Source of the DNA: an uncultured Clostridia bacterium
Lineage (GTDB): Bacteria > Bacillota > Clostridia > TANB77 > CAG-508
Direction: 5' to 3'
DNA length: 64,000 nt
Assembly (NCBI GenBank): GCA_944391745.1
Contig: CALXUS010000001.1
Location: 81,425 to 145,424 of the forward strand
Shown: positions 1-64,000 of the stretch, piece by piece
Layout: each line of letters opens with the position of its first letter
How positions within the stretch are numbered: the stretch's first letter is position 1
Notes under the pieces: generated by a model
The model's database searches: none
Seen by the model: the letters and a program-made list of their open reading frames with translations, nothing else
What the model was told of the DNA's origin: nothing
Program-made: the position numbers and the translations under genes

Positions 1-2389
1 GGCCTTCTGGAATTAACCTATTTCCTGCAGCTTTAGTTTCTACTAGTCTATATTCTTCATTTATTGGTAAGTCCTGTAAATTCATTTCACCCGTTGCTGA
101 TGTTGTATAATTTCCTACTAATTCCCAACAGTCTTGTGGATTGTTTTTATTTATCAATTCGTCTTTTTCATCAGAATTTTTATCTACTAATTTATATAAT
201 CTGAATCTTGTATCTGGTAATACTTCGTCATAATCTTCTTCTGCAACTTTTGTTATTGTTAAACTTGCAGTTTTTACTTTATAGTAATATATTACTTCAG
301 TATTATCTTGTATATATCCCTGGGTATTGTCTGTTTCATCTACTAATTCGTACACATTGTAGTCTATTTTATCTTCTGAAGCTTCATTTGTTGTGTATCT
401 TTCATTTTTTACTAGCCCTTCTATTAATTCGTCTTCAACGACCTCTCCATCATTACCATCTTTTAGTGGAACTCTTTGTTCTGTTCCATATATATAATGG
501 TGTACTGTTACAGTATAAGTCTTTACTTTATAATAATATGTTACTACTTGTGCTTCTCCATCTTCATAAGTTCCTGTACTATTTTCTGGTATATATGAAT
601 CTGTGCCTACTACGTTGTCTGGTAGTGGTTCTCCTTTTGCATTATAGTACTCTTCATTAGTTATTAGTACATATTCTAAGTCTGTTTTTGGTGAAGTTTC
701 ATAATCTTCTCCTATTGTACCTTTTAAATGTTCTGTATCAGCAATAGTTAAATCTGTTAATCCATCATCTTTTGTATATAAATAATGGTTTACATCTACT
801 TTTCCTATTGTATTTTCAAAAGTTACAACAATTTCTTTATTTTCTTTTACATTCAAGAAAGCATCTAATGTATAGCTTTCATCCAGTTCTGGTTCAAACT
901 CTATATCTTCATCATTTATCTTTATACTTTTTATTATATACCCTTCATCTGGAGTTATTACTATCGGATACTTACTATTTTCTCCATGAACAACTTTTTC
1001 ATAAGGTGTTTGACCTGCACCTGATATTGTTCCTCCTATGCCATCAACTCTTGTTGTTATATCATAAGTTTTAATCCTATAGTAGTATGTTACTACAACT
1101 TCTGATTCAATGGCTGTTCCATTTGCATTAACTGGTGTTTCTACTAATTCATATTTTTCATCTAGGTTTTGTGCTGGTGATGTTTCATAATAATCGCCAA
1201 TTTCCATCTTATAGAGCTCATCTGGTGCAATGCTAGTTTCTGTATCTTCTAAATAATGATGAACTGTCACATTGGCATCACGTACTATTTGTGGTAAGTT
1301 ATATTGAATTGCACAGTTTGCACTACCACCACCACGTTCTAAGTAGAATATGCTTAATGTGTGTTCAACTGTAGCATTGTCTCCTAAATCTGTACCTAAT
1401 AAATCGTCTAGACTTTCTGTTTTACCTATTACTCCTCCTGATTTTTTTCCTAAATATGTATTAACTTCTTTAGTAGCGAAATTTATTTCTGCTGAAATAG
1501 GATCATGTATACCGCCTAGGTCAATAACTAGTTTTCCATCAATAAATATCCAAAGATCATCATCTCCTGTAAATTGAAAGATAATATCTTCTTTATTTTC
1601 ACCTTGTGTTTTACCATCACTAGTCATATAGAAATTTATATCTGTTTTTAATCCAAAATGGTATACAGCCTCTTGGTTATTATAATAATTAAATGGAAAG
1701 AATCCTTTCCAGGTTCCACCGTCTCCTCTATAAGTATTTTTATTCTCATTTCTAACTAAATTTGTATTGCTAGCAGCTCTCCCGTTAGGGAAATTTATAT
1801 CTTCAATATCACTATCTATTCTATAGGTTCCATCTCCCAAACTATAAAAAGGAATTCCAACATTTGTGTAAATTTCTTTTCCTTCAGTAGTGGTTGCATC
1901 GAAAATTCCAGCTTCAGGATGAGTGAATACTATATTTCCATCCCCATCAAACTCTGATTCAACTAAGCCAGTGTATGGCTTATTTTGATTTCCAATTTCT
2001 GCTGCATTTTTTGTCCAAATATTATAACCTCTGTTATTAACAGTTGTACCTCCTATTTCTGTTGTAGCAGCACCATTATTAAAGTACATTCCTTGATCAT
2101 TATGCCATCTACCTTCTAGATTATACGTTAATTGATTGAATGCATCAGTATCATATTTAAAAATTGTGGATGATATATATTTTATTTCTCCTGCTGGTAG
2201 TATTTCATCATCTACTGCATCAGTAGCCCTTGCATCTTCAATTGCCTTTTCACTATTACGCAATTGAGCTATTATAGGCAACTCAGATTGATAAAATAGA
2301 TTTACTAATACTAAAATTAATACTATTATAAAGCCTATAGTTGATACTTTAATTGATAATTGTTTTTTGTTCTTCTTATTATTTTCCAT
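1..2389 (-). CDS. Large surface adhesin-like protein (PA14-like domain, MucBP-like HHY repeats, Cna-B-like domain). The C-terminus runs off the window start. Paralog of the next gene.
   Basis: Start ATG is the reverse complement of 2387-2389. Manual translation gives MENNKKNKKQLSIKVSTIGF..., collinear and highly similar to the 2602..5319 protein. Long blocks of DNA identity between the two genes. No in-frame stop found as far as the frame was manually translated towards position 1. Confidence 0.75.
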   Translation of the reverse strand, partial: MENNKKNKKQLSIKVSTIGFIIVLILVLVNLFYQSELPIIAQLRNSEKAIEDARATDAVDDEILPAGEIKYISSTIFKYDTDAFNQLTYNLEGRWHNDQGMYFNNGAATTEIGGTTVNNRGYNIWTKNAAEIGNQNKPYTGLVESEFDGDGNIVFTHPEAGIFDATTTEGKEIYTNVGIPFYSLGDGTYRIDSDIEDINFPNGRAASNTNLVRNENKNTYRGDGGTWKGFFPFNYYNNQEAVYHFGLKTDINFYMTSDGKTQGENKEDIIFQFTGDDDLWIFIDGKLVIDLGGIHDPISAEINFATKEVNTYLGKKSGGVIGKTESLDDLLGTDLGDNATVEHTLSIFYLERGGGSANCAIQYNLPQIVRDANVTVHHYLEDTETSIAPDELYKMEIGDYYETSPAQNLDEKYELVETPVNANGTAIESEVVVTYYYRIKTYDITTRVDGIGGTISGAGQTPYEKVVHGENSKYPIVITPDEGYIIKSIKINDEDIEFEPELDESYTLDAFLNVKENKEIVVTFENTIGKVDVNHYLYTKDDGLTDLTIADTEHLKGTIGEDYETSPKTDLEYVLITNEEYYNAKGEPLPDNVVGTDSYIPENSTGTYEDGEAQVVTYYYKVKTYTVTVHHYIYGTEQRVPLKDGNDGEVVEDELIEGLVKNERYTTNEASEDKIDYNVYELVDETDNTQGYIQDNTEVIYYYKVKTASLTITKVAEEDYDEVLPDTRFRLYKLVDKNSDEKDELINKNNPQDCWELVGNYTTSATGEMNLQDLPINEEYRLVETKAAGNRLIPEG

Positions 2390-2601
2390 AACTTTACCCT
2401 TAGTTTATAATTTTACATGATTTATACTACCATTATTTAGATGTAGAGTCAATATAATGAAAATATGCTAAATACTTGCTTTTTCCACTATTTATCCATT
2501 TATTTGCTTTTTGTTACAATTTTATTATTTTTTCTTTACTTTTTTGTTACATAAAAGAGTAACCCTTATTTTTAATATTATATAAAGGTTACTCTTTTCT
2601 A

Positions 2602-5319
2602 TTATTTTTGTTTTCTATCATGTTTTGTCTTTATTTTTACTAATGGTTTTAATCCTTTTTCTTTTCTATTGCTATCTATTATTACTAATGCCTTTCTTGT
2701 TATTAAGAAGATTCCGCCTGCTATCATTATTCCTAGGCCTATTTCATATATTTCTTTGGTTCCTAGGCTTCCGCTCGATGGAAATACAAACATTTTTTTA
2801 TTTGGTAATAATAATTCTTTTGAATCTGTTTCTGCTAAAGCTGGTGGATTGCCAATCGCTGTTATTCTTATATTAGTACCATTTATTCTTACAATTGTGT
2901 TATCTTCTGTATCATAATTTCCATATATAAATTCCATTTTCCACTGCCCGTCAGGTATTAATCTATTTCCTGTAGCTTTAGTTTCTACTAATCTATATTC
3001 TTCATTTATTGGTAAGTCTGGTAAAGTTATTTTTCCTGTTTCTGATGTTACATATTCATCTACTAATGTCCAACAATCTTGTGGATTAATTTTATTTATT
3101 AATTCGTCTTTTTCTGATGAGTCTTTATTAGTTAATCTATATAATTTAAATTTTGTATTTGGTAATACTGTTTGATAGTTTTCTTCGGCCACTTTAGTTA
3201 TTGTTATACTTGCAGTTTTTACTTTATAATAATATGTTACTTCTGTATTATCTTGTATATATCCATTAGCATTATTAGGTTCTTCTACTAATTCATATAT
3301 ATCATAATCTATTTTATCTTCTGAAGCTTTACTTGTTGTGTATTCTTCATTTTTTATCAAACCTTCTGTTATTTCGTCTTCTACTACTTTTCCTTCAGTA
3401 CCACCTTTTAATGGAACTTTTACTTCAGTACCCTCCAAATAATGATGTACTGTTAATGTATAGGTCTTTACTTTATAATAGTAATTTACTATTTGTGTTT
3501 CTCCATCTTCATAAGTTCCTATACTATTTTCTGGTATATATGAATCTGTTCCTATTACTCCTTCAGGTAGTTCTTCACTAATTGCATCATAGTATTCTTC
3601 ATTTGTTATTAATACATATTCCAAATCTGTTTTTGGTGAAGTTTCGTAGTTCTCTCCTATTTTTCCTTTTAAATGATCTGTATCTGTTATTGTTGTAGTA
3701 GTTAAGCCATCTTCTTTTGTATAAAGATAATGGTTTACATCTACTTTTCCTATTGTATTTTCAAAAGATACTACGACTTCTTTATTTTCTTTTACATCTT
3801 GAAATTTGTCTAATGTGTAACTACCATCATAATCTGGTTCAAATTCTATTTCTTCACCATTTATAGTTATTGTTTTTATTATATACCCTTCATCTGGTGT
3901 TATTATTATCGGCTTTGTACTATCTTCTCCATATTCTACAATTTCATACGGAGTATCTCCTGCTCCACTAATATTGCCCCCTGTTCCATCAATCTTTGTT
4001 GTTATATTATAAGATTTTATCATGTAATAATAAATTACTTCTACTTCTGTCGATGTTACTATTCCGCTAGCATTTGAAGGAGTTTTGATTAATTCATATT
4101 TTTCGTCTAAATTTTCAGCAGGTTTTGTTTCATAAGAATCCCCTACTTTATATTCGTAACTTTCATCTGGTGCTACTAACTCTTCTGTATTTTCAATATA
4201 ATGATGTACTGTAAGCTGTGCAGGTTCAAATGTTTTTGGTAAGTTAAATTCGATTGTACAGTTTGAACCACCTTGACCACGCTCTAAATAGAATATACTT
4301 AATGTATGTTCTTTTGTTTCATCAGAATATAAATCGTCTCCTATTAAATCGTCTAAATTGGCTATAGTCGTTTCGCTAGATGATCCTCCCCACCATGAGT
4401 TAGTATATCCAATTACTTTTCTAGTAGCGAAATTTATTTCTTGTTCTAATTTATCATGTATTCCACCTAAATCTATTACTAATTTTCCATCGATAAATAC
4501 CCATAAATCATCATCACCTGAAAACCTAAAGATTATATCTTCTGGATTTTCTGTTTTTGTCTTTCCATTAGATGACATATAAAAATTAATCTCTGTTTTT
4601 ACTCCAAAGTGATATATTGCATCTTCACCATTTTTTGAATTAAATGGAAAAAATCCATTTACATTCCTACTTCCCCAAACAGTAGCTTCAGTTGCATTAT
4701 TATATGTATTTTTATTTTCATTTTTTTCTAATTTTACACCACTTTGAGGGATTCCATTTGTAAAGTTTATATCTTCATTATCACTATCCATTATATATGT
4801 ACCATTACCTTGGCTTGTAAATGGCAATAATACATTTTGATAAACTGTTTTCCCTCTATTTGTAGTTTCATCAAATATTCCAATTTCAGGATAATTAAAT
4901 TGTATATTTCCTGATGAATCTAGTTCATTCTTTACCATTCCTGTTGTTTGTGAGCTAGAATAATGATTATATGCCTCACAACTAATTCTACTATTTCCAT
5001 CTATTTCTATTGTATTATTTCCATTTCTATTATTAAAGTATATACCTTGTGTAGAACCTTCTTCTGCTCTTGTTAAACTATTAAATTCATCAGTATTATA
5101 TTTAAACATAGTTACTGGTAAGTATAGTATTTCTCCAGCAGGGTATACTGGTGGTGTATCTGCTAAAGCATCAGTTGTAATATCACTGTTTCTAAATTGT
5201 GAAACAATTGGTAACTCTGATTTGTACACTAAATTTATAATCACTATAACAACTATTATAAAAAAAGCTATTGTAGAAATTTTTAAAGATATTTGTTTTT
5301 TCTTTTTATTATTTCCCAT
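2602..5319 (-). CDS. Cell-surface adhesin-like protein, 905 aa. N-terminal signal/anchor, PA14-like domain (FRFSGDDDLWVFIDGKLVIDLGGIH ... FYLERGQGGS), about 4 MucBP-like repeats (TVHHY...), a Cna-B/prealbumin-like domain, and a C-terminal hydrophobic segment with a basic tail (cell-wall or membrane anchor).
   Basis: ORF-track translation. PA14 and MucBP motifs recognised by eye. C-terminus ...GLGIMIAGGIFLITRKALVI...KTKHDRKQK. Confidence 0.7.
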   Translation of the reverse strand: MGNNKKKKQISLKISTIAFFIIVVIVIINLVYKSELPIVSQFRNSDITTDALADTPPVYPAGEILYLPVTMFKYNTDEFNSLTRAEEGSTQGIYFNNRNGNNTIEIDGNSRISCEAYNHYSSSQTTGMVKNELDSSGNIQFNYPEIGIFDETTNRGKTVYQNVLLPFTSQGNGTYIMDSDNEDINFTNGIPQSGVKLEKNENKNTYNNATEATVWGSRNVNGFFPFNSKNGEDAIYHFGVKTEINFYMSSNGKTKTENPEDIIFRFSGDDDLWVFIDGKLVIDLGGIHDKLEQEINFATRKVIGYTNSWWGGSSSETTIANLDDLIGDDLYSDETKEHTLSIFYLERGQGGSNCTIEFNLPKTFEPAQLTVHHYIENTEELVAPDESYEYKVGDSYETKPAENLDEKYELIKTPSNASGIVTSTEVEVIYYYMIKSYNITTKIDGTGGNISGAGDTPYEIVEYGEDSTKPIIITPDEGYIIKTITINGEEIEFEPDYDGSYTLDKFQDVKENKEVVVSFENTIGKVDVNHYLYTKEDGLTTTTITDTDHLKGKIGENYETSPKTDLEYVLITNEEYYDAISEELPEGVIGTDSYIPENSIGTYEDGETQIVNYYYKVKTYTLTVHHYLEGTEVKVPLKGGTEGKVVEDEITEGLIKNEEYTTSKASEDKIDYDIYELVEEPNNANGYIQDNTEVTYYYKVKTASITITKVAEENYQTVLPNTKFKLYRLTNKDSSEKDELINKINPQDCWTLVDEYVTSETGKITLPDLPINEEYRLVETKATGNRLIPDGQWKMEFIYGNYDTEDNTIVRINGTNIRITAIGNPPALAETDSKELLLPNKKMFVFPSSGSLGTKEIYEIGLGIMIAGGIFLITRKALVIIDSNRKEKGLKPLVKIKTKHDRKQK

Positions 5320-5465
5320 ATATTTTCCTTATTTTATAAATTTGTATATTAAATACTATCATTCTTTTGAAATAGCGTCAATACGAATTATTTTTTAAGA
5401 GTATATCCTTATTGTTTTTTTGCTATATTATAGCATTTTTATAGTTTATTACATTTTGATTACAA

Positions 5466-5497
5466 ATAAAAAAAGACCCTTCAAAAGAAGGGTCCCC
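5466..5497 (-). terminator. Rho-independent terminator (GACCCTTC-AAAA-GAAGGGTC followed by a T-run on the minus strand)
   Basis: Perfect 8-bp GC-rich inverted repeat at 5475-5494. A-run at 5467-5474 on the plus strand, which is a U-run on the minus-strand RNA. Confidence 0.65.
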
Positions 5498-5659
5498 AAA
5501 TTTTCATCTAGTCTGCATATAGCAAACAAATCTCCCCAATGAAAATTTGTAATGCTCAGTAATTCCCGTTTTGCCCGAAAAATTGGAGTGAGGAATGGCA
5601 AATGGTTGTGATTCTTTCAAAACGAGAAAAACCTTTTATCATTATAAAATGATAGCACT
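5466..5659 (-). ncRNA. Candidate small RNA (about 190 nt) running from a consensus sigma-A promoter to the intrinsic terminator. The class is not identified.
   Basis: TTGACA-17 nt-TATAAT on the minus strand (-35 = 5689-5694, -10 = 5666-5671). No ORF. Locally higher G+C. Ends at the terminator at 5466-5497. Confidence 0.35.
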
Positions 5660-5665
5660 TCAATT

Positions 5666-5694
5666 ATTATAGCATCTTTTTAAACTTATGTCAA
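5666..5694 (-). promoter_or_regulatory. Perfect-consensus sigma-A promoter (TTGACA, 17 nt, TATAAT) directly after the recN stop codon
   Basis: Read directly on the minus strand: ttgacataagtttaaaaagatgctataat. Confidence 0.55.
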
Positions 5695-5696
5695 CC

Positions 5697-7316
5697 CTAT
5701 GCTGACTTTCTTAATTCCATGGCATGCTTTCTAGCTGTTTCAGTAATTTCTCCATTAGATATTCTTGCTACTTCATTAATAACCTCATCTTCAGTTAATT
5801 TTTTTACCTGAGTAAAAGTTCTACCATTCTTTGATAATTTACTAATGTAAAAGTTTTCATCACCTTTAGCTGCAATACTTGGTTGATGTGTAATACAAAG
5901 TACTTGATGATTTTTTCCAATTAACTTTAATTTTTCTCCTACTGATTTAGCAGCCTTTCCACTAATACCTGTGTCTATTTCATCAAATATAAGAACAGGT
6001 GTACTATCTGTATTAGCTAAAACGGTTTTTATTGCTAACATTATTCTTGACATTTCTCCACCAGATGCTATTTTAGCTAATTCTTTTTCATTTTCACCTA
6101 TATTAGTAGATATATAATATTCAACATCATCAGTTCCATTTTTATTGAATTCTACTGTGTTAATATGTGTTATAAATGTGCTATTAGGCATTTCTAAATC
6201 GGCTAATTCTTTATTTATTTTGCTATCTAATATCTTTGCATTAGTCATTCTGATTTCATGCATTTTATTAGATAATTCTAGCATTTTTTGCTCTATATCA
6301 TTAAGCTCTTTTTTTAATTCATTATTATATTCATCTAAATTATTTATTCTATTAATCTCTTTTTCTGTTTTTTCTTTATAATCTAATATTTCTTCTATGC
6401 TATTTCCATATTTTCTTTTTAAAGAATATATTAAATCTAGTCTTTCTTCTACTTCGTTTCTTTCGTTTTCGTCAAAATACATATCTGAATTTAAAGATGA
6501 TATATCTCGTGAAAGCTCTTGCACTTCATAATAAATACTTTTTAAATTATTTAAAGTGTTATCATACTTTTTATCTAAATCGCTGATTTTTTCTACTGCT
6601 CTTATTGCCTCATTAATTTTATCTATTGCACCTTCTCCTAGTGCTAAATCTGCTTGATTTAAGCTTTTTCCTATTTTTTCTGAATTCATAAAGAACTTTC
6701 TTTTTTCTTCTAATTCTTCTTCTTCACCAAGTTTTAAGTCTGCATTTTCTATTTCGTCAAATTCATATTGTAGTAAACTTAGTTGCCTTTGCTTTTCTTT
6801 GTCATCTCCTAAATTAGCTTTTAACTCTTTTTTTATTTCTTGTCTTTTATTATATAAATTTCTATATTCATTTTTTGCAACTATAATTTCGTTACCTATA
6901 AAATTATCTAGGTACTTAATATGATATTTGGGGTTAAGTATTTTTTGATTATCGTTTTGACCATGAATATCTATTATATTATTCATAAATTCTTTTAATT
7001 CTGTCAAAGTAACTAGTCTACCATTAATTTTGCATGAATTTCTTCCATTTAAATGAATTTCTCTACTTACTATTATATTATTTTCTATAGCTAAATCATT
7101 ATTTGGAAGATATAAATTAAGTTCTACAAAAGAGTAATCTTCACCTTTTCTTATCATTTCCTTTGAGAATCTACCTCCACATATTATGCTTATAGAATCG
7201 ATTATAAGTGTTTTACCTGCACCAGTTTCACCTGTAAGTACATTAAATCCTTCACCTAGTTCGATGCTTAAATCATCTATTATTCCTATATTTTTTATAT
7301 GTAGAGTTGTTATCAT
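5697..7316 (-). CDS. recN: DNA repair protein RecN
   Basis: 539 aa. N-terminal Walker A (GETGAGKT), SMC-like coiled-coil middle, C-terminal signature and Walker B. Confidence 0.9.
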   Translation of the reverse strand: MITTLHIKNIGIIDDLSIELGEGFNVLTGETGAGKTLIIDSISIICGGRFSKEMIRKGEDYSFVELNLYLPNNDLAIENNIIVSREIHLNGRNSCKINGRLVTLTELKEFMNNIIDIHGQNDNQKILNPKYHIKYLDNFIGNEIIVAKNEYRNLYNKRQEIKKELKANLGDDKEKQRQLSLLQYEFDEIENADLKLGEEEELEEKRKFFMNSEKIGKSLNQADLALGEGAIDKINEAIRAVEKISDLDKKYDNTLNNLKSIYYEVQELSRDISSLNSDMYFDENERNEVEERLDLIYSLKRKYGNSIEEILDYKEKTEKEINRINNLDEYNNELKKELNDIEQKMLELSNKMHEIRMTNAKILDSKINKELADLEMPNSTFITHINTVEFNKNGTDDVEYYISTNIGENEKELAKIASGGEMSRIMLAIKTVLANTDSTPVLIFDEIDTGISGKAAKSVGEKLKLIGKNHQVLCITHQPSIAAKGDENFYISKLSKNGRTFTQVKKLTEDEVINEVARISNGEITETARKHAMELRKSA

Positions 7317-7404
7317 AAATGTTTCCTCCTTTAATTTATACAGAACTTATGTTCGTTTATATTATACATACACTTGTTTGGTTTGTCAATACATTTTTTT
7401 ATAT

Positions 7405-7440
7405 TTATAAAAAAAATAAGTATGCTTATTTGCATACCTA
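7405..7440 (-). terminator. Intrinsic terminator downstream of rplQ (end of the alpha operon)
   Basis: Hairpin aggtatgc/gcatactt, followed on the minus strand by a long T-run (A-run at 7405-7416 on the plus strand). Confidence 0.45.
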
Positions 7441-7484
7441 TTTTTATATTATATTACGAAAAGACCTGTTCTTAACGTAAAATA

Positions 7485-8006
7485 TTAGACTAATTTTAAG
7501 ATAACTGTTTCTGCAGCATCTCCTCTACGTTGACCTAATTTAATTATTTGAGTATATCCACCAACTCTATCTGCATATCTTGGTGCAATAACATTAAATA
7601 ATTTATCTGTTAAGTCTATTGGAGTACCTTCATTATCTTTTACTTTATTTAATTTTGTCATCATTTTTCTTCTAGCATTTAATCTAGATGGTCTGTCTTT
7701 TTGTCTTTTTTCCATTTTCTCTTCTTTAACAACTTTTAGGAATTCTTTTCCATTTTTGCTTTTTACTAATTCAGTTTCTTTATTTCCTTTGCTGTCACGT
7801 TTTGCTTTAACAACTTTTACTTCAACTTCATCAAAGTTATCTTTTTCTTTAACAGCTAGTGAAATTAAGCTATCTACAATTGCTTTTACTTCTTTAGCTC
7901 TAGCTTCAGTTGTTTGTATTTGTTCATGCCAAATTAGGTCTGTTGACAAGTTTTTTAGCATTGCTAGTCTTATGTCAGTAGTTTTTCCTAATTTTCTATT
8001 TGCCAT
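7485..8006 (-). CDS. rplQ: 50S ribosomal protein L17, with a roughly 50-aa Lys/Glu-rich internal expansion
   Basis: Conserved N-terminus (RKLGKTTDIRLAMLKNL) and C-terminus (RYADRVGGYTQIIKLGQRRGDAAETVILKLV). 173 aa versus about 120 typical. Confidence 0.9.
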   Translation of the reverse strand: MANRKLGKTTDIRLAMLKNLSTDLIWHEQIQTTEARAKEVKAIVDSLISLAVKEKDNFDEVEVKVVKAKRDSKGNKETELVKSKNGKEFLKVVKEEKMEKRQKDRPSRLNARRKMMTKLNKVKDNEGTPIDLTDKLFNVIAPRYADRVGGYTQIIKLGQRRGDAAETVILKLV

Positions 8007-8029
8007 TTTACCTTTCCTCCTATTCTTGC

Positions 8030-8977
8030 TTATTCTTCTTCTTTGGCTAAATCTAAGCCTAACTCATGTAATTTTGCAATTACTTCTTCTAATGATTTCT
8101 TACCTAAGTTTTTAACTTTCATCATATCTGTTTCTGTTTTATTAGCTAAATCTTCAACTGTTGATATTCCTGATCTCTTTAGGCAGTTGAATGATCTTAC
8201 AGATAATTCTAGTTCTTCTATAGGCATTTCTAAGATTTTTTCTTTCTTATTTTCTTCTTTTTCAATCATTATTTGAGTATTTTTTGCTGTTTCTGATAAA
8301 TCTACAAATAGTTTTAAATGTTCTGTTAAAACTTTAGCAGCTAAGCTTAATGCTTCATAAGGCTCTAAGCTTCCATCAGTCCATAGTTCTATTGTTAGTT
8401 TATCATAATCAACCATTTGTCCAACTCTAGTATTTTCTACTGAGTAGTTTACTTTTTTTACTGGTGAGTAAATAGAATCTATTGCTATTACTCCTATTGG
8501 TTGATTTGGTACTTTATTTTTTTCAGCTGTATTATATCCTCTTCCCCTATCTGCAACCATTTCCATGTTAAGCTTTCCACCTTTAGAAACTGTTGCAATA
8601 TGTAAGTCTGGATTTAATACTTCTACTGTACCATCAGTAATAATGTCTCCTGCTTTTACTTCACCTTCACCTTCGAAATTAATTCTAAGTGTTTTTTCTT
8701 CGTTTTTGTCCATTTTGATTCTAACCATTTTTAGGTTAAGTATTATTTCAGGTACATCTTCAACAACATTTGGTATTGTAGTAAATTCATGTTGAGCTCC
8801 ATCTATTTTTACGCTCTTAATTGCACATCCTGGTAATGATGAAAGTAGTATTCTTCTTAAAGAATTTCCGATAGTGATACCATAACCACGTTCTAGTGGC
8901 TCACATACAAATTTTGCATATTTTTTTTCATCATCTATCTCCAAACATTTAATATTTGGCTTTTCGAATTCTATCAT
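8030..8977 (-). CDS. rpoA: DNA-directed RNA polymerase alpha subunit
   Basis: 315 aa. Classic RpoA N-terminal and C-terminal domain motifs. Position after rpsD. Confidence 0.95.
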
Positions 8978-9067
8978 TTTTACCTCCTAATAAATTTGAG
9001 ATTTATTCTCATTATATAAATCCTAGTAATTATGAGATTCATTCTCATTATACTATTTAAAACTTTA

Positions 9068-9694
9068 TTATTTAGAGTAAAGCTCTACTATTAAATGCTC
9101 TTCAACTGGTAGATCTACATCTTCTCTATCAGCTAATCTGACTACTTTACCGCTTAATTTTTCGCTATCTTTTTCTAACCATGTTGGAACTGGTCTTGAG
9201 CTATTTGACTCAACTGCTTGTTTTATTGTTCCATTATCTTTTTTAATTTCTCTTACTGATATTACATCTCCAGCTTTTACAATGTATGATGGAATATTAA
9301 CTTTCTTTCCATTTACATCAAAAGCTCCATGTGTTACAAGCATTCTTGCTTGTGTTCTAGAACTAGCAAATCCTAATCTATATACAACATTATCTAATCT
9401 GCTTTCTAGTAATTGTAGTAAAATTTCACCTGTTTTACCTTTTGTATTAGATGCCATTTCAAAGTATTTTCTGAATTGTTTTTCTCCAACACCATAGAAT
9501 GACTTTGTTTTTTGTTTTTCTCTTAATTGTGTACCGTATTCAGATAATTTTGATTTCTTTTGACCATTTTGTCCTGGAGCATAGTTTCTTCTATTTATGC
9601 TGCATTTGTCTGAATAACATCTTTCGCCTTTAAGGAATAATTTTTGTCCTTCTCTACGGCATATACGGCACTGTTCGTCCTTATATCTTGACAT
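9068..9694 (-). CDS. rpsD: 30S ribosomal protein S4 (zinc-ribbon type)
   Basis: 208 aa. N-terminal C-x2-C...C-x4-C. S4 domain. Confidence 0.93.
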
Positions 9695-9716
9695 TTTATT
9701 TCCTCCTTATTTAGAA

Positions 9717-10115
9717 TTAAACTCTTCTTCTTTTTGGTGGTCTACAACCATTATGTGGGATTGGTGTTACATCTTTGATTGATGTAATTTCTAATCCTGC
9801 TGTTTGTAAAGCTCTTATTGCAGATTCACGTCCTGCTCCAGGGCCTTTTACATATACTTCTACTGTTTTTAGTCCATGTTCCATTGCAGTTTTTGCTGCT
9901 GTTTCAGCAACTTCACCTGCTGCAAAAGGTGTACTTTTTCTTGAACCTTTGAATCCTAAACCTCCGGCACTTGCCCAAGATATAACATTACCTTGAACAT
10001 CTGAAATTGTAACTATTGTATTATTAAAACTAGAATGGATATGTGCTTTTCCACTTTCAATGTTTTTGCTAACTCTTCTTCTAGTTGTAACTTTTTTTGC
10101 TGACTTTGTAGCCAT
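9717..10115 (-). CDS. rpsK: 30S ribosomal protein S11
   Basis: 132 aa, canonical S11 sequence. Confidence 0.95.
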
Positions 10116-10146
10116 TATTTTTCTCCTTTCAATAATTATTCACTTT

Positions 10147-10518
10147 CTATTTTGCTGCTTTGCTCTTGCTAACCAATTTTCTTGGTCCTTTTCTTGTACG
10201 AGCATTAGTTTTTGTTCTTTGTCCTCTAACTGGTAATCCTTTTCTATGTCTTGTTCCTCTATAGCATCCCATTTCAACAAGTTGTTTTATATTTAAAGCT
10301 ACTTCTCTTCTTAAATCACCTTCAACAGTGTATCCGTCCATAGCTTTTCTTATTGCTTGTTCTTGTTCTGCTGTTAAGTCCTTAACTCTAGTATCTGGAT
10401 TAACTCCAGCTTCTTTTAGTATTTTTTGAGAACTTTTTAAACCTATACCATAAATGTATGTTAGTCCTATTTCTACCCTTTTTTCTTTAGGTAAATCTAC
10501 TCCTGCTAAACGAGCCAT
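10147..10518 (-). CDS. rpsM: 30S ribosomal protein S13
   Basis: The ORF-track ORF extends to 10584. The conserved start [10 protein letters not shown] corresponds to the ATG at 10518. Confidence 0.9.
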
Positions 10519-10650
10519 ATTTGCACCTCTTTCTAAATATTTTGTATTTTGTTTGTTTATATTCGTTCTAAAGGTGAAATGCATTAAATATTTTATATAA
10601 ATATGGTTAGAAAGGTTTTAGCATAATTTATAAAAAATATTTAATCTTTA

Positions 10651-10710
10651 GAAAAAAATAAACATATATATAAACACAAATCTAAAATCAGCCGCTTGCT
10701 AGATTTGTGT
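10651..10710 (-). terminator. Terminator or attenuator-like hairpin between rpmJ and rpsM
   Basis: 11-bp inverted repeat acacaaatcta/tagatttgtgt (10674-10710), followed on the minus strand by a T-rich run. Confidence 0.35.
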
Positions 10711-10732
10711 TGATACCAAAAAAATAATTAAA

Positions 10733-10846
10733 TTAACCTTGTCTTTGTTTATGCTTTGGATTTTCGCATATAACTCTTATTACACCTTTTCTTTTGATTA
10801 CTTTGCACTTGTCGCACATTTTCTTTACAGATGGTCTTACCTTCAC
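10733..10846 (-). CDS. rpmJ: 50S ribosomal protein L36 (GTG start). Not in the ORF track.
   Basis: Manual translation: [40 protein letters not shown] ggagg upstream. Confidence 0.9.
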
Positions 10847-10974
10847 TTTGAACACCTCCTACTACTTTAGCCTTAAGCTTATATGTGAAGTCAAGTACCT
10901 TTAGTACCTCACTTCACACTAAAGCTCTAAGCTTTTATTTTATAATTAAATATTTATTTTAATTGTTGCTATTA

Positions 10975-11193
10975 TTATTTAGCTCTCCAAGTTATTCTTC
11001 CTTTTGTTAAATCATAAGGTGATAATTCAACTTTAACTTTATCTCCTGGTAATATTTTTATATAATTCATTCTTAATTTTCCAGAAATATGAGCTAGAAT
11101 TTCATGTCCATTTTCTAGTTTAACTTTAAATAGAGTATTAGGTAATGCTTCTGAAACAACACCTTCTACTTCAATAACATCTTCCTTAGACAT
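10975..11193 (-). CDS. infA: Translation initiation factor IF-1
   Basis: 72 aa, canonical IF-1 S1-like sequence. Confidence 0.95.
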
Positions 11194-11279
11194 TAATTTA
11201 ATTTCCCCCTAATAATAGTTTACATAGTGAAAATACATAAAACATATTTTCACAATAGCTATTATATTATATAATATTT

Positions 11280-12050
11280 TTATGATAATGTCAATATTTC
11301 TGGCTCTTTTTCTGTAATTAAAATTGTATTTTCATAGTGTGCAGATAAACTTTCATCCACTGTCCATATTGACCAGCCATCGTCACCTTCGCAAATTTCT
11401 GGTGATCCTGCTACTACCATTGGCTCAATTGCTAGAGTCATGCCAGGTTCAAGTCTTATTCCTTTTCCAGCTTTTCCGTAGTTTGGAATTCCTGGATCTT
11501 CATGCATTTCTCTTCCAATTCCATGTCCTTGGAATTCTCTTATTACATCAAATCCATTTTCTTGAACAAAGCTTCCAATAGCATGACTTATGTCACCTAA
11601 TCTGTTTCCTTTTTTAGCAAATTTTATTCCTTCAAAAAATGCTTGTTTTGTTATTTCTACTAATCTTTTTGCTTCGTCTGAAACTTCTCCAACGCAATAA
11701 GTTCTTGCGCAATCACCATTAAAACCATCCTTATATGCAACTAAATCAATACTTATAATATCTCCTTCTTTTAGTATTGCATATTTTGAAGGAATCCCAT
11801 GAATTATATTATCATTTATTGATGCACAAATTGAAGCTGGGAAATCTGGAACTCCTTTCATTCCACTTGGATATCCTTTTTCAGCGGGAATTGCTCCATT
11901 TTCCCTCATTGTTGTTTCAGCAATTTGGTCTAATTCATAAGTTGAAACTCCTGGTTTAATCGCTCTTTCTATAGCTTTTTGTGCTAAGTTTGCTACTCTA
12001 CAAGCTTCTCTCATTTTTTCTATTTCATTTTTTGATTTAATATATACCAT
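11280..12050 (-). CDS. map: Methionine aminopeptidase, type I
   Basis: The conserved start MVYIKSKNEIEKMREA corresponds to the ATG at 12050. Metal-binding residues present. Confidence 0.9.
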   Translation of the reverse strand: MVYIKSKNEIEKMREACRVANLAQKAIERAIKPGVSTYELDQIAETTMRENGAIPAEKGYPSGMKGVPDFPASICASINDNIIHGIPSKYAILKEGDIISIDLVAYKDGFNGDCARTYCVGEVSDEAKRLVEITKQAFFEGIKFAKKGNRLGDISHAIGSFVQENGFDVIREFQGHGIGREMHEDPGIPNYGKAGKGIRLEPGMTLAIEPMVVAGSPEICEGDDGWSIWTVDESLSAHYENTILITEKEPEILTLS

Positions 12051-12069
12051 TTTTATTACCTTCTTTACG

Positions 12070-12155
12070 AAGCTGCTTTTGGGGACACCATCCAAAAACA
12101 GCTTATTTATTTTTTACTTTTTAGCTGTTTTTGGAAGGTGTCCCTGAAAACAGCT
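12070..12155. repeat. Two inverted copies of a roughly 33-nt hairpin-forming element in the adk-map intercistronic region
   Basis: Copy 1 at 12070-12104 and copy 2 at 12123-12155 are near-perfect reverse complements of each other (agctgtttttgga(a/t)ggtgtccc...aaaacagct). Each is itself a 9-bp stem-loop. Confidence 0.5.
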
Positions 12156-12813
12156 ATTTTCTATTGTCTATTCTTCTTTCAGCCTCAAGGGTTGTATCTT
12201 CTTTTGTTGTTTCTGAATATATATTTATTGGAATAGATTCTAATAAATTTTCATTTTTATAATATTCAATTAATGGTTCTGTATTTTCATGATATACTTC
12301 AAGTCTTTGTTTGATTGTTTCTGGTTCGTCATCTTTTCTTTTTATTAATGGAGAACCACATCTGTCACATATTCCTTCAACCTTTGGAGGCATAAATACT
12401 GTATTATATGATGCTCCACATTCTTTATTTGAGCAAATTACTCTGCTTGATGTTCTTGTAATTATATCCTTATCTGGAACGTCTAAGTTTATTACTGCTG
12501 TTATCTTTTTACCTTTAGATTCTAAATATTTATCTAAAGCTTCTGCTTGTGGTATTGTTCTTGGGAATCCATCTAATAATACATTTTCAAGTTTATCTAG
12601 TTTTCCTTCTACCATAGCTATTGTTACTTCATCTGGTACTAGATTTCCTTTAGATATATATTCTTCAGCTTTTTTACCAAGTTCTGTTTGCCTTTTCATT
12701 TCATCTCTGAAAATATCTCCTGTTGCTAAATGTACTAAATTAAATTTATCACATATCTCATTTCCTATTGTTCCTTTTCCGCTTCCTGGAGCACCTAACA
12801 TTATTATATACAT
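12154..12813 (-). CDS. adk: Adenylate kinase (long type, with zinc-finger lid CxxC...CxxC)
   Basis: Start MYIIMLGAPGSGKGT (P-loop). Lid cysteines CSNKEC...CDRC. Confidence 0.92.
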   Translation of the reverse strand: MYIIMLGAPGSGKGTIGNEICDKFNLVHLATGDIFRDEMKRQTELGKKAEEYISKGNLVPDEVTIAMVEGKLDKLENVLLDGFPRTIPQAEALDKYLESKGKKITAVINLDVPDKDIITRTSSRVICSNKECGASYNTVFMPPKVEGICDRCGSPLIKRKDDEPETIKQRLEVYHENTEPLIEYYKNENLLESIPINIYSETTKEDTTLEAERRIDNRK

Positions 12814-13126
12814 ATTCTTTCTTCCTTTCATTTAATTTACTCTTAATTGTATTATTACTATTATTTTTTATAAAGTTTTCATTTCGCATTTTATATTTTA
12901 GTACTTTTTTTTGTGTTTGTCAATTGTATATTTTTCAAGTCTTGTTTGCTTTCTTGTTCGCATATTTTTCTAGATTCTTTCTATTTTTATTTGAGGTACT
13001 AAGCTTTTGCATTACTAAAAATTTGCTTTTTTTTGTAATTTATGATATAATTATTTAAATCGGATCGTCTGATTATTCCTTCCTCTTGGATGGAATTCGG
13101 CACATTGAAAAAAGGAGCGTAAAAAA

Positions 13127-13552
13127 ATGAAAAAAACTTACATCAGCAAGACCCTCGTTACCGTAATTGTCATGATTGTCGCAATTGTATGCGTCAGCAT
13201 CCATATGTTCGACAATCGCATCACGGCATTTGATGAGGGAACTTACACCCGGGTTGTCTACTCCAATGGAACGTGGAAAGCTTATGACACTGTTACCACC
13301 AGTGTTGATTACGAGTACCGCGTCAGTTCAGAACAAGTAAAGGACTTCATCGAAAATGCAGTGTTAAAGGCAAATGGTGATGTTAAAATCACCGCTCGAG
13401 CAAACGGTATGGACTTGATTGTCTATGTTGAAGGCAGTAAATTTTCTGACAGTCAATACTTTAAAGCTCGTTTCATCGATTTGATTCTCAACCCTTACGC
13501 ATTTGATGTGCGGGATGCAATTAGAGATGTAAGCTCTGCAACCCAAGTTTAA
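13127..13552 (+). CDS. Hypothetical membrane-anchored protein (141 aa), encoded on a GC-rich insertion inside the ribosomal superoperon
   Basis: Strong RBS aaaaaggagcg. N-terminal TM. Codons such as ccg, cgc, cgg that are rare elsewhere in the window. Own terminator downstream. Confidence 0.6.
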   Translation: MKKTYISKTLVTVIVMIVAIVCVSIHMFDNRITAFDEGTYTRVVYSNGTWKAYDTVTTSVDYEYRVSSEQVKDFIENAVLKANGDVKITARANGMDLIVYVEGSKFSDSQYFKARFIDLILNPYAFDVRDAIRDVSSATQV

Positions 13553-13562
13553 ATGTGTCGAT

Positions 13563-13616
13563 AGGCTTTCACTTCTTTCCAATAATTTGGAACTGGTGAA
13601 AGCCTGTCGTTTTTAT
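13563..13616 (+). terminator. Intrinsic terminator of the inserted gene
   Basis: aggctttcac ... gtgaaagcct, followed by gtcgttttta. Confidence 0.6.
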
Positions 13617-13732
13617 TTATTAATTTAAGTATTAGATATTTCTTATTTTCAATAATATTTTATCTATAAAATTTAAAATTCTTTTATAAAAAAATGAACT
13701 TCAAGGAGTATCCCCAAAGTTCAAATTATAGT

Positions 13733-15055
13733 TTATTCTAAGAAACCTTTGTAATGTCTCATTACTAATTGTGATTGAAGTTGTTGTCCTAATTCTATTG
13801 CAACACCAACAACTATTAGAATTGATGTTCCACCAAATGCTGTATTAAATCCAGTAAATCTAATTAACATTGGTAATATAGCTATTACTGCTAAGAATAG
13901 ACCACCGAATAGTATTACTTTTGATAATACTGATGATAAGTAATCAGCAGTTGGTTTTCCGGCTCTAATTCCTGGTATAAATCCACCGTTTTGCTTAATA
14001 TTGTTAGCAACTTCTGCTGGATTAAATGTTGCATAAGTATAGAAATAGGTAAATCCTACAATTAACAATAAGTATACTATTGCATTTATTATTGTATATT
14101 GCCATCCAACATCTGATGATGATGTAGCAATTGAAAAATTATATAATACTTTTAAGAAACCTGTTAGTGATCCAACATCACTTACAAATAATTGGATTAT
14201 CATTGCTGGGAATGTCATGAATGATGATGCAAAAATTATTGGCATAACACTAGCCATTGCAGGTTTAATTGGAATATGTGTATTTTGAGCTCCAACCATT
14301 CTTCTTCCAACAACTTTTTTAGAATATTGTACTGGTATTCTTCTTTCAGATAGTTGTACAAATACAACTCCTATTATTAATACTAATACTCCTATTAATA
14401 TTCCTATGGCAGTTAATAGCCCTGTTGTACTAAATGCTCCATCAACTACTATATTGCTAGCTATAGCAACAACTGCACTTGGTAAAGATGATACTATACC
14501 AGCAAATATTAACATTGATATACCATTACCAATTCCTTTTGATGTGATTTTATCTCCTAACCACATTAATAATGAAGTTCCTGCCATTAATGCAACAACT
14601 ACAACAACTCCAGTAAGTATATTTTCATCAACGAATAGTCCTGAAGATCTATATGATAAATATATTCCTAGACCTTCAACTAAAGCTAGTGCTAAAGTTA
14701 TAAGTTTTGTATATCTATCAACTTTCTTTCTACCTTCTTCTCCACCTTCCATTGTTAATTTTCTAAGTGGAGGTATAATTATTCCTAATAATTGTATTAC
14801 AATTGATGCTGTAATATATGGTGTTATTGACATTGCGAAAATAGATAATCTTGAGAATGCACCACCTGAAATCATATTAATTAATCCAGTAACTGTATTT
14901 GAATATGATTCCATTGATGATTCCAATGATACTATATCAACACCAGGTACTGTTATGTAGCAACCTAATCTAAAGATTACTAACAATAATAATGTGTATA
15001 ACATTTTCTTTCTTATTTCAGGAGTTTTAAAAGCGTTTTTTATTGTCTTTAGCAA
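13733..15055 (-). CDS. secY: Preprotein translocase subunit SecY
   Basis: 440 aa, 10-TM SecY sequence. Confidence 0.95.
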   Translation of the reverse strand: MLKTIKNAFKTPEIRKKMLYTLLLLVIFRLGCYITVPGVDIVSLESSMESYSNTVTGLINMISGGAFSRLSIFAMSITPYITASIVIQLLGIIIPPLRKLTMEGGEEGRKKVDRYTKLITLALALVEGLGIYLSYRSSGLFVDENILTGVVVVVALMAGTSLLMWLGDKITSKGIGNGISMLIFAGIVSSLPSAVVAIASNIVVDGAFSTTGLLTAIGILIGVLVLIIGVVFVQLSERRIPVQYSKKVVGRRMVGAQNTHIPIKPAMASVMPIIFASSFMTFPAMIIQLFVSDVGSLTGFLKVLYNFSIATSSSDVGWQYTIINAIVYLLLIVGFTYFYTYATFNPAEVANNIKQNGGFIPGIRAGKPTADYLSSVLSKVILFGGLFLAVIAILPMLIRFTGFNTAFGGTSILIVVGVAIELGQQLQSQLVMRHYKGFLE

Positions 15056-15490
15056 CTATATCACCTCTGCCTTTCCGCCTAAAGCTTCAATTTGTTCTTT
15101 AGCAGATTTAGTGAATCTCACAGCTTTGACATTTAATTTTTTGTCAAGTTTTCCAGTTGCTATAACAACTATTCCGTCATTTTCTTTGCTTATTATTCTA
15201 TCTTTTATTAAGCTTTCAGCTGTAACATCTGTTACTGTAGATTTATTAAGCATTGTTAATGTTACTTCTGTATAATTTTTAGCAAATTTGTTTGTGAATC
15301 CTCTCTTTGGTAATCTTCTATATAATGGTGTTTGACCACCTTCAAATCCACGTCTAACTCCTCCGCCAGATCTTGCTTTTTGACCTTTATGTCCTCTACC
15401 AGATGTTTTTCCAAGTCCTGAACCGATTCCACGTCCAACTCTTGTTCTTGCTGTTTTTGCTTGTGCTGGTTTTAATTCGTCTAATTTCAT
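15056..15490 (-). CDS. rplO: 50S ribosomal protein L15
   Basis: 144 aa, Gly/Arg-rich N-terminus. Confidence 0.95.
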
Positions 15491-15610
15491 ATAGATTACA
15501 CCTCCTTAATTAATTTTTAGAGTTTCCATTCTGTAGAATATTTTACATTTTCCTAATTAATTATTCAATAAGAATTTTAATATTCCTCAGAAAATTTCAG
15601 ATATTTTTTA

Positions 15611-16099
15611 TTATTTGATATCTTCTACTTTTTTTCCTCTTTTTTTAGCTACTTGTTCGATAGTTTGCATACTCTTTAATCCTTCTATTGTTGCATATAC
15701 AACATTTCTTGGATTGTTTGTTCCTAGAACTTTAGTTCTAACATCTCTGTATCCGGCAAGTTCTAGAACTGGTCTTACACTACCTCCAGTAATAAGTCCA
15801 GTACCTTCTGCAGCTGGCTTAAGCATTACGCTTGCACTACCGAATTTTCCTATATATTCATGAGGTACTGTTGTTCCTACGATTGGAACTTCTACTAAAT
15901 TCTTCTTAGCATCTTCGATTGCTTTTTTGATAGCATCTGGAACTTCAGCTGCTTTTCCATTTCCTACGCCTACTTTTCCTTTTCCATCTCCAACAACAAC
16001 TACTGCGCTAAATCTGAAAGTTCTACCACCTTTTACAACTTTAGCAACTCTGCTGATGGCTACAACTTTTTCTTTTAATTCAGTTTCGTTTTCTTGCAC
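15611..16099 (-). CDS. rpsE: 30S ribosomal protein S5
   Basis: 162 aa. Conserved [16 protein letters not shown]. Confidence 0.95.
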
Positions 16100-16117
16100 T
16101 TGATTTTCCTCCTTCTC

Positions 16118-16477
16118 TTAAAAATTTAATCCGCCTTGTCTTGCGCTTTCAGCTAATTCTTTTACAACTCCATGATATTGATATCCACTTCTATCAAATA
16201 CAACGTCAACTATTTTCTTGTCTTTTGCTCTTTTTGCTATTAGAGCTCCAACTTCTTTAGCTGCTTCTTTATTTGCATGCTTTGTTTTTACTTCTTTGTC
16301 CATTGTTGAAGCACTTACTAAAGTATTTCCATTAACGTCATCTATAATTTGAGCATAGATATTTGTATTACTTCTATACATACATAGTCTTGGGCATTCA
16401 GGTGTTCCACTGATTTTTCTACGAACTCTTGCATGTCTTCTATCTCTTTCAAATTTTCTATCTGTTTTAGAAATCAT
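16118..16477 (-). CDS. rplR: 50S ribosomal protein L18
   Basis: 119 aa, canonical. Confidence 0.95.
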
Positions 16478-16540
16478 TGATTTTCTCCTTTCTATAATTA
16501 TTGGTATTGTAAGAAACTCAAATTAGTATATTGCTAATTT

Positions 16541-17074
16541 TTATTTCTTACCAGTTTTACCTTCCTTACGTCTAATATGTTCTTCAACATATTTGATACC
16601 TTTTCCTCTATAAACTTCTGGTGGTCTCTTGCTTCTTACAACAGCAGCTGTTTGACCAACTAGCTCTTTGCTTACACCTCTAACAATTATAGAGTTTGCA
16701 CTTGGTACATCAAATGTAATTCCTTCTGGTGCTTCCATCTCTACTGGATGTGAGTAACCTAAATTCATTACTAATTTTGTTCCTTGTTTTTGTGCTCTGT
16801 AACCTACACCATTGATTTCAAGTGCTCTTGTAAATTCTTTTGTTACACCTTCAATCATGTTGCTTATTAATGTTCTTGTTAGTCCGTGTAAGTTTCCATA
16901 TTCTTCTGATGGAATTTCTACTTTTACTTCTTTGTCTTCTACTTTTACAGTAACATTATGATTTAAGTCTCTTTCTAATGTTCCTTTTGGTCCTTTTACA
17001 GAAATGTGACTTCCATTAACTGTTACTTCAACACCATCAGGTATTGCTATAGGTTTCTTTCCTATTCTTGACAT
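16541..17074 (-). CDS. rplF: 50S ribosomal protein L6
   Basis: 177 aa, MSRIGKKPIAIP. Confidence 0.95.
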   Translation of the reverse strand: MSRIGKKPIAIPDGVEVTVNGSHISVKGPKGTLERDLNHNVTVKVEDKEVKVEIPSEEYGNLHGLTRTLISNMIEGVTKEFTRALEINGVGYRAQKQGTKLVMNLGYSHPVEMEAPEGITFDVPSANSIIVRGVSKELVGQTAAVVRSKRPPEVYRGKGIKYVEEHIRRKEGKTGKK

Positions 17075-17520
17075 TTGGATTCTCCTCCTTCTTTTAATTT
17101 TTTTGATTTTTTATTTATACGTGTATATAAAATAATGTTTAGTATTGTTGGTATTGTATATAATACCAATAATGCACATAACTCACCCTTAGCACTTTTT
17201 GGCATGCCAGTTGCTAAATTTATTATAATATTAAAGGTCCAATGTGCAAGTATTACTAATAATGCAACAAAAACTATATAAATAAAATATTTGATTTTAG
17301 TCTTCATGTTCTTTATTTTTATAGTTTTTATAATAGATTTTACTATTAGCACTAAGTTAATAAGTAGTAATACTATTCTTAAAATACCAATTATATACCA
17401 AATCCAATTTTCTGTTTCATTTATATTTGGTACTGGCTCTAGTGACTGATTTGCCGTTACCTTACTTGTTAATATTATCATTATTACTATAATCAATACT
17501 ACACTAAGTTTTTTTACCAA
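17062..17520 (-). CDS. Hypothetical 4-TM membrane protein (152 aa, TTG start) that fills an atypical 480-bp spacer between rpsH and rplF
   Basis: Long same-strand ORF in an AT-rich region, with four predicted TM helices. Ends at the rplF RBS and start. Begins at TTG. The nearby ATG is out of frame because of an A7 tract. Confidence 0.3.
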   Translation of the reverse strand: MVKKLSVVLIIVIMIILTSKVTANQSLEPVPNINETENWIWYIIGILRIVLLLINLVLIVKSIIKTIKIKNMKTKIKYFIYIVFVALLVILAHWTFNIIINLATGMPKSAKGELCALLVLYTIPTILNIILYTRINKKSKKLKEGGESKCQE

Positions 17521-17557
17521 TTTTTTTCATTATTTTATCCCACTTTAAATTTATATA

Positions 17558-17956
17558 TTACCAAACATAAGCTAAAACTTCTCCACCTAAACCTTCTTTT
17601 CTAGCTTCTTTATCTGTTTTTATTCCTTTAGATGTTGAAATTAATGCTATACCTAAACCATTTAATACTTGTGGTAATTCATCTTTGTTAACATATATTC
17701 TTAAACCTGGTTTACTAATTCTTTTTAAACCATCTATTACTCTTTTTCCGTTTTCATCGTATTTTAGAGTAATTCTTAACATTCCTTGTTTTTCATCTTT
17801 TATTTCTTCAAAAGATGCTATATATCCTTCATCAAGTAAGATTTGAGCTATAGCTCTTTTCATATTTGATGCTGGAACGTCAACTTCCTTATGTTTAGCA
17901 CTATTTGCATTTCTTATTCTTGTTAGCATATCTGCTATTGGGTCTGTTGTATTCAA
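17558..17956 (-). CDS. rpsH: 30S ribosomal protein S8
   Basis: 132 aa, canonical. Confidence 0.95.
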
Positions 17957-18123
17957 TTCTTTTCCCTCCTTTTTTTATTTTTTAATGCTTATTTGTTTAA
18001 ACTTATTTAAATTAGTATATTGCAAGGAAAGCAAGTAAAAAATTTTGAAATAATATTATTATATATTGAAAAATTTTTTACGCCGCTTGACGAAGCAAGA
18101 TGCTGATTAAAATAAGTTTAGGA

Positions 18124-18309
18124 TTACCAGCTAGCTTTCTTAACACCAGGAATTTCACCCTTATGTGCTAATTCTCTAAAGCATATACGGCAAATTCCAT
18201 ATTTTCTGATGTAAGCATGTGGTCTTCCGCAAATTTTGCATCTGTTATATTCTCTTGTCTTATATTTTTGTGGTCTAGCTTGTTTTACTTTTAAAGATTT
18301 CTTAGCCAT
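18124..18309 (-). CDS. rpsZ: 30S ribosomal protein S14, type Z (zinc-binding)
   Basis: 61 aa, [20 protein letters not shown]. Confidence 0.95.
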
Positions 18310-18338
18310 TTGCTTTTAATTTCCTCCTTCATTCAAAT

Positions 18339-18878
18339 TTATTTCTTGAATGGCATTCCAAGAAGAGTTAATAATTCTTTTGCCTCTTCATCTGTCTTAG
18401 CAGTTGTAACAAATATTATGTCCATGCCTCTAACTTTATCTACCTTATCATATTCGATTTCTGGGAATATTAATTGTTCTTTAATACCCATTGAGTAGTT
18501 TCCTCTTCCATCAAATGAATCGCTTGATACTCCTCTAAAATCTCTAACTCTAGGAAGTGCTACATTGAATAGTTTGTATGCAAAATCATACATTTTTCCT
18601 TTTCTTAATGTAACTTTAACTCCTACATTTACACCAGCTCTTAGTTTGAAAGCTGCTATTGATTTTTTTGATTTTGTTATAACTGGTTTTTGACCTGTTA
18701 TTGCCATAATATCTCTTACAGCTCCATCTAATGATTTAGGATCTTCTTTTGTATCACCTAAACCTATATTTAAAACTATTTTTTCTAATCTTGGAACTTC
18801 CATAATTGATTTATAGTTAAATTTTTTCATCATTGCTGGAATAATTTCTTTCTCATATTGTTCTCTTAAAATTTCCAT
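18339..18878 (-). CDS. rplE: 50S ribosomal protein L5
   Basis: 179 aa, canonical. Confidence 0.95.
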
Positions 18879-18905
18879 AAGTCTTAAATAGACCTCCTTT
18901 CCCTA

Positions 18906-19223
18906 CTATTTAACTTTTTTTAATTCTGCTCCGCAAGATTTGCATACACGTACTTTGCCATTTTCTGTTACTTTGTAACCTATTCTTACTGCTTTTCCGC
19001 ATTTTGGGCATACTATTGCAACATTACTTGAGTTAATAGGATGTTCTGATGCAATAATTCCTCCTTCATCTCCTGCTTTTCTTGGCTTTGTTGCTCTTTT
19101 TCTTATATTAACGTCTTTTACAACGATTCTATTTTTCTTAGGAATTACTTCAAGTATTTCTCCAGTTTTTCCTTTATCGTTTCCAGATAATACTTTTACA
19201 TTATCTCCTTTTCTTAATTTCAT
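18906..19223 (-). CDS. rplX: 50S ribosomal protein L24 (C-terminal zinc-ribbon-like CxxC...CxxC)
   Basis: The KOW motif start MKLRKGDNVKVLSG is the ATG at 19223, with RBS gaggtg upstream. Confidence 0.9.
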   Translation of the reverse strand: MKLRKGDNVKVLSGNDKGKTGEILEVIPKKNRIVVKDVNIRKRATKPRKAGDEGGIIASEHPINSSNVAIVCPKCGKAVRIGYKVTENGKVRVCKSCGAELKKVK

Positions 19224-19295
19224 GTATTTCACCTCTTTCACATTTATCATTTTTGATAATGTATTTTATTTTTGTTTGCACATTTTGGCTTGCAA

Positions 19296-19664
19296 TTATA
19301 AAACTTCTGGTGCTAGAGATAATATTTTCATGTAATCATTATCTCTTAATTCTCTTGCAACAGGTCCAAATATACGTGTTCCTCTTGGTGTTTTGTCATC
19401 TTTTATTATAACTGCTGCATTTTCATCAAATCTTACCATTGTTCCATCTGCTCTTCTTATAGGTTTCTTTGTTCTAACAACAACTGCTTTAACAACTTCA
19501 CCTTTTTTTACAACGCCACCTGGTGTTGCACTTTTAACAGAAGCAACTATTACATCACCAACTGATGCATATTTTCTATATGAACCACCTAGAGCTCTTA
19601 TAACCATTATTTCTTTTGCTCCAGTGTTATCAGCTACTTTAAGTATAGTTTGTTGCTGTACCAT
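19296..19664 (-). CDS. rplN: 50S ribosomal protein L14
   Basis: 122 aa, [18 protein letters not shown]. Confidence 0.95.
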
Positions 19665-19698
19665 AGCTTGATTCCTCCTTTTTTAATATTTTTTGCTC

Positions 19699-19962
19699 TT
19701 ATTTTATTACTGCCTTTTCAGTTATTTCAACAACTCTCCATCTTTTATCTTTAGATAAAGGTCTTGTTTCCATAACTCTAACTGTATCTCCAACTTGGCA
19801 TTTATTTTCTTCGTCATGAGCTTTTAATTTGTATGTTGATTTTTTAATCTTTCCATAAGTTTTATCCATTTTTCTTGTTTCAACAGCTACAACGACTGTT
19901 TTATCCATTTTGTCAGATACAACTTTTCCAACCATTGTTTTACGAAGATTTCTCTCTACCAT
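19699..19962 (-). CDS. rpsQ: 30S ribosomal protein S17
   Basis: 87 aa, canonical. Confidence 0.95.
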
Positions 19963-19979
19963 TATGGTATCTCCTTTCT

Positions 19980-20183
19980 TTATTTTTTACTTTCTTCTAA
20001 CTTTCTTTCTGTTAGAATTGTATTTATTCTTGCAATGTCTTTCTTTACTTCCTTGATTTTCATAGGATTATCTAATCCGTTTGTAGCTAAACTAAATCTT
20101 AATTTAAATAATTCAGTCTTTAGTTCGCTTAATTCTTTTTCTAAATCAGGTGAAGACATTTCTCTTATTTTATTAATCTTCAT
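19980..20183 (-). CDS. rpmC: 50S ribosomal protein L29
   Basis: ATG at 20183 ([10 protein letters not shown]) with RBS aggtgg. The ORF-track start at 20195 is an in-frame GTG. Confidence 0.9.
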
Positions 20184-20613
20184 CTTTATCACCACCTATT
20201 TCAGTTTCTTTTTTTACAAATTTAGCTTTAACAGATAGTTTGTTTCCAGCAAGACGTAGTGCTTCTCTTGCAACATCTTCTGAAACTCCTCCCATTTCAA
20301 ACATTATTCTTCCTGGTTTAACAGGGGCTACCCAATATTCAACATTACCTTTTCCTTTACCCATACGAGTTCCAATAGGTTTGCTTGTTATTGGTTTGTC
20401 TGGGAATATTTTAATCCAAACTTTTCCACCTCTTTTAATATATCTTGTCATAGCAACACGGGCTGCTTCTATTTGATTTGAGGTGATTAATCCTAATTCT
20501 AATGCTTGTAAACCATATTCTCCATCTGTTACTTTATTTCCTCTAGTAGCTTTTCCTCTAATTCTACCTTTTTGCATTTTTCTATATTTAGTCTTTTTTG
20601 GCATCAATGGCAT
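20173..20613 (-). CDS. rplP: 50S ribosomal protein L16
   Basis: Conserved start [12 protein letters not shown] at 20613 (RBS ggagga). The ORF-track 5' extension is non-coding read-through of the rpsC 3' end. Confidence 0.9.
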
Positions 20614-21274
20614 GATTATCTCCTCCTTCCGCTTTATTCTTTTTTGCTGGAAGAACTTCTCCTTTATATATCCAAACTTTAACACCAACTTTTCCATAAG
20701 TTGTATTTGCTTCAGCAAATCCATAGTCTATATCTGCTCTTAAAGTTTGAAGAGGAACTGTTCCTTCTTTATAGAATTCAGTTCTAGCCATGTCTGCTCC
20801 ACCTAATCTTCCAGATACTGAAGTTTTTATACCTAAAGCACCTGATTTCATAGCTTTTTGCATACATTGTTTCATAGCACGTCTGAATGAAATTCTTCTT
20901 TCTAGTTGTCCAGCGATGTTTTCTGCTACTAATTGAGCATTTGTATCAACATCTTTAACTTCAACTATATTTAAATTTACTTGTTTATTAATCATTTTTT
21001 CAATTTCTGATTTTAAACTTTCAGCTAAGTTTCCACCTTTACCAATTACTAGACCTGGTTTTGCTGTGTAAACATTAACTTTAACAAATTTTGGTGTTCT
21101 TTCAATTTCTATTTTTGAAATTCCACTAACATATAATTTTTTCTTAACATATTCACGGATTTTGTGGTCTTCAACTAGATAGTCGCTGTAATGTTTTTTG
21201 TCTGCATACCATTTTGAGCTCCAATCATTGATAACACCAACTCTGTATCCACGTGGGTCTACTTTTTGTCCCAT
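20588..21274 (-). CDS. rpsC: 30S ribosomal protein S3
   Basis: 228 aa, KH domain plus S3 C-terminal domain. Confidence 0.95.
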
Positions 21275-21297
21275 TTGTCTATGCCTCCTTCTTTATT

Positions 21298-21855
21298 TTA
21301 TACACGTTCTTTTAATACTATTGTAGTATTACTTGTTCTTTTTCTAATTCTAACAGCTGAACCTTTTGCTGCTGGTCTGATTCTTTTTAATGTAGGACCT
21401 TGATTTGAGAATATTTCAGCTATATATAATTTTGAATGACTCATTTGATTATTGTTTTCAGCATTTGCTATTGCTGATTTTAATAATTTTTCTAGTACTT
21501 CAGCTCCTGCTTTTGGTGTAAATTTTAATATTGCTAATGCTTCATCAACATTTTTTCCTCTAATTAAGTTTGCAACAATAGCAATTTTTCTGCTAGAAAT
21601 TCTTGCATATTTAACTGTAGCTTTTGCTACTAATTCTTCAGTTTCAGATTTATTTTCAGTTTTCTCAACTTTAACTGTATTTTTTGTTTCTTCTACTTTC
21701 TTTGCTGCAGTTTTTGTTTCTTCTTTTTTTACTGTTTCTTTCTTTTCAGCTGTTTTAGCTGTAGTTGTTTTTGAAGAAGTTGCTTTTGTTGTTTTCTTTG
21801 TTTCTGCTGGTTTTTTTGAAGTAGTAGTTTCTTTCTTTTCTTTTTCGTCTGCCAC
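21298..21855 (-). CDS. rplV: 50S ribosomal protein L22, with a roughly 75-aa Lys/Thr/Glu-rich N-terminal extension (GTG start)
   Basis: Core [23 protein letters not shown]...; no internal Met precedes the core. GTG at 21853-21855 with RBS aggagg. Confidence 0.85.
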
Positions 21856-21924
21856 TGTAAATTACCTCCTTTTTACAATTTTATTATTTTAATTGTAGAT
21901 TCTTAATATTTATCTTCTTAATTA

Positions 21925-22206
21925 TTATTTTGTTGTAGTTGTTGTTTTGTCTCCTGAATGTCCTTTAAAAGTTCTTGTAGGAGCAAACTCACCTAGTTTA
22001 TGTCCAATCATTTCTTCAGTGATATAAACTGGAACATGTTTTCTACCGTCATGAACAGCTATTGTGTGTCCAACCATTTGTGGGTATATTGTTGAAGCTC
22101 TTGACCATGTCTTTAAAACTTCTTTGTTTCCACTTTCATTCATAGCTTCAATTCTTTTTAATAATTCTGGTGCTACATAAGGTTTTTTCTTGCTTGATCT
22201 TGACAT
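21925..22206 (-). CDS. rpsS: 30S ribosomal protein S19
   Basis: 93 aa, canonical. Confidence 0.95.
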
Positions 22207-22280
22207 CGTAATCTCCTTTCTACCTTTTCTTTAAGAGAAGCATGAGTTTTACTCTCTTCTCTTAAAATTTTGGCAATTAA

Positions 22281-23108
22281 TTATTTTCTTCTCTTTGTAA
22301 TTAATCTATTAGATTTTTTGTGTTTTGCTCTTGTCTTGTATCCAAGTGCTGGTTTGCCCCAAGGAGTCATTGGTCCAGCGTGACCAACTGGTGCTTTACC
22401 TTCACCACCACCATGTGGGTGATCTACTGGGTTCATAACAGAACCTCTAACTGTAGGACGAACTCCTAAGTGTCTTGTTTTACCAGCTTTTCCTAATTTT
22501 ACGTTTTCATGTTCTTCATTTCCGATAACACCTATTGTTGCTTTACAACAAGCTAAAACTAATCTCATCTCTCCTGATGGTAATCTTAAATGAGCATATT
22601 TACCTTCTTTAGCCATTAATTGAGCTGATTGACCAGCTGCTCTAACTAACTTACCACCTTGATTTGGATTTATTTCTACATTATGAACTAATGTACCAAC
22701 TGGTATATTTTCTAATTTTAAGCAGTTTCCTGGTTTAATATCTGCTGTATCTGCAGATACAACTTTATCTCCATCTTTTAATCCTTTTGGAGCTAAAATA
22801 TAGCTTAATGTTCCATCTGTATATTTAATTAATGCTATATTTGCACTTCTGTTTGGATCATATTCGATTCCGATAACTTCTGCTTCCATATCTAATTTAT
22901 TTCTCTTGAAATCTATTTTTCTATATTTTTGTCTGTTTCCTCCACCTTGATGTCTAACTGTTATTTTTCCTTGTGCATTTCTTCCTGATTTAGCTTTTTT
23001 TACTTCTAATAATGATTTTTCAGGAGTTTTCTTTGTTATTTCAGAAAAATCTGATACAGCCATTCCTCTTAATGATGGAGTAATTGGTCTAAATTTCTTT
23101 GTTCCCAT
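22281..23108 (-). CDS. rplB: 50S ribosomal protein L2
   Basis: 275 aa, canonical. Confidence 0.95.
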
Positions 23109-23213
23109 TTTTCTTTCTCCTTTTTTATTTTAGTAGATTTTTTCCTGCTCTACTTAGACAGATATTTTTTATTATCCGAGTTATGTCTCGATATTTTTCA
23201 ATTCAATTATTTA

Positions 23214-23560
23214 TTATGCACCTGCAAATTCATCAATTGAATCTTTGTATTTTTTAGAAACTTTTGTTACTTTTCCGCCTTTAGCTATATATGATAAATC
23301 TCCTGGATTTGTATCTATTGTAACTATAGCTTTTTTCCAGTCAGAAGTTTTTCCAACATTTCTTCCAACTCTTTTTTCTTTTCCTTTTACAGTCATTGTA
23401 TTAACTTTTAATACTTTAACTTCAAATAATTTTTCTATTGCTCTCGCAATATCTACCTTTGTAGCATTTTTATTAACTTTAAAGGTATACTTACCAAGAT
23501 TAATTTGGTCATTGCTCTTTTCTGTAACAACTGGAGCAATTATAACATCTTCTGGTTTCA

Positions 23561-23561
<1 letters not shown>
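23214..23561 (-). CDS. rplW: 50S ribosomal protein L23 (C-terminal extension)
   Basis: 115 aa. Confidence 0.9.
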
Positions 23562-24184
<623 letters not shown>

Positions 24185-24200
24185 TTTCTTTCCTCCTTCC

Positions 24201-24830
24201 TTATGCTTTTACACTTGATTTAATTTTTAATATTGCACCTTTAGCTCCAGGAACGCTTCCTTTTACTAAAATTACATTTTTATCTAAATCAACTTTTACT
24301 ACTTCTAGATTTTGGATTGTAACTGTTTCTACACCCATGTGTCCTGGTAAGTTCTTACCTGGGAATACTCTACCTGGTGTAGATGTTGGTCCCATTGAAC
24401 CTGGTCTTCTATGATACATAGAACCATGTCCCATTGGTCCTCTAGATTGTCCATGACGTTTAATAACACCTTGGAATCCTTTACCTTTAGAAGTTCCTTG
24501 AACGTCAACTTTGTCACCTACTGCAAATACGTCTGCTTTAAGTTCATCGCCAACTTTCATTCCTTCTACTGAATCTAATCTAAATTCTCTTAAATATTTT
24601 TTTGGAGCTAATTTATTTTTATTTAAATGACCTAATTGAGGTTTATTTAACTTCTTTTCTTTAACATCTCCAAAACCTAATTGAACAGCTGTATATCCAT
24701 CTTGTTCTACAGTTTTAATTTGAGTAACTGTGCATGGTCCAACTTCAATAGCTGTTACTGGAATAACTTTTCCTTCTTCATCAAATATTTGAGTCATTCC
24801 AACTTTTCTTCCTATTAATGCTTTTTTCAT
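24201..24830 (-). CDS. rplC: 50S ribosomal protein L3
   Basis: 209 aa. Confidence 0.95.
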
Positions 24831-24901
24831 TTTTCCCTCCTATTGGCTGACATTTTGTTTTTGCTTTTTTGATTTGCTTATGCCAGCATAGCTTTAATTA
24901 A

Positions 24902-25258
24902 TTATAATTTAATTTCTATATCTACACCAGCTGGTAAGTCTATTTTCATAAGACTGTCAACTGTTTTTTGTGTTGGATAAAGAATATCGATAACTCTTTT
25001 ATGAGTTCTTAATTCAAATTGTTCTCTTGAATCTTTGTCTTTGTGTGGAGAACGAATAACTGTTACAACTTCCTTTTCTGTTGGAAGTGGAATAGGTCCT
25101 GAAACTTTTGCTCCTGTCTTTTTAGCAGTATCTACTATTTTCTCAGCAGACTGTTCTAAAACAACATGATCATAAGCTTTAAGTCTTATTCTGATCTTCT
25201 CGCTTTTTGCAGCACTTGTTTTTGTAACTGTTTTTTCTGAATTCTTCTTTGTTGCCAT
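24902..25258 (-). CDS. rpsJ: 30S ribosomal protein S10 (about 16-aa N-terminal extension)
   Basis: Core [16 protein letters not shown]...; first gene of the S10 operon. Confidence 0.92.
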
Positions 25259-25560
25259 ATTTTTACCTCCTTAAAATGATATTTTAGTCGGAAGTTATAA
25301 ACGCACCCTTGTGTTTCTTTTTCTTTCAACATAAAATCCCAAGTTTGCATGATATTCTTGGGATAAGTGCTTTTTATTTATACTTACCGCCTTGGTCTTA
25401 GCCATGACATACTCCATAGAAGTTCCCTCCATCGCTTACGTAAGTAAGTGTGTAGCCACATTCTACTTCAACGCATCTCTTTACATGCTTTTCTATTATA
25501 TACTAATTAATGCCTAAAGTCAAGGGGTTTAAGCTAAGTTTTTGTTAGATTTTTTGATAA
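25259..25560 (-). promoter_or_regulatory. About 300-nt S10-operon leader containing a GC-rich structured patch and an attenuator-like hairpin (atcccaag...cttgggat followed by a T-run)
   Basis: Non-coding. Hairpin tcccaag/cttggga followed by ttttatg on the minus strand, roughly 80 nt before the rpsJ start. Confidence 0.35.
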
Positions 25561-25563
25561 ATA

Positions 25564-25613
25564 AAAAATTCTCATTTTCTTTTAGCCTATTAACTAAAAA
25601 ATGAGAATTTTTT
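25564..25613 (-). terminator. Intrinsic terminator after the RCC1-repeat gene
   Basis: 15-bp inverted repeat aaaaattctcatttt/aaaatgagaattttt with flanking T-run. Confidence 0.6.
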
Positions 25614-25641
25614 ATTTTTACTTTATTATATGAACTTTATT

Positions 25642-27645
25642 TTAATTAGGTATTATAAAAAAGCCTGCATGCATTACATCTCCGTTTTCAAGTACATATA
25701 AAACATTAGAACCATTATTTACAAATTTTATTATTTTTTGATTATATAGTGGATTATTTTCAACTTTATTTAAACAAACAGGTGTTAAAAGATTTGTTTT
25801 ATCTACACCGCTTCCAGCCTGACCATGATCATTGTCTCCCCATAAATAAACATTATTTTCTTCATCTAATGCTATAACTGAATTAGCTTCTCTAGATGAT
25901 GCTTCAATTTGTATTATCTTCTTATTATATAGAGTGGAATTTTTCTGTGCAGTTAAGCATATTGGCGATGATACATTTTCTAATTCGCCATCTGCCACTT
26001 GACCATCTGTATCACTTCCCCACATATATAAGTTATTTTCATTATCTAATACCATTATTGTCGCATTATTGTTATAAAATTCTGTTACTTTTTTATCTTT
26101 TAAAGGACTATTTTCTATATCATTTATACAAATTGGTATATTCCTATTTTGCATGGTTCCGTCTCCGACTTGGCCTTCATCATTCCTTCCCCATGAATAA
26201 ATTTTTCCGTCTTCGCTAATTGCATAAGCCGTTCCTAAGTCATATACATATATTTCTTTTATTTTTCTATCTTTTAACAAATTATTAGATATATCACTTA
26301 TGCATACAGGATATCTTCTATTTGTAAAAGTTCCATCTCCTAGTTGACCCTCGTCATTTAATCCCCAAGAATATACTCTTCCTTCATCATCTAATGCATA
26401 AATTGAACTATCTATTATATTATTAACATATACAAATTTTCTGTCTTTAAGTTCACTAAATAAGTCATTTATACATACAGGTAAATATTTATCTTTTGTT
26501 GTTCCATCTCCTAATTGTCCTTGGCGATTGTATCCCCATGAATATAGTTTTCCATTTTCATCTATAGCATAAGCATTTCCCCAATAATTATCTATAAAAA
26601 TATTTTTTATTACTTTATTATTTAATGCACTCCCTGGAATATCACTTATACATTTAGGAATATATCTATCACTTTGAGTTCCATCTCCTAAACTTCCTGA
26701 AGTATTACTTCCCCATGAATATACTTTTCCATCTTTATCTAATGCAATTATGTTATGATGACTTGGATAAATATTAGTTATATATATATTATTTAGTTCA
26801 CTATTTTCAATATCACTTATACATATTGGTAAATTTCTATTTTCTTTAGTCCCATCACCTATAATCCCGTATTCATTATTTCCAAATGAATATACTTTTC
26901 CTTCGTCATCTATTACAAATATTGCATTTTCTGTAAATACCTTTTCTACTTTCTTTCCATATAGAGCATTTCCTTCTGAGTCAGTTAAACAAGTTGGTAA
27001 AAAATTTGAATAATTTTCTTCGCCAGTCCAAGCATATATTTTATTTTCATTATCAATAAATCCACCATTAAAAATTTGTTTTATTCCTGAGTTTGAAACA
27101 TTTTTTATTGTACTTTTATCAAGTTTTATTAACTCACTATTTGTATTTAATTTTTCATTTGAAAAACCTACCGTTCCATCCATTGTCTCAACATATATCA
27201 ATCCATATAACATTCCTGCATCAATAACTTTTTTAGCATCTTCTTCTGTTAAATCACTTATTTGTTCTACTTCTCCATTTTGGTTAACCTTATACCTATG
27301 ATTTGTATCTTTAAACCATACTATTAAATCATTTCCTGAAGCAGTAACTTGTACATTATCTTTGCTTTTTTCTAGTTCTTCCTGCATTGCACCTGCTGAA
27401 ACAATATTTGAATAATCACTCATTTTACAAGAACTATAGGCTAATTGTATTGATTCAATTTCATTTGCTATAATAGTTTTTTCACGTGCTCCAATTGTTC
27501 TTGATATAATTCCATTTTCTCCAATAGTTAATGAAATAGCTACAGAAGCCAAAATTAATAATATTATAATTGTTACTACTAATGCAATTAATGTTATACC
27601 TTTAGCTTGTTTTAAAAATTTATTTTTTTCATATAAGTTACCCAT
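25642..27645 (-). CDS. RCC1-repeat (beta-propeller) protein with a type IV prepilin-like N-terminus (leader ...KQAKG, then ITLIALVV...)
   Basis: More than 7 repeats of YSWGxNxxGQLGDGT. ATG at 27645 has a perfect RBS aggag. GITLIA motif with Ala at +5. Confidence 0.7.
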   Translation of the reverse strand: MGNLYEKNKFLKQAKGITLIALVVTIIILLILASVAISLTIGENGIISRTIGAREKTIIANEIESIQLAYSSCKMSDYSNIVSAGAMQEELEKSKDNVQVTASGNDLIVWFKDTNHRYKVNQNGEVEQISDLTEEDAKKVIDAGMLYGLIYVETMDGTVGFSNEKLNTNSELIKLDKSTIKNVSNSGIKQIFNGGFIDNENKIYAWTGEENYSNFLPTCLTDSEGNALYGKKVEKVFTENAIFVIDDEGKVYSFGNNEYGIIGDGTKENRNLPICISDIENSELNNIYITNIYPSHHNIIALDKDGKVYSWGSNTSGSLGDGTQSDRYIPKCISDIPGSALNNKVIKNIFIDNYWGNAYAIDENGKLYSWGYNRQGQLGDGTTKDKYLPVCINDLFSELKDRKFVYVNNIIDSSIYALDDEGRVYSWGLNDEGQLGDGTFTNRRYPVCISDISNNLLKDRKIKEIYVYDLGTAYAISEDGKIYSWGRNDEGQVGDGTMQNRNIPICINDIENSPLKDKKVTEFYNNNATIMVLDNENNLYMWGSDTDGQVADGELENVSSPICLTAQKNSTLYNKKIIQIEASSREANSVIALDEENNVYLWGDNDHGQAGSGVDKTNLLTPVCLNKVENNPLYNQKIIKFVNNGSNVLYVLENGDVMHAGFFIIPN

Positions 27646-27709
27646 TACTTTAATTCTCCTTTGTTCGCTTAATATAGTCTTTTCATTATTATATATAAAA
27701 TATAATAAA

Positions 27710-29339
27710 CTATTCAAAATAGCCTATTTTTCTTTTGTAATCATCATAATCTCCAATATATGAAGTAGCCTTACCATTTTTAAATTCTACTACTTTATTT
27801 GCAAATTTATTTATAAAATATCTATCATGGCTTACAAATATAAGTGTACCATCAAAATCGCTTAAAGCCTCTTCTAATACTTCTTTAGTTGGAATATCTA
27901 TATGATTTGTTGGTTCATCTAAAATTAATGTATTTATTCTTTTTTGAAGTAATTCTGCTAGTTTTACTTTCATTCTTTCGCCACCTGATAAACTTCCCAC
28001 TTTTCTTATTACATCTTCTCTATAAAATTGAAAGTTTGCAAGTATTTGTCTAGCTTTTTGTTCATTTATTTCGGCTGCCATTTCAAAATATTCTAGTAGT
28101 GTCTGATTTTCTTTAGGAAAAGTTATTATTTGTGGTAAATACCCTATAATTACACTTGGTCCTATTTCAATATTTCCTTGTACTGGTAGTTCTTGAATTT
28201 TAAGTACAGACTTTACAAATGTTGATTTTCCGCTTCCATTATTGCCTATTATCGCAATTCTTTCCTTTGAGAAAATTTCTAAACTTATTTCATCTAAAAT
28301 CTTGTTGCCATCAGGTGCTTTTACTGATAAATTTTCCACATTAATTATTCTTTTACTTGATTTTCTTTCTTCTTTGAATTCTACATTAATTTTTTTATGT
28401 TCTTTAGGTTTGTTTACTGCTATCTTTTTTAGTCGGTCAATTTGCGTTTGAAGGCTATGAGCTCTGTCACATAAAGTTGAACTATTTGTTGCCATTCCTC
28501 TTTCTGCAAAATATTTCCTTTGCTCTTCAAGTCTTTTAATTATTGCCTGTTGATCTTTATAATTCTCCATCTGCTTTTCGAAATCTTTTTTCTTTTGTTC
28601 TAAATATTCAGAATAATTTGAATAATAAACTTTGCCAGTTCCATCATCTAAATCTAATATTTTGTTTGAAACTTTATCTAAAAAGTATCTATCATGTGAT
28701 ACAATAACTGATGCTCCTTTAAAAGATTTTATATAGTTTTCAAGCCATTCAATTCTTCCTATATCTAAATGATTAGTAGGTTCATCTAATAATATTAAAT
28801 CAGGTTTTTTTATAAGTATTTTAGCTAGTTGTATTAATGTTTTTTCTCCTCCACTTAAGTCATTATAACTTTGATTTAATATTTTCCTATCTATTTTTAG
28901 TCCTTCTATAACTGTATTTATATTTATATCAATATCATATCCTCCTTTTTCAGAGAATTTTTCTATTAATTTACAATATTTGTTCAATTTATTAGGATCT
29001 TCATTGTTTTCTAATTGTTTTTGTAATTTTTTTATTTGGTTTTCCATTTCTATTAAATCACTAAAACCGTCTTTTATTATTTCATAAGCTATTCTGTTAT
29101 CTATGATACTAGAACCAGTTTGATTTAAATAACCTACTTTAGCATCTTTCTTTATATTTACTTGTCCTGTATCGGCTTTTTCTATTCCTGCAATAATTTT
29201 CAGTAAAGTAGATTTTCCACATCCATTTGGACCTACTATTGAAATAGATTCTCCTTCATTTAATGAAAAAGATACATTTTCAAATAATTGTCCATAGCCG
29301 AAAATTTATCCCCAATTTATTTACATCTAGTATTATCAT
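27710..29339 (-). pseudogene. ABC-F family ATPase (two ABC cassettes), disrupted by a +1 frameshift about 13 codons into the gene
   Basis: The upstream frame encodes MIILDVNKLGINF. Deleting one C at about 29298-29300 joins it to GYGQLFENVSFSLNEGESISIVGPNGCGKSTLLKII..., in frame with the 27710..29047 ORF. Confidence 0.65.
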
Positions 29340-29384
29340 TTTTAATTCCCCTTTTTTATTTGAGAATCATCCAAAATTGAAAAA

Positions 29385-31448
29385 TTATATAGTTAACTCC
29401 GCCTTTGATGTAAAGTTTTCTCTTACTAGTAATCTTAGAGGCTGATTTTCTTCTTTTTCTAATTTTGGGTCTTTTTGTATTATTTCAATAGCTAATGCTT
29501 GAACTTCTTTTAGTTCTTGCATATCTTGAAATAAATTTGCAATTTTAAATTCTGGAAGTCCATGTTGTTTTGTTCCAAAAAATTCACCTGATCCTCTTAA
29601 TTCTAAATCTTTTTCTGCAATAATAAAGCCATTATCTGTTTTTGTCATCGTTTCCATTCTTTGTCTTGTTATATCACTTCCACCATTGTATTTTAGAATA
29701 CAGTATGACTTATATTCTCCTCTTCCAACTCTTCCTCTTAATTGATGTAATTGTGCTAGTCCAAATCTTTCAGCATTTTCAATTACCATAACACTAGCAT
29801 TTGGCACATCAACTCCAACTTCTATTACAGTTGTTGATATTAAAATTTGAATTTCTCCATTTTTAAATCTAGTCATTATATCATCTTTATCTTTTGACTT
29901 CATTTTTCCATGTAAGTATTCCACTTTAAAATCTTTAAAAACTTCAGTTTTATATTTTTCATATAATTCTGTAACCGCCTTTAGGTTTGCTGTGCTTTCG
30001 TCTTCCCCTTCTTCTACAAGAGGACATACAATATAGGCTTGTCTTCCATTTAAGACTTGTTCTTTAATAAAGTTATTAACTCTTTCTTCATATCTTTTAC
30101 TTACGGCATAAGTTTCTACTTTCTTTCTATTAGGTGGTAATTCATCTATTATTGAAATATCCAAATCTCCATATAGTATTAGTGCTAAAGTTCTTGGTAT
30201 TGGTGTTGCTGTCATTACTAGAACATCTGGATTATCTCCTTTTGCAACTATTTTTGCTCTTTGTTTTACTCCAAATCTGTGTTGCTCATCTGTTACAACT
30301 AAACCTAATTTTTTAAATACTACATTTTCTTCTAATAATGCATGTGTTCCTATTAAAATATCTACTTCTCCATTTTCTACTTTTTCTAGTACTTCTCTTT
30401 TTCTTTTTGCAGTCATTCCACCTACTAATTCTTCACATACTATCCCATATTGTTCTAGTGTTTTTTTGTAATTTTGAACATGTTGCTTTGCCAATATCAT
30501 CGTAGGGGCTAAAACCGCTACTTGATAACCACTTTTCACAGCTTTATATGCTGCAATCATTGATACAACTGTTTTTCCTGATCCAACATCACCTTGAAGT
30601 AATCTATTCATAGGTTTCTCATTTTCCATGTCCTTATTTATATCTTCTAATACTCTTAATTGGGCTTTAGTTAATTTAAATGGTAGATTATTTATTACAT
30701 CAGACATTTGTACTTTTTCATCATATTTGATACCCTTTACCTGTTCATTATTTTCATACTTTAATGCTAGTAGTCCTAATTGCATTGATAAAAGTTCATC
30801 AAATACTAATCTTTTTCTTGCATCTTTAAAACTTTGAAAATCTATTGGAAAATGAATCTCTTTAGTAGCTTCATTTATTCCCATCAAATTATATTTTTTT
30901 ATTAAGTATTCTGGTAGTACTTCAGGTAATTCATTATTTACTAGTTTTATTCCGTTTTCCATTATTTGTCTTATATTATTTTGTGATAATGAGTTTGTTA
31001 ATGGATATAAAGGTATTATTTTTCCTGTGTTCTTGTTTTTTTCTATGCTATCATAAATTGGACTATTTAATTCTATTACCCCATTTTTTATAGAGAATTT
31101 GCCGTAAAATCTATATTTTTGACCTTTTTTTATATTATCTTTTACATAGGGTTGGTTAAACCATGTAACTACACAATTATCTGTATCATCTTTAATTAAT
31201 AATTTTTCCAGACTTCTGTTTCTATTAATGTATCTAATATTTAATTCTGTTAAAGCTACTGCCTCAATAGTATATTTTTCACCGTCTTTAACATCTCTTA
31301 GTTTTGTTATAACGCTTCTATCCTCATAATCTCTTGGATAATATGTAATCAAATCTTTTAAAGTATATATATTTAATTTATTTAGTAACTTAACTCTATT
31401 AGGCCCTACACCTTTAATATATTTAACATCTTTATTTAAATCCATCAT
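29385..31448 (-). CDS. recG: ATP-dependent DNA helicase RecG
   Basis: 687 aa. Wedge domain plus helicase motifs ([15 protein letters not shown]). Confidence 0.92.
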
Positions 31449-31621
31449 TGATTTTCCTCATACTTTCAAAAATAAATTTTATTGTACTGTAATTTTACCA
31501 CACGAACATAGGTTTGTAAACATTAATTTTTAAGACCTTAATTAAGAAAATATAATTTATTTTTAATATTGTCTTGATTAAATCGTAATTTTGTGTTATT
31601 ATTATATCTGTTACTAGTCAT

Positions 31622-31696
31622 AGGGGTATGATGTTAATGGTAGCATTCCGGTCTCCAAAACCGTGCGTGAGGGTTCAAATCCTTCTACCCCTGCCA
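31622..31696 (+). tRNA. tRNA-Trp (anticodon CCA), with encoded CCA end
   Basis: 7-bp acceptor stem aggggta/tacccct. Anticodon loop cuCCAaa. T-loop GGTTCAAATCC. Confidence 0.85.
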
Positions 31697-31728
31697 AATT
31701 TGTGGGAGCATTAAAGATAGGAGTTTTT

Positions 31729-32320
31729 ATGGTTAAATTCTTTTCTAAATGCTTTCTTTTTTTATTTATTTTTATTTTAGTTTTATCCATATTTTCAGTA
31801 TCATTTTTTTACTCTTCTATTCCTGTAAATTCTGATGAATACTTTGAACAACTAGTATTATCCAATGATGGCTTTTTTTGGCCATTGCCTGGTTATTATT
31901 ATATTTCTTCTTACTTTGGAAAACGTGAATCGCCAACTTCTGGTGCATCTACTTATCATTCTGGTATTGATATTCCTGCATCTAATGGAACTAATATATA
32001 TGCTATTGAAAGTGGTACCATTACTTTTGCTAGCTGGGGCGCTGGCGGGCGGGTATACCATTGTGTTAAAGTTAGATAATCCTAGTAATATTTCTGTTTC
32101 CTATTGCCATTTGTCGCCTAATTACATAGTAAATAGAAATGACCATGTTGAAAAAGCTGAACTAATAGGCTTTGTTGGTCCCAAAAATGTGTATGGAATA
32201 AATAATAATCCATATAAAGATTCTGAAGGGAAACCGACAAATGGTGCAACAACGGGTAGTCATTTGCATTTAACAATTAAAGTAAATAATTTACCTGTTA
32301 ATCCTCTAAATTTCTTTTAA
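31729..32320 (+). pseudogene. M23 family metallopeptidase (signal-anchored), broken by a +1 frameshift in a G-run at about 32047-32053
   Basis: N-terminal half in one frame (FWPLPGYYYISSYFG...HSGIDIPASNGTNIYA...FASWGAGG). C-terminal half (YTIVLKLDNP...HLHLTIKVNNLPVNPL) is in the +1 frame. Confidence 0.65.
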
Positions 32321-32368
32321 AAAACACTAATCATATTATGTTTATACACAATACAATTAGTGTTTATT

Positions 32369-33070
32369 TTACATATCATCTTCATTTTCATTATTTTGAA
32401 TATTAGAATTGTTTTGATTGTCGTTCAAATCTTGATTTTGCTGTTTTTTCTTTTTAGATGTATTTTTCGTTGTGTTCTTATTTTCATCTTGAACTTTTTT
32501 TGAATTGTTTTCGTCTTTATATTCATTTTCTTCTTCTTTTAATACATCTGATTCTAATTTTTTATCATAGCAAATGTTATCACAATGACCACATTCACCA
32601 TCGCAATAATCATCCCAATCAAGTTCAATTTCTTTATGACATTTTGGACATTCTATAATATCTTTTAAATTTGCCTCCGGACCTATTACAAATTCATAAT
32701 TGCAATAAGGACATTTTATTTCAAAATCATAGTCATCATAACTGATATTTAATTCATTGTCATGCATTTGATCACCTATTTTGTCATAGATGTTCTCTTT
32801 ATCATCTTTCTCTTCATCTTCATCAATATAAATGTCAGCTTCTATTTTCTCTATAGACTTTTGAAGTTTTTCAACCTTATTGTATAAATCTTCATAAGCC
32901 CCATTATTAGTTTCTACATTTTTATTGTTCATGTCTATAAACATCATGCAAACTTCTAAGATTTTGTTTTTTGCAATTTCCAAATCCTTTGGATCTTTAA
33001 TTTCTTTTTCTAGTTCACCTAGAATTTTAGCAAATTTATCTCTTTTATCTATCATAGAATCTCCTTTCAC
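32369..33070 (-). CDS. Hypothetical acidic protein with double CxxC zinc-ribbon motifs and an N/Q/K-rich tail
   Basis: 233 aa. CPYC...CPKC...CDGECGHCDNIC. Confidence 0.5.
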   Translation of the reverse strand: MKGDSMIDKRDKFAKILGELEKEIKDPKDLEIAKNKILEVCMMFIDMNNKNVETNNGAYEDLYNKVEKLQKSIEKIEADIYIDEDEEKDDKENIYDKIGDQMHDNELNISYDDYDFEIKCPYCNYEFVIGPEANLKDIIECPKCHKEIELDWDDYCDGECGHCDNICYDKKLESDVLKEEENEYKDENNSKKVQDENKNTTKNTSKKKKQQNQDLNDNQNNSNIQNNENEDDM

Positions 33071-33073
33071 ATA

Positions 33074-33640
33074 CTAAATTCTTTCCATGTATTCACCAGT
33101 TCTAGTATCTACTCTGATTATATCTCCTATATTTACAAACATTGGAACTGTTAATTCATAACCATTTTCAAGTGTTGCTGGTTTTCCAGATGTTGTTGCT
33201 GTATTTCCAGAAAATCCTGGTTCTGTATATGTAACTTCTAATTCTACGAATATTGGTGGTTCTATTGAAAATACTTTTCCTTTATATGATAATACCTTTA
33301 CATTCATATTTTCCTTTAAGAACTTTAAGCTATCTCCTAATTGTTCTTTATTTAAAGGAATTTGTTCGTAAGTTTCGTTATCCATAAAGTAATATAATCC
33401 ACTGTCTTCATATAAGTATTGCATTTCTTTCTTTTCAATTTCTGCTGCTGAAAATTTCTCTGATGGGTTAAATGTTTTTTCTAGAACACTTCCTGTTATA
33501 ACATTTTTTATTTTTGTTCTAACGAATGCTGATCCTTTTCCTGGTTTTACGTGTTGAAATTCAACAACTCTATAAACATTTCCATCCATTTCAAATGTTG
33601 TTCCATTTCTAAAATCTCCTGCTGAATATACTGTTGCCAT
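33074..33640 (-). CDS. efp: Elongation factor P
   Basis: 188 aa, canonical EF-P. Confidence 0.95.
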
Positions 33641-33849
33641 TATTATTCCCCCTTAATAAAATTTTATTCATAAACATATAATTTATTTTACACTACTTTT
33701 GCCTAAAAATCAAGCTTTTATGTAAATTTATTCGTTATTATTATTTTTTATGCCATGCAAATGTTTTTATTGCATATCATAAAAATAAACCCTTATTATC
33801 ATTTTTTCTAATAACTAGGGTTCATTTACTATTATTTTTAACTAAGTTA

Positions 33850-34266
33850 TTATTTTTTATTTATATAACTTTCTAAAATATAAACTGCCGAAATAGTATC
33901 TACTATTTGTTTTTTCTTTTTATTGTTTATATTTAATAGATTCATTGTTTTATGGGCCTCTACTGTTGTTAATCTTTCATCAATCTTTACAATTTGAATT
34001 TTATTAAATCTAGATTTTAATTTATGTATGAATGCTTCAGTTTCTAGTGATCTTTGACTTTGCGTTCCATCCATATTTAAGGGATTACCTATTACAAATG
34101 TATCAATATTATATTGTTCAACTATTTCAGCTAAGCGTCTCAATATAATTTTATCATTTCCATTTGAATTAATAGTTTCTAATCCTTGTGCTGTTATGCC
34201 CAATTCATCTGTTATGGCAATACCAGTTCTTGATACTCCATAATCTATTCCTAATTTTCTACTCAT
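33850..34266 (-). CDS. ruvX: Holliday-junction resolvase-like RuvX/YqgF
   Basis: 138 aa. [16 protein letters not shown]. Confidence 0.9.
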
Positions 34267-34507
34267 CTATATATTCCTTAACCATTTTTTCTAATAATTC
34301 GTCTCTTTCGATTTGTCTAATTAAATTTCTAGCTCCTTTATGGCTAGTTATATAAGTTGGGTCTCCTGAAAGTATATATCCAACAATTTGATTTATTGGA
34401 TTATATCCTTTTTCTTTTAAAGCCTCATATACTTCTTTTAATATTTCTTTAGCTTTTGTGTTTTGCTCTTTTTCAACATCAAATCTCATTGTTTCATCCA
34501 TATTCAT
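34259..34507 (-). CDS. UPF0297 / IreB-family small regulatory protein
   Basis: 82 aa. Conserved upstream partner of ruvX. Confidence 0.8.
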
Positions 34508-34535
34508 AGAAAGAATCCTCCTTTTGTATAAAATT

Positions 34536-35627
34536 CTAAATAACTTTTATTGTATTTTCATTTGATGAATCTATGTATTGTTCTAGTTTTTTGAAAGCTC
34601 CATCTAAAGCTGTTCCTTTATAGTATGTTGAAATAACTACTCTTATTTTTGGACTTACTATAACCTCTTCTTCATCACTATGTATATAATCAGATTGAGC
34701 AGTTATATCTAAATTTTCCATTTTTGTTTTTAAATCATTCATAAATGTCATTACGCCATCTTTATCTGCTCCTGAAAATACAATTGCAAATTTTGGTCCC
34801 ATGTATCTAACAAATATATATTCTTTTGATAGATTATTTTTTACAAAATTTGAAATAGTAGTTATTGTAGCATCTCCTGTTTTTCTGCTAACTTGAGTAT
34901 TTATTTCTGGTAAATTAACTATTTTGAAAAGGCATATAGCAGAAGTTGTGTATTTATCTATTGTTTTCTTGCCTTCTCCATATAAATACTCTGCAGATTT
35001 TAAACCTGAATATAAATCATTTCTAACTATATTCTCTATAGTAGCCTGGTTTTCAATTGTTTTTAAAATAGTAACTATATTATTTCTTACTACTTCAAGA
35101 ATTGTAGTATCAATATGATCAAATTCATGTGGCATACTACCTTCAATAATCCAATATCCTATATATACATTATCTACATAAAGAGGAAAGAACATTGCAC
35201 ATTTTGCCCTTCCGAATTCCATTTTCTGATATGGTAGTTTTTCATTTTCATTTTCTACAGTAACATATTTAGGTGTAGCTGTTTTTATACTATCACTGAA
35301 AACAGGATCATTTTGTAAACTTTTAAGAGCATCCCAATGCTTTTTATCTACATTAGAGGCTTTTACAACATATTCAGCGCCATCAAATACTACTATGGTA
35401 GAGTATTTAATTGAATATTTGCTTATTAGTATATCATTTATTGTTTCAAGCTTTTCTTGAATTGTACTATTTTCACCTAATGTTTTCATAAATTCTTGTA
35501 AAACATTTAAACTTGTTATTCTTTGATTTAGGTTACTATATGTTTCTATTTTCTTGTGTACTGAATAGTTGTAAACAATTAATGTTAAAACAATAATAAC
35601 TAATACTGTTATAACACCTATTATCAC
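34536..35627 (-). CDS. N-terminally membrane-anchored protein, possibly with a degenerate GGDEF-like domain
   Basis: 363 aa. Single [13 protein letters not shown] resembles a degenerate GG(D/E)EF. Confidence 0.4.
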
Positions 35628-35647
35628 TATTTATCACCTCTTTATCT

Positions 35648-38600
35648 TTAATAGTTTGCTCTCATTTTATTTAAAGTTCCATTTACTCCTGATGAAAATT
35701 GTGTTTTTGATTGCTTTTTACTTTTTCCTCTAAATAATCCTCTTTTTTCCGCCTTTTCATAGTTTGGCGAATAATTATTATAATTACTTGATCCTGGTAA
35801 TAATGGATAAACCATACTTGCTAATTTTTCTAGACTATTTAAGAACTCCTGTGAATAACCATTTAATGAAACCTGACATAATGCTATAGCTTCCAAATAT
35901 CTTGCATAAGTCTGCATTTCAAATGGTATTGTTGTGTATTTTATATTATTAGGATCAAATAAGTCTCTTTGTAAAGTCATAGATGGTTCATTATATTTTG
36001 CCATTCCACCTAAAATCATTTTATTATTAACTAATTTTAGTTTCATTTCTTTGTTAATTACTACTCTTAATTTAGATTCATCTAAAGCATTTTTCATTTT
36101 TAATTCGCTTAAAAATTGTGTAAGTGGTTGAATTGTAAGCGCATCCATTGATTGTACTAAATATATTTCTGTAGCTTTAACAAAATAATTTATATCTGTA
36201 TTAAAATCACAATCTATTAATACTGCAGAAAAATTATTATCCAATGTTTGTAATACAGATTCAAAGTTTTCATCATCATTTATCTCTTCTGGAACTGATG
36301 TAAATACTGTTAAATTTTTATTTACTTGTACGCCTTCTGCATTTCCTCTAGCAAGATTACTTATACTTTGTCTTGCAAGATCCATTAATTTTTGATCATT
36401 ATCTGTAAACATATAATACGAATTCTTATTTTTTGTTAAATCAAGTATCGCTGTTTTTATACCTTTTTGAGATAAAAGCTCAGCTAAGTTATTTACGATA
36501 AATGATGTACCATTTTTTGTAGTTCCTACAAATGCAACAATTTTATTTTGTGCTATAAAATTACTTGGAATTACATTATTTCGTTGTCTTGTTCTAGTTA
36601 AATCTTGTGTTTCTCCTCCGACATTAAATAAATCATTGTTAAATTGTGGTGTTTGACTATAAGCCATTCCAAATCCATTTTGATTTTCACTTTCATTATT
36701 TACTTCTGGTGTGTAATTTTGTTGTGCATTATTAAATTGATTTTCATTATTTAATTCATTTCCATAAGGTAAATTTGCATCATTCTCATAAGGTGTTTGT
36801 TCTTTTTCATTTTCAAAAGATGTTGATTGAAAAGGATTTACATTATAAGAATCTGATTGCATTGTATTTACATCATAAGGATTTGATTGCATAGAACTAA
36901 CTTCATAAGGACTTGTTGGTTGATTATTATTTACTTCACTATGATTCATTTCGTTTGTTGCATTATTAAATGTATCATAAGGATTTACTGGCGAATTATT
37001 TAAGTCATTATTTATATAATTTTGTTGAGTTCCATTTACTGGATCTTGTTCTTGTATTGTACTTGATGTATTATCATCAGCCATTCCAAATAAGTTAAAA
37101 TCATCATTTGAATTTCCAGCTTGATTATTAGTATTATTATTTAATGTATTAGCTGTATTATTTATAGTATTTGTATCATGAGGATTTACTTGATTATTTT
37201 CAACATTTGGACTTACATTATTTGTTTCATATTGACTTGTTTGAGTTGGTTCATTTCCTAAATCAAATAAATTAAATGTATCATTATTTGATGTTTGTCC
37301 ATTTTGAATTTCAGTATTTTGACTATTTGCATTTGGAATTTCAACATTTTGAGCTGGTATATTTTCTGTAGTATTTAAAACATTTTGTGGCATTGTTTCC
37401 ACTGAAGTTGATGCATTTTCCAAATCGCTTGCAATAACATTTGTATTTTTTCTTGGTCTTCCTCTTCCTCTTTTTGGTTGCTGAGGAACGGCTTCTTCAT
37501 TTGTAACAATTTTTCTTGGTCTTCCTCTTTTTCTAGGTTGAGGTTCTACTACTGGGTTTTGTATAGTAGGTGCTTGACTTTCATTATTGTTATTTAGAGT
37601 TGTATTTTCACTTACCCCCATTGGTTCTACTTTGAACATATCTTGTGGTTGTGCATTATTCATTATATTATCTTGATATACACTTTGATTTTGCATTCCC
37701 ATTGGTTCTGGATTATATACTTCTTGTGGTTGTACATTATTCATTGTATTGTCTTGATATACATTTTGATTTTGCATTCCAACTGGTTCTGGATTGTATA
37801 CTTCTTGTGGTTGTACATTATTCATTGTATTATCTTGATATACATTTTGATTTTGCATTCCCATTGGTTCTGGGTTATATACTTCTTGTGGTTGTACATT
37901 ATTCATTGTATTATCTTGATATACACTTTGATTTTGCATTCCAACTGGTTCTGGATTGTATACTTCTTGTGGTTGTACATTATTCATTGTGTTATCTTGA
38001 TATACACTTTGATTTTGCATTCCCATTGGTTCTGGTTGATATATATTTTGTGAATTTGACATATTCATTGTTGGTTTTGAAAAATAGTTATTATTTGAAT
38101 TAATGCTAGTTTCTCCGTAAGAATTCAATGGCTGTATGTTGCTATTTTCTTGGTTATTATAATTATTATTCATTATATTTGAATTTCTATTATTATTTTG
38201 ATTAACCGCTGGTGCAACTGTTTGAGCAGTAGTTATATCCATTGTTGATGGTATAATAACTTGTCCTTTTATTGTTGGCTTTTCTATATCTACAGTTAAT
38301 ATGTCCCTCTTTGAAGAAGGCTTATTATTTGTTGGACTATAAGGTTTATATTGTCCATTTGAAAGCACTGTTCCTCCATTAACTAATTTTTGATATTTTT
38401 CTGATTTTTTTTCTAACACATTTTTTACATTGTTAGGTAAAAATTTAATGATTATTCTTAATTGTGTATCATTATATTGACTAGCTATACTGTCAAAACT
38501 TTCAACATACTTTTTCTCATTATTTCCTAATTTTTTATAATGTGATAATATATTTTTTATCTCATTTTCACTAACTTCTGATTCATTTCCTGGCTCATAA

Positions 38601-39067
38601 TTTACTTCATCTGAACCTATTTTATAGTAACTTTTTGCTTCTTTTTTGCTTCTAGGTTTATAAATCAAATTACATACAGTTTCAACATTTCTATCATTAC
38701 CTAATAAAGCATTATAAATACCTATTCCAAATAATTTAACTAGTAATTGATCTGATTTTGTTCTACGATCAGAACAAATTAAAATAATTGGAATATCTTC
38801 TCCTGTTGTTTTATAAGCTTCATCACTTATATTATCTAATTTATCAAATAAAAATTTATCTATAGAATCATAATTATTATTTGATATTGGTTCTAAATCT
38901 TCTCCTATTACTATTGCATCATAAGTTTTATCCTTTTGTAGTTCTTTTATTATTGCATTAAAGTAATAAACATTTTTGCTTGTTATTATCTCCTTATATT
39001 TTTCAGAATATTTTTTTATTATCAATGATGATTGATTATCATTACTTACTGCAAATAAAACTTTCAT
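35648..39067 (-). CDS. Giant (1139 aa) TadZ/CpaE-like protein: N-terminal receiver-like domain, a roughly 600-aa N/Q/P-rich low-complexity region with 29-aa tandem repeats and two AT-hook motifs (RGRPRK), and a C-terminal ParA/MinD-like ATPase domain with a deviant P-loop
   Basis: C-terminal IVAFVGTTKNGTSFIVNNLAELLSQKGIKTAILDL ... AVLIDCD. AT-hooks PRKRGRPRKIV and KRGRGRPRKN. Confidence 0.6.
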   Translation of the reverse strand: MKVLFAVSNDNQSSLIIKKYSEKYKEIITSKNVYYFNAIIKELQKDKTYDAIVIGEDLEPISNNNYDSIDKFLFDKLDNISDEAYKTTGEDIPIILICSDRRTKSDQLLVKLFGIGIYNALLGNDRNVETVCNLIYKPRSKKEAKSYYKIGSDEVNYEPGNESEVSENEIKNILSHYKKLGNNEKKYVESFDSIASQYNDTQLRIIIKFLPNNVKNVLEKKSEKYQKLVNGGTVLSNGQYKPYSPTNNKPSSKRDILTVDIEKPTIKGQVIIPSTMDITTAQTVAPAVNQNNNRNSNIMNNNYNNQENSNIQPLNSYGETSINSNNNYFSKPTMNMSNSQNIYQPEPMGMQNQSVYQDNTMNNVQPQEVYNPEPVGMQNQSVYQDNTMNNVQPQEVYNPEPMGMQNQNVYQDNTMNNVQPQEVYNPEPVGMQNQNVYQDNTMNNVQPQEVYNPEPMGMQNQSVYQDNIMNNAQPQDMFKVEPMGVSENTTLNNNNESQAPTIQNPVVEPQPRKRGRPRKIVTNEEAVPQQPKRGRGRPRKNTNVIASDLENASTSVETMPQNVLNTTENIPAQNVEIPNANSQNTEIQNGQTSNNDTFNLFDLGNEPTQTSQYETNNVSPNVENNQVNPHDTNTINNTANTLNNNTNNQAGNSNDDFNLFGMADDNTSSTIQEQDPVNGTQQNYINNDLNNSPVNPYDTFNNATNEMNHSEVNNNQPTSPYEVSSMQSNPYDVNTMQSDSYNVNPFQSTSFENEKEQTPYENDANLPYGNELNNENQFNNAQQNYTPEVNNESENQNGFGMAYSQTPQFNNDLFNVGGETQDLTRTRQRNNVIPSNFIAQNKIVAFVGTTKNGTSFIVNNLAELLSQKGIKTAILDLTKNKNSYYMFTDNDQKLMDLARQSISNLARGNAEGVQVNKNLTVFTSVPEEINDDENFESVLQTLDNNFSAVLIDCDFNTDINYFVKATEIYLVQSMDALTIQPLTQFLSELKMKNALDESKLRVVINKEMKLKLVNNKMILGGMAKYNEPSMTLQRDLFDPNNIKYTTIPFEMQTYARYLEAIALCQVSLNGYSQEFLNSLEKLASMVYPLLPGSSNYNNYSPNYEKAEKRGLFRGKSKKQSKTQFSSGVNGTLNKMRANY
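37590..38050. repeat. Intragenic 87-bp tandem DNA repeat (about 5 copies) encoding YNPEP(V/M)GMQNQ(S/N)VYQDNTMNNVQPQEV
   Basis: Direct near-identical 87-nt units are visible in the sequence. Confidence 0.8.
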
Positions 39068-39070
39068 TTG

Positions 39071-39481
39071 TTAACCCCTCCAACCTTTGACTACTATTGC
39101 GAAAATAAGTGGTAATACTTGACAAATAATTAACATAGTAACTATACCTATCATCGCGCCAAATCCTTTATCTCTTACATCTAATTTTCTGATACCTATA
39201 ACATATTGGTAGATTGCTGCTATTGCTATTCCTAAAAAAGCTACTGGTATACTAAATACTCTTACTTTATCTAGTATATATGCAACTAATCCATAGGTAG
39301 TACTTCCGTAAGCCTCATTGTAATCTTCTATTGATTGAAGCTCTTTGTCTTTTATTTCTACAAGTTGGCTTTTAGTTTCTTCTGATATAATTTCTCCTTC
39401 CACATTATTATTTGTAGCATAAACACAATTTATACCGATTATACAAATAATAACTGCAAAAGTCACAAGAACTTTTTTCAT
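39071..39481 (-). CDS. Small secreted/membrane protein (signal peptide plus C-terminal TM helices)
   Basis: 136 aa. Translationally coupled to the giant gene. Confidence 0.5.
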   Translation of the reverse strand: MKKVLVTFAVIICIIGINCVYATNNNVEGEIISEETKSQLVEIKDKELQSIEDYNEAYGSTTYGLVAYILDKVRVFSIPVAFLGIAIAAIYQYVIGIRKLDVRDKGFGAMIGIVTMLIICQVLPLIFAIVVKGWRG

Positions 39482-39576
39482 CTTTTTACTCCCTTCATTA
39501 TTATTGCTCTAATGCGATTTTCTATTAATCATTATATATAATAATACACTAATGCTCTTAAAATATCAAGTAAATT

Positions 39577-40815
39577 TTACAATTTATTGTATAAATAAGT
39601 CATCCACTTAAATACTGCATTTGCCCAATTTTTATCAGAAGCATATCTGGTATTTACTGCTGTTAAAGTTGCTCCTTCAAAATATGAACCTGTTGCTATT
39701 TCACCACCATAAATTGGTGTTCCTGGTGGGTTTAAATAATACTTAACAAAAACACGTGCTACTAAGTCTATTCCTTCAGAATAAGATTGAAATGTATTTG
39801 CACAACCAGAAGGATCTCTATCATAAGCTCCATAACCAAATAAGTTCTTTTTATTTTTTGATATTGATGATGTTCCCCATCCACTTTCATGAATTCCTAC
39901 TGCTGCAACAAATATACCATTAATATTATATTGCTGTTCTATGTAATAGAAATACTCTGCATTATCTGCAAATACATGATTAACATCATTAGGGTCATTT
40001 TCTAGAATTTGTTTAAATTGTTCTAATGTTAATCCACTTGGTTTATTTAATAACATACTGAATCCTAAATTTTGTGTAAGCTGTTCTCTAGTATATTGTA
40101 TGTTATTCTCATCTCCGTCTCCTGTACCATTTGGATTTACATATTCTAGATTTTCTGATTTTGCCCAACCTAGTTGATCATTATATGATACATAGTACCA
40201 ATTTCCTTGTTTTGCTTGTAAAATTACTAATTCTCCTTTATTTAAATTAACTATTTCGTTGGAATTATCATCTGGATCAGCTTTGATTGATAAAGTATTT
40301 GAAGTAACTTTTAGCTCATCCCCCACAACTGGGACATAGTTATTTGAATTTGCTGCAGTTCCAACTTGTACTATTTTATCTACTGAAGCTTTAGTTATTT
40401 GTGAAGATATCTGTACTGAAGAAATTAAATTTCCTCCTTCATAAACATTTTTTATTACTGCATTCTGTTTACCATCTACGCCTTCTTGTAATACTTGTAT
40501 TTTTCCTTTTGCAAGAGAATTATTTTCTATATATTGAGTAGTAAATTCTACGTCTATTTCTTGCGTCTCCATAGATTCAACCCTTGTAACTTTTGTATTA
40601 TTTTCTACAATATCATCCACATTTATTTTTTTTCTTTTATCTACAGGAGTAATTGGAATTTCCACTGCAATAACTTTTGATTGTTCATTATTTGATGCGT
40701 AAGATATATTTTTTGTAATATATATACCAAAAATAATAGCTATAACTATTGCTATGGCTATTATTAAAACTAATATATACATCCATAATTTCGACTTTTT
40801 TACCATAATATTCAC
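39577..40815 (-). CDS. Cell-wall hydrolase: TM anchor, G5 domain, SH3b-like domain, and a C-terminal GH73 N-acetylglucosaminidase domain
   Basis: G5 motif KGKIQVLQEGVDGKQ. GH73-like GIFVAAVGIHESGWGTS. Confidence 0.7.
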   Translation of the reverse strand: MNIMVKKSKLWMYILVLIIAIAIVIAIIFGIYITKNISYASNNEQSKVIAVEIPITPVDKRKKINVDDIVENNTKVTRVESMETQEIDVEFTTQYIENNSLAKGKIQVLQEGVDGKQNAVIKNVYEGGNLISSVQISSQITKASVDKIVQVGTAANSNNYVPVVGDELKVTSNTLSIKADPDDNSNEIVNLNKGELVILQAKQGNWYYVSYNDQLGWAKSENLEYVNPNGTGDGDENNIQYTREQLTQNLGFSMLLNKPSGLTLEQFKQILENDPNDVNHVFADNAEYFYYIEQQYNINGIFVAAVGIHESGWGTSSISKNKKNLFGYGAYDRDPSGCANTFQSYSEGIDLVARVFVKYYLNPPGTPIYGGEIATGSYFEGATLTAVNTRYASDKNWANAVFKWMTYLYNKL

Positions 40816-40915
40816 CTAATATTATTGTAATATTAAAGCACTTTTTTGTCAATTCATGTTTTAAAAATGTAATAATTAGTAAAAGTTTTAAATTATGGAT
40901 GTATTATAAATATTT

Positions 40916-41644
40916 TTATTCTACATCTTTAGATAATTGTTCTAATACATCTAACATTCGGTTCAAACCTGGGAATAATCCATCAATTAGATTGTCATCC
41001 ACATTAACCTTCCATAGAATTCCATCTCTAGTCACATTTAATATTACCTCGTTTTGTGTAGTTTCAACATTTTGCAAACTTTCTTCTAATAGTTGAAAAT
41101 ATTGTTCTTGAGAAATATTATCTTGTTGTTCAATTACTTTAGAAATTTTATCTATCCAATTTAATAAAACTTGTCTATAATCCTTATTTGTAATATCTAC
41201 TGTAACAGTTGCTACAGAATCTTGTATATTTTCATTTTTTATTTCCCATGATAAGTCTGAAAAAAATGCTTTTTCTAGTGTTGACATTTCACTACTATCA
41301 CTATTAAGCGAAGAATCTATTTCTGTTATTAAATTATTATAGTCGACATTTAAATTTGCTATAAATTTATTTCCATTTTTTAGGTTTGAAAGCATTAAAT
41401 TAACCGCAAACTTAGGTGTAATTGCATTATATAAAAATACCAATACTAATAAAATTAGTATTACAATTATAATTAGTGCTACAATTATTTTCTTTCCACT
41501 TTTTTCTTTTTTCACTTTTGCCTTTTGATTTTTATTTGATTTGTCAGTGTTTTTTTCTTTATTATCTTTTTTTAATTCTGACTTATTGCTTGGCTTTTGC
41601 ATCTTCTCATTTTTTCTTTTTGTTTCTTTCTTTTTTTCTTCCAT
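40916..41644 (-). CDS. Hypothetical membrane-anchored protein with a Lys-rich N-terminus
   Basis: 242 aa. Single TM after the basic N-terminus. Confidence 0.5.
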   Translation of the reverse strand: MEEKKKETKRKNEKMQKPSNKSELKKDNKEKNTDKSNKNQKAKVKKEKSGKKIIVALIIIVILILLVLVFLYNAITPKFAVNLMLSNLKNGNKFIANLNVDYNNLITEIDSSLNSDSSEMSTLEKAFFSDLSWEIKNENIQDSVATVTVDITNKDYRQVLLNWIDKISKVIEQQDNISQEQYFQLLEESLQNVETTQNEVILNVTRDGILWKVNVDDNLIDGLFPGLNRMLDVLEQLSKDVE

Positions 41645-41709
41645 ATTCTTACCTCATCATTTTTTATTTTATAATATACTATTAAAATTTTTATTTCAAG
41701 TATTTCAAT

Positions 41710-42258
41710 TTATTTATTTAATAATATTTTTATTGCTATTATTATTAATATTATTCCACCTAAGACCTGTGAAATTTTTCTATATTTTTCTCCAAAAACA
41801 TTTCCTATTTTTACCCCTAAAATGGATAAAGAAAAGGTTATTATTCCTATTGAGGTAATTGATATTAGTAATTTTTCTTTTAAACAAGCTATAGAAATTC
41901 CCACTGCTAATGCATCAATACTCGTTGCTAAAGCAAGAATACTCATTGTTTTAAAATCTACATTTTCATTTGAATCTTCTTCTTCATTTTTTATTGTTTC
42001 TTTAATCATATTAATTCCTATTGCAAATATAAGAAAAAAAGCTATATAATTAGCTATTTTTTCTATAGTTTTGTAAAAATGATTACCTAGTAAGTATCCT
42101 ATAACTGGCATTAATGCTTGGAAAATTCCAAAATATAAAGCAATAATTAATGCTTTTTTCCAATTCATCTTAGTCATAGATAAGCCTTTACATATTGATA
42201 CTGCAAAAGCATCCATGCCTAATCCAATACTCATAAATATAATTTCGGTAAATCCCAT
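41710..42258 (-). CDS. mntP: Manganese efflux pump MntP
   Basis: 182 aa. Duplicated DUF204 halves (GLGMDAFAVS / SIDALAVG). Confidence 0.85.
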   Translation of the reverse strand: MGFTEIIFMSIGLGMDAFAVSICKGLSMTKMNWKKALIIALYFGIFQALMPVIGYLLGNHFYKTIEKIANYIAFFLIFAIGINMIKETIKNEEEDSNENVDFKTMSILALATSIDALAVGISIACLKEKLLISITSIGIITFSLSILGVKIGNVFGEKYRKISQVLGGIILIIIAIKILLNK

Positions 42259-42352
42259 ATTATTTCTCCACTATTTCTAATATTTCTTTAGTGACTTACC
42301 TATTTATTCATTTAGTATTTTGAAAAATGACTATTAATTATTGCTTTTATTT

Positions 42353-43192
42353 TTAAAGAATTCCAAGTAATATAATGACAATTATTCCTAATGCTATTCT
42401 ATACCAGCCAAATACTTTGAAATCGTGTTTCTTTATATAACTCATTAAGAATTTGATTACAAAAATAGATACTAAAAATGCAACTATCATTCCTATTAAT
42501 AAAACAGCTAATTCCATTCCTGTAAAACTTAAACCAAATTTCAATATTTTTAATAAACTTGCTCCAAACATTACTGGTATTGCTAAGAAAAATGTATATT
42601 CTGCAGCTACTGTTCTAGAAATACCTATTAATAATGCTCCAATTATTGTTGCACCTGAACGAGATGTACCTGGAAATATTGCAGCAATTAATTGAAATAA
42701 ACCTATAATTAAGGCATCTTTATATGTTAATTTATTTATATCATCTACTCTAGGTTTCATATTTTTCTTTTTATTTTCTATGACGATAAATGCAATACCT
42801 ACTAAAATAAGCATTGTTGCTACTACATAAGAATTATATAAATATTCATTTAGTATATCATCAAATAACAAGCCAACAATTGCTGCAGGTATACATGCTA
42901 CTAAAATTTTTGCCCACAAAATTAATATATTCTTATCCCATACAATTTTTGATCCTCCATGCTTACTTTTATGCATTTTTAAAGGCCAAATATTTTTAAA
43001 ATATAATACAACAACGGCTAAAATTGCACCTAATTGTATTACTACTTCAAACATATCAAAAAAGCCTTCAGATAATCCTTCAAATTTCAAAAAGTTTTCT
43101 GCTAATATAAGGTGACCTGTGCTGCTTATAGGTAACCACTCTGTTATTCCTTCAATAATTCCATATATTATTGAGTATAAAATATTTAACAT
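42353..43192 (-). CDS. uppP: Undecaprenyl-diphosphatase
   Basis: 279 aa. EWLPISSTGHL motif. Confidence 0.9.
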   Translation of the reverse strand: MLNILYSIIYGIIEGITEWLPISSTGHLILAENFLKFEGLSEGFFDMFEVVIQLGAILAVVVLYFKNIWPLKMHKSKHGGSKIVWDKNILILWAKILVACIPAAIVGLLFDDILNEYLYNSYVVATMLILVGIAFIVIENKKKNMKPRVDDINKLTYKDALIIGLFQLIAAIFPGTSRSGATIIGALLIGISRTVAAEYTFFLAIPVMFGASLLKILKFGLSFTGMELAVLLIGMIVAFLVSIFVIKFLMSYIKKHDFKVFGWYRIALGIIVIILLGIL

Positions 43193-43407
43193 TTTGCTCC
43201 TCCTAATATTGTTTTTTTTACTTATACAATCTTTTTATCCACATTTTATTCACATAAGTTTAATGATATTCAGATTTTGTATAAATTAATTGACATTGAA
43301 AATTATAACATTATGATTATACTATTGTAAATATTTTTTTATAATGTTATAATTTTTATAAACTTATGAATAATTAAAGTTAGTATGCGAAAGGAATTGA
43401 TTTAATT

Positions 43408-44286
43408 ATGAATGATAATGATGTATTAAATTTAGTAAATAATAACCATGAAAGAGCAGTTTGGGAAAGAAATAATAGATTAAGAAGAAACTATCCTGTA
43501 CAAGATCCTGTTTTACCTAAAAAGCCTTATACTCTAAAAAAATATAAAAGCAAATCTAGATTATCTAAAATGCATCCTCATTTAAAAAAATCTCTAATTT
43601 TTCTTTTATCTGCTGCTATGGGGGTAGGTGTTCTTACTTATAAAGCTCCTGATATTTTGCAGACTATTTCTCAAGCAAGAACTGCAATTTCAGATATTTT
43701 TACATCAGATTCTAAAGACTCAGAAAGTTTAGGATATGAATATTATTCTGAGGATTTTCCTGAACTAAGATCTCTTAATAATAATTATAAATATATTACT
43801 GAAGAAGTAAAACCAGATGAAGCTTATGGACACACTAGAGGTTTAATACTTATTTATGATGATGTTGCTAACAACATAGTATTTACTAAAGTTGCTAATG
43901 CATATAATAAATATTTTGCACAAAAAGGTGAAGATAAATCTCTTTCACCTGATGATTTAAATTTCGGTTATAATAAAAATGATGATTCATATTATATATA
44001 TACTGACAAAACTGGAACAAAATTAAATTTAGGAAATAATGCAGTAATTTCTGATTATGCTAAATCTAGTAAAGAAATGATAAATACATTATCTGGATAT
44101 GAAGTGTCAACTAATTTACAGCTTCAATATTTGCAAGATAATTTAGCGAAATTAAATAACATTGCTAATTCAGAAATTCAATTTGAAGAAAATGAAAAAG
44201 GAGATTTATCATTTAGTGTTAATTCTCCTGAGCAAGAACAGGATGGTAATACATTAAATAATGAAGAAGAAGATTTAGAATTATAA
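43408..44286 (+). CDS. Hypothetical N-terminally anchored protein
   Basis: 292 aa. TM at about residues 62-80. Confidence 0.5.
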   Translation: MNDNDVLNLVNNNHERAVWERNNRLRRNYPVQDPVLPKKPYTLKKYKSKSRLSKMHPHLKKSLIFLLSAAMGVGVLTYKAPDILQTISQARTAISDIFTSDSKDSESLGYEYYSEDFPELRSLNNNYKYITEEVKPDEAYGHTRGLILIYDDVANNIVFTKVANAYNKYFAQKGEDKSLSPDDLNFGYNKNDDSYYIYTDKTGTKLNLGNNAVISDYAKSSKEMINTLSGYEVSTNLQLQYLQDNLAKLNNIANSEIQFEENEKGDLSFSVNSPEQEQDGNTLNNEEEDLEL

Positions 44287-44291
44287 TTTAT

Positions 44292-44343
44292 AAAAACAGG
44301 AAAAGGGGCGGCTACAAAGGTAACCTCCCCTTTTCCTGTTTCC
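44292..44343. terminator. Bidirectional intrinsic terminator (14-bp stem aacaggaaaagggg/ccccttttcctgtt)
   Basis: Perfect long GC-containing inverted repeat between convergent genes. Confidence 0.65.
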
Positions 44344-44363
44344 TTATTTAGGAATCAGATACT

Positions 44364-44888
44364 TTAAGCGACAGAATAAATCCTCATCAACTTCCTTCCC
44401 GTCTCACGACTTTCTTCTTTATCAATCTTGATAGTCTCGTTAACCACCTTAACTACCAAATTGCCATGTTGAACCAATGGTTCCCAGCCATCATTTTCAA
44501 CATCGGAATGAGAAGCTTTTTGGATTTCCCAGACATCAACATCCGGAACGGGTTTTGCCTCTTTTTCTACATACTGATTGAAAAAGTCAATCAGTACAGG
44601 ACGAATTGTGTCGTCCTTAAGAGCCTTAAACAAAAGGAAACTCCTTCCATCGTCCGTTTCGTTTTTGTTTCGAACGTAAATATTTTTGAGTTGCCCCCTT
44701 GTCAAGGTCAGATAATCAAGCATTTTTCCAATGCCTTCAGGCTCTTTGTTCAAGTTTTCCCTCTCGCTGTCAGTGAGCTTACGCATTTTGCGTTTTCTTG
44801 CGTAAACTGTAACATTGGTAGGTTTTTTCTTGACAAAACCTAATTCCTCTGCTGCCTTCCGTTTTACCGTATTGAAGAATGTAGCCAT
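44364..44888 (-). CDS. Hypothetical basic/acidic 174-aa protein encoded on a second GC-rich (foreign-looking) segment
   Basis: Markedly higher G+C and GC-rich codons compared with the flanks. Stand-alone gene with a terminator. Confidence 0.55.
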   Translation of the reverse strand: MATFFNTVKRKAAEELGFVKKKPTNVTVYARKRKMRKLTDSERENLNKEPEGIGKMLDYLTLTRGQLKNIYVRNKNETDDGRSFLLFKALKDDTIRPVLIDFFNQYVEKEAKPVPDVDVWEIQKASHSDVENDGWEPLVQHGNLVVKVVNETIKIDKEESRETGRKLMRIYSVA

Positions 44889-45037
44889 CCTTCATCACTC
44901 CCTTCAGTAAAGTATCTTATCTATTATACCACTATTAACATAAAAAATCAACCAATAAGTAAAATTTACTTATTGGTTTAATAAATTTTCATTTCATTAC
45001 CCCTTAAATGTAGTATTTACTTACTGGTTGATATTTA

Positions 45038-45343
45038 TTATTCTTCTGAACTTGTAGCTTCAGCTTCTGGCTTTGCTTCAGGTTCAGGGGTATTATTGTA
45101 TACTTCTAATATAGCTTTTTGGATTTTTTCTCTAGTAGCAGGATTTATAGGATGTGCTATATCCTTATGTTCTCCAGTGCTCTTAATCTTTTTGCTAGGC
45201 ATAGCAATAAATAATACTCCTTCAGGATTTTTGATAACTTTGATTTCATGTACTACGAATTCGTTATCAAATGTTACAGATGCAACAGCTTTTAATCTGT
45301 TCTCTGAATTTACTTTTCTTAATCTTACGTCTGTTATTTCCAT
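45038..45343 (-). CDS. spoVG: Septation protein SpoVG
   Basis: Conserved start [11 protein letters not shown] at the ATG 45343 (RBS ggagaac). The ORF-track 5' extension is unlikely. Confidence 0.9.
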
Positions 45344-45554
45344 AATATGTGTTCTCCTTCCAAAGTTATGAATTTTATGAAAAATATCTCTATTTTTCAT
45401 ACTACTTTATATATTCGCTAATAAACTCCTTTTTCCTTCTTATTTTTACAAAAAATTTTTATGGTTTTATGTAACCATATATATTGTTTTTTTTAGCTTT
45501 GTGTAATATAATAGTTAAGCATATTATATAATTAATTAAGGAGCGTGAATTTTT

Positions 45555-46940
45555 TTGGCAAACTTGCAAGAATTAAAAAGATATAAAAACATTTATATGA
45601 TAGGCATTGGTGGAATTAGTATGAGCGGTATAGCTGAAATTCTTAAAAATTGGGGATTTCATGTTTCTGGGTCAGATATTAATTCATCTGATGTCATTGA
45701 TAAATTAGTAAGCAATGGCATATCTGTTACTATTGGTCATAATTTAAGTGCTATTGCCAAAGCTGATTTAGTGGTTTATTCAGCTGCAATTAAGCCAACG
45801 GATGTTGAACTAGTTAAAGCTCGCGAACTGGGCATTCCAGTTGTTGAAAGGGCTGATTTTTTAGGTGAAATAACTAAATGTTTTAGAAATACAATATGTG
45901 TTTCTGGTACACACGGTAAATCTACTACTACATCTATGGTTTCAATGTGCTTTTTAGAAGCTCATAAGGATCCCACTATACAAATTGGAGCTTCTCTAGA
46001 TGATATTGGTGGTAATTATAAAATTGGAAATAGCGATTATTTTATTTTAGAAGCTTGTGAATATGTTGAAAGCTTTTTGAAGTTCTTTCCTAAAGCAGAA
46101 ATTATTTTAAATATTGATAATGATCATTTAGATTATTATGGAAGTATTGAAAATATAAAAGAAGCTTTTATTAAATATGTTAAATTATTACCTGATGATG
46201 GTATATTAGTTTATAATGCGGATGATGTAAATTGTGCTCATTTATCAAAATATACCAAAGCGAAAAGTTTAACCTTTGGTATTAATTCGTCAAATGCTAA
46301 TTTTGTAGCCAAAAACATTTCTTTTGATAAAAATGGTTACCCATCATTTGATGTATATTATAATAATAGTTTTTATAAAACAATGAAACTTTCTATTCCT
46401 GGTAAGCATAATGTTTTAAATGCTTTATCTTGCATTGCTCTTTGCAATGAATTTGGTATAGATAAAAATGATATAAAAAATGCTTTACAAAAATATAGAG
46501 GTGCTCACAGAAGATTTGAATATATTGGTGAATTTAATAATGTTAAAGTTTATGATGATTATGGCCATCATCCTACAGAGATAGAAGCTGTAGCTCAAGC
46601 TTTAAAGAAAAAACAATATAATCATTCTTGGATTATATTTCAACCTCATACATACAGTAGAACCAAAAATTTGTTAGATGATTTTGCTAAATGCTTATTA
46701 AATTTTGATAATATTATAGTAACTGATATATATGCAGCTAGAGAAAATAATACCTATGGTGTTTCTGCCAAAGATATTGTTGAGAAAATTGATTCTTTAG
46801 GTAGAAAAGCTTATTACATTTCTAATTTTGATGATATAGTAGAATTTGTTAAAAGAAATGCTAAACCTTTTGATATTGTTCTTACTCAGGGTGCTGGTAC
46901 GGTTACTCAAATAGGTCCGAAATTAGTAGATAAAAAATAA
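45555..46940 (+). CDS. murC: UDP-N-acetylmuramate--L-alanine ligase
   Basis: 461 aa. GIGGISMSGIAEIL, GTHGKSTTT. Confidence 0.92.
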   Translation: MANLQELKRYKNIYMIGIGGISMSGIAEILKNWGFHVSGSDINSSDVIDKLVSNGISVTIGHNLSAIAKADLVVYSAAIKPTDVELVKARELGIPVVERADFLGEITKCFRNTICVSGTHGKSTTTSMVSMCFLEAHKDPTIQIGASLDDIGGNYKIGNSDYFILEACEYVESFLKFFPKAEIILNIDNDHLDYYGSIENIKEAFIKYVKLLPDDGILVYNADDVNCAHLSKYTKAKSLTFGINSSNANFVAKNISFDKNGYPSFDVYYNNSFYKTMKLSIPGKHNVLNALSCIALCNEFGIDKNDIKNALQKYRGAHRRFEYIGEFNNVKVYDDYGHHPTEIEAVAQALKKKQYNHSWIIFQPHTYSRTKNLLDDFAKCLLNFDNIIVTDIYAARENNTYGVSAKDIVEKIDSLGRKAYYISNFDDIVEFVKRNAKPFDIVLTQGAGTVTQIGPKLVDKK

Positions 46941-46941
46941 C

Positions 46942-46985
46942 AAAAAAGCATATATTACTTTTAAAGTAATATATGCTTTTTTTAG
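46942..46985. terminator. Bidirectional terminator between murC and the transglutaminase-like gene
   Basis: 15-bp inverted repeat aaaagcatatattac/gtaatatatgctttt with flanking A- and T-runs. Confidence 0.6.
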
Positions 46986-48109
46986 TTTATTTTGTAATCA
47001 TCTTTAGATAATTCTGGATATATGAAATTTTGTCCTGTTCCAGATACATCACCGTCATTTTGATGATTTTTATTAAATGTATTTGCACCTTTCAAAAAAT
47101 AGTTATATTTATATGAACTATTCGAAATTGTATTGCTATTTCCACCAATTATAAGAGGATCATCCCAAGTTGCATCAATAGCATACCACTTTCCATTTTC
47201 CATTTTTACATAATTCCATGCATGCGCTTCTATATTACCATGTTCATCATAACCATTACCATAGACTAAGACACAAGGTATATTTAATTTATCTAATAAA
47301 TATTTTAAAGCTTCTGCATATCCTTCACAAACAACTTTTCTATTTATAAATGTTCCATATATATTATCATTATTTGCCGTATTATCATTATCATATTCAA
47401 CATTATCTACTAGCCAATCATGTACATATAAAATTTTCTGATATCTAGTTCCTTTTGCCTTAGATAAAATTTCATTAACTACTTCATCTATTTTTGTAAA
47501 TGCTTCGTTTATATCTTCCTCTGTATTAAAAGAAGAATTGTAATATTTTTTTCCTGTTTGAGGTCCTAAAGTATACTCATAAGATTTATAACTAAGTAAT
47601 GTTGTCGTTTTTGTTGAAATGGATAAATTATTAGTATCAACATAAAACAAATTTAAATTATCTAATGTAAGTGCATCCCATGCTGATTGAAAATAATTAC
47701 TATTTTCATCTCCGCCTAAATTTTTTACACTATCTCCGACTGAAGTTGGAAATTTTATTTCTTTAATTCCACTTTTAAGTGCATCTTCATTTTCTAAAAT
47801 AGTTGTATACATTATTTTAGCTGGTTCTTCCAACTGATTATAATAATATCTTAAAGCCTCATTTTCAGTATCTTCATATTCATCATTATAGTATGTTTCG
47901 TAATTTATTTTTTCTGCGTTAGCTTTTTGAGCAGACATTGATGCTATATAAATGCACCCTGCAAAAAGCATTACAATAATTAGTATTAATAATATAAGGC
48001 TTATACCCTTTTCTTTTTTTCTTAAGTTATTCATCAAATTCTCCATTGTGTTCATTCCTTTTTTATTGTTTATCACAAATATTATATTAAATTTTTTTTG
48101 AATTATCAA
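46982..48109 (-). CDS. Transglutaminase-like (Cys-His-Asp) domain protein, membrane-anchored
   Basis: VCEGYAEALKYLLDKLNIPC ... HAWNYVKMENGKWYAIDATWDD. Confidence 0.75.
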   Translation of the reverse strand: MIIQKKFNIIFVINNKKGMNTMENLMNNLRKKEKGISLILLILIIVMLFAGCIYIASMSAQKANAEKINYETYYNDEYEDTENEALRYYYNQLEEPAKIMYTTILENEDALKSGIKEIKFPTSVGDSVKNLGGDENSNYFQSAWDALTLDNLNLFYVDTNNLSISTKTTTLLSYKSYEYTLGPQTGKKYYNSSFNTEEDINEAFTKIDEVVNEILSKAKGTRYQKILYVHDWLVDNVEYDNDNTANNDNIYGTFINRKVVCEGYAEALKYLLDKLNIPCVLVYGNGYDEHGNIEAHAWNYVKMENGKWYAIDATWDDPLIIGGNSNTISNSSYKYNYFLKGANTFNKNHQNDGDVSGTGQNFIYPELSKDDYKIN

Positions 48110-48126
48110 TAGTATTTTTATTTATT

Positions 48127-49167
48127 TTATCTCATCATCATATCAGCAAAAATAGCATATCCTTCTGTTGGTGAATTTAATAATACATTTGTAATTGCAC
48201 CAATAAATTTATTGTTTTGAATAATTGGAGTTCCACTCATTCCAGGTATTATTCCTCCTGTTTTATTTATTAATTCTTCATCAGTAATTTCAATTAGCAT
48301 ACTTTTATTATCCTTCGAATTTTTATAAATTTTTTTAATCTTTATTTTATATTCAGAGACCTTTCCATTTTCTAATTCGCATAGTATTTTTGCATCACCT
48401 GTTGTTATTTCTTTTCTACTAGCAACTTCAACTTCTTTTTGTTTTATAGAGTTAATGAATTCAATATTTGTAGTAGTTCCATACACACCAATACCAGTAT
48501 TACTTTCTATAGTTCCTATTTTATATCCATTATCTATTATTCCCCTTATTTCTCCTACTCTACCTTTTACACCTTTTACTATAGATACTATTTGAGCAGT
48601 TACTAATTCTCCATTAGAAATGTTTAATAAATTTCCTGTATCTACATCTGTTATTCCATGTCCAAGTGCAGCAAAAGTTTTTGTTGCTTCCTCATAATAG
48701 GTCAAAGTTCCTATTCCAGCTGCTGCATCTCTTACCCATAAGCCTAACATGTAATCTTCATTTTTTCCTTTAATAGGCATTATATTTGTATAAATTAGCT
48801 CATTATTTCTTTCATATTTTATAGATATTTCTTGTCCATCTGAAGAATTCACTATATTTATTAATGTTTGTGTATTATTTATTTCCTGTCCATTAATTTC
48901 TTTTATCATATCTCCTTCTTTAATCCCAGAATTTTCATAAGGCTTATATTTATTTCCATCTATGCCATCAACCTCTGACATACCAACAACTAATACCCCA
49001 TTCGTATACAATTTTAATCCCACAGTTCTACCTATAGGATTTACATATCTATTTGTTCCTGTACTAACCGATTTTGCGTAAATATTGTATTGTATCATAG
49101 TAGTGTATATATACAAGCTTAAACAAACTATAATTAAAATAGTTGATATAATTTTATTTTTTTTCAT
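48127..49167 (-). CDS. spoIVB: Stage IV sporulation protein B (SpoIVB, S55 peptidase with PDZ domain)
   Basis: 346 aa. PDZ region plus GMSGTPIIQNNKFIGAITNV catalytic motif. Confidence 0.88.
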   Translation of the reverse strand: MKKNKIISTILIIVCLSLYIYTTMIQYNIYAKSVSTGTNRYVNPIGRTVGLKLYTNGVLVVGMSEVDGIDGNKYKPYENSGIKEGDMIKEINGQEINNTQTLINIVNSSDGQEISIKYERNNELIYTNIMPIKGKNEDYMLGLWVRDAAAGIGTLTYYEEATKTFAALGHGITDVDTGNLLNISNGELVTAQIVSIVKGVKGRVGEIRGIIDNGYKIGTIESNTGIGVYGTTTNIEFINSIKQKEVEVASRKEITTGDAKILCELENGKVSEYKIKIKKIYKNSKDNKSMLIEITDEELINKTGGIIPGMSGTPIIQNNKFIGAITNVLLNSPTEGYAIFADMMMR

Positions 49168-49180
49168 AAACTTTCCTCTA

Positions 49181-49220
49181 AAAAAATAGTTACTCTTTAC
49201 TTAGAGTAACCATTTTTTTT
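49181..49220. terminator. Terminator at the distal end of the pilus-like operon
   Basis: tagttactct/agagtaacca stem, flanked by A7 and T8. Confidence 0.6.
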
Positions 49221-49239
49221 ATTTTTATGAAATTATATT

Positions 49240-51141
49240 TTAAGTAGCATATTCATTAAAATATTCACTTACTTTATATAAAGCTTCTTTCTCTCTTGCA
49301 AGAGCAGTAATATAAGCTTTTCTTACATCATCATTAGGATTTTGTCCTTCGTATTCTGCATGCACACCTTCATTAGAGCTTTTAAATGGTGTTCCTTCAA
49401 GTAAATTATCTGTTGTGAATACAATATCTTCTCTTCCTATTATACATTCATAAGCACCTGAACCAGAATGAGGATAATAATAGAATGATAGTGTTGTTGA
49501 CTTATAACTTGATGGATCTACCTCATCATAAGAGGCTAATTGTTGTAAGTAATCTATACTATTATATCCTATTAATTGTCCACCAGTATATCCTCCATTA
49601 TTTAATTCTATACATCTTGGACTATGGTAAGTACCAGAAACATCATTATCTCTATTTCCAGTTTCAACTTCTCTTAAAATAATTGAATCCCTTGAAACAA
49701 ATTCTTTATTTTTTGTATTAGCTACTATTGCATAATTACTATAATATTTAAAGTTTCCTATTGGAAGTCCTTGCATGAAAGAAACAACAGTTACATTATT
49801 AGTAATTTTATACCAATCATCTTCGCTTAATACTGGTAATGTAAATTCATACCCCGAATTTTGATGAATATTAAAGTTAGCAATAATACTCATCAAATTA
49901 GATTCTATTGAACTAATTATAACATCCATTCTATGTTCATTAAATGTTGAATCTTCTGCTTCAGGATCATTATCAGGATCTTTTATATCAAAAGCATCTG
50001 TTATATCATAATCATAACGTTCATGTATAGGGACTATCTCTCCTGTTGATTCTTCTACTTTAGTATAATTTAACTGATTATTATAACTATCTGTTACAAC
50101 ATTAATCGTTGATAATCCCCCAAAAATATCCCAAAATTTTTCAGAGAATTCTTTTGCTTTTGTATAGTAATTTATTGCACTTTGATCTAAAAAGTTTCCC
50201 TCATTTAGCTGAGTATAATCAGCATTCTCGTCATTTAATACATATTTTGCTAAAGAATTTGCTTCATTAGCATTTAAATATACTCTTAAATTGTTATTAA
50301 GTCTAAAAAAGTTTATTCCTGTAACATAAGTACTACTTCCTTTTCCTATATTAGCAGAATTATCTATATAATATTTATTATTATTAAAATATACATATTG
50401 AAAATATTCTGGTTCACAAGGACTGTATTCAGTTCCAGTAGAACCATCTGTCTTAGGTATTGTATCGATAGTAACAATATATTCTCCTAGTTTTTCTTTT
50501 TCTACTAAAACACCATGAGCATTGACTGTGCCATCAATATTTACTGTAATATTATCTGGATTTACTAAATATCCTGATAAATTTATTACATCTGATCCAT
50601 TTACGCCCATCATAGTAATATAATTATCTAGTGTATAATTAATAACTATATCTAAATTACCAGAATTTGAAGTATATTCACAAGTATAATAAATAAATGG
50701 TTTTACACCATTACGTGAAGCTAATTCATTTGAATTAACTGTTAAGTATTCTTGTTTTCCATCAGTTATTGTTACAGCATTTTGATAATCACCATATAAG
50801 TAATATCCATCATATAAAGTAAATAACATTGCTGGTATATAGCCTTGTAAATCTTCTCTTCTGTATCCTGATGAGCCCATGCCTGATGCTAAACTATTGT
50901 AAAATGTATTTACAGTTGCAGATATATCTCTTATTTTTGAATCATTTACAGTTGAATAACCATTTCTTAAAGTATTCATTTGATATGCATATACGGCATC
51001 ATTAGTAGCACTTAGTAAAATGTCATCATAGGCTGCTTCTTCGGCAATGACTTTTTGATTGTTATCTACATACATATTAATTACTAATGATATTGGCAAT
51101 ATAATTACTATAAATACTACTGCTAATTGTTGTAATTTCAT
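49240..51141 (-). CDS. Large (633 aa) N-terminally anchored protein; candidate filament tip or adhesin component of the Tad-like locus
   Basis: N-terminal hydrophobic segment MKLQQLAVVFIVIILPISLV. Last gene of the operon. Confidence 0.5.
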   Translation of the reverse strand: MKLQQLAVVFIVIILPISLVINMYVDNNQKVIAEEAAYDDILLSATNDAVYAYQMNTLRNGYSTVNDSKIRDISATVNTFYNSLASGMGSSGYRREDLQGYIPAMLFTLYDGYYLYGDYQNAVTITDGKQEYLTVNSNELASRNGVKPFIYYTCEYTSNSGNLDIVINYTLDNYITMMGVNGSDVINLSGYLVNPDNITVNIDGTVNAHGVLVEKEKLGEYIVTIDTIPKTDGSTGTEYSPCEPEYFQYVYFNNNKYYIDNSANIGKGSSTYVTGINFFRLNNNLRVYLNANEANSLAKYVLNDENADYTQLNEGNFLDQSAINYYTKAKEFSEKFWDIFGGLSTINVVTDSYNNQLNYTKVEESTGEIVPIHERYDYDITDAFDIKDPDNDPEAEDSTFNEHRMDVIISSIESNLMSIIANFNIHQNSGYEFTLPVLSEDDWYKITNNVTVVSFMQGLPIGNFKYYSNYAIVANTKNKEFVSRDSIILREVETGNRDNDVSGTYHSPRCIELNNGGYTGGQLIGYNSIDYLQQLASYDEVDPSSYKSTTLSFYYYPHSGSGAYECIIGREDIVFTTDNLLEGTPFKSSNEGVHAEYEGQNPNDDVRKAYITALAREKEALYKVSEYFNEYAT

Positions 51142-51220
51142 TTTTATCCTTTCTCAAATTATTTTCATAATTTGACAAAATGGAGTAGATTAATAACCTA
51201 CCCCATTTCTTTACTTTAGT

Positions 51221-51745
51221 CTATTTTCCATTTACACTTACAATTCCGCTATGTTGAGCAGTTATGCTTGCAGTATTATTTCCAGTTACACGGTAGACAA
51301 AATCTTTTAATATAGTTCCAATAGTTCTGTTTGTATTTTTTACACTAACTGTTACCATATCACCTTGTTTTAAGTACATTGCACCTGCTTCAGAATTTAC
51401 TTCATCTAATATTTGGGTAGTGTACTTACTATAATAATAGTTTTCTCCAACTTTTGTGTATTCAGCCTCTGTAACCTTTTTTCCTGGGTTATCATCTAAT
51501 ACTTGAACTTCCATTTCAACATTATAACTATTTCCTGTTGAAGACAATATTTGAACAAAATTATCATAGTTATCTTGTGTTATTTGCCCTGTAGATCTAA
51601 TTTCATCAACAAAATCTGTTGTTGCTGCATCAACAGCTTGAGTTGTAATATCATCAGTTCTTTCAGAGGTTGACATTAGTGGAAATATGAACATTAATAT
51701 AGCAGCTAAAAATATTGCTACCACCGTTATAACTGTATCGCTCAT
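51221..51745 (-). CDS. Small N-terminally anchored protein (174 aa); pilin/pseudopilin-like candidate
   Basis: N-terminal hydrophobic helix, then a soluble domain. Operon context. Confidence 0.5.
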   Translation of the reverse strand: MSDTVITVVAIFLAAILMFIFPLMSTSERTDDITTQAVDAATTDFVDEIRSTGQITQDNYDNFVQILSSTGNSYNVEMEVQVLDDNPGKKVTEAEYTKVGENYYYSKYTTQILDEVNSEAGAMYLKQGDMVTVSVKNTNRTIGTILKDFVYRVTGNNTASITAQHSGIVSVNGK

Positions 51746-51762
51746 AACTACCTCCTTTAAAT

Positions 51763-52644
51763 TTAAGCTTCACTTTTTATATAAATGTATTGAATTACTC
51801 TTTTTGTAGTGCCTTTATTATTTGCTACAATTTCGCCATTATCTAGTTCATCTACTGAGTCTACAATATTTGAAAGAATATTTAACTGGCTTTCTGAGTT
51901 ACCTTCATCATCTTCATTTACATTTTGTACATTATTATAATTATATTCGCCATATCTTTCGACAAATTCGTAGTCCTTGCCTATTATGCCATCACTACCA
52001 CCATTGAAACTACCATATTGAAATTTTATTTGATAATATGGGTATGGTTCGTCAGGCGGATTATATGTAAATTGATTTATTGTTCCATTATATAAACTTG
52101 CTGTTCTACTAGTATAGTATTTTTCTGTAAGAGTACCATTAACAAATGCTTTAATAAACTCAAAAGAAGTTTTTTGTGTAGCACTCCATGGTTCTCTTCT
52201 AACTTGTTCATCTTGAATGTCAAAACCATATACTTTTCTTGTTTGGCTTCCAGCTTCTGTTGTGGTTATAGTAGAACCAGGTAAATATGTAGCATCAGTT
52301 TCTGTATAATAAAGAGTCATAGGCTCAATAGTAGCAAAGTTACCTGTAGTTCTATCATAGCCTGTACCTACATAAAATAATATAGTATAATTTTCTTTAT
52401 AATATCTATATAATGTAGGAATAATGGTTTCAGGCCCCACAATTCTGCTTGATAAAGCATTTACACTACCTTCACCAGTTGCATCTAATGCTAATTGTTG
52501 ATAATATTCTTTTATATCTGCATTTTGTGCTAAATTGGCAGAAGTTTGCCTTACTCTATTAAAAGAATAGACTGCTAAAGATAATGCTGCAACAAATACT
52601 AAAACTGCAAAAGCCATTTTTATGGCATGAACTGCATTCTCCAT
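51763..52644 (-). CDS. MENA-family pilin-like protein (293 aa)
   Basis: N-terminus MENAVHAIKMAFAVLVFVAALSLAVYSF, related to the three MENASKALIIAG paralogs. Confidence 0.55.
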   Translation of the reverse strand: MENAVHAIKMAFAVLVFVAALSLAVYSFNRVRQTSANLAQNADIKEYYQQLALDATGEGSVNALSSRIVGPETIIPTLYRYYKENYTILFYVGTGYDRTTGNFATIEPMTLYYTETDATYLPGSTITTTEAGSQTRKVYGFDIQDEQVRREPWSATQKTSFEFIKAFVNGTLTEKYYTSRTASLYNGTINQFTYNPPDEPYPYYQIKFQYGSFNGGSDGIIGKDYEFVERYGEYNYNNVQNVNEDDEGNSESQLNILSNIVDSVDELDNGEIVANNKGTTKRVIQYIYIKSEA

Positions 52645-52667
52645 ATTTACCCTTTCTTTATATTAAA

Positions 52668-53180
52668 TTAATCTTGATTTGCTTCAATATATATTGTTTT
52701 AACGTAACCATTTGACCAATATGTTTGTAAACCTTGTCCTGCTGTTTCATTATCATCATCACCATAAGATTCTACACCATCTTCGTCATAAGTTCCACCA
52801 TCTGTATTTGATGTTGTATATGCTCTAACTTTATATGTTCTACCAGTTTTTATAGCTGTTCCACTTGTAATTGTAGCCTCAGCAGTACTTCCATCTACTA
52901 ATCTAACTTGGATACGATTTCCTATATTTTCATCATTAGCTGCTGCTGATCTATTATTTGCACTAACTGCTGTCATTAAAGCTCTAACATTTGAACCTGA
53001 TTGACTTTCACCATAATATCCTTCAAATGGTGAATTATGTGTTGAAATTGCTTGAGTATCCATATTTGCATCAGTTGCTATTCCTGAAACATTATTGTAA
53101 ATTATAACTCCTAAACCAACTATTAAAATTGAAATTAATATTGCACCTGCAATAATAAGTGCTTTTGACGCATTTTCCAT
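52668..53180 (-). CDS. MENA-family pilin-like protein (about 170 aa)
   Basis: Start MENASKALIIAGAILISILIVGL at the ATG 53180 with a strong RBS aaaggagg. The ORF-track 5' extension lacks support. Confidence 0.6.
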   Translation of the reverse strand: MENASKALIIAGAILISILIVGLGVIIYNNVSGIATDANMDTQAISTHNSPFEGYYGESQSGSNVRALMTAVSANNRSAAANDENIGNRIQVRLVDGSTAEATITSGTAIKTGRTYKVRAYTTSNTDGGTYDEDGVESYGDDDNETAGQGLQTYWSNGYVKTIYIEANQD

Positions 53181-53293
53181 AAAATAATTCCTCCTTTGAT
53201 TTTTAATTTTTATATAATATTTAGTTTGCGTAACTAAATCTAAAAACATATAAATTTATCTATTGTTTACTTAACTTCATTTGAGTTTGCATT

Positions 53294-53737
53294 TTATTTT
53301 TCACTATTAACATCTATTTCATCAAAATGTAAATAGCTAATTAAATTAGTATTTTTATGATATTCTATTTTTGTACATTTAAAAATTCTATTTGAATATA
53401 GATTAATAAATTGACTTAAATCAGCTTGGTAAATAGATTCAATTTTAAATGTACTATCATTATCAATAAATTTTATATCTGCAATAATTGAATTAGTGTC
53501 ATTTTCGATAAAGAAATTATTTTCATCTTTACTTACTCCATTTTTTTGATTAGTATCGTAAATTTTATTAATATATGTTGCAAGATCTGTTCCAGTAATT
53601 TCCTTATTTAGTAATTTTTCATAATTAGCATTATAACTAATTACTTGTCTTTCATTTTCAGAATAGTTAAAATATAAGTACCCTATTCCTGCTATAATTA
53701 TTACAACTACTACAAAAAATATTAAGAATTTTTTCAT
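53294..53737 (-). CDS. Small N-terminally anchored protein (147 aa)
   Basis: MKKFLIFFVVVVIIIAGIGYLYF. Confidence 0.5.
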   Translation of the reverse strand: MKKFLIFFVVVVIIIAGIGYLYFNYSENERQVISYNANYEKLLNKEITGTDLATYINKIYDTNQKNGVSKDENNFFIENDTNSIIADIKFIDNDSTFKIESIYQADLSQFINLYSNRIFKCTKIEYHKNTNLISYLHFDEIDVNSEK

Positions 53738-53795
53738 TTTTTCCTCTTCTGAATTATAACATTTATTATTTTTTTATGCAATAATTTTTTACATT

Positions 53796-54359
53796 TTATC
53801 CATTTTCAAACAATATTGTTTCATTTTGTAGTATAGCATTAACGTAAGTTTCGTCATCAATTGGGGTAAAATTTATTGATGATATCATCTTTGTATCGTC
53901 ATTATATACTATATCTGTATCTTTAAATGTTCTTTTTACTGTGACAGTACCTGTAGAGCTATCACCATTAATATGACTAATTTCTACATTACATTGATAA
54001 TATGTAGAATTTCTATTATCTGTTAAATAATCATTTATATCAAAAGAATCACCTAATACTGATGAGTTATTAATTTTTACATCTACATAGTATTGATCTC
54101 CAGGTTCAGCTTCGTAGTCCGCATTATGTCTTTTAGAATAATTAATAATTGATACTACTTCTTGCATACTTATATTAGCTCTTCCTGAAAAATTTGTATA
54201 TCTAACATTAAAACTATCAATTTGGGTTTGGCTAATTTCATCATTAACATGCCTTGAATAATTTCCAAATAATACAATCATATAGCTAGCTAATGAAAGA
54301 ACTAAAATACCAATTAGTATTTCACCTGCTATAATTAAAGCTTTTGATGCATTCTCCAT
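53796..54359 (-). CDS. MENA-family pilin-like protein (187 aa)
   Basis: MENASKALIIAGEILIGILVLSLASY. Confidence 0.6.
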   Translation of the reverse strand: MENASKALIIAGEILIGILVLSLASYMIVLFGNYSRHVNDEISQTQIDSFNVRYTNFSGRANISMQEVVSIINYSKRHNADYEAEPGDQYYVDVKINNSSVLGDSFDINDYLTDNRNSTYYQCNVEISHINGDSSTGTVTVKRTFKDTDIVYNDDTKMISSINFTPIDDETYVNAILQNETILFENG

Positions 54360-54382
54360 TAGCTCACCTCATTTCTATAAAT

Positions 54383-54856
54383 TTAATCATTAACAACTTC
54401 TAATCTATGAAAGTGCATTGAAATAACTCTTGAATTTAATGCATCATATTGAACATCATCACATTCATAATATCTTTGTTTAAATTCATTTTTAGTATCA
54501 CTATCCCAAGTATCATAATCGGCTAAATAAGCATTAAGGTCCTCATTTGTAGCTGTTTCACTCGATAGTCCATCTACGGTTACTGATACTGGCTTATATC
54601 CTTCTTCGTCAGTGAATCTTGTGTTTGTATCTGTAACAAGATTTGATAATGATATTAGTTGATAACCTCTAACCGATCTTCTATTATATCCTTCAAACCT
54701 CTTATTGAATTCAAGAACTTCTTGTTGTCTTTCAGTATCGGCTTCAGCTCTTTGGTAATTTCTAATTTGTGTGTAGCCGAAAGTTAGTAGACCAACAATC
54801 ATCATTGCTATAAGTATTCCACCTGCAATAATTAAAGCTTTACTTGCATTTTCCAT
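54383..54856 (-). CDS. MENA-family pilin-like protein (157 aa)
   Basis: MENASKALIIAGGILIAMMIVGLLTF. Confidence 0.6.
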   Translation of the reverse strand: MENASKALIIAGGILIAMMIVGLLTFGYTQIRNYQRAEADTERQQEVLEFNKRFEGYNRRSVRGYQLISLSNLVTDTNTRFTDEEGYKPVSVTVDGLSSETATNEDLNAYLADYDTWDSDTKNEFKQRYYECDDVQYDALNSRVISMHFHRLEVVND

Positions 54857-54876
54857 TCTTTTACCTCTATTAATTA

Positions 54877-56955
54877 TTATGTCATTGCAGACATTGAGTC
54901 AAATGATGAAGTCATACTTGTTAGACCAATTACAACTAATGGAGCAACTAAGTAAGCAACAAATAGGCCAACAAGTGGTGTAAATCCAATCGCTCTACCT
55001 ATCATTCCTCTCTTAGAAATTAATCTATCATTTGCCTCTTTTCTCTTATCTTGATAATACTCTCTATCTGATTCTAGTTCGTCGAAAGCCTCTCTAATAG
55101 GAACTTTTTCAACGGCTGTTTGTAAACTTTCTACTATTCTAATTAGTGGTTGGAATGAAATTTCTTCTTTCATATCTTCTAATGATTCCCAAGCACCACT
55201 TTCGTAGTTATTTAAACATTTACTAATTGGCTCTTTGAAAATATCTGCATATCTCTCCATCCATTCAAGTATCATTTCAACATCAACTCTTTCAAGTCTC
55301 ATAAGCATTAATATAATTGTTTGATATTGCATTACTTCATCTTCCATTGACATTTTTCTAATAATAACTTGGAATTTTAACATAAGAATTGGTGCTGCAT
55401 ATCCAATTATCGCAAATACCATAGCCATTAATATTTCAAACCACTTTAGGTATTCAGAGTTAACAGTTTGCAATTTATCTAATATTTTTGCTGCATTAGT
55501 AGAAATTGTATTTGCATCTGCATCCTCATAATATTTAGAATCTCTCATTGCATCTTCTATATCTTCTTGGGTAGTATCTAACTTACCTCTAAACATATCT
55601 AGGAAATAGTTATGTATTTGAGTAGTTTCCATTGCTTTTTTGTAATCTTTACCATCCAGTTCACCAATTAAGTCATAATCTGTTGTGGGTTCAGTATAAA
55701 TATAGTTAATCTGAACATTGTGAAGCATAATAAATATAAATATTGATGCAACAAATACAACTACTGTTAGACACAATCTATTAATATACAGCCATTCAAT
55801 TTTCTGTTTTGAAGCAGCAGCTTTTAATGTTTCTTTAAGCTTTCTTCTTTCTTTTGTTCCATCTTTAGGAATAAATAAATCCACAAATTTCTTAACAGGC
55901 TTAATTTTATATAATTTAGCTTGCCAAGGATTTTGATTATTTTCAAGTTTAATATTAACTGCTCCATTGTCTTTTAGTTTTCTAATTAATATATAGCATA
56001 TAAATGTAACAAGTAATATTAATATTTGTATAATCATACCTAATTTACCATTATAGAATGATTTAGTAAATGAGAAATTGCTTAGTGCCCAACTTTTAAA
56101 TGGCTCTAGTAAAACCATAGGTACTATTGCTATAAAAGATAAGCTTTGAAATGTATAATTAAGTTTATCCCTTTTTAATATTTCAAGCTGCATTTCCTGT
56201 GTAATATTATCTAGGTTTTTTAGATATAATGATGTTCCATCTACTTTTCTATCACCAAACTCTTGTGTAAGGTATGATATACCAGCAAATTCTTTTAAAT
56301 AATTATTTGGTGCTACATCATAATACTTTTCAAGTTCCACTTCTGGATCATCAGAATTTAAAATATTATATATTTTTTCAGCTTGTCTAGATATTTCAAC
56401 ATGTTCATCATCTTGAGCGGTTTGATATATTGCTTCTCCAACCATGTTTGTTTCATGATATGAGTGTCTCATTGCAGCGAAAAAGTCTACCTGTTGATTT
56501 AACAAATTATTATCTAGTTTATCCACCATTCCATCTACCAAAGAATCTACTATAAATAGTTCGAAAACTAATATAATAAACATTATAAGTGGATTACTTT
56601 TTGTCATAAATATAACAGCAAATGTAACAGGAATAATTATAATTAAAGCTTTTGTTATAATTTGAGCTGTTTGTAATCTTGTTAAAAATTCATCATCTAT
56701 ATTAATAATTTCTAGTCTTCTTCTTATTTTTAATAAATATCTTCTTAATGGAGGAAACTTTAAATATTTTACATATAGTTTTTGGTACATTACATCTTTA
56801 GAAAAATTGCTTTCTCTTGTACCTTTTCTTAATTGCTCGATTCTTACAACATCAGAGCTTTGCATTTTCTTTCTTAAAGCAAGATATGCAATTATTACTA
56901 TTGCAAATATGCCTAATACAACCCCCATCATGATAAAAATTGTATCATTAGACAT
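54877..56955 (-). CDS. Polytopic inner-membrane protein (692 aa); putative fused TadB/TadC (GspF-like) platform protein
   Basis: Multiple TM helices interspersed with two large cytoplasmic domains. Position immediately after the secretion ATPase. Confidence 0.45.
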   Translation of the reverse strand: MSNDTIFIMMGVVLGIFAIVIIAYLALRKKMQSSDVVRIEQLRKGTRESNFSKDVMYQKLYVKYLKFPPLRRYLLKIRRRLEIINIDDEFLTRLQTAQIITKALIIIIPVTFAVIFMTKSNPLIMFIILVFELFIVDSLVDGMVDKLDNNLLNQQVDFFAAMRHSYHETNMVGEAIYQTAQDDEHVEISRQAEKIYNILNSDDPEVELEKYYDVAPNNYLKEFAGISYLTQEFGDRKVDGTSLYLKNLDNITQEMQLEILKRDKLNYTFQSLSFIAIVPMVLLEPFKSWALSNFSFTKSFYNGKLGMIIQILILLVTFICYILIRKLKDNGAVNIKLENNQNPWQAKLYKIKPVKKFVDLFIPKDGTKERRKLKETLKAAASKQKIEWLYINRLCLTVVVFVASIFIFIMLHNVQINYIYTEPTTDYDLIGELDGKDYKKAMETTQIHNYFLDMFRGKLDTTQEDIEDAMRDSKYYEDADANTISTNAAKILDKLQTVNSEYLKWFEILMAMVFAIIGYAAPILMLKFQVIIRKMSMEDEVMQYQTIILMLMRLERVDVEMILEWMERYADIFKEPISKCLNNYESGAWESLEDMKEEISFQPLIRIVESLQTAVEKVPIREAFDELESDREYYQDKRKEANDRLISKRGMIGRAIGFTPLVGLFVAYLVAPLVVIGLTSMTSSFDSMSAMT

Positions 56956-56977
56956 TTAAAGCTCCCCTCCTTTTTTA

Positions 56978-58882
56978 TTAAATATCACGGTTTGCACTTA
57001 TTTTATCTCCCCATATTCTTTCAATAAATTTACAAAAATCTTTTGCATCATTATCATCCATATTAAGTAGCATTTCTTTTAAGTTTGTATCAGAAATTCT
57101 ATTTGTCATTACATATTTTCCGTCTTGGTATTCAAGAATATTTACATATTTATATAATTCTTTATTTGTTTGTTTTGTATAATATCTTGTTGTATTATCT
57201 GCAAATTTATCGAATTTTCCTTCTAACGTTTTTTCTTTTCTATGATCATAATTGTAATCATTAACATCTTCTACTGGAATACATTCTGTAATTCTTTCAA
57301 CATATCTTTTTCCTTTGAAATCTTTTGTTAAGTGAATATCAAAGTTTAAAACTTGTACAACCTGCTCTTCTGCAGTTTTTTCATTAGTGAAAACACCAGT
57401 TCTAAGCATTGAGTTACGAAGAGCTGTAACTAAGTTAGGGAATGTTTTAGCGTGGTGAGTAAATAATGTAAACTTAGAAGCAACCTGTGCTGCCTGAATC
57501 ATCCAAGATGCTACGGGGTCAGTTGCAACCTCACCAATGATATTTACAGAACCATCAGTCTTTTTCTGAACATCTAGACCTTGCTGTCCTGAAATTGTAT
57601 CTGTTTCCCTAAAAGTTAATATATTTCTTGTAGGGTATATTTTTCTTAAGTGAAGCTCGAAAGCTGTTTCCTGAACACGAATGTTCATTGTTTCATATAT
57701 GTTTTCTATCATACCCATAAGCATTGTTGTTTTACCACAACCCTGCTCACCAGTTATTGATATAATTCTTGCTCCTTTAACTAAATATTTTAATAGTTCT
57801 ATTGTATCAGCGCTTCCCTCTTCACCTTTAAACCATTGTTCTAGAGTTGAACGCTTAACATCGAATTTTCTTACGAAGAATGCCCATGTTTCTGAGAAAC
57901 TTGGTCTAACAACAACGACACGTGAACCATCTTTCATTTCATTAATCTTATAACCATTTGTATCTGAAAGTTGTCCTGGGTTATTGTATTTATATATGTT
58001 TTGGCATACTCTTTTTAATTCTGCTTCAGTTCCAAATGATAAGCAAGCAAGTCTAATTGATTTACCTTGGAAGAATATCCATATACTATCACAAGCTCTA
58101 GGTACTTTATGTTCCATAACTTGTGATAAATAACTTGAATCTGATTGTGCAACTTGGCTTAAGAAACTTTCTGGCATACCTGATACACCACCTGATACAC
58201 CATCTATGTTCATATCTCTTACTTCATCAATTGAGCTGTATCCTTTGTATTTTTGATAAATTCTTTGGACAATAACATTTAATTTATCATCAAAAGTTAG
58301 ATTGTAGTTTTCTTTTTCATATATTTCGTTTATTTCTTCTGGAGTTATAACATAAGAAGGTTTAGATTCTCCAGAAGTATATTTTAATCTAGCTAAATCA
58401 TACTTCTTAATAAGTTCTGTTAAAGCTTCATATCCATAGTCTTTTTTATACATATATATTAAAATATCAAATTTATCCTGTGCTGTAAGCAATGATGGTA
58501 CATCAAATGGAATTGCTTTAGAAATATTTGTTTCATCAACACCATATTCTTGTGATAATAAATCATATATTAATTCTTTAACATATTTCTTATCATTAAC
58601 ATCACCATAAGTACAACCTTTTAATGCTTTCTTTAATTCGTATTTTTTATTTTTTCTTCTTTTTAATTCTTCTTCTGAAAGTCCTAAGTCATAAAGGTTA
58701 ACTTTAGTGATTTCATCCATTCTTTTCTTAACAAAGTTCATCATCATATCTAAAGTGTAAGTTTTATCATCTACTACTACTTGTTCTTCTACTTTAGCAT
58801 TTTGATTTTTCTTTATCATTCTCATAACAAGCATTACCGCAATAACTACTACAGCAATAATTAAAATTACATTAAGAAACAT
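56978..58882 (-). CDS. TadA/CpaF-family (VirB11-like) secretion ATPase with a roughly 330-aa N-terminal extension
   Basis: Walker A GEQGCGKTT. Asp box. IIGEV ... FTHHAKT His-box-like region. Confidence 0.7.
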   Translation of the reverse strand: MFLNVILIIAVVVIAVMLVMRMIKKNQNAKVEEQVVVDDKTYTLDMMMNFVKKRMDEITKVNLYDLGLSEEELKRRKNKKYELKKALKGCTYGDVNDKKYVKELIYDLLSQEYGVDETNISKAIPFDVPSLLTAQDKFDILIYMYKKDYGYEALTELIKKYDLARLKYTSGESKPSYVITPEEINEIYEKENYNLTFDDKLNVIVQRIYQKYKGYSSIDEVRDMNIDGVSGGVSGMPESFLSQVAQSDSSYLSQVMEHKVPRACDSIWIFFQGKSIRLACLSFGTEAELKRVCQNIYKYNNPGQLSDTNGYKINEMKDGSRVVVVRPSFSETWAFFVRKFDVKRSTLEQWFKGEEGSADTIELLKYLVKGARIISITGEQGCGKTTMLMGMIENIYETMNIRVQETAFELHLRKIYPTRNILTFRETDTISGQQGLDVQKKTDGSVNIIGEVATDPVASWMIQAAQVASKFTLFTHHAKTFPNLVTALRNSMLRTGVFTNEKTAEEQVVQVLNFDIHLTKDFKGKRYVERITECIPVEDVNDYNYDHRKEKTLEGKFDKFADNTTRYYTKQTNKELYKYVNILEYQDGKYVMTNRISDTNLKEMLLNMDDNDAKDFCKFIERIWGDKISANRDI

Positions 58883-58897
58883 AATTTGCTCCTTTCT

Positions 58898-59737
58898 CTA
58901 TAATAAGCCATTCTTTTTTTCTTGCATTTTATATTCTAGTGAATTTGTCGTTTCCCTTAGTTGCTTAATAAAATAAGTGTCTTTATTGTCATATCCGTCT
59001 AATCTTTGAATTTTTAAAAAGTAATCTATTATTCTTCCATCTGAGCACTCATCTGAAAATAATATATTATATGGCACAACAAGTGGAATATTTTTTTCTT
59101 TTAAAAATCTTGCAACATTTTTATTAGTATATTTTGAATTAGGATTATATCTTCCCATCATTAATAGTACATTACTTTTTCTATAAAATTCATTATTGAG
59201 TTTAAGTTTCAAAAAGTTGTTAATTGAAGCCATATTTTGTGAAAAATTTACAACAACCAAATCTGAAACTCCTAATATTTTTTCTTTACTTTCTTTTGGA
59301 ACTTTTTTGCTTAAATCTATGAGAACTATATCATAAGTTTGATTAGCAACATCAGCAATTTGTGAAAAATAATTTGAAATATTTGCATATTCCTTATAAT
59401 CTACTGTTTTGGGTCCCTGTAAAATGTCTAATCTATCTTTTAATACTGGTTTTGTATAGCTTCTTATAACTTCTCCTGATGCTCTATTACTTGCAAAAGT
59501 TCTAACTAATCCTTCAAGTCCATTTGATACGTCCATGACATTAGCATTTGCAAATAATCCTCTTCTTCTATTGTTAGGATTCCAAAAACAGTTTTCCAAC
59601 GTTTTATCAATGAATTCAGTTGAAAACAATAAGATTTTATAGTTATGTTCAATAGCCATAGCTGTTGCTATGGCAGAAATCGAACATGTTTGAGCAGTTT
59701 CTTTTAAATCTTCACTTACAAATGTTATAACTGACAT
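58898..59737 (-). CDS. ParA/MinD-like protein with a degenerate P-loop (TadZ/CpaE-like)
   Basis: VITFVSEDLKETAQTCSISAIATAMAIEH ... YDIVLIDLS. Confidence 0.5.
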   Translation of the reverse strand: MSVITFVSEDLKETAQTCSISAIATAMAIEHNYKILLFSTEFIDKTLENCFWNPNNRRRGLFANANVMDVSNGLEGLVRTFASNRASGEVIRSYTKPVLKDRLDILQGPKTVDYKEYANISNYFSQIADVANQTYDIVLIDLSKKVPKESKEKILGVSDLVVVNFSQNMASINNFLKLKLNNEFYRKSNVLLMMGRYNPNSKYTNKNVARFLKEKNIPLVVPYNILFSDECSDGRIIDYFLKIQRLDGYDNKDTYFIKQLRETTNSLEYKMQEKKNGLL

Positions 59738-59751
59738 TTTTTATCCTTTCA

Positions 59752-60432
59752 TTATTTTCTTCTAATAATTTTTCTAATTTCAGATTGTTCTATTATTCCT
59801 TCCATCATTAAAGACATTAAATATTCTAAACATTCTTTATACAAATTTGTATATGGTCTAATATCTATTTGTTTTATTAATTGATTAGATAAATTTGCAT
59901 TTCTATCTCGATCAGAGTCTGGAAATTGTACTATATTGCTATTCCACTTTACTTGAAATGATTCTAATAAGTGATTTAAATATTCATCATGTTTGTTATT
60001 TAAATCCGATGATATTATTACTTTCGTTAGTTCTATAGGAGTTCTTAATACTCCTAATATTTCTAAACTTCTTTGCAATTCATATTCGTCATAAGAAGTA
60101 CTGTAAAAAATCTTCCTTGAGTTTGGTAAAGCAAATGATGTAAATGTTTGTGGATTGTCAGTATCGATTATAACAATATCATAATTTAATGTCTGCGTAC
60201 CTAGATATTGGCATATTTGTCCTAGATTCATGAAGCCTAGTGCAACATCCACTCCATCGTACTCACTAACATAAGTAGGAGTAGATGCTACTCTTGGTAC
60301 AATATATCTAAGTCTTTGCATTATAGTAGCATCAACTAGTAGAACACTTTTATTTAATTTAGATAATATCTTTGCTATATTTAATAGCAAATCTTTTTTA
60401 TCGTTTACTCCTACAAAACCTATTTGCTCCAC
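59752..60432 (-). CDS. Second ParA/MinD-like degenerate protein
   Basis: IGFVGVNDKKDLLLNIAKILSKLNKSVLLVDAT ... YDIVIIDTD. Confidence 0.5.
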   Translation of the reverse strand: MEQIGFVGVNDKKDLLLNIAKILSKLNKSVLLVDATIMQRLRYIVPRVASTPTYVSEYDGVDVALGFMNLGQICQYLGTQTLNYDIVIIDTDNPQTFTSFALPNSRKIFYSTSYDEYELQRSLEILGVLRTPIELTKVIISSDLNNKHDEYLNHLLESFQVKWNSNIVQFPDSDRDRNANLSNQLIKQIDIRPYTNLYKECLEYLMSLMMEGIIEQSEIRKIIRRK

Positions 60433-60464
60433 AATTAATTTCCTTTCTATATCTTTAGTTTAAA

Positions 60465-61550
60465 TTATTCTAATGAGTCTAAATATGTTTGTCTTGCAGC
60501 CTCAGCATCGCTTATTTCTTGCTGTACTCCTGAATTTGCTTTTGAATCTCTTTCTTCTTGTTGCATTTTGTTTAATTCAGCATTTATATTTTCTCTGTTT
60601 ATTCCTTGTGTTCCTAATCTATTGCTTAATTCTGAAATTTCTTCAGCTACTACATTAGGATCTCTATTTCCTATCAAATCTTGTACTTCTCCATTTGGTA
60701 CATAAGTAAGTGTTGCTTCTGTTTGAAGTCCTGGTTCAACATATCTTGTTATATATAATCTGCTTCCATCTATCATATATGATTCTACTATAGCATTACT
60801 CATAAGTAAAATTTCATCTTCTGTAAGATTCAAAGTAAATGTATTTACTGAAGGTATTCCTCCTTCATCTAATATTGTTATTCTTTTTTTAGAAACTACT
60901 ATGTAATCTGTACCATCTGGTAATCTTAATCTTACATCTATAACATCATCTGTTTCTATATCTGCAGGTAAAGATATCATATTATATTCTTGTTTTCTTG
61001 TTGAATCTGATGTTAATTCGAAACTTCTAGCTATTGAATCTGTAGTTAATACTGTATTTTTATTCATGTTAATTTTAGCCATAGCTGGTGTTCCTTCAAC
61101 TATAACAGTTCTGTTTACACCATCCCTTGTAGTAATAGTACCAGTTTGTGTATCTTCATTAAGTCCTTCTATTTGAAAGTTTTCTCCATCTATAGTAACA
61201 TAAGTTATTACATTTCCATTTGTATCTACTCCACTTTGTACTGGGTTTCCGTCTTGATCAGTTAGAAAATAATCTCCAACTTCAGAAACATAGTTGCTTG
61301 GAATAGTATCTGGGTCAATTTCGTCTTTTAAAGTTAGCATATCTGGTGTAATTAATTGTCCTGCTTTTACATCTTGATTAAGAGTATATACTTTTACCAA
61401 TCTTGCCACTCTTTCTTCTTCTGCTCTTCTCATTTGCATAATAAATATTACTAGAGCAATAATTGCTATTAATCCAAATGCTCCAGCTATTACTAAACCT
61501 TTTATAAATGAATTACGCGCTTTTCTTTCCAATGGATTTGTTGTTGCCAT
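60465..61550 (-). CDS. CpaB/RcpC-like Flp pilus assembly protein (N-terminal TM plus SAF domain)
   Basis: TM GLVIAGAFGLIAIIALVIFI. SAF-like YTLNQDVKAGQLITPDMLTLKDE. Confidence 0.6.
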   Translation of the reverse strand: MATTNPLERKARNSFIKGLVIAGAFGLIAIIALVIFIMQMRRAEEERVARLVKVYTLNQDVKAGQLITPDMLTLKDEIDPDTIPSNYVSEVGDYFLTDQDGNPVQSGVDTNGNVITYVTIDGENFQIEGLNEDTQTGTITTRDGVNRTVIVEGTPAMAKINMNKNTVLTTDSIARSFELTSDSTRKQEYNMISLPADIETDDVIDVRLRLPDGTDYIVVSKKRITILDEGGIPSVNTFTLNLTEDEILLMSNAIVESYMIDGSRLYITRYVEPGLQTEATLTYVPNGEVQDLIGNRDPNVVAEEISELSNRLGTQGINRENINAELNKMQQEERDSKANSGVQQEISDAEAARQTYLDSLE

Positions 61551-61668
61551 CGTTAATTCCTCCTTAATATCATAAAATCTTGATTATAATTTTATATCAT
61601 AGTTTTTTAAAAAACAATAAATATATTAATTATTACTTTTTTTTAATAATGTTGTAATATTTGTAATA

Positions 61669-62793
61669 TTAATTTGCTATTTTATATGGATTCTCCAGTG
61701 TTCCCATACCTTCTGAGAAATTAAATCTATCTAATATTACTACAGGTAAAATATTCATTGTACTACTTGAACTTTTGTCTGATGAATCATATAACTTGCT
61801 TCCATTAATTGTAATATCATCATTTACGCTTATATTATTTATCAAAAATTCTGCATTTTCGCTATTATTTATACTTCTTGTTGAAAGCCAATATTGTCCA
61901 TAAGGTATAATTTCTAAATAGTCTTCCTTGTAAGTAACTTTTCCAGAATAAAATGAATTACTTAATACTAATTTTCTTGTTTTTTCTATTCCATTATAAA
62001 ATTTACTTTGTTCATAATCATTATCTTCTTCTAAAATCACTAATGGATAACTAGCATTATCATATTCTTTTTTGGATTCGTATAAGTTCCCCTTTTGCTC
62101 TTCAATATTGCTCCCTAATTTTTCTATATCATTTAAATTAATGTTTCTCGCTTTTGTACCTAGACTTTTATTTGAGAAAATCTCATTACAAGCATCGTTT
62201 AAAACTTTTACTGCATTATTGTATCCATTAGCTCCTGTAAGCTTTAATGCACTTGTAGTTAAATTGGTTGGTGTAATTTTAACTACATTATTGTTATTCT
62301 CAACATCTATAACTCTCCATGTTATACCTCCATTATAAGGTATATTTATTTGAACTTCTGCAGAGTTTCCTATTACATTTGATTCTATTGTATAATTTCC
62401 ACCATCATAGGTATATTGAATGTAATCTCCTATTTTTACACCTACACTTTTTGCATTTAAATTCCAAAGTTCATTTATTTTCATACTATATCCACCTTGA
62501 GTTGTTACAAGTGCTGCTATTTCTTGATTATCTTTGTTTTCTATTGTTCCATATTTTTTTAATCTTTCAATAAGTTCATCATAATTATTCGGAGGATTCT
62601 CTGATAAGTCTAATTGTATTTCTTCTTTTAAAGAAAGTTTTTCGGTTTCTTCTTTTTTTCTATTAGCAATATCAACAATTTCTTCATTTTTTGAGTTTGA
62701 AGCTATTAAAATTCCTGTTATAATTGTAAGTATAACAACTGTAATTACTAAAATAATTAAAGTTACACCTTCATTTTTCTTAAAATCTATCAT
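61669..62793 (-). CDS. Prepilin-like N-terminal domain protein (374 aa) with a large C-terminal domain; Ile instead of Glu at +5
   Basis: MIDFKKNEG then VTLIILVITVVILTIITGILIAS. Confidence 0.55.
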   Translation of the reverse strand: MIDFKKNEGVTLIILVITVVILTIITGILIASNSKNEEIVDIANRKKEETEKLSLKEEIQLDLSENPPNNYDELIERLKKYGTIENKDNQEIAALVTTQGGYSMKINELWNLNAKSVGVKIGDYIQYTYDGGNYTIESNVIGNSAEVQINIPYNGGITWRVIDVENNNNVVKITPTNLTTSALKLTGANGYNNAVKVLNDACNEIFSNKSLGTKARNINLNDIEKLGSNIEEQKGNLYESKKEYDNASYPLVILEEDNDYEQSKFYNGIEKTRKLVLSNSFYSGKVTYKEDYLEIIPYGQYWLSTRSINNSENAEFLINNISVNDDITINGSKLYDSSDKSSSSTMNILPVVILDRFNFSEGMGTLENPYKIAN

Positions 62794-62808
62794 TTTTTCT
62801 CCTTTGCA

Positions 62809-63306
62809 CTAATTTTCACTATTTTCATTTGCTATTTTCTTTTCATTCTTTGCTTTTATAACTTCTTTTATTTTTAAAACTAACATAACTAATAATATTC
62901 CAAATATTACTCCAAGTGTATCAATTATTACATCATTTATACTAGGATGTCTGCCATTTGAAAATATTTGATGAATTTCATCAGTACTAGCATATATAAT
63001 TCCCCATAAAGTTATAATTATTATTCTTATCTTTTCTTTTATATTAAATGTTGTAATAAATGCATAAGAAAAAATTCCTAATGTTGTATATATGCCAAAA
63101 TGTGCTAATTTTCTAATTACTTGTTCTCCTATTCTAATAAATTCTTCCCTATTTTCTTCTATATTTAATATATCTGCAATTTTTATTGTTATAGTTTTAC
63201 TTAAGTTACCTGATTTTTCTCCGTTTTGGGCAGAAAATCCAAATATTATTAGTGAATTTAAAATAATTAATATTAAAAAGATTATTCTTATTATTTGCTT
63301 TTTCAT
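62809..63306 (-). CDS. VanZ-like family membrane protein; first gene of the locus
   Basis: RKLAHFGIYTTLG ... DEIHQIFSNGRHPSINDVIIDTLG. Confidence 0.65.
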   Translation of the reverse strand: MKKQIIRIIFLILIILNSLIIFGFSAQNGEKSGNLSKTITIKIADILNIEENREEFIRIGEQVIRKLAHFGIYTTLGIFSYAFITTFNIKEKIRIIIITLWGIIYASTDEIHQIFSNGRHPSINDVIIDTLGVIFGILLVMLVLKIKEVIKAKNEKKIANENSEN

Positions 63307-63447
63307 TTTTTATCCTCTTTTTTTGTTTTTTATCATTATATACATAAATTTATTGTAGTTTCAATACTAAAAGTCTTTATTTTTTTCTATTTTTATGTTA
63401 TAATTATGTTATGTGATAATTTTGTGATAATAAAATAGGAGGTTTTT

Positions 63448-64000
63448 ATGTGGGTTTTATTATTAATCCTAGCAATATTAATAGTACTTGCTTGCTTTAG
63501 TATTAAAATAGTTAGACAATCTGAGGTGTACATTATTGAAAGACTTGGTAAATTTCACAAAGTAGCTGATGCTGGTCTTACTTTAATTATACCATTTATA
63601 GATCATGTTCGTAGTATAGTCAGTTTAAAACAACAAACGATGGACATACCACCTCAAGATGTTATTACCAAAGATAATGTTACAATTACAATTGATACTG
63701 TTGTATTTTATAGAATTTTAGAACCTGCAAAAGCAGTGTATGAAATTCAAAGCTTAAAAAAAGGTATTGAATATCTTTCTGTAACCACAATACGTGATAT
63801 TGTTGGTAAAATGGATTTAGACTCAACATTCACATCAAGAGATGCAATTAATGATAAATTAAGATCAATTTTAGATGAAGCCACTGATAGATGGGGATGC
63901 AAAATTGATAGAGTTGAAATACAAGATATTACTCCTCCACCAGATGTTAAGGATGCTATGGAGAAGCAGATGAATGCTGAAAGAAATAAAAGAGCTTCTA
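63448..64000 (+). CDS. SPFH/Band-7 (stomatin/QmcA-like) membrane protein; 3' end beyond the window
   Basis: RBS aggagg. IVRQSEVYIIERLGKF ... SPFH core. Confidence 0.85.
   Translation, partial: MWVLLLILAILIVLACFSIKIVRQSEVYIIERLGKFHKVADAGLTLIIPFIDHVRSIVSLKQQTMDIPPQDVITKDNVTITIDTVVFYRILEPAKAVYEIQSLKKGIEYLSVTTIRDIVGKMDLDSTFTSRDAINDKLRSILDEATDRWGCKIDRVEIQDITPPPDVKDAMEKQMNAERNKRAS

Follow-up and report, generated by a model that had tools for sequence, protein, structure and literature searches.

The analyzed window, a stretch of 64,000 nucleotides, contains the conserved Tad-like pilus cluster of the uncultured gut order TANB77. This cluster was already described in 2024 as a "pilus gene cluster" present in approximately 95% of TANB77 species (Kim et al., 2024, Nat Commun 15:10726, PMC11680825). 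Taken as a whole, in its assembly, its transcription, and its part in gut adhesion, the system is probably a Bacillota-specific machine related to, but divergent from, the Tad (tight-adherence, type IVc) pilus. As delimited by sequence comparison, the conserved unit is 12 genes on the minus strand, from 60465-61550 down to 49240-51141. These genes encode a CpaB-like protein, a pair of TadZ-like proteins lacking a P-loop, an ATPase of the CpaF/TadA type that is anchored in the membrane at its N-terminus, a polytopic protein of 692 aa, and seven anchored pilin-like proteins. The CpaB-like protein, the two P-loop-less ParA-like proteins, and the large polytopic protein are arranged in Tad order.

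An earlier, sequence-only reading of this DNA had proposed an undescribed subtype. This proposal does not hold, because the cluster was published with the same gene-by-gene assignment. The lengths and order of the genes (361/226/279/634/692/157/187/147/170/293/174/633 here) match Table 1 of that study (358/231/280/640/693/165/170/143/146/237/178/621). Two features are still unusual: the pilin-like proteins begin with MENA, and no prepilin peptidase gene lies nearby. The MENA starts, the missing A24 motif, the pilin model, the phased repeats, and the homologous loci outside TANB77 are not part of the published description. A pilus has never been observed in TANB77, an uncultured order.

Organization and Conservation of the Locus

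All 14 open reading frames expected on the minus strand between 49240 and 63306 were found, with intergenic gaps of 14-118 nt and a Shine-Dalgarno-like sequence before each start codon (14/14 genes). The closely spaced same-strand genes were thus confirmed, but not their membership in a single 14-gene unit: only genes 3-14 are conserved across the related loci, and gene 3 is preceded by a conserved promoter region of its own. The synteny comparison suggested earlier was carried out on 80 loci from more than 590 species genomes, and the 12-gene core was kept in all 80. The sporulation protease gene spoIVB lies directly downstream, as had been stated (Peptidase_S55, 1.6e-77).

Homologous loci with the same core architecture were found in cultured Bacilli (Paenibacillus, Cohnella, and Tumebacillus), as well as on 34 large Bacillota plasmids; Paenibacillus polymyxa M1 and Lysinibacillus sphaericus C3-41 are among the carriers. 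Thus, the system is not confined to TANB77.

Tad-Type Core Proteins

The CpaB/RcpC-like protein (361 aa, 60465..61550, minus strand) has an N-terminal TM helix and a SAF-like domain. Its matches to SAF (0.0033) and to the CpaB model TIGR03177 (1.6e-4) are both under the models' own cut-offs. The signal is clear in orthologues: those of Tumebacillus and Cohnella have a SAF match at E <= 1e-5, those of pPPM1a and pBsph carry the annotation "SAF domain-containing", and identity to the Paenibacillus orthologue is 34% (3e-20).

Two degenerate ParA/MinD (TadZ-like) proteins had been proposed, and both were confirmed as lacking a P-loop. The first (226 aa, 59752..60432, minus strand) is a candidate for a ParA/MinD-like fold; no GKT was found in its N-terminus, VEQIGFVGVNDKKDLL, and its family profile gave only a marginal match to MinD (0.099). 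The second, TadZ/CpaE-like protein (279 aa, 58898..59737, minus strand) also has no GKT motif, and its family profile matches members of the ParA/MinD class: CapB (2.2e-4), a ParA-family ATPase (3ea0, 0.0065), and Get3 (0.017). Structural similarity to TadZ and to CpaE, respectively, was reported for these two proteins (Kim et al., 2024).

The secretion ATPase (634 aa, 56978..58882, minus strand) keeps all catalytic motifs, namely the Walker A (GEQGCGKTT, as had been noted), Asp box, Walker B, and His box. Its family profile is nearest to CpaF (9e-19), well ahead of FlaI (2.6e-7) and PilT (1.4e-6), followed by VirB11 (1e-4) and PilB/GspE (~2e-4). CpaF was also matched in a single-sequence search (1.8e-8), and the Pfam T2SSE score was 25.4 bits vs. 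a cut-off of 24.9. Additional parts are an N-terminal TM helix, an N-terminal region of ~240 aa, and a C-terminal extension of ~95 aa. Median identity across the 80 loci is 82%. Together with the CpaB-like and TadZ-like proteins, this ATPase bears out the Tad-type motor core (CpaB + TadZ + TadA).

The presumed platform is a 692-aa polytopic membrane protein (54877..56955, minus strand) with ~7 TM segments in a hydropathy scan and 27% identity to its Paenibacillus orthologue (9e-83). No Pfam or NCBIfam match, no PDB sequence match with a 14-member profile, and no T2SSF signature were detectable by sequence, and its halves have no homology to each other detectable by hhalign. The assignment as a TadC+TadB fusion by structural similarity comes from a sole source, one Foldseek result (Kim et al., 2024).

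MENA Pilin-Like Proteins

Four families of pilin-like proteins start with an almost invariant M-E-N-A-x-K-A-L followed by ~20 hydrophobic residues, and no classical leader is present. The conserved MENA hydrophobic N-terminus noted earlier is thus strongly conserved across all four families. Candidate minor subunits, all on the minus strand, are proteins of 157 aa (54383..54856; N-terminus MENASKALIIAGGILIAMMIVGLL), whose family has a conserved position across loci, 187 aa (53796..54359; MENASKALIIAGEILIGILVLSL), and 293 aa (51763..52644; MENAVHAIKMAFAVLVFVAALSL), the orthologues of which begin with MENAV or MENAS.

The candidate major subunit (52668..53180, minus strand) lies in a 193-aa open reading frame that truly begins at the internal Met24, giving a MENA protein of 170 aa. 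Gene callers agree on this start (P0121, 170 aa, 99% identical), and the ATG of Met24 is preceded by AAAGGAGGAA, the strongest ribosome-binding site; the upstream spacer measures 113 nt. Residues 1-28 are nearly invariant in 44 homologues; in the search with this protein, 6900 proteins were scored at E <= 0.001. In some loci of several lineages the gene is duplicated in tandem.

The structure prediction called for by the sequence-only reading was run. In the AlphaFold model of the 170-aa protein (pLDDT 78), residues 2-53 form a helix followed by a small alpha/beta domain; the 52 residues of this helix are a length typical of type IV pilins. However, in fold comparisons neither of two AlphaFold models significantly matched a solved pilin. 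Context and architecture make the MENA proteins candidate filament subunits. Neither an Flp pilin with the G/XXXXEY motif nor a TadE_N motif turned up in the window extended by 10 kb, or in the 80 loci with 10 kb on each side. The stated absence of an Flp pilin and of a secretin held in the neighborhood searched.

Prepilin Peptidase and Leader

The claim that a prepilin peptidase gene is missing also held for the neighborhood: an A24 peptidase motif was detected neither in 74 kb here (the window and a further 10 kb) nor in the 80 related loci, each taken with 10 kb on both sides. The MENA subunits are either used uncleaved or lose a 7-residue leader after K-A through a peptidase encoded elsewhere. 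The latter would make the system a conventional Tad-type pilus, its MENA proteins being prepilins with the class III leader MENASK-A|L cleaved by an off-locus A24 peptidase, a serious possibility somewhat short of an even chance. Position 7 is always small, being Ala in 97% of the TANB77 proteins and Gly in some TANB77 and Paenibacillus proteins, and it is preceded by Lys in 74% and followed by Leu in 94%. Peptidases of the archaeal and TadV types prefer K-[AG]|hydrophobic as their site. Classical K-G|[IV][ST]L N-termini on other proteins of the window suggest a prepilin peptidase somewhere in the genome, and there are documented cases of off-locus peptidases, namely for tadV and MSH loci (PMC6668835). 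On the other hand, the broadest conservation, spanning Bacilli and Clostridia, is that of Asn and Ala 1-3 residues from the start (N-A-x-K-A-L), and M1, E2, N3, and A4 are invariant in the alignment of the 44 homologues (g11). A prepilin leader that is removed usually varies in sequence, is basic, and has Gly as its last residue; the net charge of the putative leader here is approximately zero. Moreover, an A24 gene is absent within 10 kb in ~90 loci from at least six genera.

Other Anchored Proteins

The remaining three anchored proteins are also encoded on the minus strand. A 147-aa accessory protein (53294..53737; N-terminal signal anchor MKKFLIFFVVVV...) is conserved in 75 of the 80 loci with a median identity of 43%, and no family match was found in a profile search. 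The 174-aa protein (51221..51745), with the motifs F.FPLMS..ER.DDI and FVD.[VI]R..G.IT, shows the highest conservation among the small proteins (median identity 56%; 24% to the Paenibacillus orthologue, 7e-12). Its match to DUF4320 is only marginal (0.017 here; 4 of 22 orthologues).

The 633-aa protein (49240..51141; N-terminus MKLQQLAVVFIVIILPISLV) is a candidate tip or adhesin subunit. Its N-terminal part is conserved and its C-terminal part variable, orthologues ranging from 425 to 840 aa, with adhesin-type Listeria-Bacteroides repeats in one of them (2e-19). The N-terminal ~170 residues match a 326-aa Paenibacillus protein (0.012). This protein is the orthologue of "pilin 938", for which a TadE/PilV-like structure in the N-terminal quarter and a TLR4-dependent activation of dendritic cells by the recombinant protein were described (Kim et al., 2024).

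Regulatory Region and Terminator

The regulatory region of the conserved operon (61589..61668, minus strand) lies upstream of the CpaB-like gene. It includes two direct TATTACA boxes (61653-61668), an inverted repeat ATTATTA-N8-TAATAAT (61629-61650), a -35 element TTGTTT (61612-61617), and, after a 17-nt spacer, a -10 element TAAAAT (61589-61594). The box pair occurs once in the window (expected 0.01). Phased boxes were found in all 72 related upstream regions, vs. a background of 0.33 per 260 nt, and in 60 of the 72 they read TGTWAH-N5-TGTWAH on the opposite strand. The promoter, too, is conserved in all 72. Judged by their sequence, these phased ATATTACA direct repeats upstream of the operon promoter are WalR-like and look like binding sites of an OmpR/WalR-type response regulator.

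At the end of the operon, the terminator proposed at 49.2 kb was recovered as an intrinsic-terminator-like hairpin with a U-run (49180..49210, minus strand) between the last gene and spoIVB. The hairpin (49189-49210, dG -12.3 kcal/mol), followed by UAUUUUUUU, has the sequence GTTACTCT-AAGTAA-AGAGTAAC, then TATTTTTTT. The U-run ends ~13 nt ahead of the spoIVB start codon (49167).

Predicted Mechanism and Alternative Functions

Transcription would start at the conserved sigma-A-type promoter before the CpaB-like gene and end at the hairpin before spoIVB. A membrane-tethered hexamer of the CpaF-like ATPase may power the 692-aa platform, which would pull anchored subunits out of the membrane and stack them into a filament via their hydrophobic N-terminal helices. 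The machine may be scaffolded and positioned by the CpaB-like protein and both TadZ-like pseudo-ATPases. The putative major subunit is the 170-aa MENA protein (52668-53180); the other MENA proteins and the 174-aa and 633-aa proteins could form a priming or tip complex, with the variable C-terminal part of the 633-aa protein as a putative exposed adhesin. The system most likely serves for adhesion in the gut.

A non-adhesive machine is unlikely. This would be a short pseudopilus or piston moving cargo through the thick wall, either proteins (T2SS-like, possibly linked to a type VII-like system) or in support of DNA transfer or uptake. The plasmids carrying relatives are predicted to be non-mobilizable, and some relatives adjoin plasmid replication or relaxation genes. 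The Paenibacillus locus directly follows a same-strand FtsK/SpoIIIE-family ATPase gene (1341-aa open reading frame, called gene of 1328 aa) and a WXG100-like gene, with another WXG100 gene downstream; the Tumebacillus locus also adjoins WXG100. Among NCBIfam models, the ATPase scores best against a "conjugal transfer-associated" TadA family, at a level far under cut-off. However, the TANB77 locus is chromosomal, single-copy, syntenic beside spoIVB, and has the base composition of its flanks. No FtsK or WXG100 genes were found within 10 kb upstream here, and no relaxase or VirB4 among the called genes of three TANB77 contigs. Surface display is the better fit for the last protein, which is large and variable, and for the SLH/stalk and DUF5704 proteins of Bacilli. 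An analogy to pXO16 was rejected, as pXO16 uses a pCW3-like T4SS.

Far less probable still is an apparatus associated with sporulation that shares its regulation with spoIVB and the neighboring spoVA and spoVG. In its favor, spoIVB lies directly downstream in 56-63 of the 80 loci (the count varies with the threshold, and several of these loci are truncated), here very close to the end of the U-run, and the spoVG and spoVA genes occur in the wider neighborhood. The terminator separates the operon from spoIVB, and the promoter conserved across related loci is of the housekeeping type (TTGATT, 17 nt, TAAAAT), presumably unlike the sigma-E, F, G, or K consensus sequences. In addition, sporulation genes do not adjoin the homologous loci of Bacilli and of plasmids, and no protein matches the SpoIIIA family above cut-off.

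Adjoining Genes

Two genes upstream of the conserved operon are, judging from their distribution and sequence, lineage-specific neighbors that the closest relatives alone share and that have a predicted promoter of their own. The VanZ-like membrane protein (165 aa, 62809..63306, minus strand; Pfam VanZ, 3.5e-20) had been placed at the head of the locus; its gene adjoins the pilus cluster in only 7-10 of the 80 related loci, depending on the length threshold, and is a neighbor outside the conserved system. As for the promoter predicted near 63.3 kb, a sigma-70-type promoter-like site of the VanZ gene was located at 63364-63335 (11/12 matches), but the scan as a whole gave no more sites than chance would in such AT-rich DNA (102 observed vs. 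114 expected) and the conserved operon has its own promoter.

The 374-aa protein (61669..62793, minus strand) does have the prepilin-like N-terminus that had been ascribed to it (KKNEG|VTLIILV, no Glu5), but it is not part of the conserved system: a homologue was found in 4 of the 80 loci, near full length in only one (L031). No family match was above cut-off (ComGE, 0.043). Prepilin-like K-G|[IV][ST]L N-termini, of which class this protein is one, are scattered through the genome; in the window they also occur on an RCC1-repeat protein (25642-27717) and a transglutaminase-like protein (46982-48109).

Gene Array and Extent of the Conserved Unit

The 14 minus-strand open reading frames reported from the sequence alone at 49240-63306 are present exactly as described. 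They are separated by gaps of 14-118 nt, a Shine-Dalgarno-like sequence precedes each start codon, and the G+C content of the array (26-30%) is uniform with that of its flanks. For the 193-aa open reading frame, the true start is an internal Met, where the strongest ribosome-binding site is found and for which independent gene calls give a 170-aa product.

Sixteen proteins of the window were compared by tblastn with 80 related TANB77-type loci, kept for comparison from the 591 matching stretches found in a one-genome-per-species scan. All 80 loci belong to uncultured MAGs or CAG bins labeled Clostridia, Clostridium sp. (including Clostridium sp. CAG:389), Clostridiaceae, or Bacillota, from the guts of humans, rabbits, ruminants, and chickens. 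Median identities over the 80 loci are 63% for the 692-aa protein, 56% for the 174-aa protein, 55% for the spoIVB product, and 32-43% for the remaining proteins. The ATPase, with a median of 82% (range 76-94%), is conserved far above every other protein of the locus, and thousands of its homologues share 80-92% identity with it.

Genes 3-14, from the CpaB-like gene (60465-61550) to the gene for the 633-aa protein (49240-51141), are kept nearly everywhere, and spoIVB is located directly 3' of them in most of the 80 loci. The VanZ-like gene (62809-63306) is restricted to the closest relatives, and homologues of the adjacent 374-aa protein (61669-62793, minus strand) were found in only four loci, where a single one of them approaches full length. 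The single 14-gene unit headed by VanZ that had been proposed is thus replaced by a conserved core of genes 3-14, preceded by VanZ and the 374-aa gene under a promoter-like site of their own at 63364-63335.

Correspondence to a Published Cluster

A 12-gene "pilus gene cluster" was described in 122 of 129 TANB77 species, with proteins 927-938 of HRGM_Genome_2725 (CAG-245 sp000435175) as the reference example (Kim 2024, PMC11680825). Its members were annotated as CpaB, TadZ, CpaE, TadA with one TM helix, a TadC+TadB fusion with eight TM helices, and seven pilin-like proteins; the machinery assignments were based on AlphaFold2 and Foldseek. Six of the seven small proteins had no homology, and the N-terminal quarter of protein 938 was TadE/PilV-like. 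The published criteria are two COG1192-like proteins, a COG4962 ATPase, a last protein of ~620 aa, and an anchor protein with at least 80% similarity across the order (Kim 2024, PMC11680825).

The core analyzed here comprises the same 12 co-oriented genes in the same order and with near-equal lengths: 361/226/279/634/692/157/187/147/170/293/174/633 aa here and 358/231/280/640/693/165/170/143/146/237/178/621 aa in the reference (Kim 2024, PMC11680825). A conserved anchor is likewise present, as the ATPase is 76-94% identical to that of the 80 loci from uncultured MAGs. Both loci share the assignments, the ATPase as the conserved anchor, and low-GC uncultured gut Clostridia MAGs as hosts; they differ in the two extra upstream genes found here (VanZ and the 374-aa gene) and in nothing else essential. 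The "undescribed subtype" of the sequence-only reading has therefore already been published with the same annotation (Kim 2024, PMC11680825), and the locus is already known.

In a term search of the main text of that paper, prepilin peptidase, an N-terminal motif, operator repeats, and spoIVB or sporulation genes were not mentioned. The present analysis goes beyond it in the family-wide leaderless-looking pilin start, a locus consistently devoid of a peptidase gene, the conserved WalR-like operator, and the homologues in cultured Bacilli and on plasmids. It also recognizes the membrane anchor of the ATPase as characteristic of the family; the published table gives the helix without comment.

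TANB77 is a prevalent uncultured gut order that showed the most consistent enrichment of any taxon in responders to checkpoint-inhibitor cancer therapy (Kim 2024, PMC11680825). Recombinant protein 938, the last of the cluster, activates dendritic cells via TLR4, and it was reported to improve anti-PD-1 responses in mice (Kim 2024, PMC11680825). These effects give medical interest to how the structure is built and displayed; a pilus was not observed in that study (Kim 2024, PMC11680825).

Motor ATPase and Its Partners

The claim of a TadA/CpaF-type ATPase is borne out by profile comparison. Among solved structures, CpaF was the only significant match in a single-sequence search (1.8e-8), and it was the best match (9e-19) for a family profile built from 28 members, followed by FlaI (2.6e-7), PilT (1.4e-6), archaeal GspE (1e-5), VirB11 (1e-4), and GspE/PilB (~2e-4). 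The Walker A motif, Asp box, Walker B motif, and His box are intact. On this ranking, the motor is assigned by sequence to the TadA/CpaF type. The protein additionally has an N-terminal TM helix, ~240 more N-terminal residues, and a C-terminal extension. It barely passes the Pfam T2SSE model (25.4 bits, cut-off 24.9) and fails TIGR03819 (38 bits, cut-off 373).

The VanZ-like protein is the only clear match to curated family models among the proteins of the array, and those other than VanZ, the ATPase, and the CpaB-like protein have no Pfam or NCBIfam match above cut-off. The CpaB-like protein matches SAF (0.0033) and TIGR03177 (1.6e-4), both below cut-off; the orthologues from Tumebacillus and Cohnella match SAF clearly, and the family profile gave only noise against PDB sequences. 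Matches of the ParA/MinD/BY-kinase class are weak for the 279-aa protein (CapB, 2.2e-4; ParA, 0.0065) and marginal for the 226-aa protein (MinD, 0.099). The P-loop (Walker A) is missing from both of these TadZ-like proteins.

About seven hydrophobic segments were found in the 692-aa protein, which has no Pfam or NCBIfam match at E <= 0.1. No sequence relation to PilC, GspF, TadB, or TadC was found, and a 14-member profile did not find the PilC, GspF, or EpsF chains in the PDB. An hhalign comparison of its two halves, testing for a TadB/TadC-type duplication on a shallow alignment, was not significant, with a probability of 2%. The likeness of the ~693-aa reference protein to TadC and TadB is a Foldseek similarity (Kim 2024, PMC11680825), and through it the 692-aa protein may be regarded as a candidate TadB/TadC platform. 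The earlier Tad-like reading, with CpaB, TadZ, and TadB/C as candidate members, is reasonable; the CpaB- and TadZ-like signals are weak, and the 692-aa protein has no T2SSF match.

Pilin-Like Proteins

Generic type IV filament subunits have a short basic leader, Gly at position -1, ~20 hydrophobic residues, and a helix of ~50 residues. In the locus studied, four protein families (157, 187, 170, and 293 aa here) start with M-E-N-A-[STAV]-x-[AG]-[LI] and continue with ~20 hydrophobic residues; a basic leader or Gly at -1 was not found ahead of this MENA hydrophobic helix. Each locus has 3-5 genes of this type. The start is almost invariant across the four families, in keeping with the conserved N-terminus noted earlier, and in 44 homologues of the 170-aa protein residues 1-28 are almost invariant and the remainder is variable. 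Other small proteins of the locus start with MSDTVITVV and MKLQQLAVV.

The 170-aa protein is taken as the probable major subunit, since its gene has the best ribosome-binding site and a 113-nt upstream spacer and is tandemly duplicated in some loci. The AlphaFold2 model of this protein, based on a 44-sequence alignment, has a pLDDT of 78 (86-95 over the first 30 residues) and consists of a helix at residues 2-53, a strand, a second helix, and four further strands. The predicted shape is that of a lollipop, as in type IV pilins. A Foldseek search with the full model gave no significant match, and the family profile did not find solved pilins among PDB sequences. The proposed pilin fold has the long N-terminal helix and the outline in its favor but no match to solved pilins.

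None of the seven small proteins matches Flp or TadE_N, which agrees with the reported absence of an Flp pilin with the G/XXXXEY motif. Weak matches to DUF515, an archaeal family, were found for two MENA proteins (0.0068 and 0.071). The 174-aa protein has highly conserved motifs; in a Pfam scan of all orthologues, its family gave only a marginal match to DUF4320 and the 633-aa family gave nothing consistent. The 633-aa protein is conserved in its N-terminal part and variable in its C-terminal part, and one orthologue has Listeria-Bacteroides repeats. From context and architecture, we infer that the locus functions as an adhesive filament.

Prepilin Peptidase and the MENA Start

The signature of A24 prepilin peptidases is G.[GA]D.K. 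Neither the window nor the 80 loci, including 10 kb on either side, have it in any hydrophobic open reading frame, and an A24 Pfam match was absent from the 10 kb beyond the window. A24 genes were also not found in the Paenibacillus, Tumebacillus, Cohnella, and Bacillota MAG loci, and none is annotated at three plasmid loci. The claim of a missing TadV/CpaA gene thus holds at the level of the locus. Since the tadV gene may be a "loner" and no peptidase at all is encoded at MSH loci (PMC6668835), absence from the locus is no proof of absence from the genome.

A classical prepilin-like K-G|[IV][ST]L[IV].L site followed by a hydrophobic stretch, without Glu5, was found in three large unrelated extracellular-looking proteins of the window, all encoded on the minus strand: an RCC1-repeat protein (25642-27717), a transglutaminase-like protein (46982-48109), and the 374-aa protein (61669-62793), whose N-terminus is ComGE-like (0.043). 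Proteins of this type were also found at other loci of the TANB77 set (L001, 457-1875; L003, 3355-4872; L064, 37-390; L075, 3848-4945). Their presence hints at a possible prepilin peptidase encoded somewhere in the genome. Such proteins would be either the substrates of an unseen peptidase or cases of a pilin-type anchor reused for surface proteins.

The MENA start may be read in two ways. The Asn-Ala near the start, kept well beyond TANB77, together with the uncharged segment and the absence of a peptidase at the locus level, favors subunits that would remain uncleaved, with Glu2 beside the free N-terminus. In favor of a 7-residue leader, which would be removed after K-[AG], are a small residue 7 and the Leu that comes next. 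Applied to the whole family, the uncleaved reading would imply a widespread Bacillota type IV filament branch without prepilin peptidase, located on the chromosome in TANB77 and Paenibacillaceae and on many large plasmids in Bacilli and Clostridia, in which leaderless M-(E/S/N)-N-A-x-K-A-L subunits would be inserted and polymerized uncleaved, an acidic or polar residue by the free N-terminus replacing the N-methyl-Phe1/Glu5 pair; we put this forward tentatively, as a possible but rather doubtful generalization.

To our knowledge, a prepilin peptidase is regarded as a universal core part of type IV filaments, so that a peptidase-free branch, if true, would represent a new assembly logic. If the pilins are uncleaved, the list of "universal" components of these filaments would need revision. 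A literature phrase search found no paper on leaderless pilins or peptidase-independent type IV pilins.

Comparison with Other Filament Systems

The Tad/Flp (type IVc) systems are represented here by Aggregatibacter tad, Caulobacter cpa, and Bifidobacterium breve tad. The locus shares with them the CpaF/TadA-type ATPase as best match and the gene order CpaB-like, TadZ/CpaE-like, ATPase, and (as a candidate) platform. A secretin is missing, as claimed and as in monoderm Tad loci, and the peptidase may be encoded elsewhere, as with some tadV genes. In contrast to Tad/Flp, there are neither Flp G/XXXXEY pilins nor TadE_N pseudopilins, and the subunits are proteins of 130-300 aa with a globular domain, whereas Flp pilins are helical hairpins of ~50 aa. 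The ATPase has the TM anchor and ~240 extra N-terminal residues, a single 692-aa candidate platform protein stands where Tad loci have TadB and TadC, the P-loop is missing from both TadZ-like proteins, and every curated Tad model is far below cut-off. The invariant leaderless-looking start, the missing peptidase gene, the anchored CpaF, and the single large candidate platform make up a coherent set of departures.

Archaeal type IV pili and archaella, which use class III signal peptides and FlaK/PibD/EppA, resemble the locus in having subunits without Glu5, in the K-[AG]|hydrophobic site that could be read at residues 6-8, and in FlaI as the second-best ATPase match, to which the weak DUF515 matches may be added. 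However, the ATPase is far closer to CpaF; FlaJ-like, FlaH, FlaG/F, and peptidase genes are not present; and the leader would be exceptionally short and uncharged. The Com pseudopilus and type IVa systems (ComGA-GG, PilB/C/D) are likewise comparable as monoderm machines with several minor pilin-like proteins, and the neighboring 374-aa protein has the ComGE-like N-terminus, but the ATPase matches CpaF far better than PilB, GspE, or ComGA, and the GFxxxE motif and the PilC/ComGB signature are absent.

Promoter and Operator-Like Elements

The regions upstream of the CpaB-like gene have one common layout in 72 loci with differing upstream neighbors. Immediately before the promoter are 1-4 direct copies of ATATTACA with 11-bp phasing; the promoter has -35 TTGATT, a 17-nt spacer, and -10 TAAAAT and is followed by a 5' UTR of ~60 nt with AAGGGAGGAATTTGTCATG at its end. 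The persistence of this layout despite the varied neighbors places the predicted start of the operon at gene 3. Read on the opposite strand, the ATATTACA boxes are TGTAAT-N5-TGTAAT, and the WalR consensus of B. subtilis is TGTWAH-N5-TGTWAH (PMC9210968). This consensus is matched in 60 of the 72 upstream regions, with only 100 matches in all 1.53 Mb of loci on both strands.

In the window, the operator-like module occupies 61589-61668 on the minus strand, where the boxes are followed by an inverted repeat and the promoter (61617-61589). The box pair (61653-61668) is unique within the window, and its spacing is 9 bp, not 11, here and in the closest relatives. Neither the Tumebacillus locus nor the Bacillota MAG locus has the ATATTACA boxes. 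A generic promoter scan of the AT-rich window was uninformative (102 sites vs 114 expected).

The spacer ahead of the candidate major pilin gene (53181-53293, minus strand) and its counterparts at other loci contain a small AT-rich hairpin, ~45 nt before the gene. Its stem varies by locus yet stays complementary (TTTAGTT...AACTAAA, TTGTCTT...AAGACA, TTAGATT...AATCTAA), and the hairpin is closely preceded by a conserved AGTTATTAG motif. RNAalifold predicted zero pairs on the MAFFT alignment of this spacer, because small AT-rich hairpins were left out of register by MAFFT.

Relatives Outside TANB77

When 1.84 billion cluster representatives were searched exhaustively with HMMER, 1257 clusters proved related to the ATPase, 374 of them at <= 1e-30. 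The best 150 of the 1257 are mostly near full length (~600-650 aa) and 31-53% identical. Named carriers are Paenibacillus, Cohnella, Longirhabdus, Tumebacillus, and Ferviditalea; homologous loci were also found in a cellulolytic Bacillota MAG, and the distribution seen is confined to Bacillota. The ATPase was found on 34 large plasmids (100-543 kb), all 34 typed as non-mobilizable, including pPPM1a, pBsph, a plasmid of Alkalihalophilus pseudofirmus OF4, plasmids of C. botulinum and C. argentinense, and Butyrivibrio megaplasmids. The cluster was stated to be exclusive to TANB77 (Kim 2024, PMC11680825); the homologous loci in cultured Bacilli and on plasmids contradict this. Tractable cultured carriers, such as P. 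polymyxa M1 (pPPM1a), Lysinibacillus sphaericus (pBsph), Tumebacillus flagellatus, and Cohnella, make the pilus of the uncultured clade testable. A link to pXO16 conjugation in B. thuringiensis was rejected, as pXO16 uses a pCW3-like T4SS and the plasmids with ATPase matches include none from B. thuringiensis.

Outside TANB77, the order of the core is CpaB-like, two TadZ-like proteins, TM-anchored ATPase, and a membrane protein of 670-697 aa, then 1-3 small anchored MEN-type pilin-like proteins, a protein similar to the 174-aa one, and a ~325-aa relative of the last gene product. The TM anchor of the ATPase is missing in the C. botulinum plasmid copy. Between the window and Paenibacillus, identities are 47% for the ATPase (E 0), 27% for the 692-aa membrane protein (9e-83), 34% for the CpaB-like protein (3e-20), 24% for the 279-aa TadZ-like protein (3e-20), 24% for the 174-aa protein (7e-12), and 27% for the N-terminus of the 633-aa protein (0.012). 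The small proteins start with MENISTGL in Paenibacillus, MSNAQKAL in Tumebacillus and Cohnella, MNNASSAL on pPPM1a, MDNSIKAI in the Bacillota MAG, and MGENARKAL on the C. botulinum plasmid. The similarity of these starts makes the leaderless-looking N-A-x-K-A-L a trait of the family.

A DUF5704 protein of ~1040-1140 aa is encoded 3' of the core in all five Bacilli loci (L082, 18441-21749; L083, 18677-21793; L088, 18075-21506; L089, 21524-24724; L090, 16826-19939), after an SLH or copper-amine-oxidase-N1 ("stalk") protein. In the Bacilli version, this protein may act as the cargo or adhesin that is displayed; no mention of DUF5704 was found in a literature search. A GGDEF gene lies just downstream on pPPM1a (L089, 24888-25997) and on C. 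botulinum p12/29 (L091, 24327-25376), and such genes near the loci hint at control by c-di-GMP. The window also encodes a GGDEF-domain protein (34536-35627), 14 kb from the locus.

On one Paenibacillus chromosome (L082), the locus comes immediately after two genes of its own strand, one for an EssC-like FtsK/SpoIIIE ATPase (1341-aa open reading frame, called gene of 1328 aa) and a WXG100-like one (4.7e-5, below cut-off), and another WXG100 gene is found downstream (646-7522, 21791-21848). A WXG100 gene also adjoins the Tumebacillus locus (L083, 6780-7058). These neighbors could reflect a link to a type VII-like module; the linkage was not seen in TANB77 loci.

Neighboring Genes

The array is closed by a hairpin terminator at 49189-49210 (minus strand; dG -12.3 kcal/mol) followed by a U-run. 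The U-run ends ~13 nt before the start codon of spoIVB (48127-49167; Peptidase_S55, 1.6e-77), which leaves no room for a promoter 3' of the hairpin. Further downstream are genes for the transglutaminase-like protein, a Mur ligase, SpoVG (45038-45400), BacA, and MntP. Upstream, a Band_7 gene is divergent from VanZ, and the next 10 kb contain genes for MgsA, alanine racemase, and RuvA and the spoVA operon. A sporulation role, considered owing to spoIVB, was rejected on account of the promoter type, the terminator, and the missing linkage outside TANB77. With spoIVB and spoVG around the locus and a spoVAC/AD/AEB operon in the stretch L085 (2557-4474), the reduced genome of this lineage appears to have retained sporulation genes. 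Elsewhere in the window, a 905-aa protein (2602-5319, minus strand) has a mucin-binding MucBP domain (2.4e-12) and is likely another gut-adhesion factor.

Follow-up and report, generated by a model that had tools for sequence, protein, structure and literature searches.

Our analysis indicates that the four genes whose products start with MENA, together with three neighbouring small bitopic proteins, probably code for pilin-like subunits of a Tad-type (type IVc-like) machine that is very divergent, vertically inherited and syntenic in TANB77; no pilus has ever been seen, and the order is uncultured. The genes lie in the window, by which we mean the whole 64-kb stretch of DNA that was analysed, and belong to an operon corresponding to the "pilus gene cluster exclusively conserved in TANB77" of Kim et al. 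2024 (Nat Commun 15:10726; PMC11680825), the match being judged by gene order, protein sizes, topologies and shared MAG collections. Specifically, proteins 927-938 of HRGM_Genome_2725 measure 358/231/280/640/693/165/170/143/146/237/178/621 aa, and those of the operon here, in the same order, 361/226/279/634/692/157/187/147/170/293/174/633 aa. Both sets include an ATPase with one TM helix, a polytopic protein of ~693 aa and a signal-peptide-like third small protein, both come from uncultured, low-GC gut Clostridia, and both have been read in the same way, as a Tad-like machine with pilin-like proteins. Since Kim et al. already named the small proteins of the cluster pilin-like (PMC11680825), their annotation supports the pilin reading, which is accordingly not new, and the MENA finding, while real, is largely explained already by this known pilus cluster. 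Neither the shared N-terminus nor a leader or prepilin peptidase is mentioned in the main text of that paper (PMC11680825), which is also silent on the upstream repeats and on any paralogy of the small proteins.

Machinery genes and operon control

The operon has a fixed 12-gene order, running from a CpaB-like gene through two degenerate ParA/TadZ-like genes, a membrane-anchored CpaF-like ATPase and a 692-aa polytopic protein to seven small bitopic proteins. The five machinery genes and the two flanking elements are as follows.

61583..61669, minus strand: operon control region with direct repeats, an inverted half-site and a promoter-like match
60465..61550, minus strand: CpaB/RcpC-like bitopic protein, 361 aa, first gene of the operon; weak SAF match; in 64 of 80 loci
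59752..60432, minus strand: degenerate ParA/MinD-like, TadZ-like protein, 226 aa, Walker A not intact; PDB MinD at E 0.03; in 64 of 80 loci
58898..59737, minus strand: second degenerate ParA-like protein, CpaE/TadZ-like, 279 aa; PDB 3ea0 ("ATPase, ParA family") at E 0.005; in 65 of 80 loci
56978..58882, minus strand: CpaF/TadA-like secretion ATPase, 634 aa, with an N-terminal TM helix and an extra N-terminal region of ~270 aa; in 76 of 80 loci
54877..56955, minus strand: polytopic membrane protein, 692 aa, ~7-8 TM helices, candidate TadC-TadB fusion platform; in 79 of 80 loci
49189..49210, minus strand: terminator-like hairpin, GTTACTCT-loop-AGAGTAAC, then TATTTTTTT, closing the operon before spoIVB

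The ATPase gave the clearest similarity to a known machine. It matched Pfam T2SSE at 6.8e-6 and the TadA family model TIGR03819 at 1e-9 (38 bits against a cut-off of 373, i.e., as a distant member), and its profile found the CpaF structures 8rkd and 9e24 in the PDB at 1.6e-9 with Walker A, Walker B and the His box aligned; these were the only strong PDB matches, VirB11 reaching only 0.027. Its median identity across loci was 81%. The 692-aa protein (median identity 63%) had no Pfam, NCBIfam or PDB sequence match, PF00482 was not found in 14 orthologues, hhalign detected no internal repeat, and the AlphaFold2 model had a pLDDT of 49.8. Its assignment as a platform follows Kim et al., who reported a Foldseek likeness of orthologue 931 to TadC in the first half and to TadB in the second (PMC11680825). 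Their further structure-based calls in the cluster are CpaB (927), TadZ (928), CpaE (929), TadA and a TadE/PilV-like protein (938) (PMC11680825). Both accessory components of a Tad system, TadZ and CpaB/RcpC, appear to be present here as well, by sequence signals that are weak but recurrent: in a mixed scan of 46 proteins, SAF was matched in 6 and ChapFlgA in 5 (best E 5e-6), matches attributed to the 8 CpaB-like orthologues in the set, and CbiA/AAA_31 was matched in 7.

The control region carries two to three direct repeats of (A)TATTACA(A) at a spacing of 10-11 nt (61669-61642), after which come GTAATAAT as an inverted half and then TTGTTT (-35-like) and TATAAAAT (-10-like). The arrangement TTACR-N5-6-TTACR recurs in 53 of 57 related loci, at -115 to -152 relative to the start of the CpaB-like gene; the background rate is 0.002 per 200 nt. 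A regulator may turn on the operon by binding to the TATTACA direct repeats, which lie upstream of the operon promoter. At the other end, the hairpin was predicted on the plus strand; read on the minus strand, it consists of the same stem and then a T-run.

A common N-terminal module on variable heads

The seven small proteins are encoded directly downstream of the 692-aa protein, and four of them start with MENA, which we divide into class 1 and class 2; no further MENA-type N-terminus was found in the 64-kb window.

54383..54856, minus strand: pilin-like class 1, 157 aa, MENASKA/LIIAG start
53796..54359, minus strand: pilin-like class 1, 187 aa, MENASKA/LIIAGE start; head homologous to that of the 157-aa protein
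53294..53737, minus strand: head-domain paralogue, 147 aa, with an ordinary MKK-hydrophobic N-terminus (signal anchor or Sec signal peptide)
52668..53180, minus strand: pilin-like class 1, 170 aa, MENASKA/LIIAGA start; residues 1-85 in common with the other class 1 proteins, the rest of the head different
51763..52644, minus strand: pilin-like class 2, 293 aa, MENAVHA/IKMAF start; only the N-terminal 35-44 residues in common with class 1
51221..51745, minus strand: small bitopic protein, 174 aa, weakly DUF4320-like, with the conserved N-terminus M[GS]D[TS]xxT[VI]xAIFLAAILMFxFPLM; protein 937 of PMC11680825
49240..51141, minus strand: large bitopic protein, 633 aa, MK[LI]Qx[LI]A/[VI]IFxIIxLPIS start; orthologue of "pilin 938" by gene order and size

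The earlier note on this DNA had described three genes with the same first 12 residues, and all three class 1 proteins indeed begin MENASKALIIAG; the N-terminus it gave for the fourth gene (51763..52644), MENAVHAIKMAF, was recovered as well. The start codons are correct, the same Met being used in database proteins and orthologues. For the 170-aa gene, the start at 53180 is backed by the RBS, database proteins and orthologues; a longer ORF from 53249 was considered and rejected since homologues do not use that start. The statement that each gene has its own strong RBS holds for class 1 (GAGG/GGAGG 7-9 nt upstream) and not for the 293-aa gene, which has a weaker AAGGG.

Conservation of the N-terminus is far above chance. 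In a set of 238 class 1 homologues drawn from 80 loci, each of the first eight positions (M E N A S K A L) shows 92-100% conservation, with Glu at position 2 in 237, K/R at position 6 in 228, and at position 7 Ala in 236, Gly in 1 and Ser in 1. The class 2 orthologues (n=65) have M1 in all 65, E2 in 63, N3 in 59, A7 in 65 and D/E at position 6 in 59, the class 2 protein of the window itself having His6 instead. Clustering at 50% identity divides the MENA family into ~5,355 clusters; neither Pfam nor NCBIfam has a model for it, and none of 210 homologues of the 157-aa protein had a Pfam domain.

It could be argued that the identical N-termini are a functionless by-product of recent duplication or gene conversion, the two origins that the earlier note suggested from a supposed identity at the DNA level; the sole support for this is that three neighbouring genes share their first 12 residues. 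The nucleotide sequences contradict it, as the first 36 nt differ between paralogues at 5-7 positions, all of them synonymous (e.g., Ser AGT vs. TCA, Leu TTA vs. CTT), which shows that selection on the peptide maintains the identity. Codon identity between paralogues within a genome (0.668) also equals that between orthologues of different genomes (0.656), the peptide is retained in many TANB77 species and in thousands of clusters formed at 50% identity, and gene order and paralogue identity are stable throughout the clade. On the codon comparison, we consider this explanation already refuted.

The MENA proteins are bitopic, with the N-terminus in and the C-terminus out. Their hydrophobic stretch covers ~21 residues (L8-Y28), longer than the ~15 estimated before, and AlphaFold2 modelled the 157-aa protein as a single continuous helix over residues 2-55 followed by a small alpha/beta head (pLDDT 87), so that L8-Y28 and the predicted helix and head reproduce the hydrophobic-helix plus globular-head layout of type IV pilins, the "lollipop", whose alpha1N consists of 20-25 hydrophobic residues past the cleavage site. 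The heads, previously called fully divergent, are instead partly homologous and partly unrelated: by hhalign, the 157-aa and 187-aa proteins are homologous across 142 columns (probability 99.9%), homology of the 170-aa protein to the other class 1 proteins spans residues 1-85, and that of the 293-aa protein is limited to residues 1-35. The first ~35 residues are thus a common module under purifying selection, fused to heads of which some are related and others not. The 147-aa protein, which clusters with the MENA proteins and is found in 78 of 80 loci, has a head equivalent to residues 45-155 of the 157-aa protein (hhalign probability 99%) but an N-terminus that is poorly conserved save for MKK and a hydrophobic stretch that is unconstrained, in contrast to the MENA proteins; for its orthologue 934, DeepTMHMM called a signal peptide (PMC11680825). 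Of the remaining two, the 174-aa protein has the highest median identity among the small proteins (58%), and sequence searches of Pfam and the PDB gave no match for the 633-aa protein; for 938, Kim et al. reported a structural resemblance of the N-terminal 25% to TadE and PilV (PMC11680825).

The reading of these proteins as pilin-like paralogues, variable in the head and conserved in the N-terminal module, is upheld by the adjoining ATPase and polytopic genes, the CpaB- and TadZ-like genes and the annotation of Kim et al. The small genes are clustered with the extension ATPase and the candidate platform, as expected of type IV pilins. Further, homologues were found only at loci of this kind, in fixed order and with the membrane protein in 79 and the ATPase in 76 of 80, where a consistent occurrence outside filament or secretion loci would have spoken against the reading. 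Following cleavage, the hydrophobic helix would act as alpha1N packed in the filament core, and the ATPase and platform would extract the subunits from the membrane and polymerise them; the product of the first pilin-like gene (157 aa) is a candidate major subunit, and the class 2 and 633-aa proteins are candidate minor or tip subunits.

Possible processing of the N-terminus and alternative roles

The Flp G/XXXXEY motif is absent from all seven small proteins, as the earlier note had said of the MENA proteins. Its view that there is no cleavable leader does not follow, the earlier search having covered only the bacterial G/FTLIE and Flp G/XXXXEY sites, and MENASKA fits the archaeal-type rule. 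In MENASKA/LIIAG, a 7-residue hydrophilic segment ends in a near-invariant Ala preceded by a charged residue and followed by ~21 hydrophobic residues. A class III signal leader "invariably ends with Gly or Ala" (PMC10191384), and the archaeal rule calls for G/A/S at -1 and a charged residue at -2 with Glu at +5 dispensable, known sites including RA/LS and DA/VS (PMC4371748). Class 1 and class 2 both have a short hydrophilic leader with G/A/S at -1 and both follow the archaeal-type FlaFind pattern (charged -2, G/A/S at -1, H-domain), residue 6 being K/R in 228 of 238 class 1 and D/E in 59 of 65 class 2 proteins; the 633-aa and 174-aa proteins are without the charged -2/Ala -1 pair and do not follow it. 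Glu is absent from +5 after the proposed cut, which is Gly/Ala12, and occurs at +6 (Glu13) in 28 of 238. Because the shared start fits a short archaeal-style prepilin signal, it is no proof that a cleavable leader is missing. We propose that the 7-residue MENAxxA is a short class III, archaeal-style leader in which Ala occupies -1 and the charge at -2 comes from K/R in class 1 and from D/E in class 2. Neither the 64-kb window nor the 10-kb flanks of 80 related loci contained a prepilin peptidase (A24-like gene, GxGDxK motif). Two other proteins of the window do have G-type prepilin sites (KG|ITLIAL and EG|VTLIIL), which suggests that the genome encodes a prepilin peptidase of such specificity, and we lean slightly towards a prepilin peptidase encoded elsewhere in the genome that cuts between Ala7 and Leu8.

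Alternatively, the subunits might be leaderless, that is, polymerised with the N-terminus intact and in need of no peptidase, with Met1-Glu2 as a charge pair replacing the N-terminal amine and Glu5, a scenario that we regard as rather unlikely. It would account for residues 1-5 (MENAS) being as invariant as the proposed cut site, which is unusual for a discarded leader; indeed, across thousands of sequences the invariance of residues 1-6 equals that of residue 7, while known leaders vary. The near-universal E2 (237 of 238 class 1 and 63 of 65 class 2 proteins) points the same way, as do the inability of methionine aminopeptidase to remove Met before Glu, the lack of a peptidase gene in or near any of the 80 loci and the gapless alignment of the MENA N-terminus to the mature Flp N-terminus (xTAIEYGLIAALIA vs. 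MENASKALIIAGGIL). However, Ala7 with a charged residue 6 is the exact pattern that peptidases require (PMC4371748), a locus can do without a peptidase of its own, as is the case for all MSH loci (PMC6668835), and the canonical G-type sites elsewhere in the window make it probable that a peptidase exists; a literature search on such pilins turned up, among the papers listed, none using the word "leaderless". It seems improbable that the MENA proteins represent the first case of type IV-filament subunits built without prepilin-peptidase processing, Met1-Glu2 standing in for the amine/Glu5 pair; if true, TANB77 genomes should have no peptidase acting on MENA proteins. The data also fit a weaker version, in which a new peptidase of high sequence specificity cuts the proteins after recognising the entire MENAxxA leader.

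It is also conceivable, albeit quite improbable in our view, that the MENA proteins are not filament subunits at all but membrane-anchored machine parts (PilN/PilO- or archaellin-like FlaF/FlaG-like), or surface proteins or substrates that the Tad-like ATPase displays or releases via the shared N-terminus. Neither the sequence nor the fold of any known pilin head or solved pilin matched the MENA proteins, Pfam pilin models at E up to 10 gave no match with 50 members, and NCBIfam gave nothing either. An alpha/beta head after a long helix would also suit bitopic assembly proteins, the 147-aa paralogue bears the same head on an ordinary anchor or signal peptide, and seven different small proteins per locus are many for a simple pilus. 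Against this, a module of ~35 residues on unrelated heads is a hallmark of pilins that is absent from PilN/O-type proteins, the MENA TM segment is strongly constrained compared with the plain anchor of the 147-aa paralogue, and the heads evolve fast (median identity across loci 34-41%) relative to the machine proteins (63-81%), as expected of exposed subunits. We favor the hypothesis of pilin-like subunits.

Significance and relation to known pili

The locus is a signature gene cluster of the gut order TANB77, which a 2024 meta-analysis of ten cohorts identified as the taxon most consistently enriched in checkpoint-immunotherapy responders, and recombinant 938 (the 633-aa protein here) has been reported to activate dendritic cells through TLR4 (PMC11680825). 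By its presence, the N-terminal signature marks the probable subunits (three class 1 proteins, one class 2 protein and maybe two others), and it predicts that the mature proteins begin at Leu8, a point of relevance to recombinant or synthetic versions. One "pilin-like" gene is exposed by the signature as a head-domain paralogue whose export signal is ordinary. A testable question arises as well, namely the existence and location of the peptidase, and the conserved TATTACA repeats provide a handle on the regulation of the pilus.

Compared with known systems, the locus resembles Tad/Flp (type IVc; Aggregatibacter, Caulobacter and monoderms) in its CpaF/TadA-type ATPase, CpaB-like SAF protein, ParA-like TadZ/CpaE, candidate platform the size of TadB plus TadC and several downstream pilin-like genes, as well as in the absence of a secretin, as in monoderm bacteria. 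It differs in that the subunits have 157-293 aa and globular heads, whereas Flp of Tad/Flp has 40-60 aa and is headless, and in being without the G/XXXXEY motif and tadV. Further, its platform is a candidate single fused protein with no detectable T2SSF signature, its ATPase is membrane-anchored, and its ParA-like proteins are without an intact Walker A. With PilA1-6 of Haloferax volcanii, which are processed by PibD, the MENA proteins share a short leader, a charged -2 and Ala at -1 (DA/VS, RA/VS), and a +5 Glu that is unnecessary. The Haloferax paralogues, with an almost identical H-domain and varying heads, provide a precedent (PMC4371748), and Tad systems are thought to have descended from archaeal Epd-like pili (PMC6668835). 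Unlike archaeal pilins, however, the proteins described here come from a bacterial host and have no sequence similarity to the archaeal families (DUF515 matches being weak and below the cut-off); a PibD/FlaK-type peptidase was not found in the window or the 10-kb flanks of the 80 loci, and the leader MENAS is invariant.

The common N-terminal module

Three minus-strand genes, 54383-54856 (157 aa), 53796-54359 (187 aa) and 52668-53180 (170 aa), indeed start identically, with MENASKALIIAG (class 1), and the fourth, an ORF at 51763-52644 (293 aa, minus strand; class 2), starts with MENAVHAIKMAF, as the earlier note had described; a six-frame scan of the 64-kb window revealed no further proteins of this type, hereafter MENA proteins. 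The start codons are correct: each of the four Met codons is preceded by a Shine-Dalgarno-like sequence, a public protein collection holds exact matches to the gene products, and the orthologues begin at the same Met. Hydrophobic residues extend over about 21 positions (L8-Y28) rather than the roughly 15 described before. The heads had been considered fully divergent, which does not hold for all of them: the 157- and 187-aa proteins are homologous end to end by hhalign, the homology of the 170-aa protein to the other class 1 members being confined to residues 1-85 and that of the 293-aa protein limited to residues 1-35.

The shared N-terminus is genuine and far from random. Among 238 class 1 sequences, M1 was found in 238, E2 in 237, N3 in 238, A4 in 229, S5 in 223, Lys or Arg at position 6 in 228, A7 in 236 (G and S replacing it once each) and L8 in 232; the class 2 counts (n=65) were M1 65, E2 63, N3 59, D or E at position 6 59, A7 65 and L8 56. 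This constraint is specific to the MENA module, since the MKK paralogue of the same loci, a 147-aa protein sharing the head of the 157-aa protein, conserves only MKK, the rest being generic hydrophobic sequence. When 1.84 billion representative sequences were searched with a profile, 5,355 clusters (50% identity) emerged, of which 3,698 had E < 1e-10, and in the best 150 of the 5,355 the alignment begins at residue 1, with the start MEN[AT][STA][KR]AL. None of the 210 word-sharing homologues of the 157-aa protein has a Pfam domain or a name, searches of the pilin-like proteins and their profiles against Pfam, NCBIfam and PDB gave nothing usable (DUF515 and ComGE matches were rejected as below cut-off and over the transmembrane part), and our literature search found nothing relevant on the MENA motif or on "leaderless" pilins. 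The MENA proteins evolve fast, with median identities of 34-41% vs. 81% for the ATPase and 63% for the membrane protein of the same locus.

Identity at the DNA level, previously taken to suggest gene conversion or recent duplication, was not observed; that is, the paralogues differ at 5-7 of the first 36 nt, always synonymously. Codon identity was at the same level for paralogues within a genome (0.668) and orthologues between genomes (0.656; 37 genomes), and together these results refute gene conversion. Because the differences are synonymous and the codon identities equal, the identical N-termini are upheld by selection on the peptide.

The operon and its conservation

Between 61550 and 49240 every gene is on the same strand, and the gaps between genes are short.

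Genes of the operon
60465-61550, minus: CpaB-like bitopic SAF-domain protein
59752-60432 and 58898-59737, minus: two ParA/MinD-like proteins, TadZ/CpaE-like, P-loop not intact
56978-58882, minus: 634-aa secretion ATPase, matching CpaF structures
54877-56955, minus: 692-aa protein, about seven transmembrane helices
49240-54856, minus: seven bitopic proteins, small or large
53294-53737, minus: 147-aa head-domain paralogue (MKK paralogue) with the head of the 157-aa protein and a plain MKK-hydrophobic N-terminus

Scanning one genome per species for MENASKAL gave 599 stretches or more. The best 80 loci among these all belong to uncultured gut Clostridia MAGs (from humans, rabbits, mice, ruminants and chickens). 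Co-occurrence of machinery genes across genomes was confirmed, the polytopic protein being present in 79, the ATPase in 76 and the MKK paralogue in 78 of these 80 loci. The genes always follow one order (CpaB-like, ParA-like, ParA-like, ATPase, membrane protein, MENA, MENA, MKK paralogue, MENA, MENA class 2, 174-aa, 633-aa, spoIVB), and more distant members show the same arrangement. A mobile-element origin was rejected, with no match in phage or plasmid collections. In 58 of the best 80 of at least 599 stretches, spoIVB (48127-49167, minus) lies directly downstream of the operon, followed by murC and spoVG. A link to sporulation was considered and dropped: since a terminator-like hairpin (49189-49210) separates the last operon gene from spoIVB and the flanks are housekeeping genes, we read this adjacency as probably clade-wide synteny rather than a functional link.

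At the other end, two or three (A)TATTACA(A) direct repeats with 10-11 nt spacing, then a sigma-70-like promoter, occupy 61583-61669 (minus). Lying some 115-152 nt before the CpaB-like start, and at the same position in the related loci, the repeats mark the operon start; 53 of 57 related loci contain TTACR-N5-6-TTACR, for which the background is 0.002 per 200 nt. They look like a candidate operator, that is, a binding site for a transcription factor or response regulator, and resemble what we take to be PhoP-type TT[ATC]ACA repeats. This likeness and the 10-11 nt phasing of TATTACA-N4-TATTACA would suggest a response regulator of the OmpR/PhoB family.

Among solved structures, only those of CpaF are strong relatives of the 634-aa ATPase, aligning at Walker A, Walker B and the His box with E 1.6e-9, whereas VirB11 reaches only E 0.027. 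The ATPase (56978-58882) unusually begins with a transmembrane helix, and its CpaF-like part is preceded by some 270 additional residues, an arrangement conserved in all orthologues; to our knowledge, CpaF/TadA proteins are soluble. The 692-aa protein had no match in Pfam, NCBIfam or PDB (including profile vs. PDB and Pfam on 14 orthologues), hhalign of its two halves was negative, the relatives retrieved by protein searches (61-88% identical) are all without annotation, and its AlphaFold2 pLDDT was 49.8. Profiles of the 633- and 174-aa proteins likewise had no match in PDB. In the 174-aa protein (51221-51745, minus) the N-terminal helix, AIFLAAILMFxFPLM, hardly varies, and at 58% median identity this protein is better conserved than any other small protein of the locus; a mixed Pfam scan that took in eight of its orthologues gave weak DUF4320 matches for 5 of 46 proteins, and we found no literature on DUF4320. 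By analogy with the archaellin-like FlaF/FlaG of archaella, the MKK paralogue may represent the pilin head in a membrane-anchored or Sec-exported version.

Apart from the operon, the window edge carries two adjacent large proteins (1-2389 and 2602-5319, minus; at least 796 aa and 905 aa) with similar N-termini, one being MENNKKNKKQLSIKVSTIGF; both are probably adhesins, since the second has MucBP and PA14 domains.

Possible processing of the N-terminus

From the absence of the bacterial G/FTLIE and Flp G/XXXXEY sites (the slash marks the cleavage point), the proteins had been described as having no cleavable leader, a claim that is not supported as stated. The general definition of a class III signal differs from these sites, the leader always ending in Gly or Ala (PMC10191384); in archaeal prepilins, the critical features are a charge at -2 followed by Gly, Ala or Ser at -1, Glu at +5 occurs in a subset only, and known sites include RA/LS, DA/VS and RA/VS (PMC4371748). 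MENASK-A/LIIAG (class 1) and MENAxD-A/LKMAF (class 2) fit this archaeal rule position by position, and the six Haloferax PilA pilins, with an almost identical hydrophobic domain, provide a precedent for the pattern (PMC4371748). Such a signal in a CpaF-type system is coherent, since archaeal Epd-like pili are considered the ancestors of Tad systems (PMC6668835). We lean towards cleavage after Ala7. It is important to note that MENAS is as invariant as the proposed cleavage site, which is unusual for a discarded peptide and counts against simple cleavage; the N-terminus may instead stay intact, or the peptidase may be highly specific. We consider it rather unlikely that the N-terminus stays unprocessed, and what probability remains goes to non-filament roles of the MENA proteins.

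As for the enzyme that cleavage after Ala7 would involve, the whole window has neither a prepilin peptidase nor a GxGDxK motif, and the flanks of the best 80 of at least 599 stretches comprise housekeeping genes only, with no peptidase. A peptidase hidden within the locus was also rejected; GxGDxK is lacking there, and the conserved EFGDRK of the 692-aa protein was not counted because it lies within a predicted soluble region. The missing gene is not decisive, since all MSH loci are also without a peptidase gene of their own (PMC6668835). Two G-type prepilin sites in the window suggest that the genome would encode a peptidase of such specificity elsewhere. One (KG/ITLIALV) is on a 691-aa RCC1-repeat protein (25642-27717, minus; Pfam E 1e-63) with a classical prepilin-like ...KQAKG/ITLIALVVTIIILLIL and no Glu at +5, which is perhaps a pilin-anchored protein of the cell surface and could represent another type of substrate for a peptidase of this genome. 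The other (EG/VTLIILV) is on a 374-aa protein (61669-62793, minus) just upstream of the operon control region, with a prepilin-like MIDFKKNEG/VTLIILVITVVIL; it lies outside the conserved core, since relatives (...KG/ITLVSLVVT...) occur in only 9 of the best 80 of at least 599 stretches.

Relation to the published TANB77 pilus cluster

The pilin-like reading is supported, and it is already published: the main text of Kim et al. 2024 (Nat Commun 15:10726; PMC11680825) describes a "pilus gene cluster" whose conservation is exclusive to TANB77, an uncultured order in which 122 of 129 species have it. A few CAG-492 species lack the cluster.

Proteins of the cluster, from the main text of Kim et al. 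(PMC11680825)
927, 358 aa: CpaB
928, 231 aa: TadZ
929, 280 aa: CpaE
930, 640 aa: TadA/CpaF, one transmembrane helix
931, 693 aa: eight transmembrane helices; by Foldseek, TadC-like in its first and TadB-like in its second half
932-937, 165, 170, 143, 146, 237 and 178 aa: "pilin-like"; 934 (143 aa) with signal peptide
938, 621 aa: N-terminal quarter like TadE and PilV

The same text reports that recombinant 938 activated dendritic cells via TLR4 and improved anti-PD-1 therapy in mice, and it mentions no peptidase, TadV, leader, prepilin or N-terminal motif (PMC11680825). The window operon has the identical order, with near-equal topologies and sizes (361, 226, 279, 634, 692, 157, 187, 147, 170, 293, 174 and 633 aa), and is therefore, compared in these respects, one system with proteins 927-938, whose structural assignments there provide the platform evidence for our 692-aa protein (PMC11680825). 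Beyond that main text, our analysis adds the MENAxxA/L signature and its agreement with the archaeal-type class III rule, the family size and the absence of a peptidase near the locus, the distinction among the "pilin-like" genes between those sharing the module and a head-domain paralogue whose export signal is ordinary, and the conserved direct-repeat candidate operator upstream of the operon.
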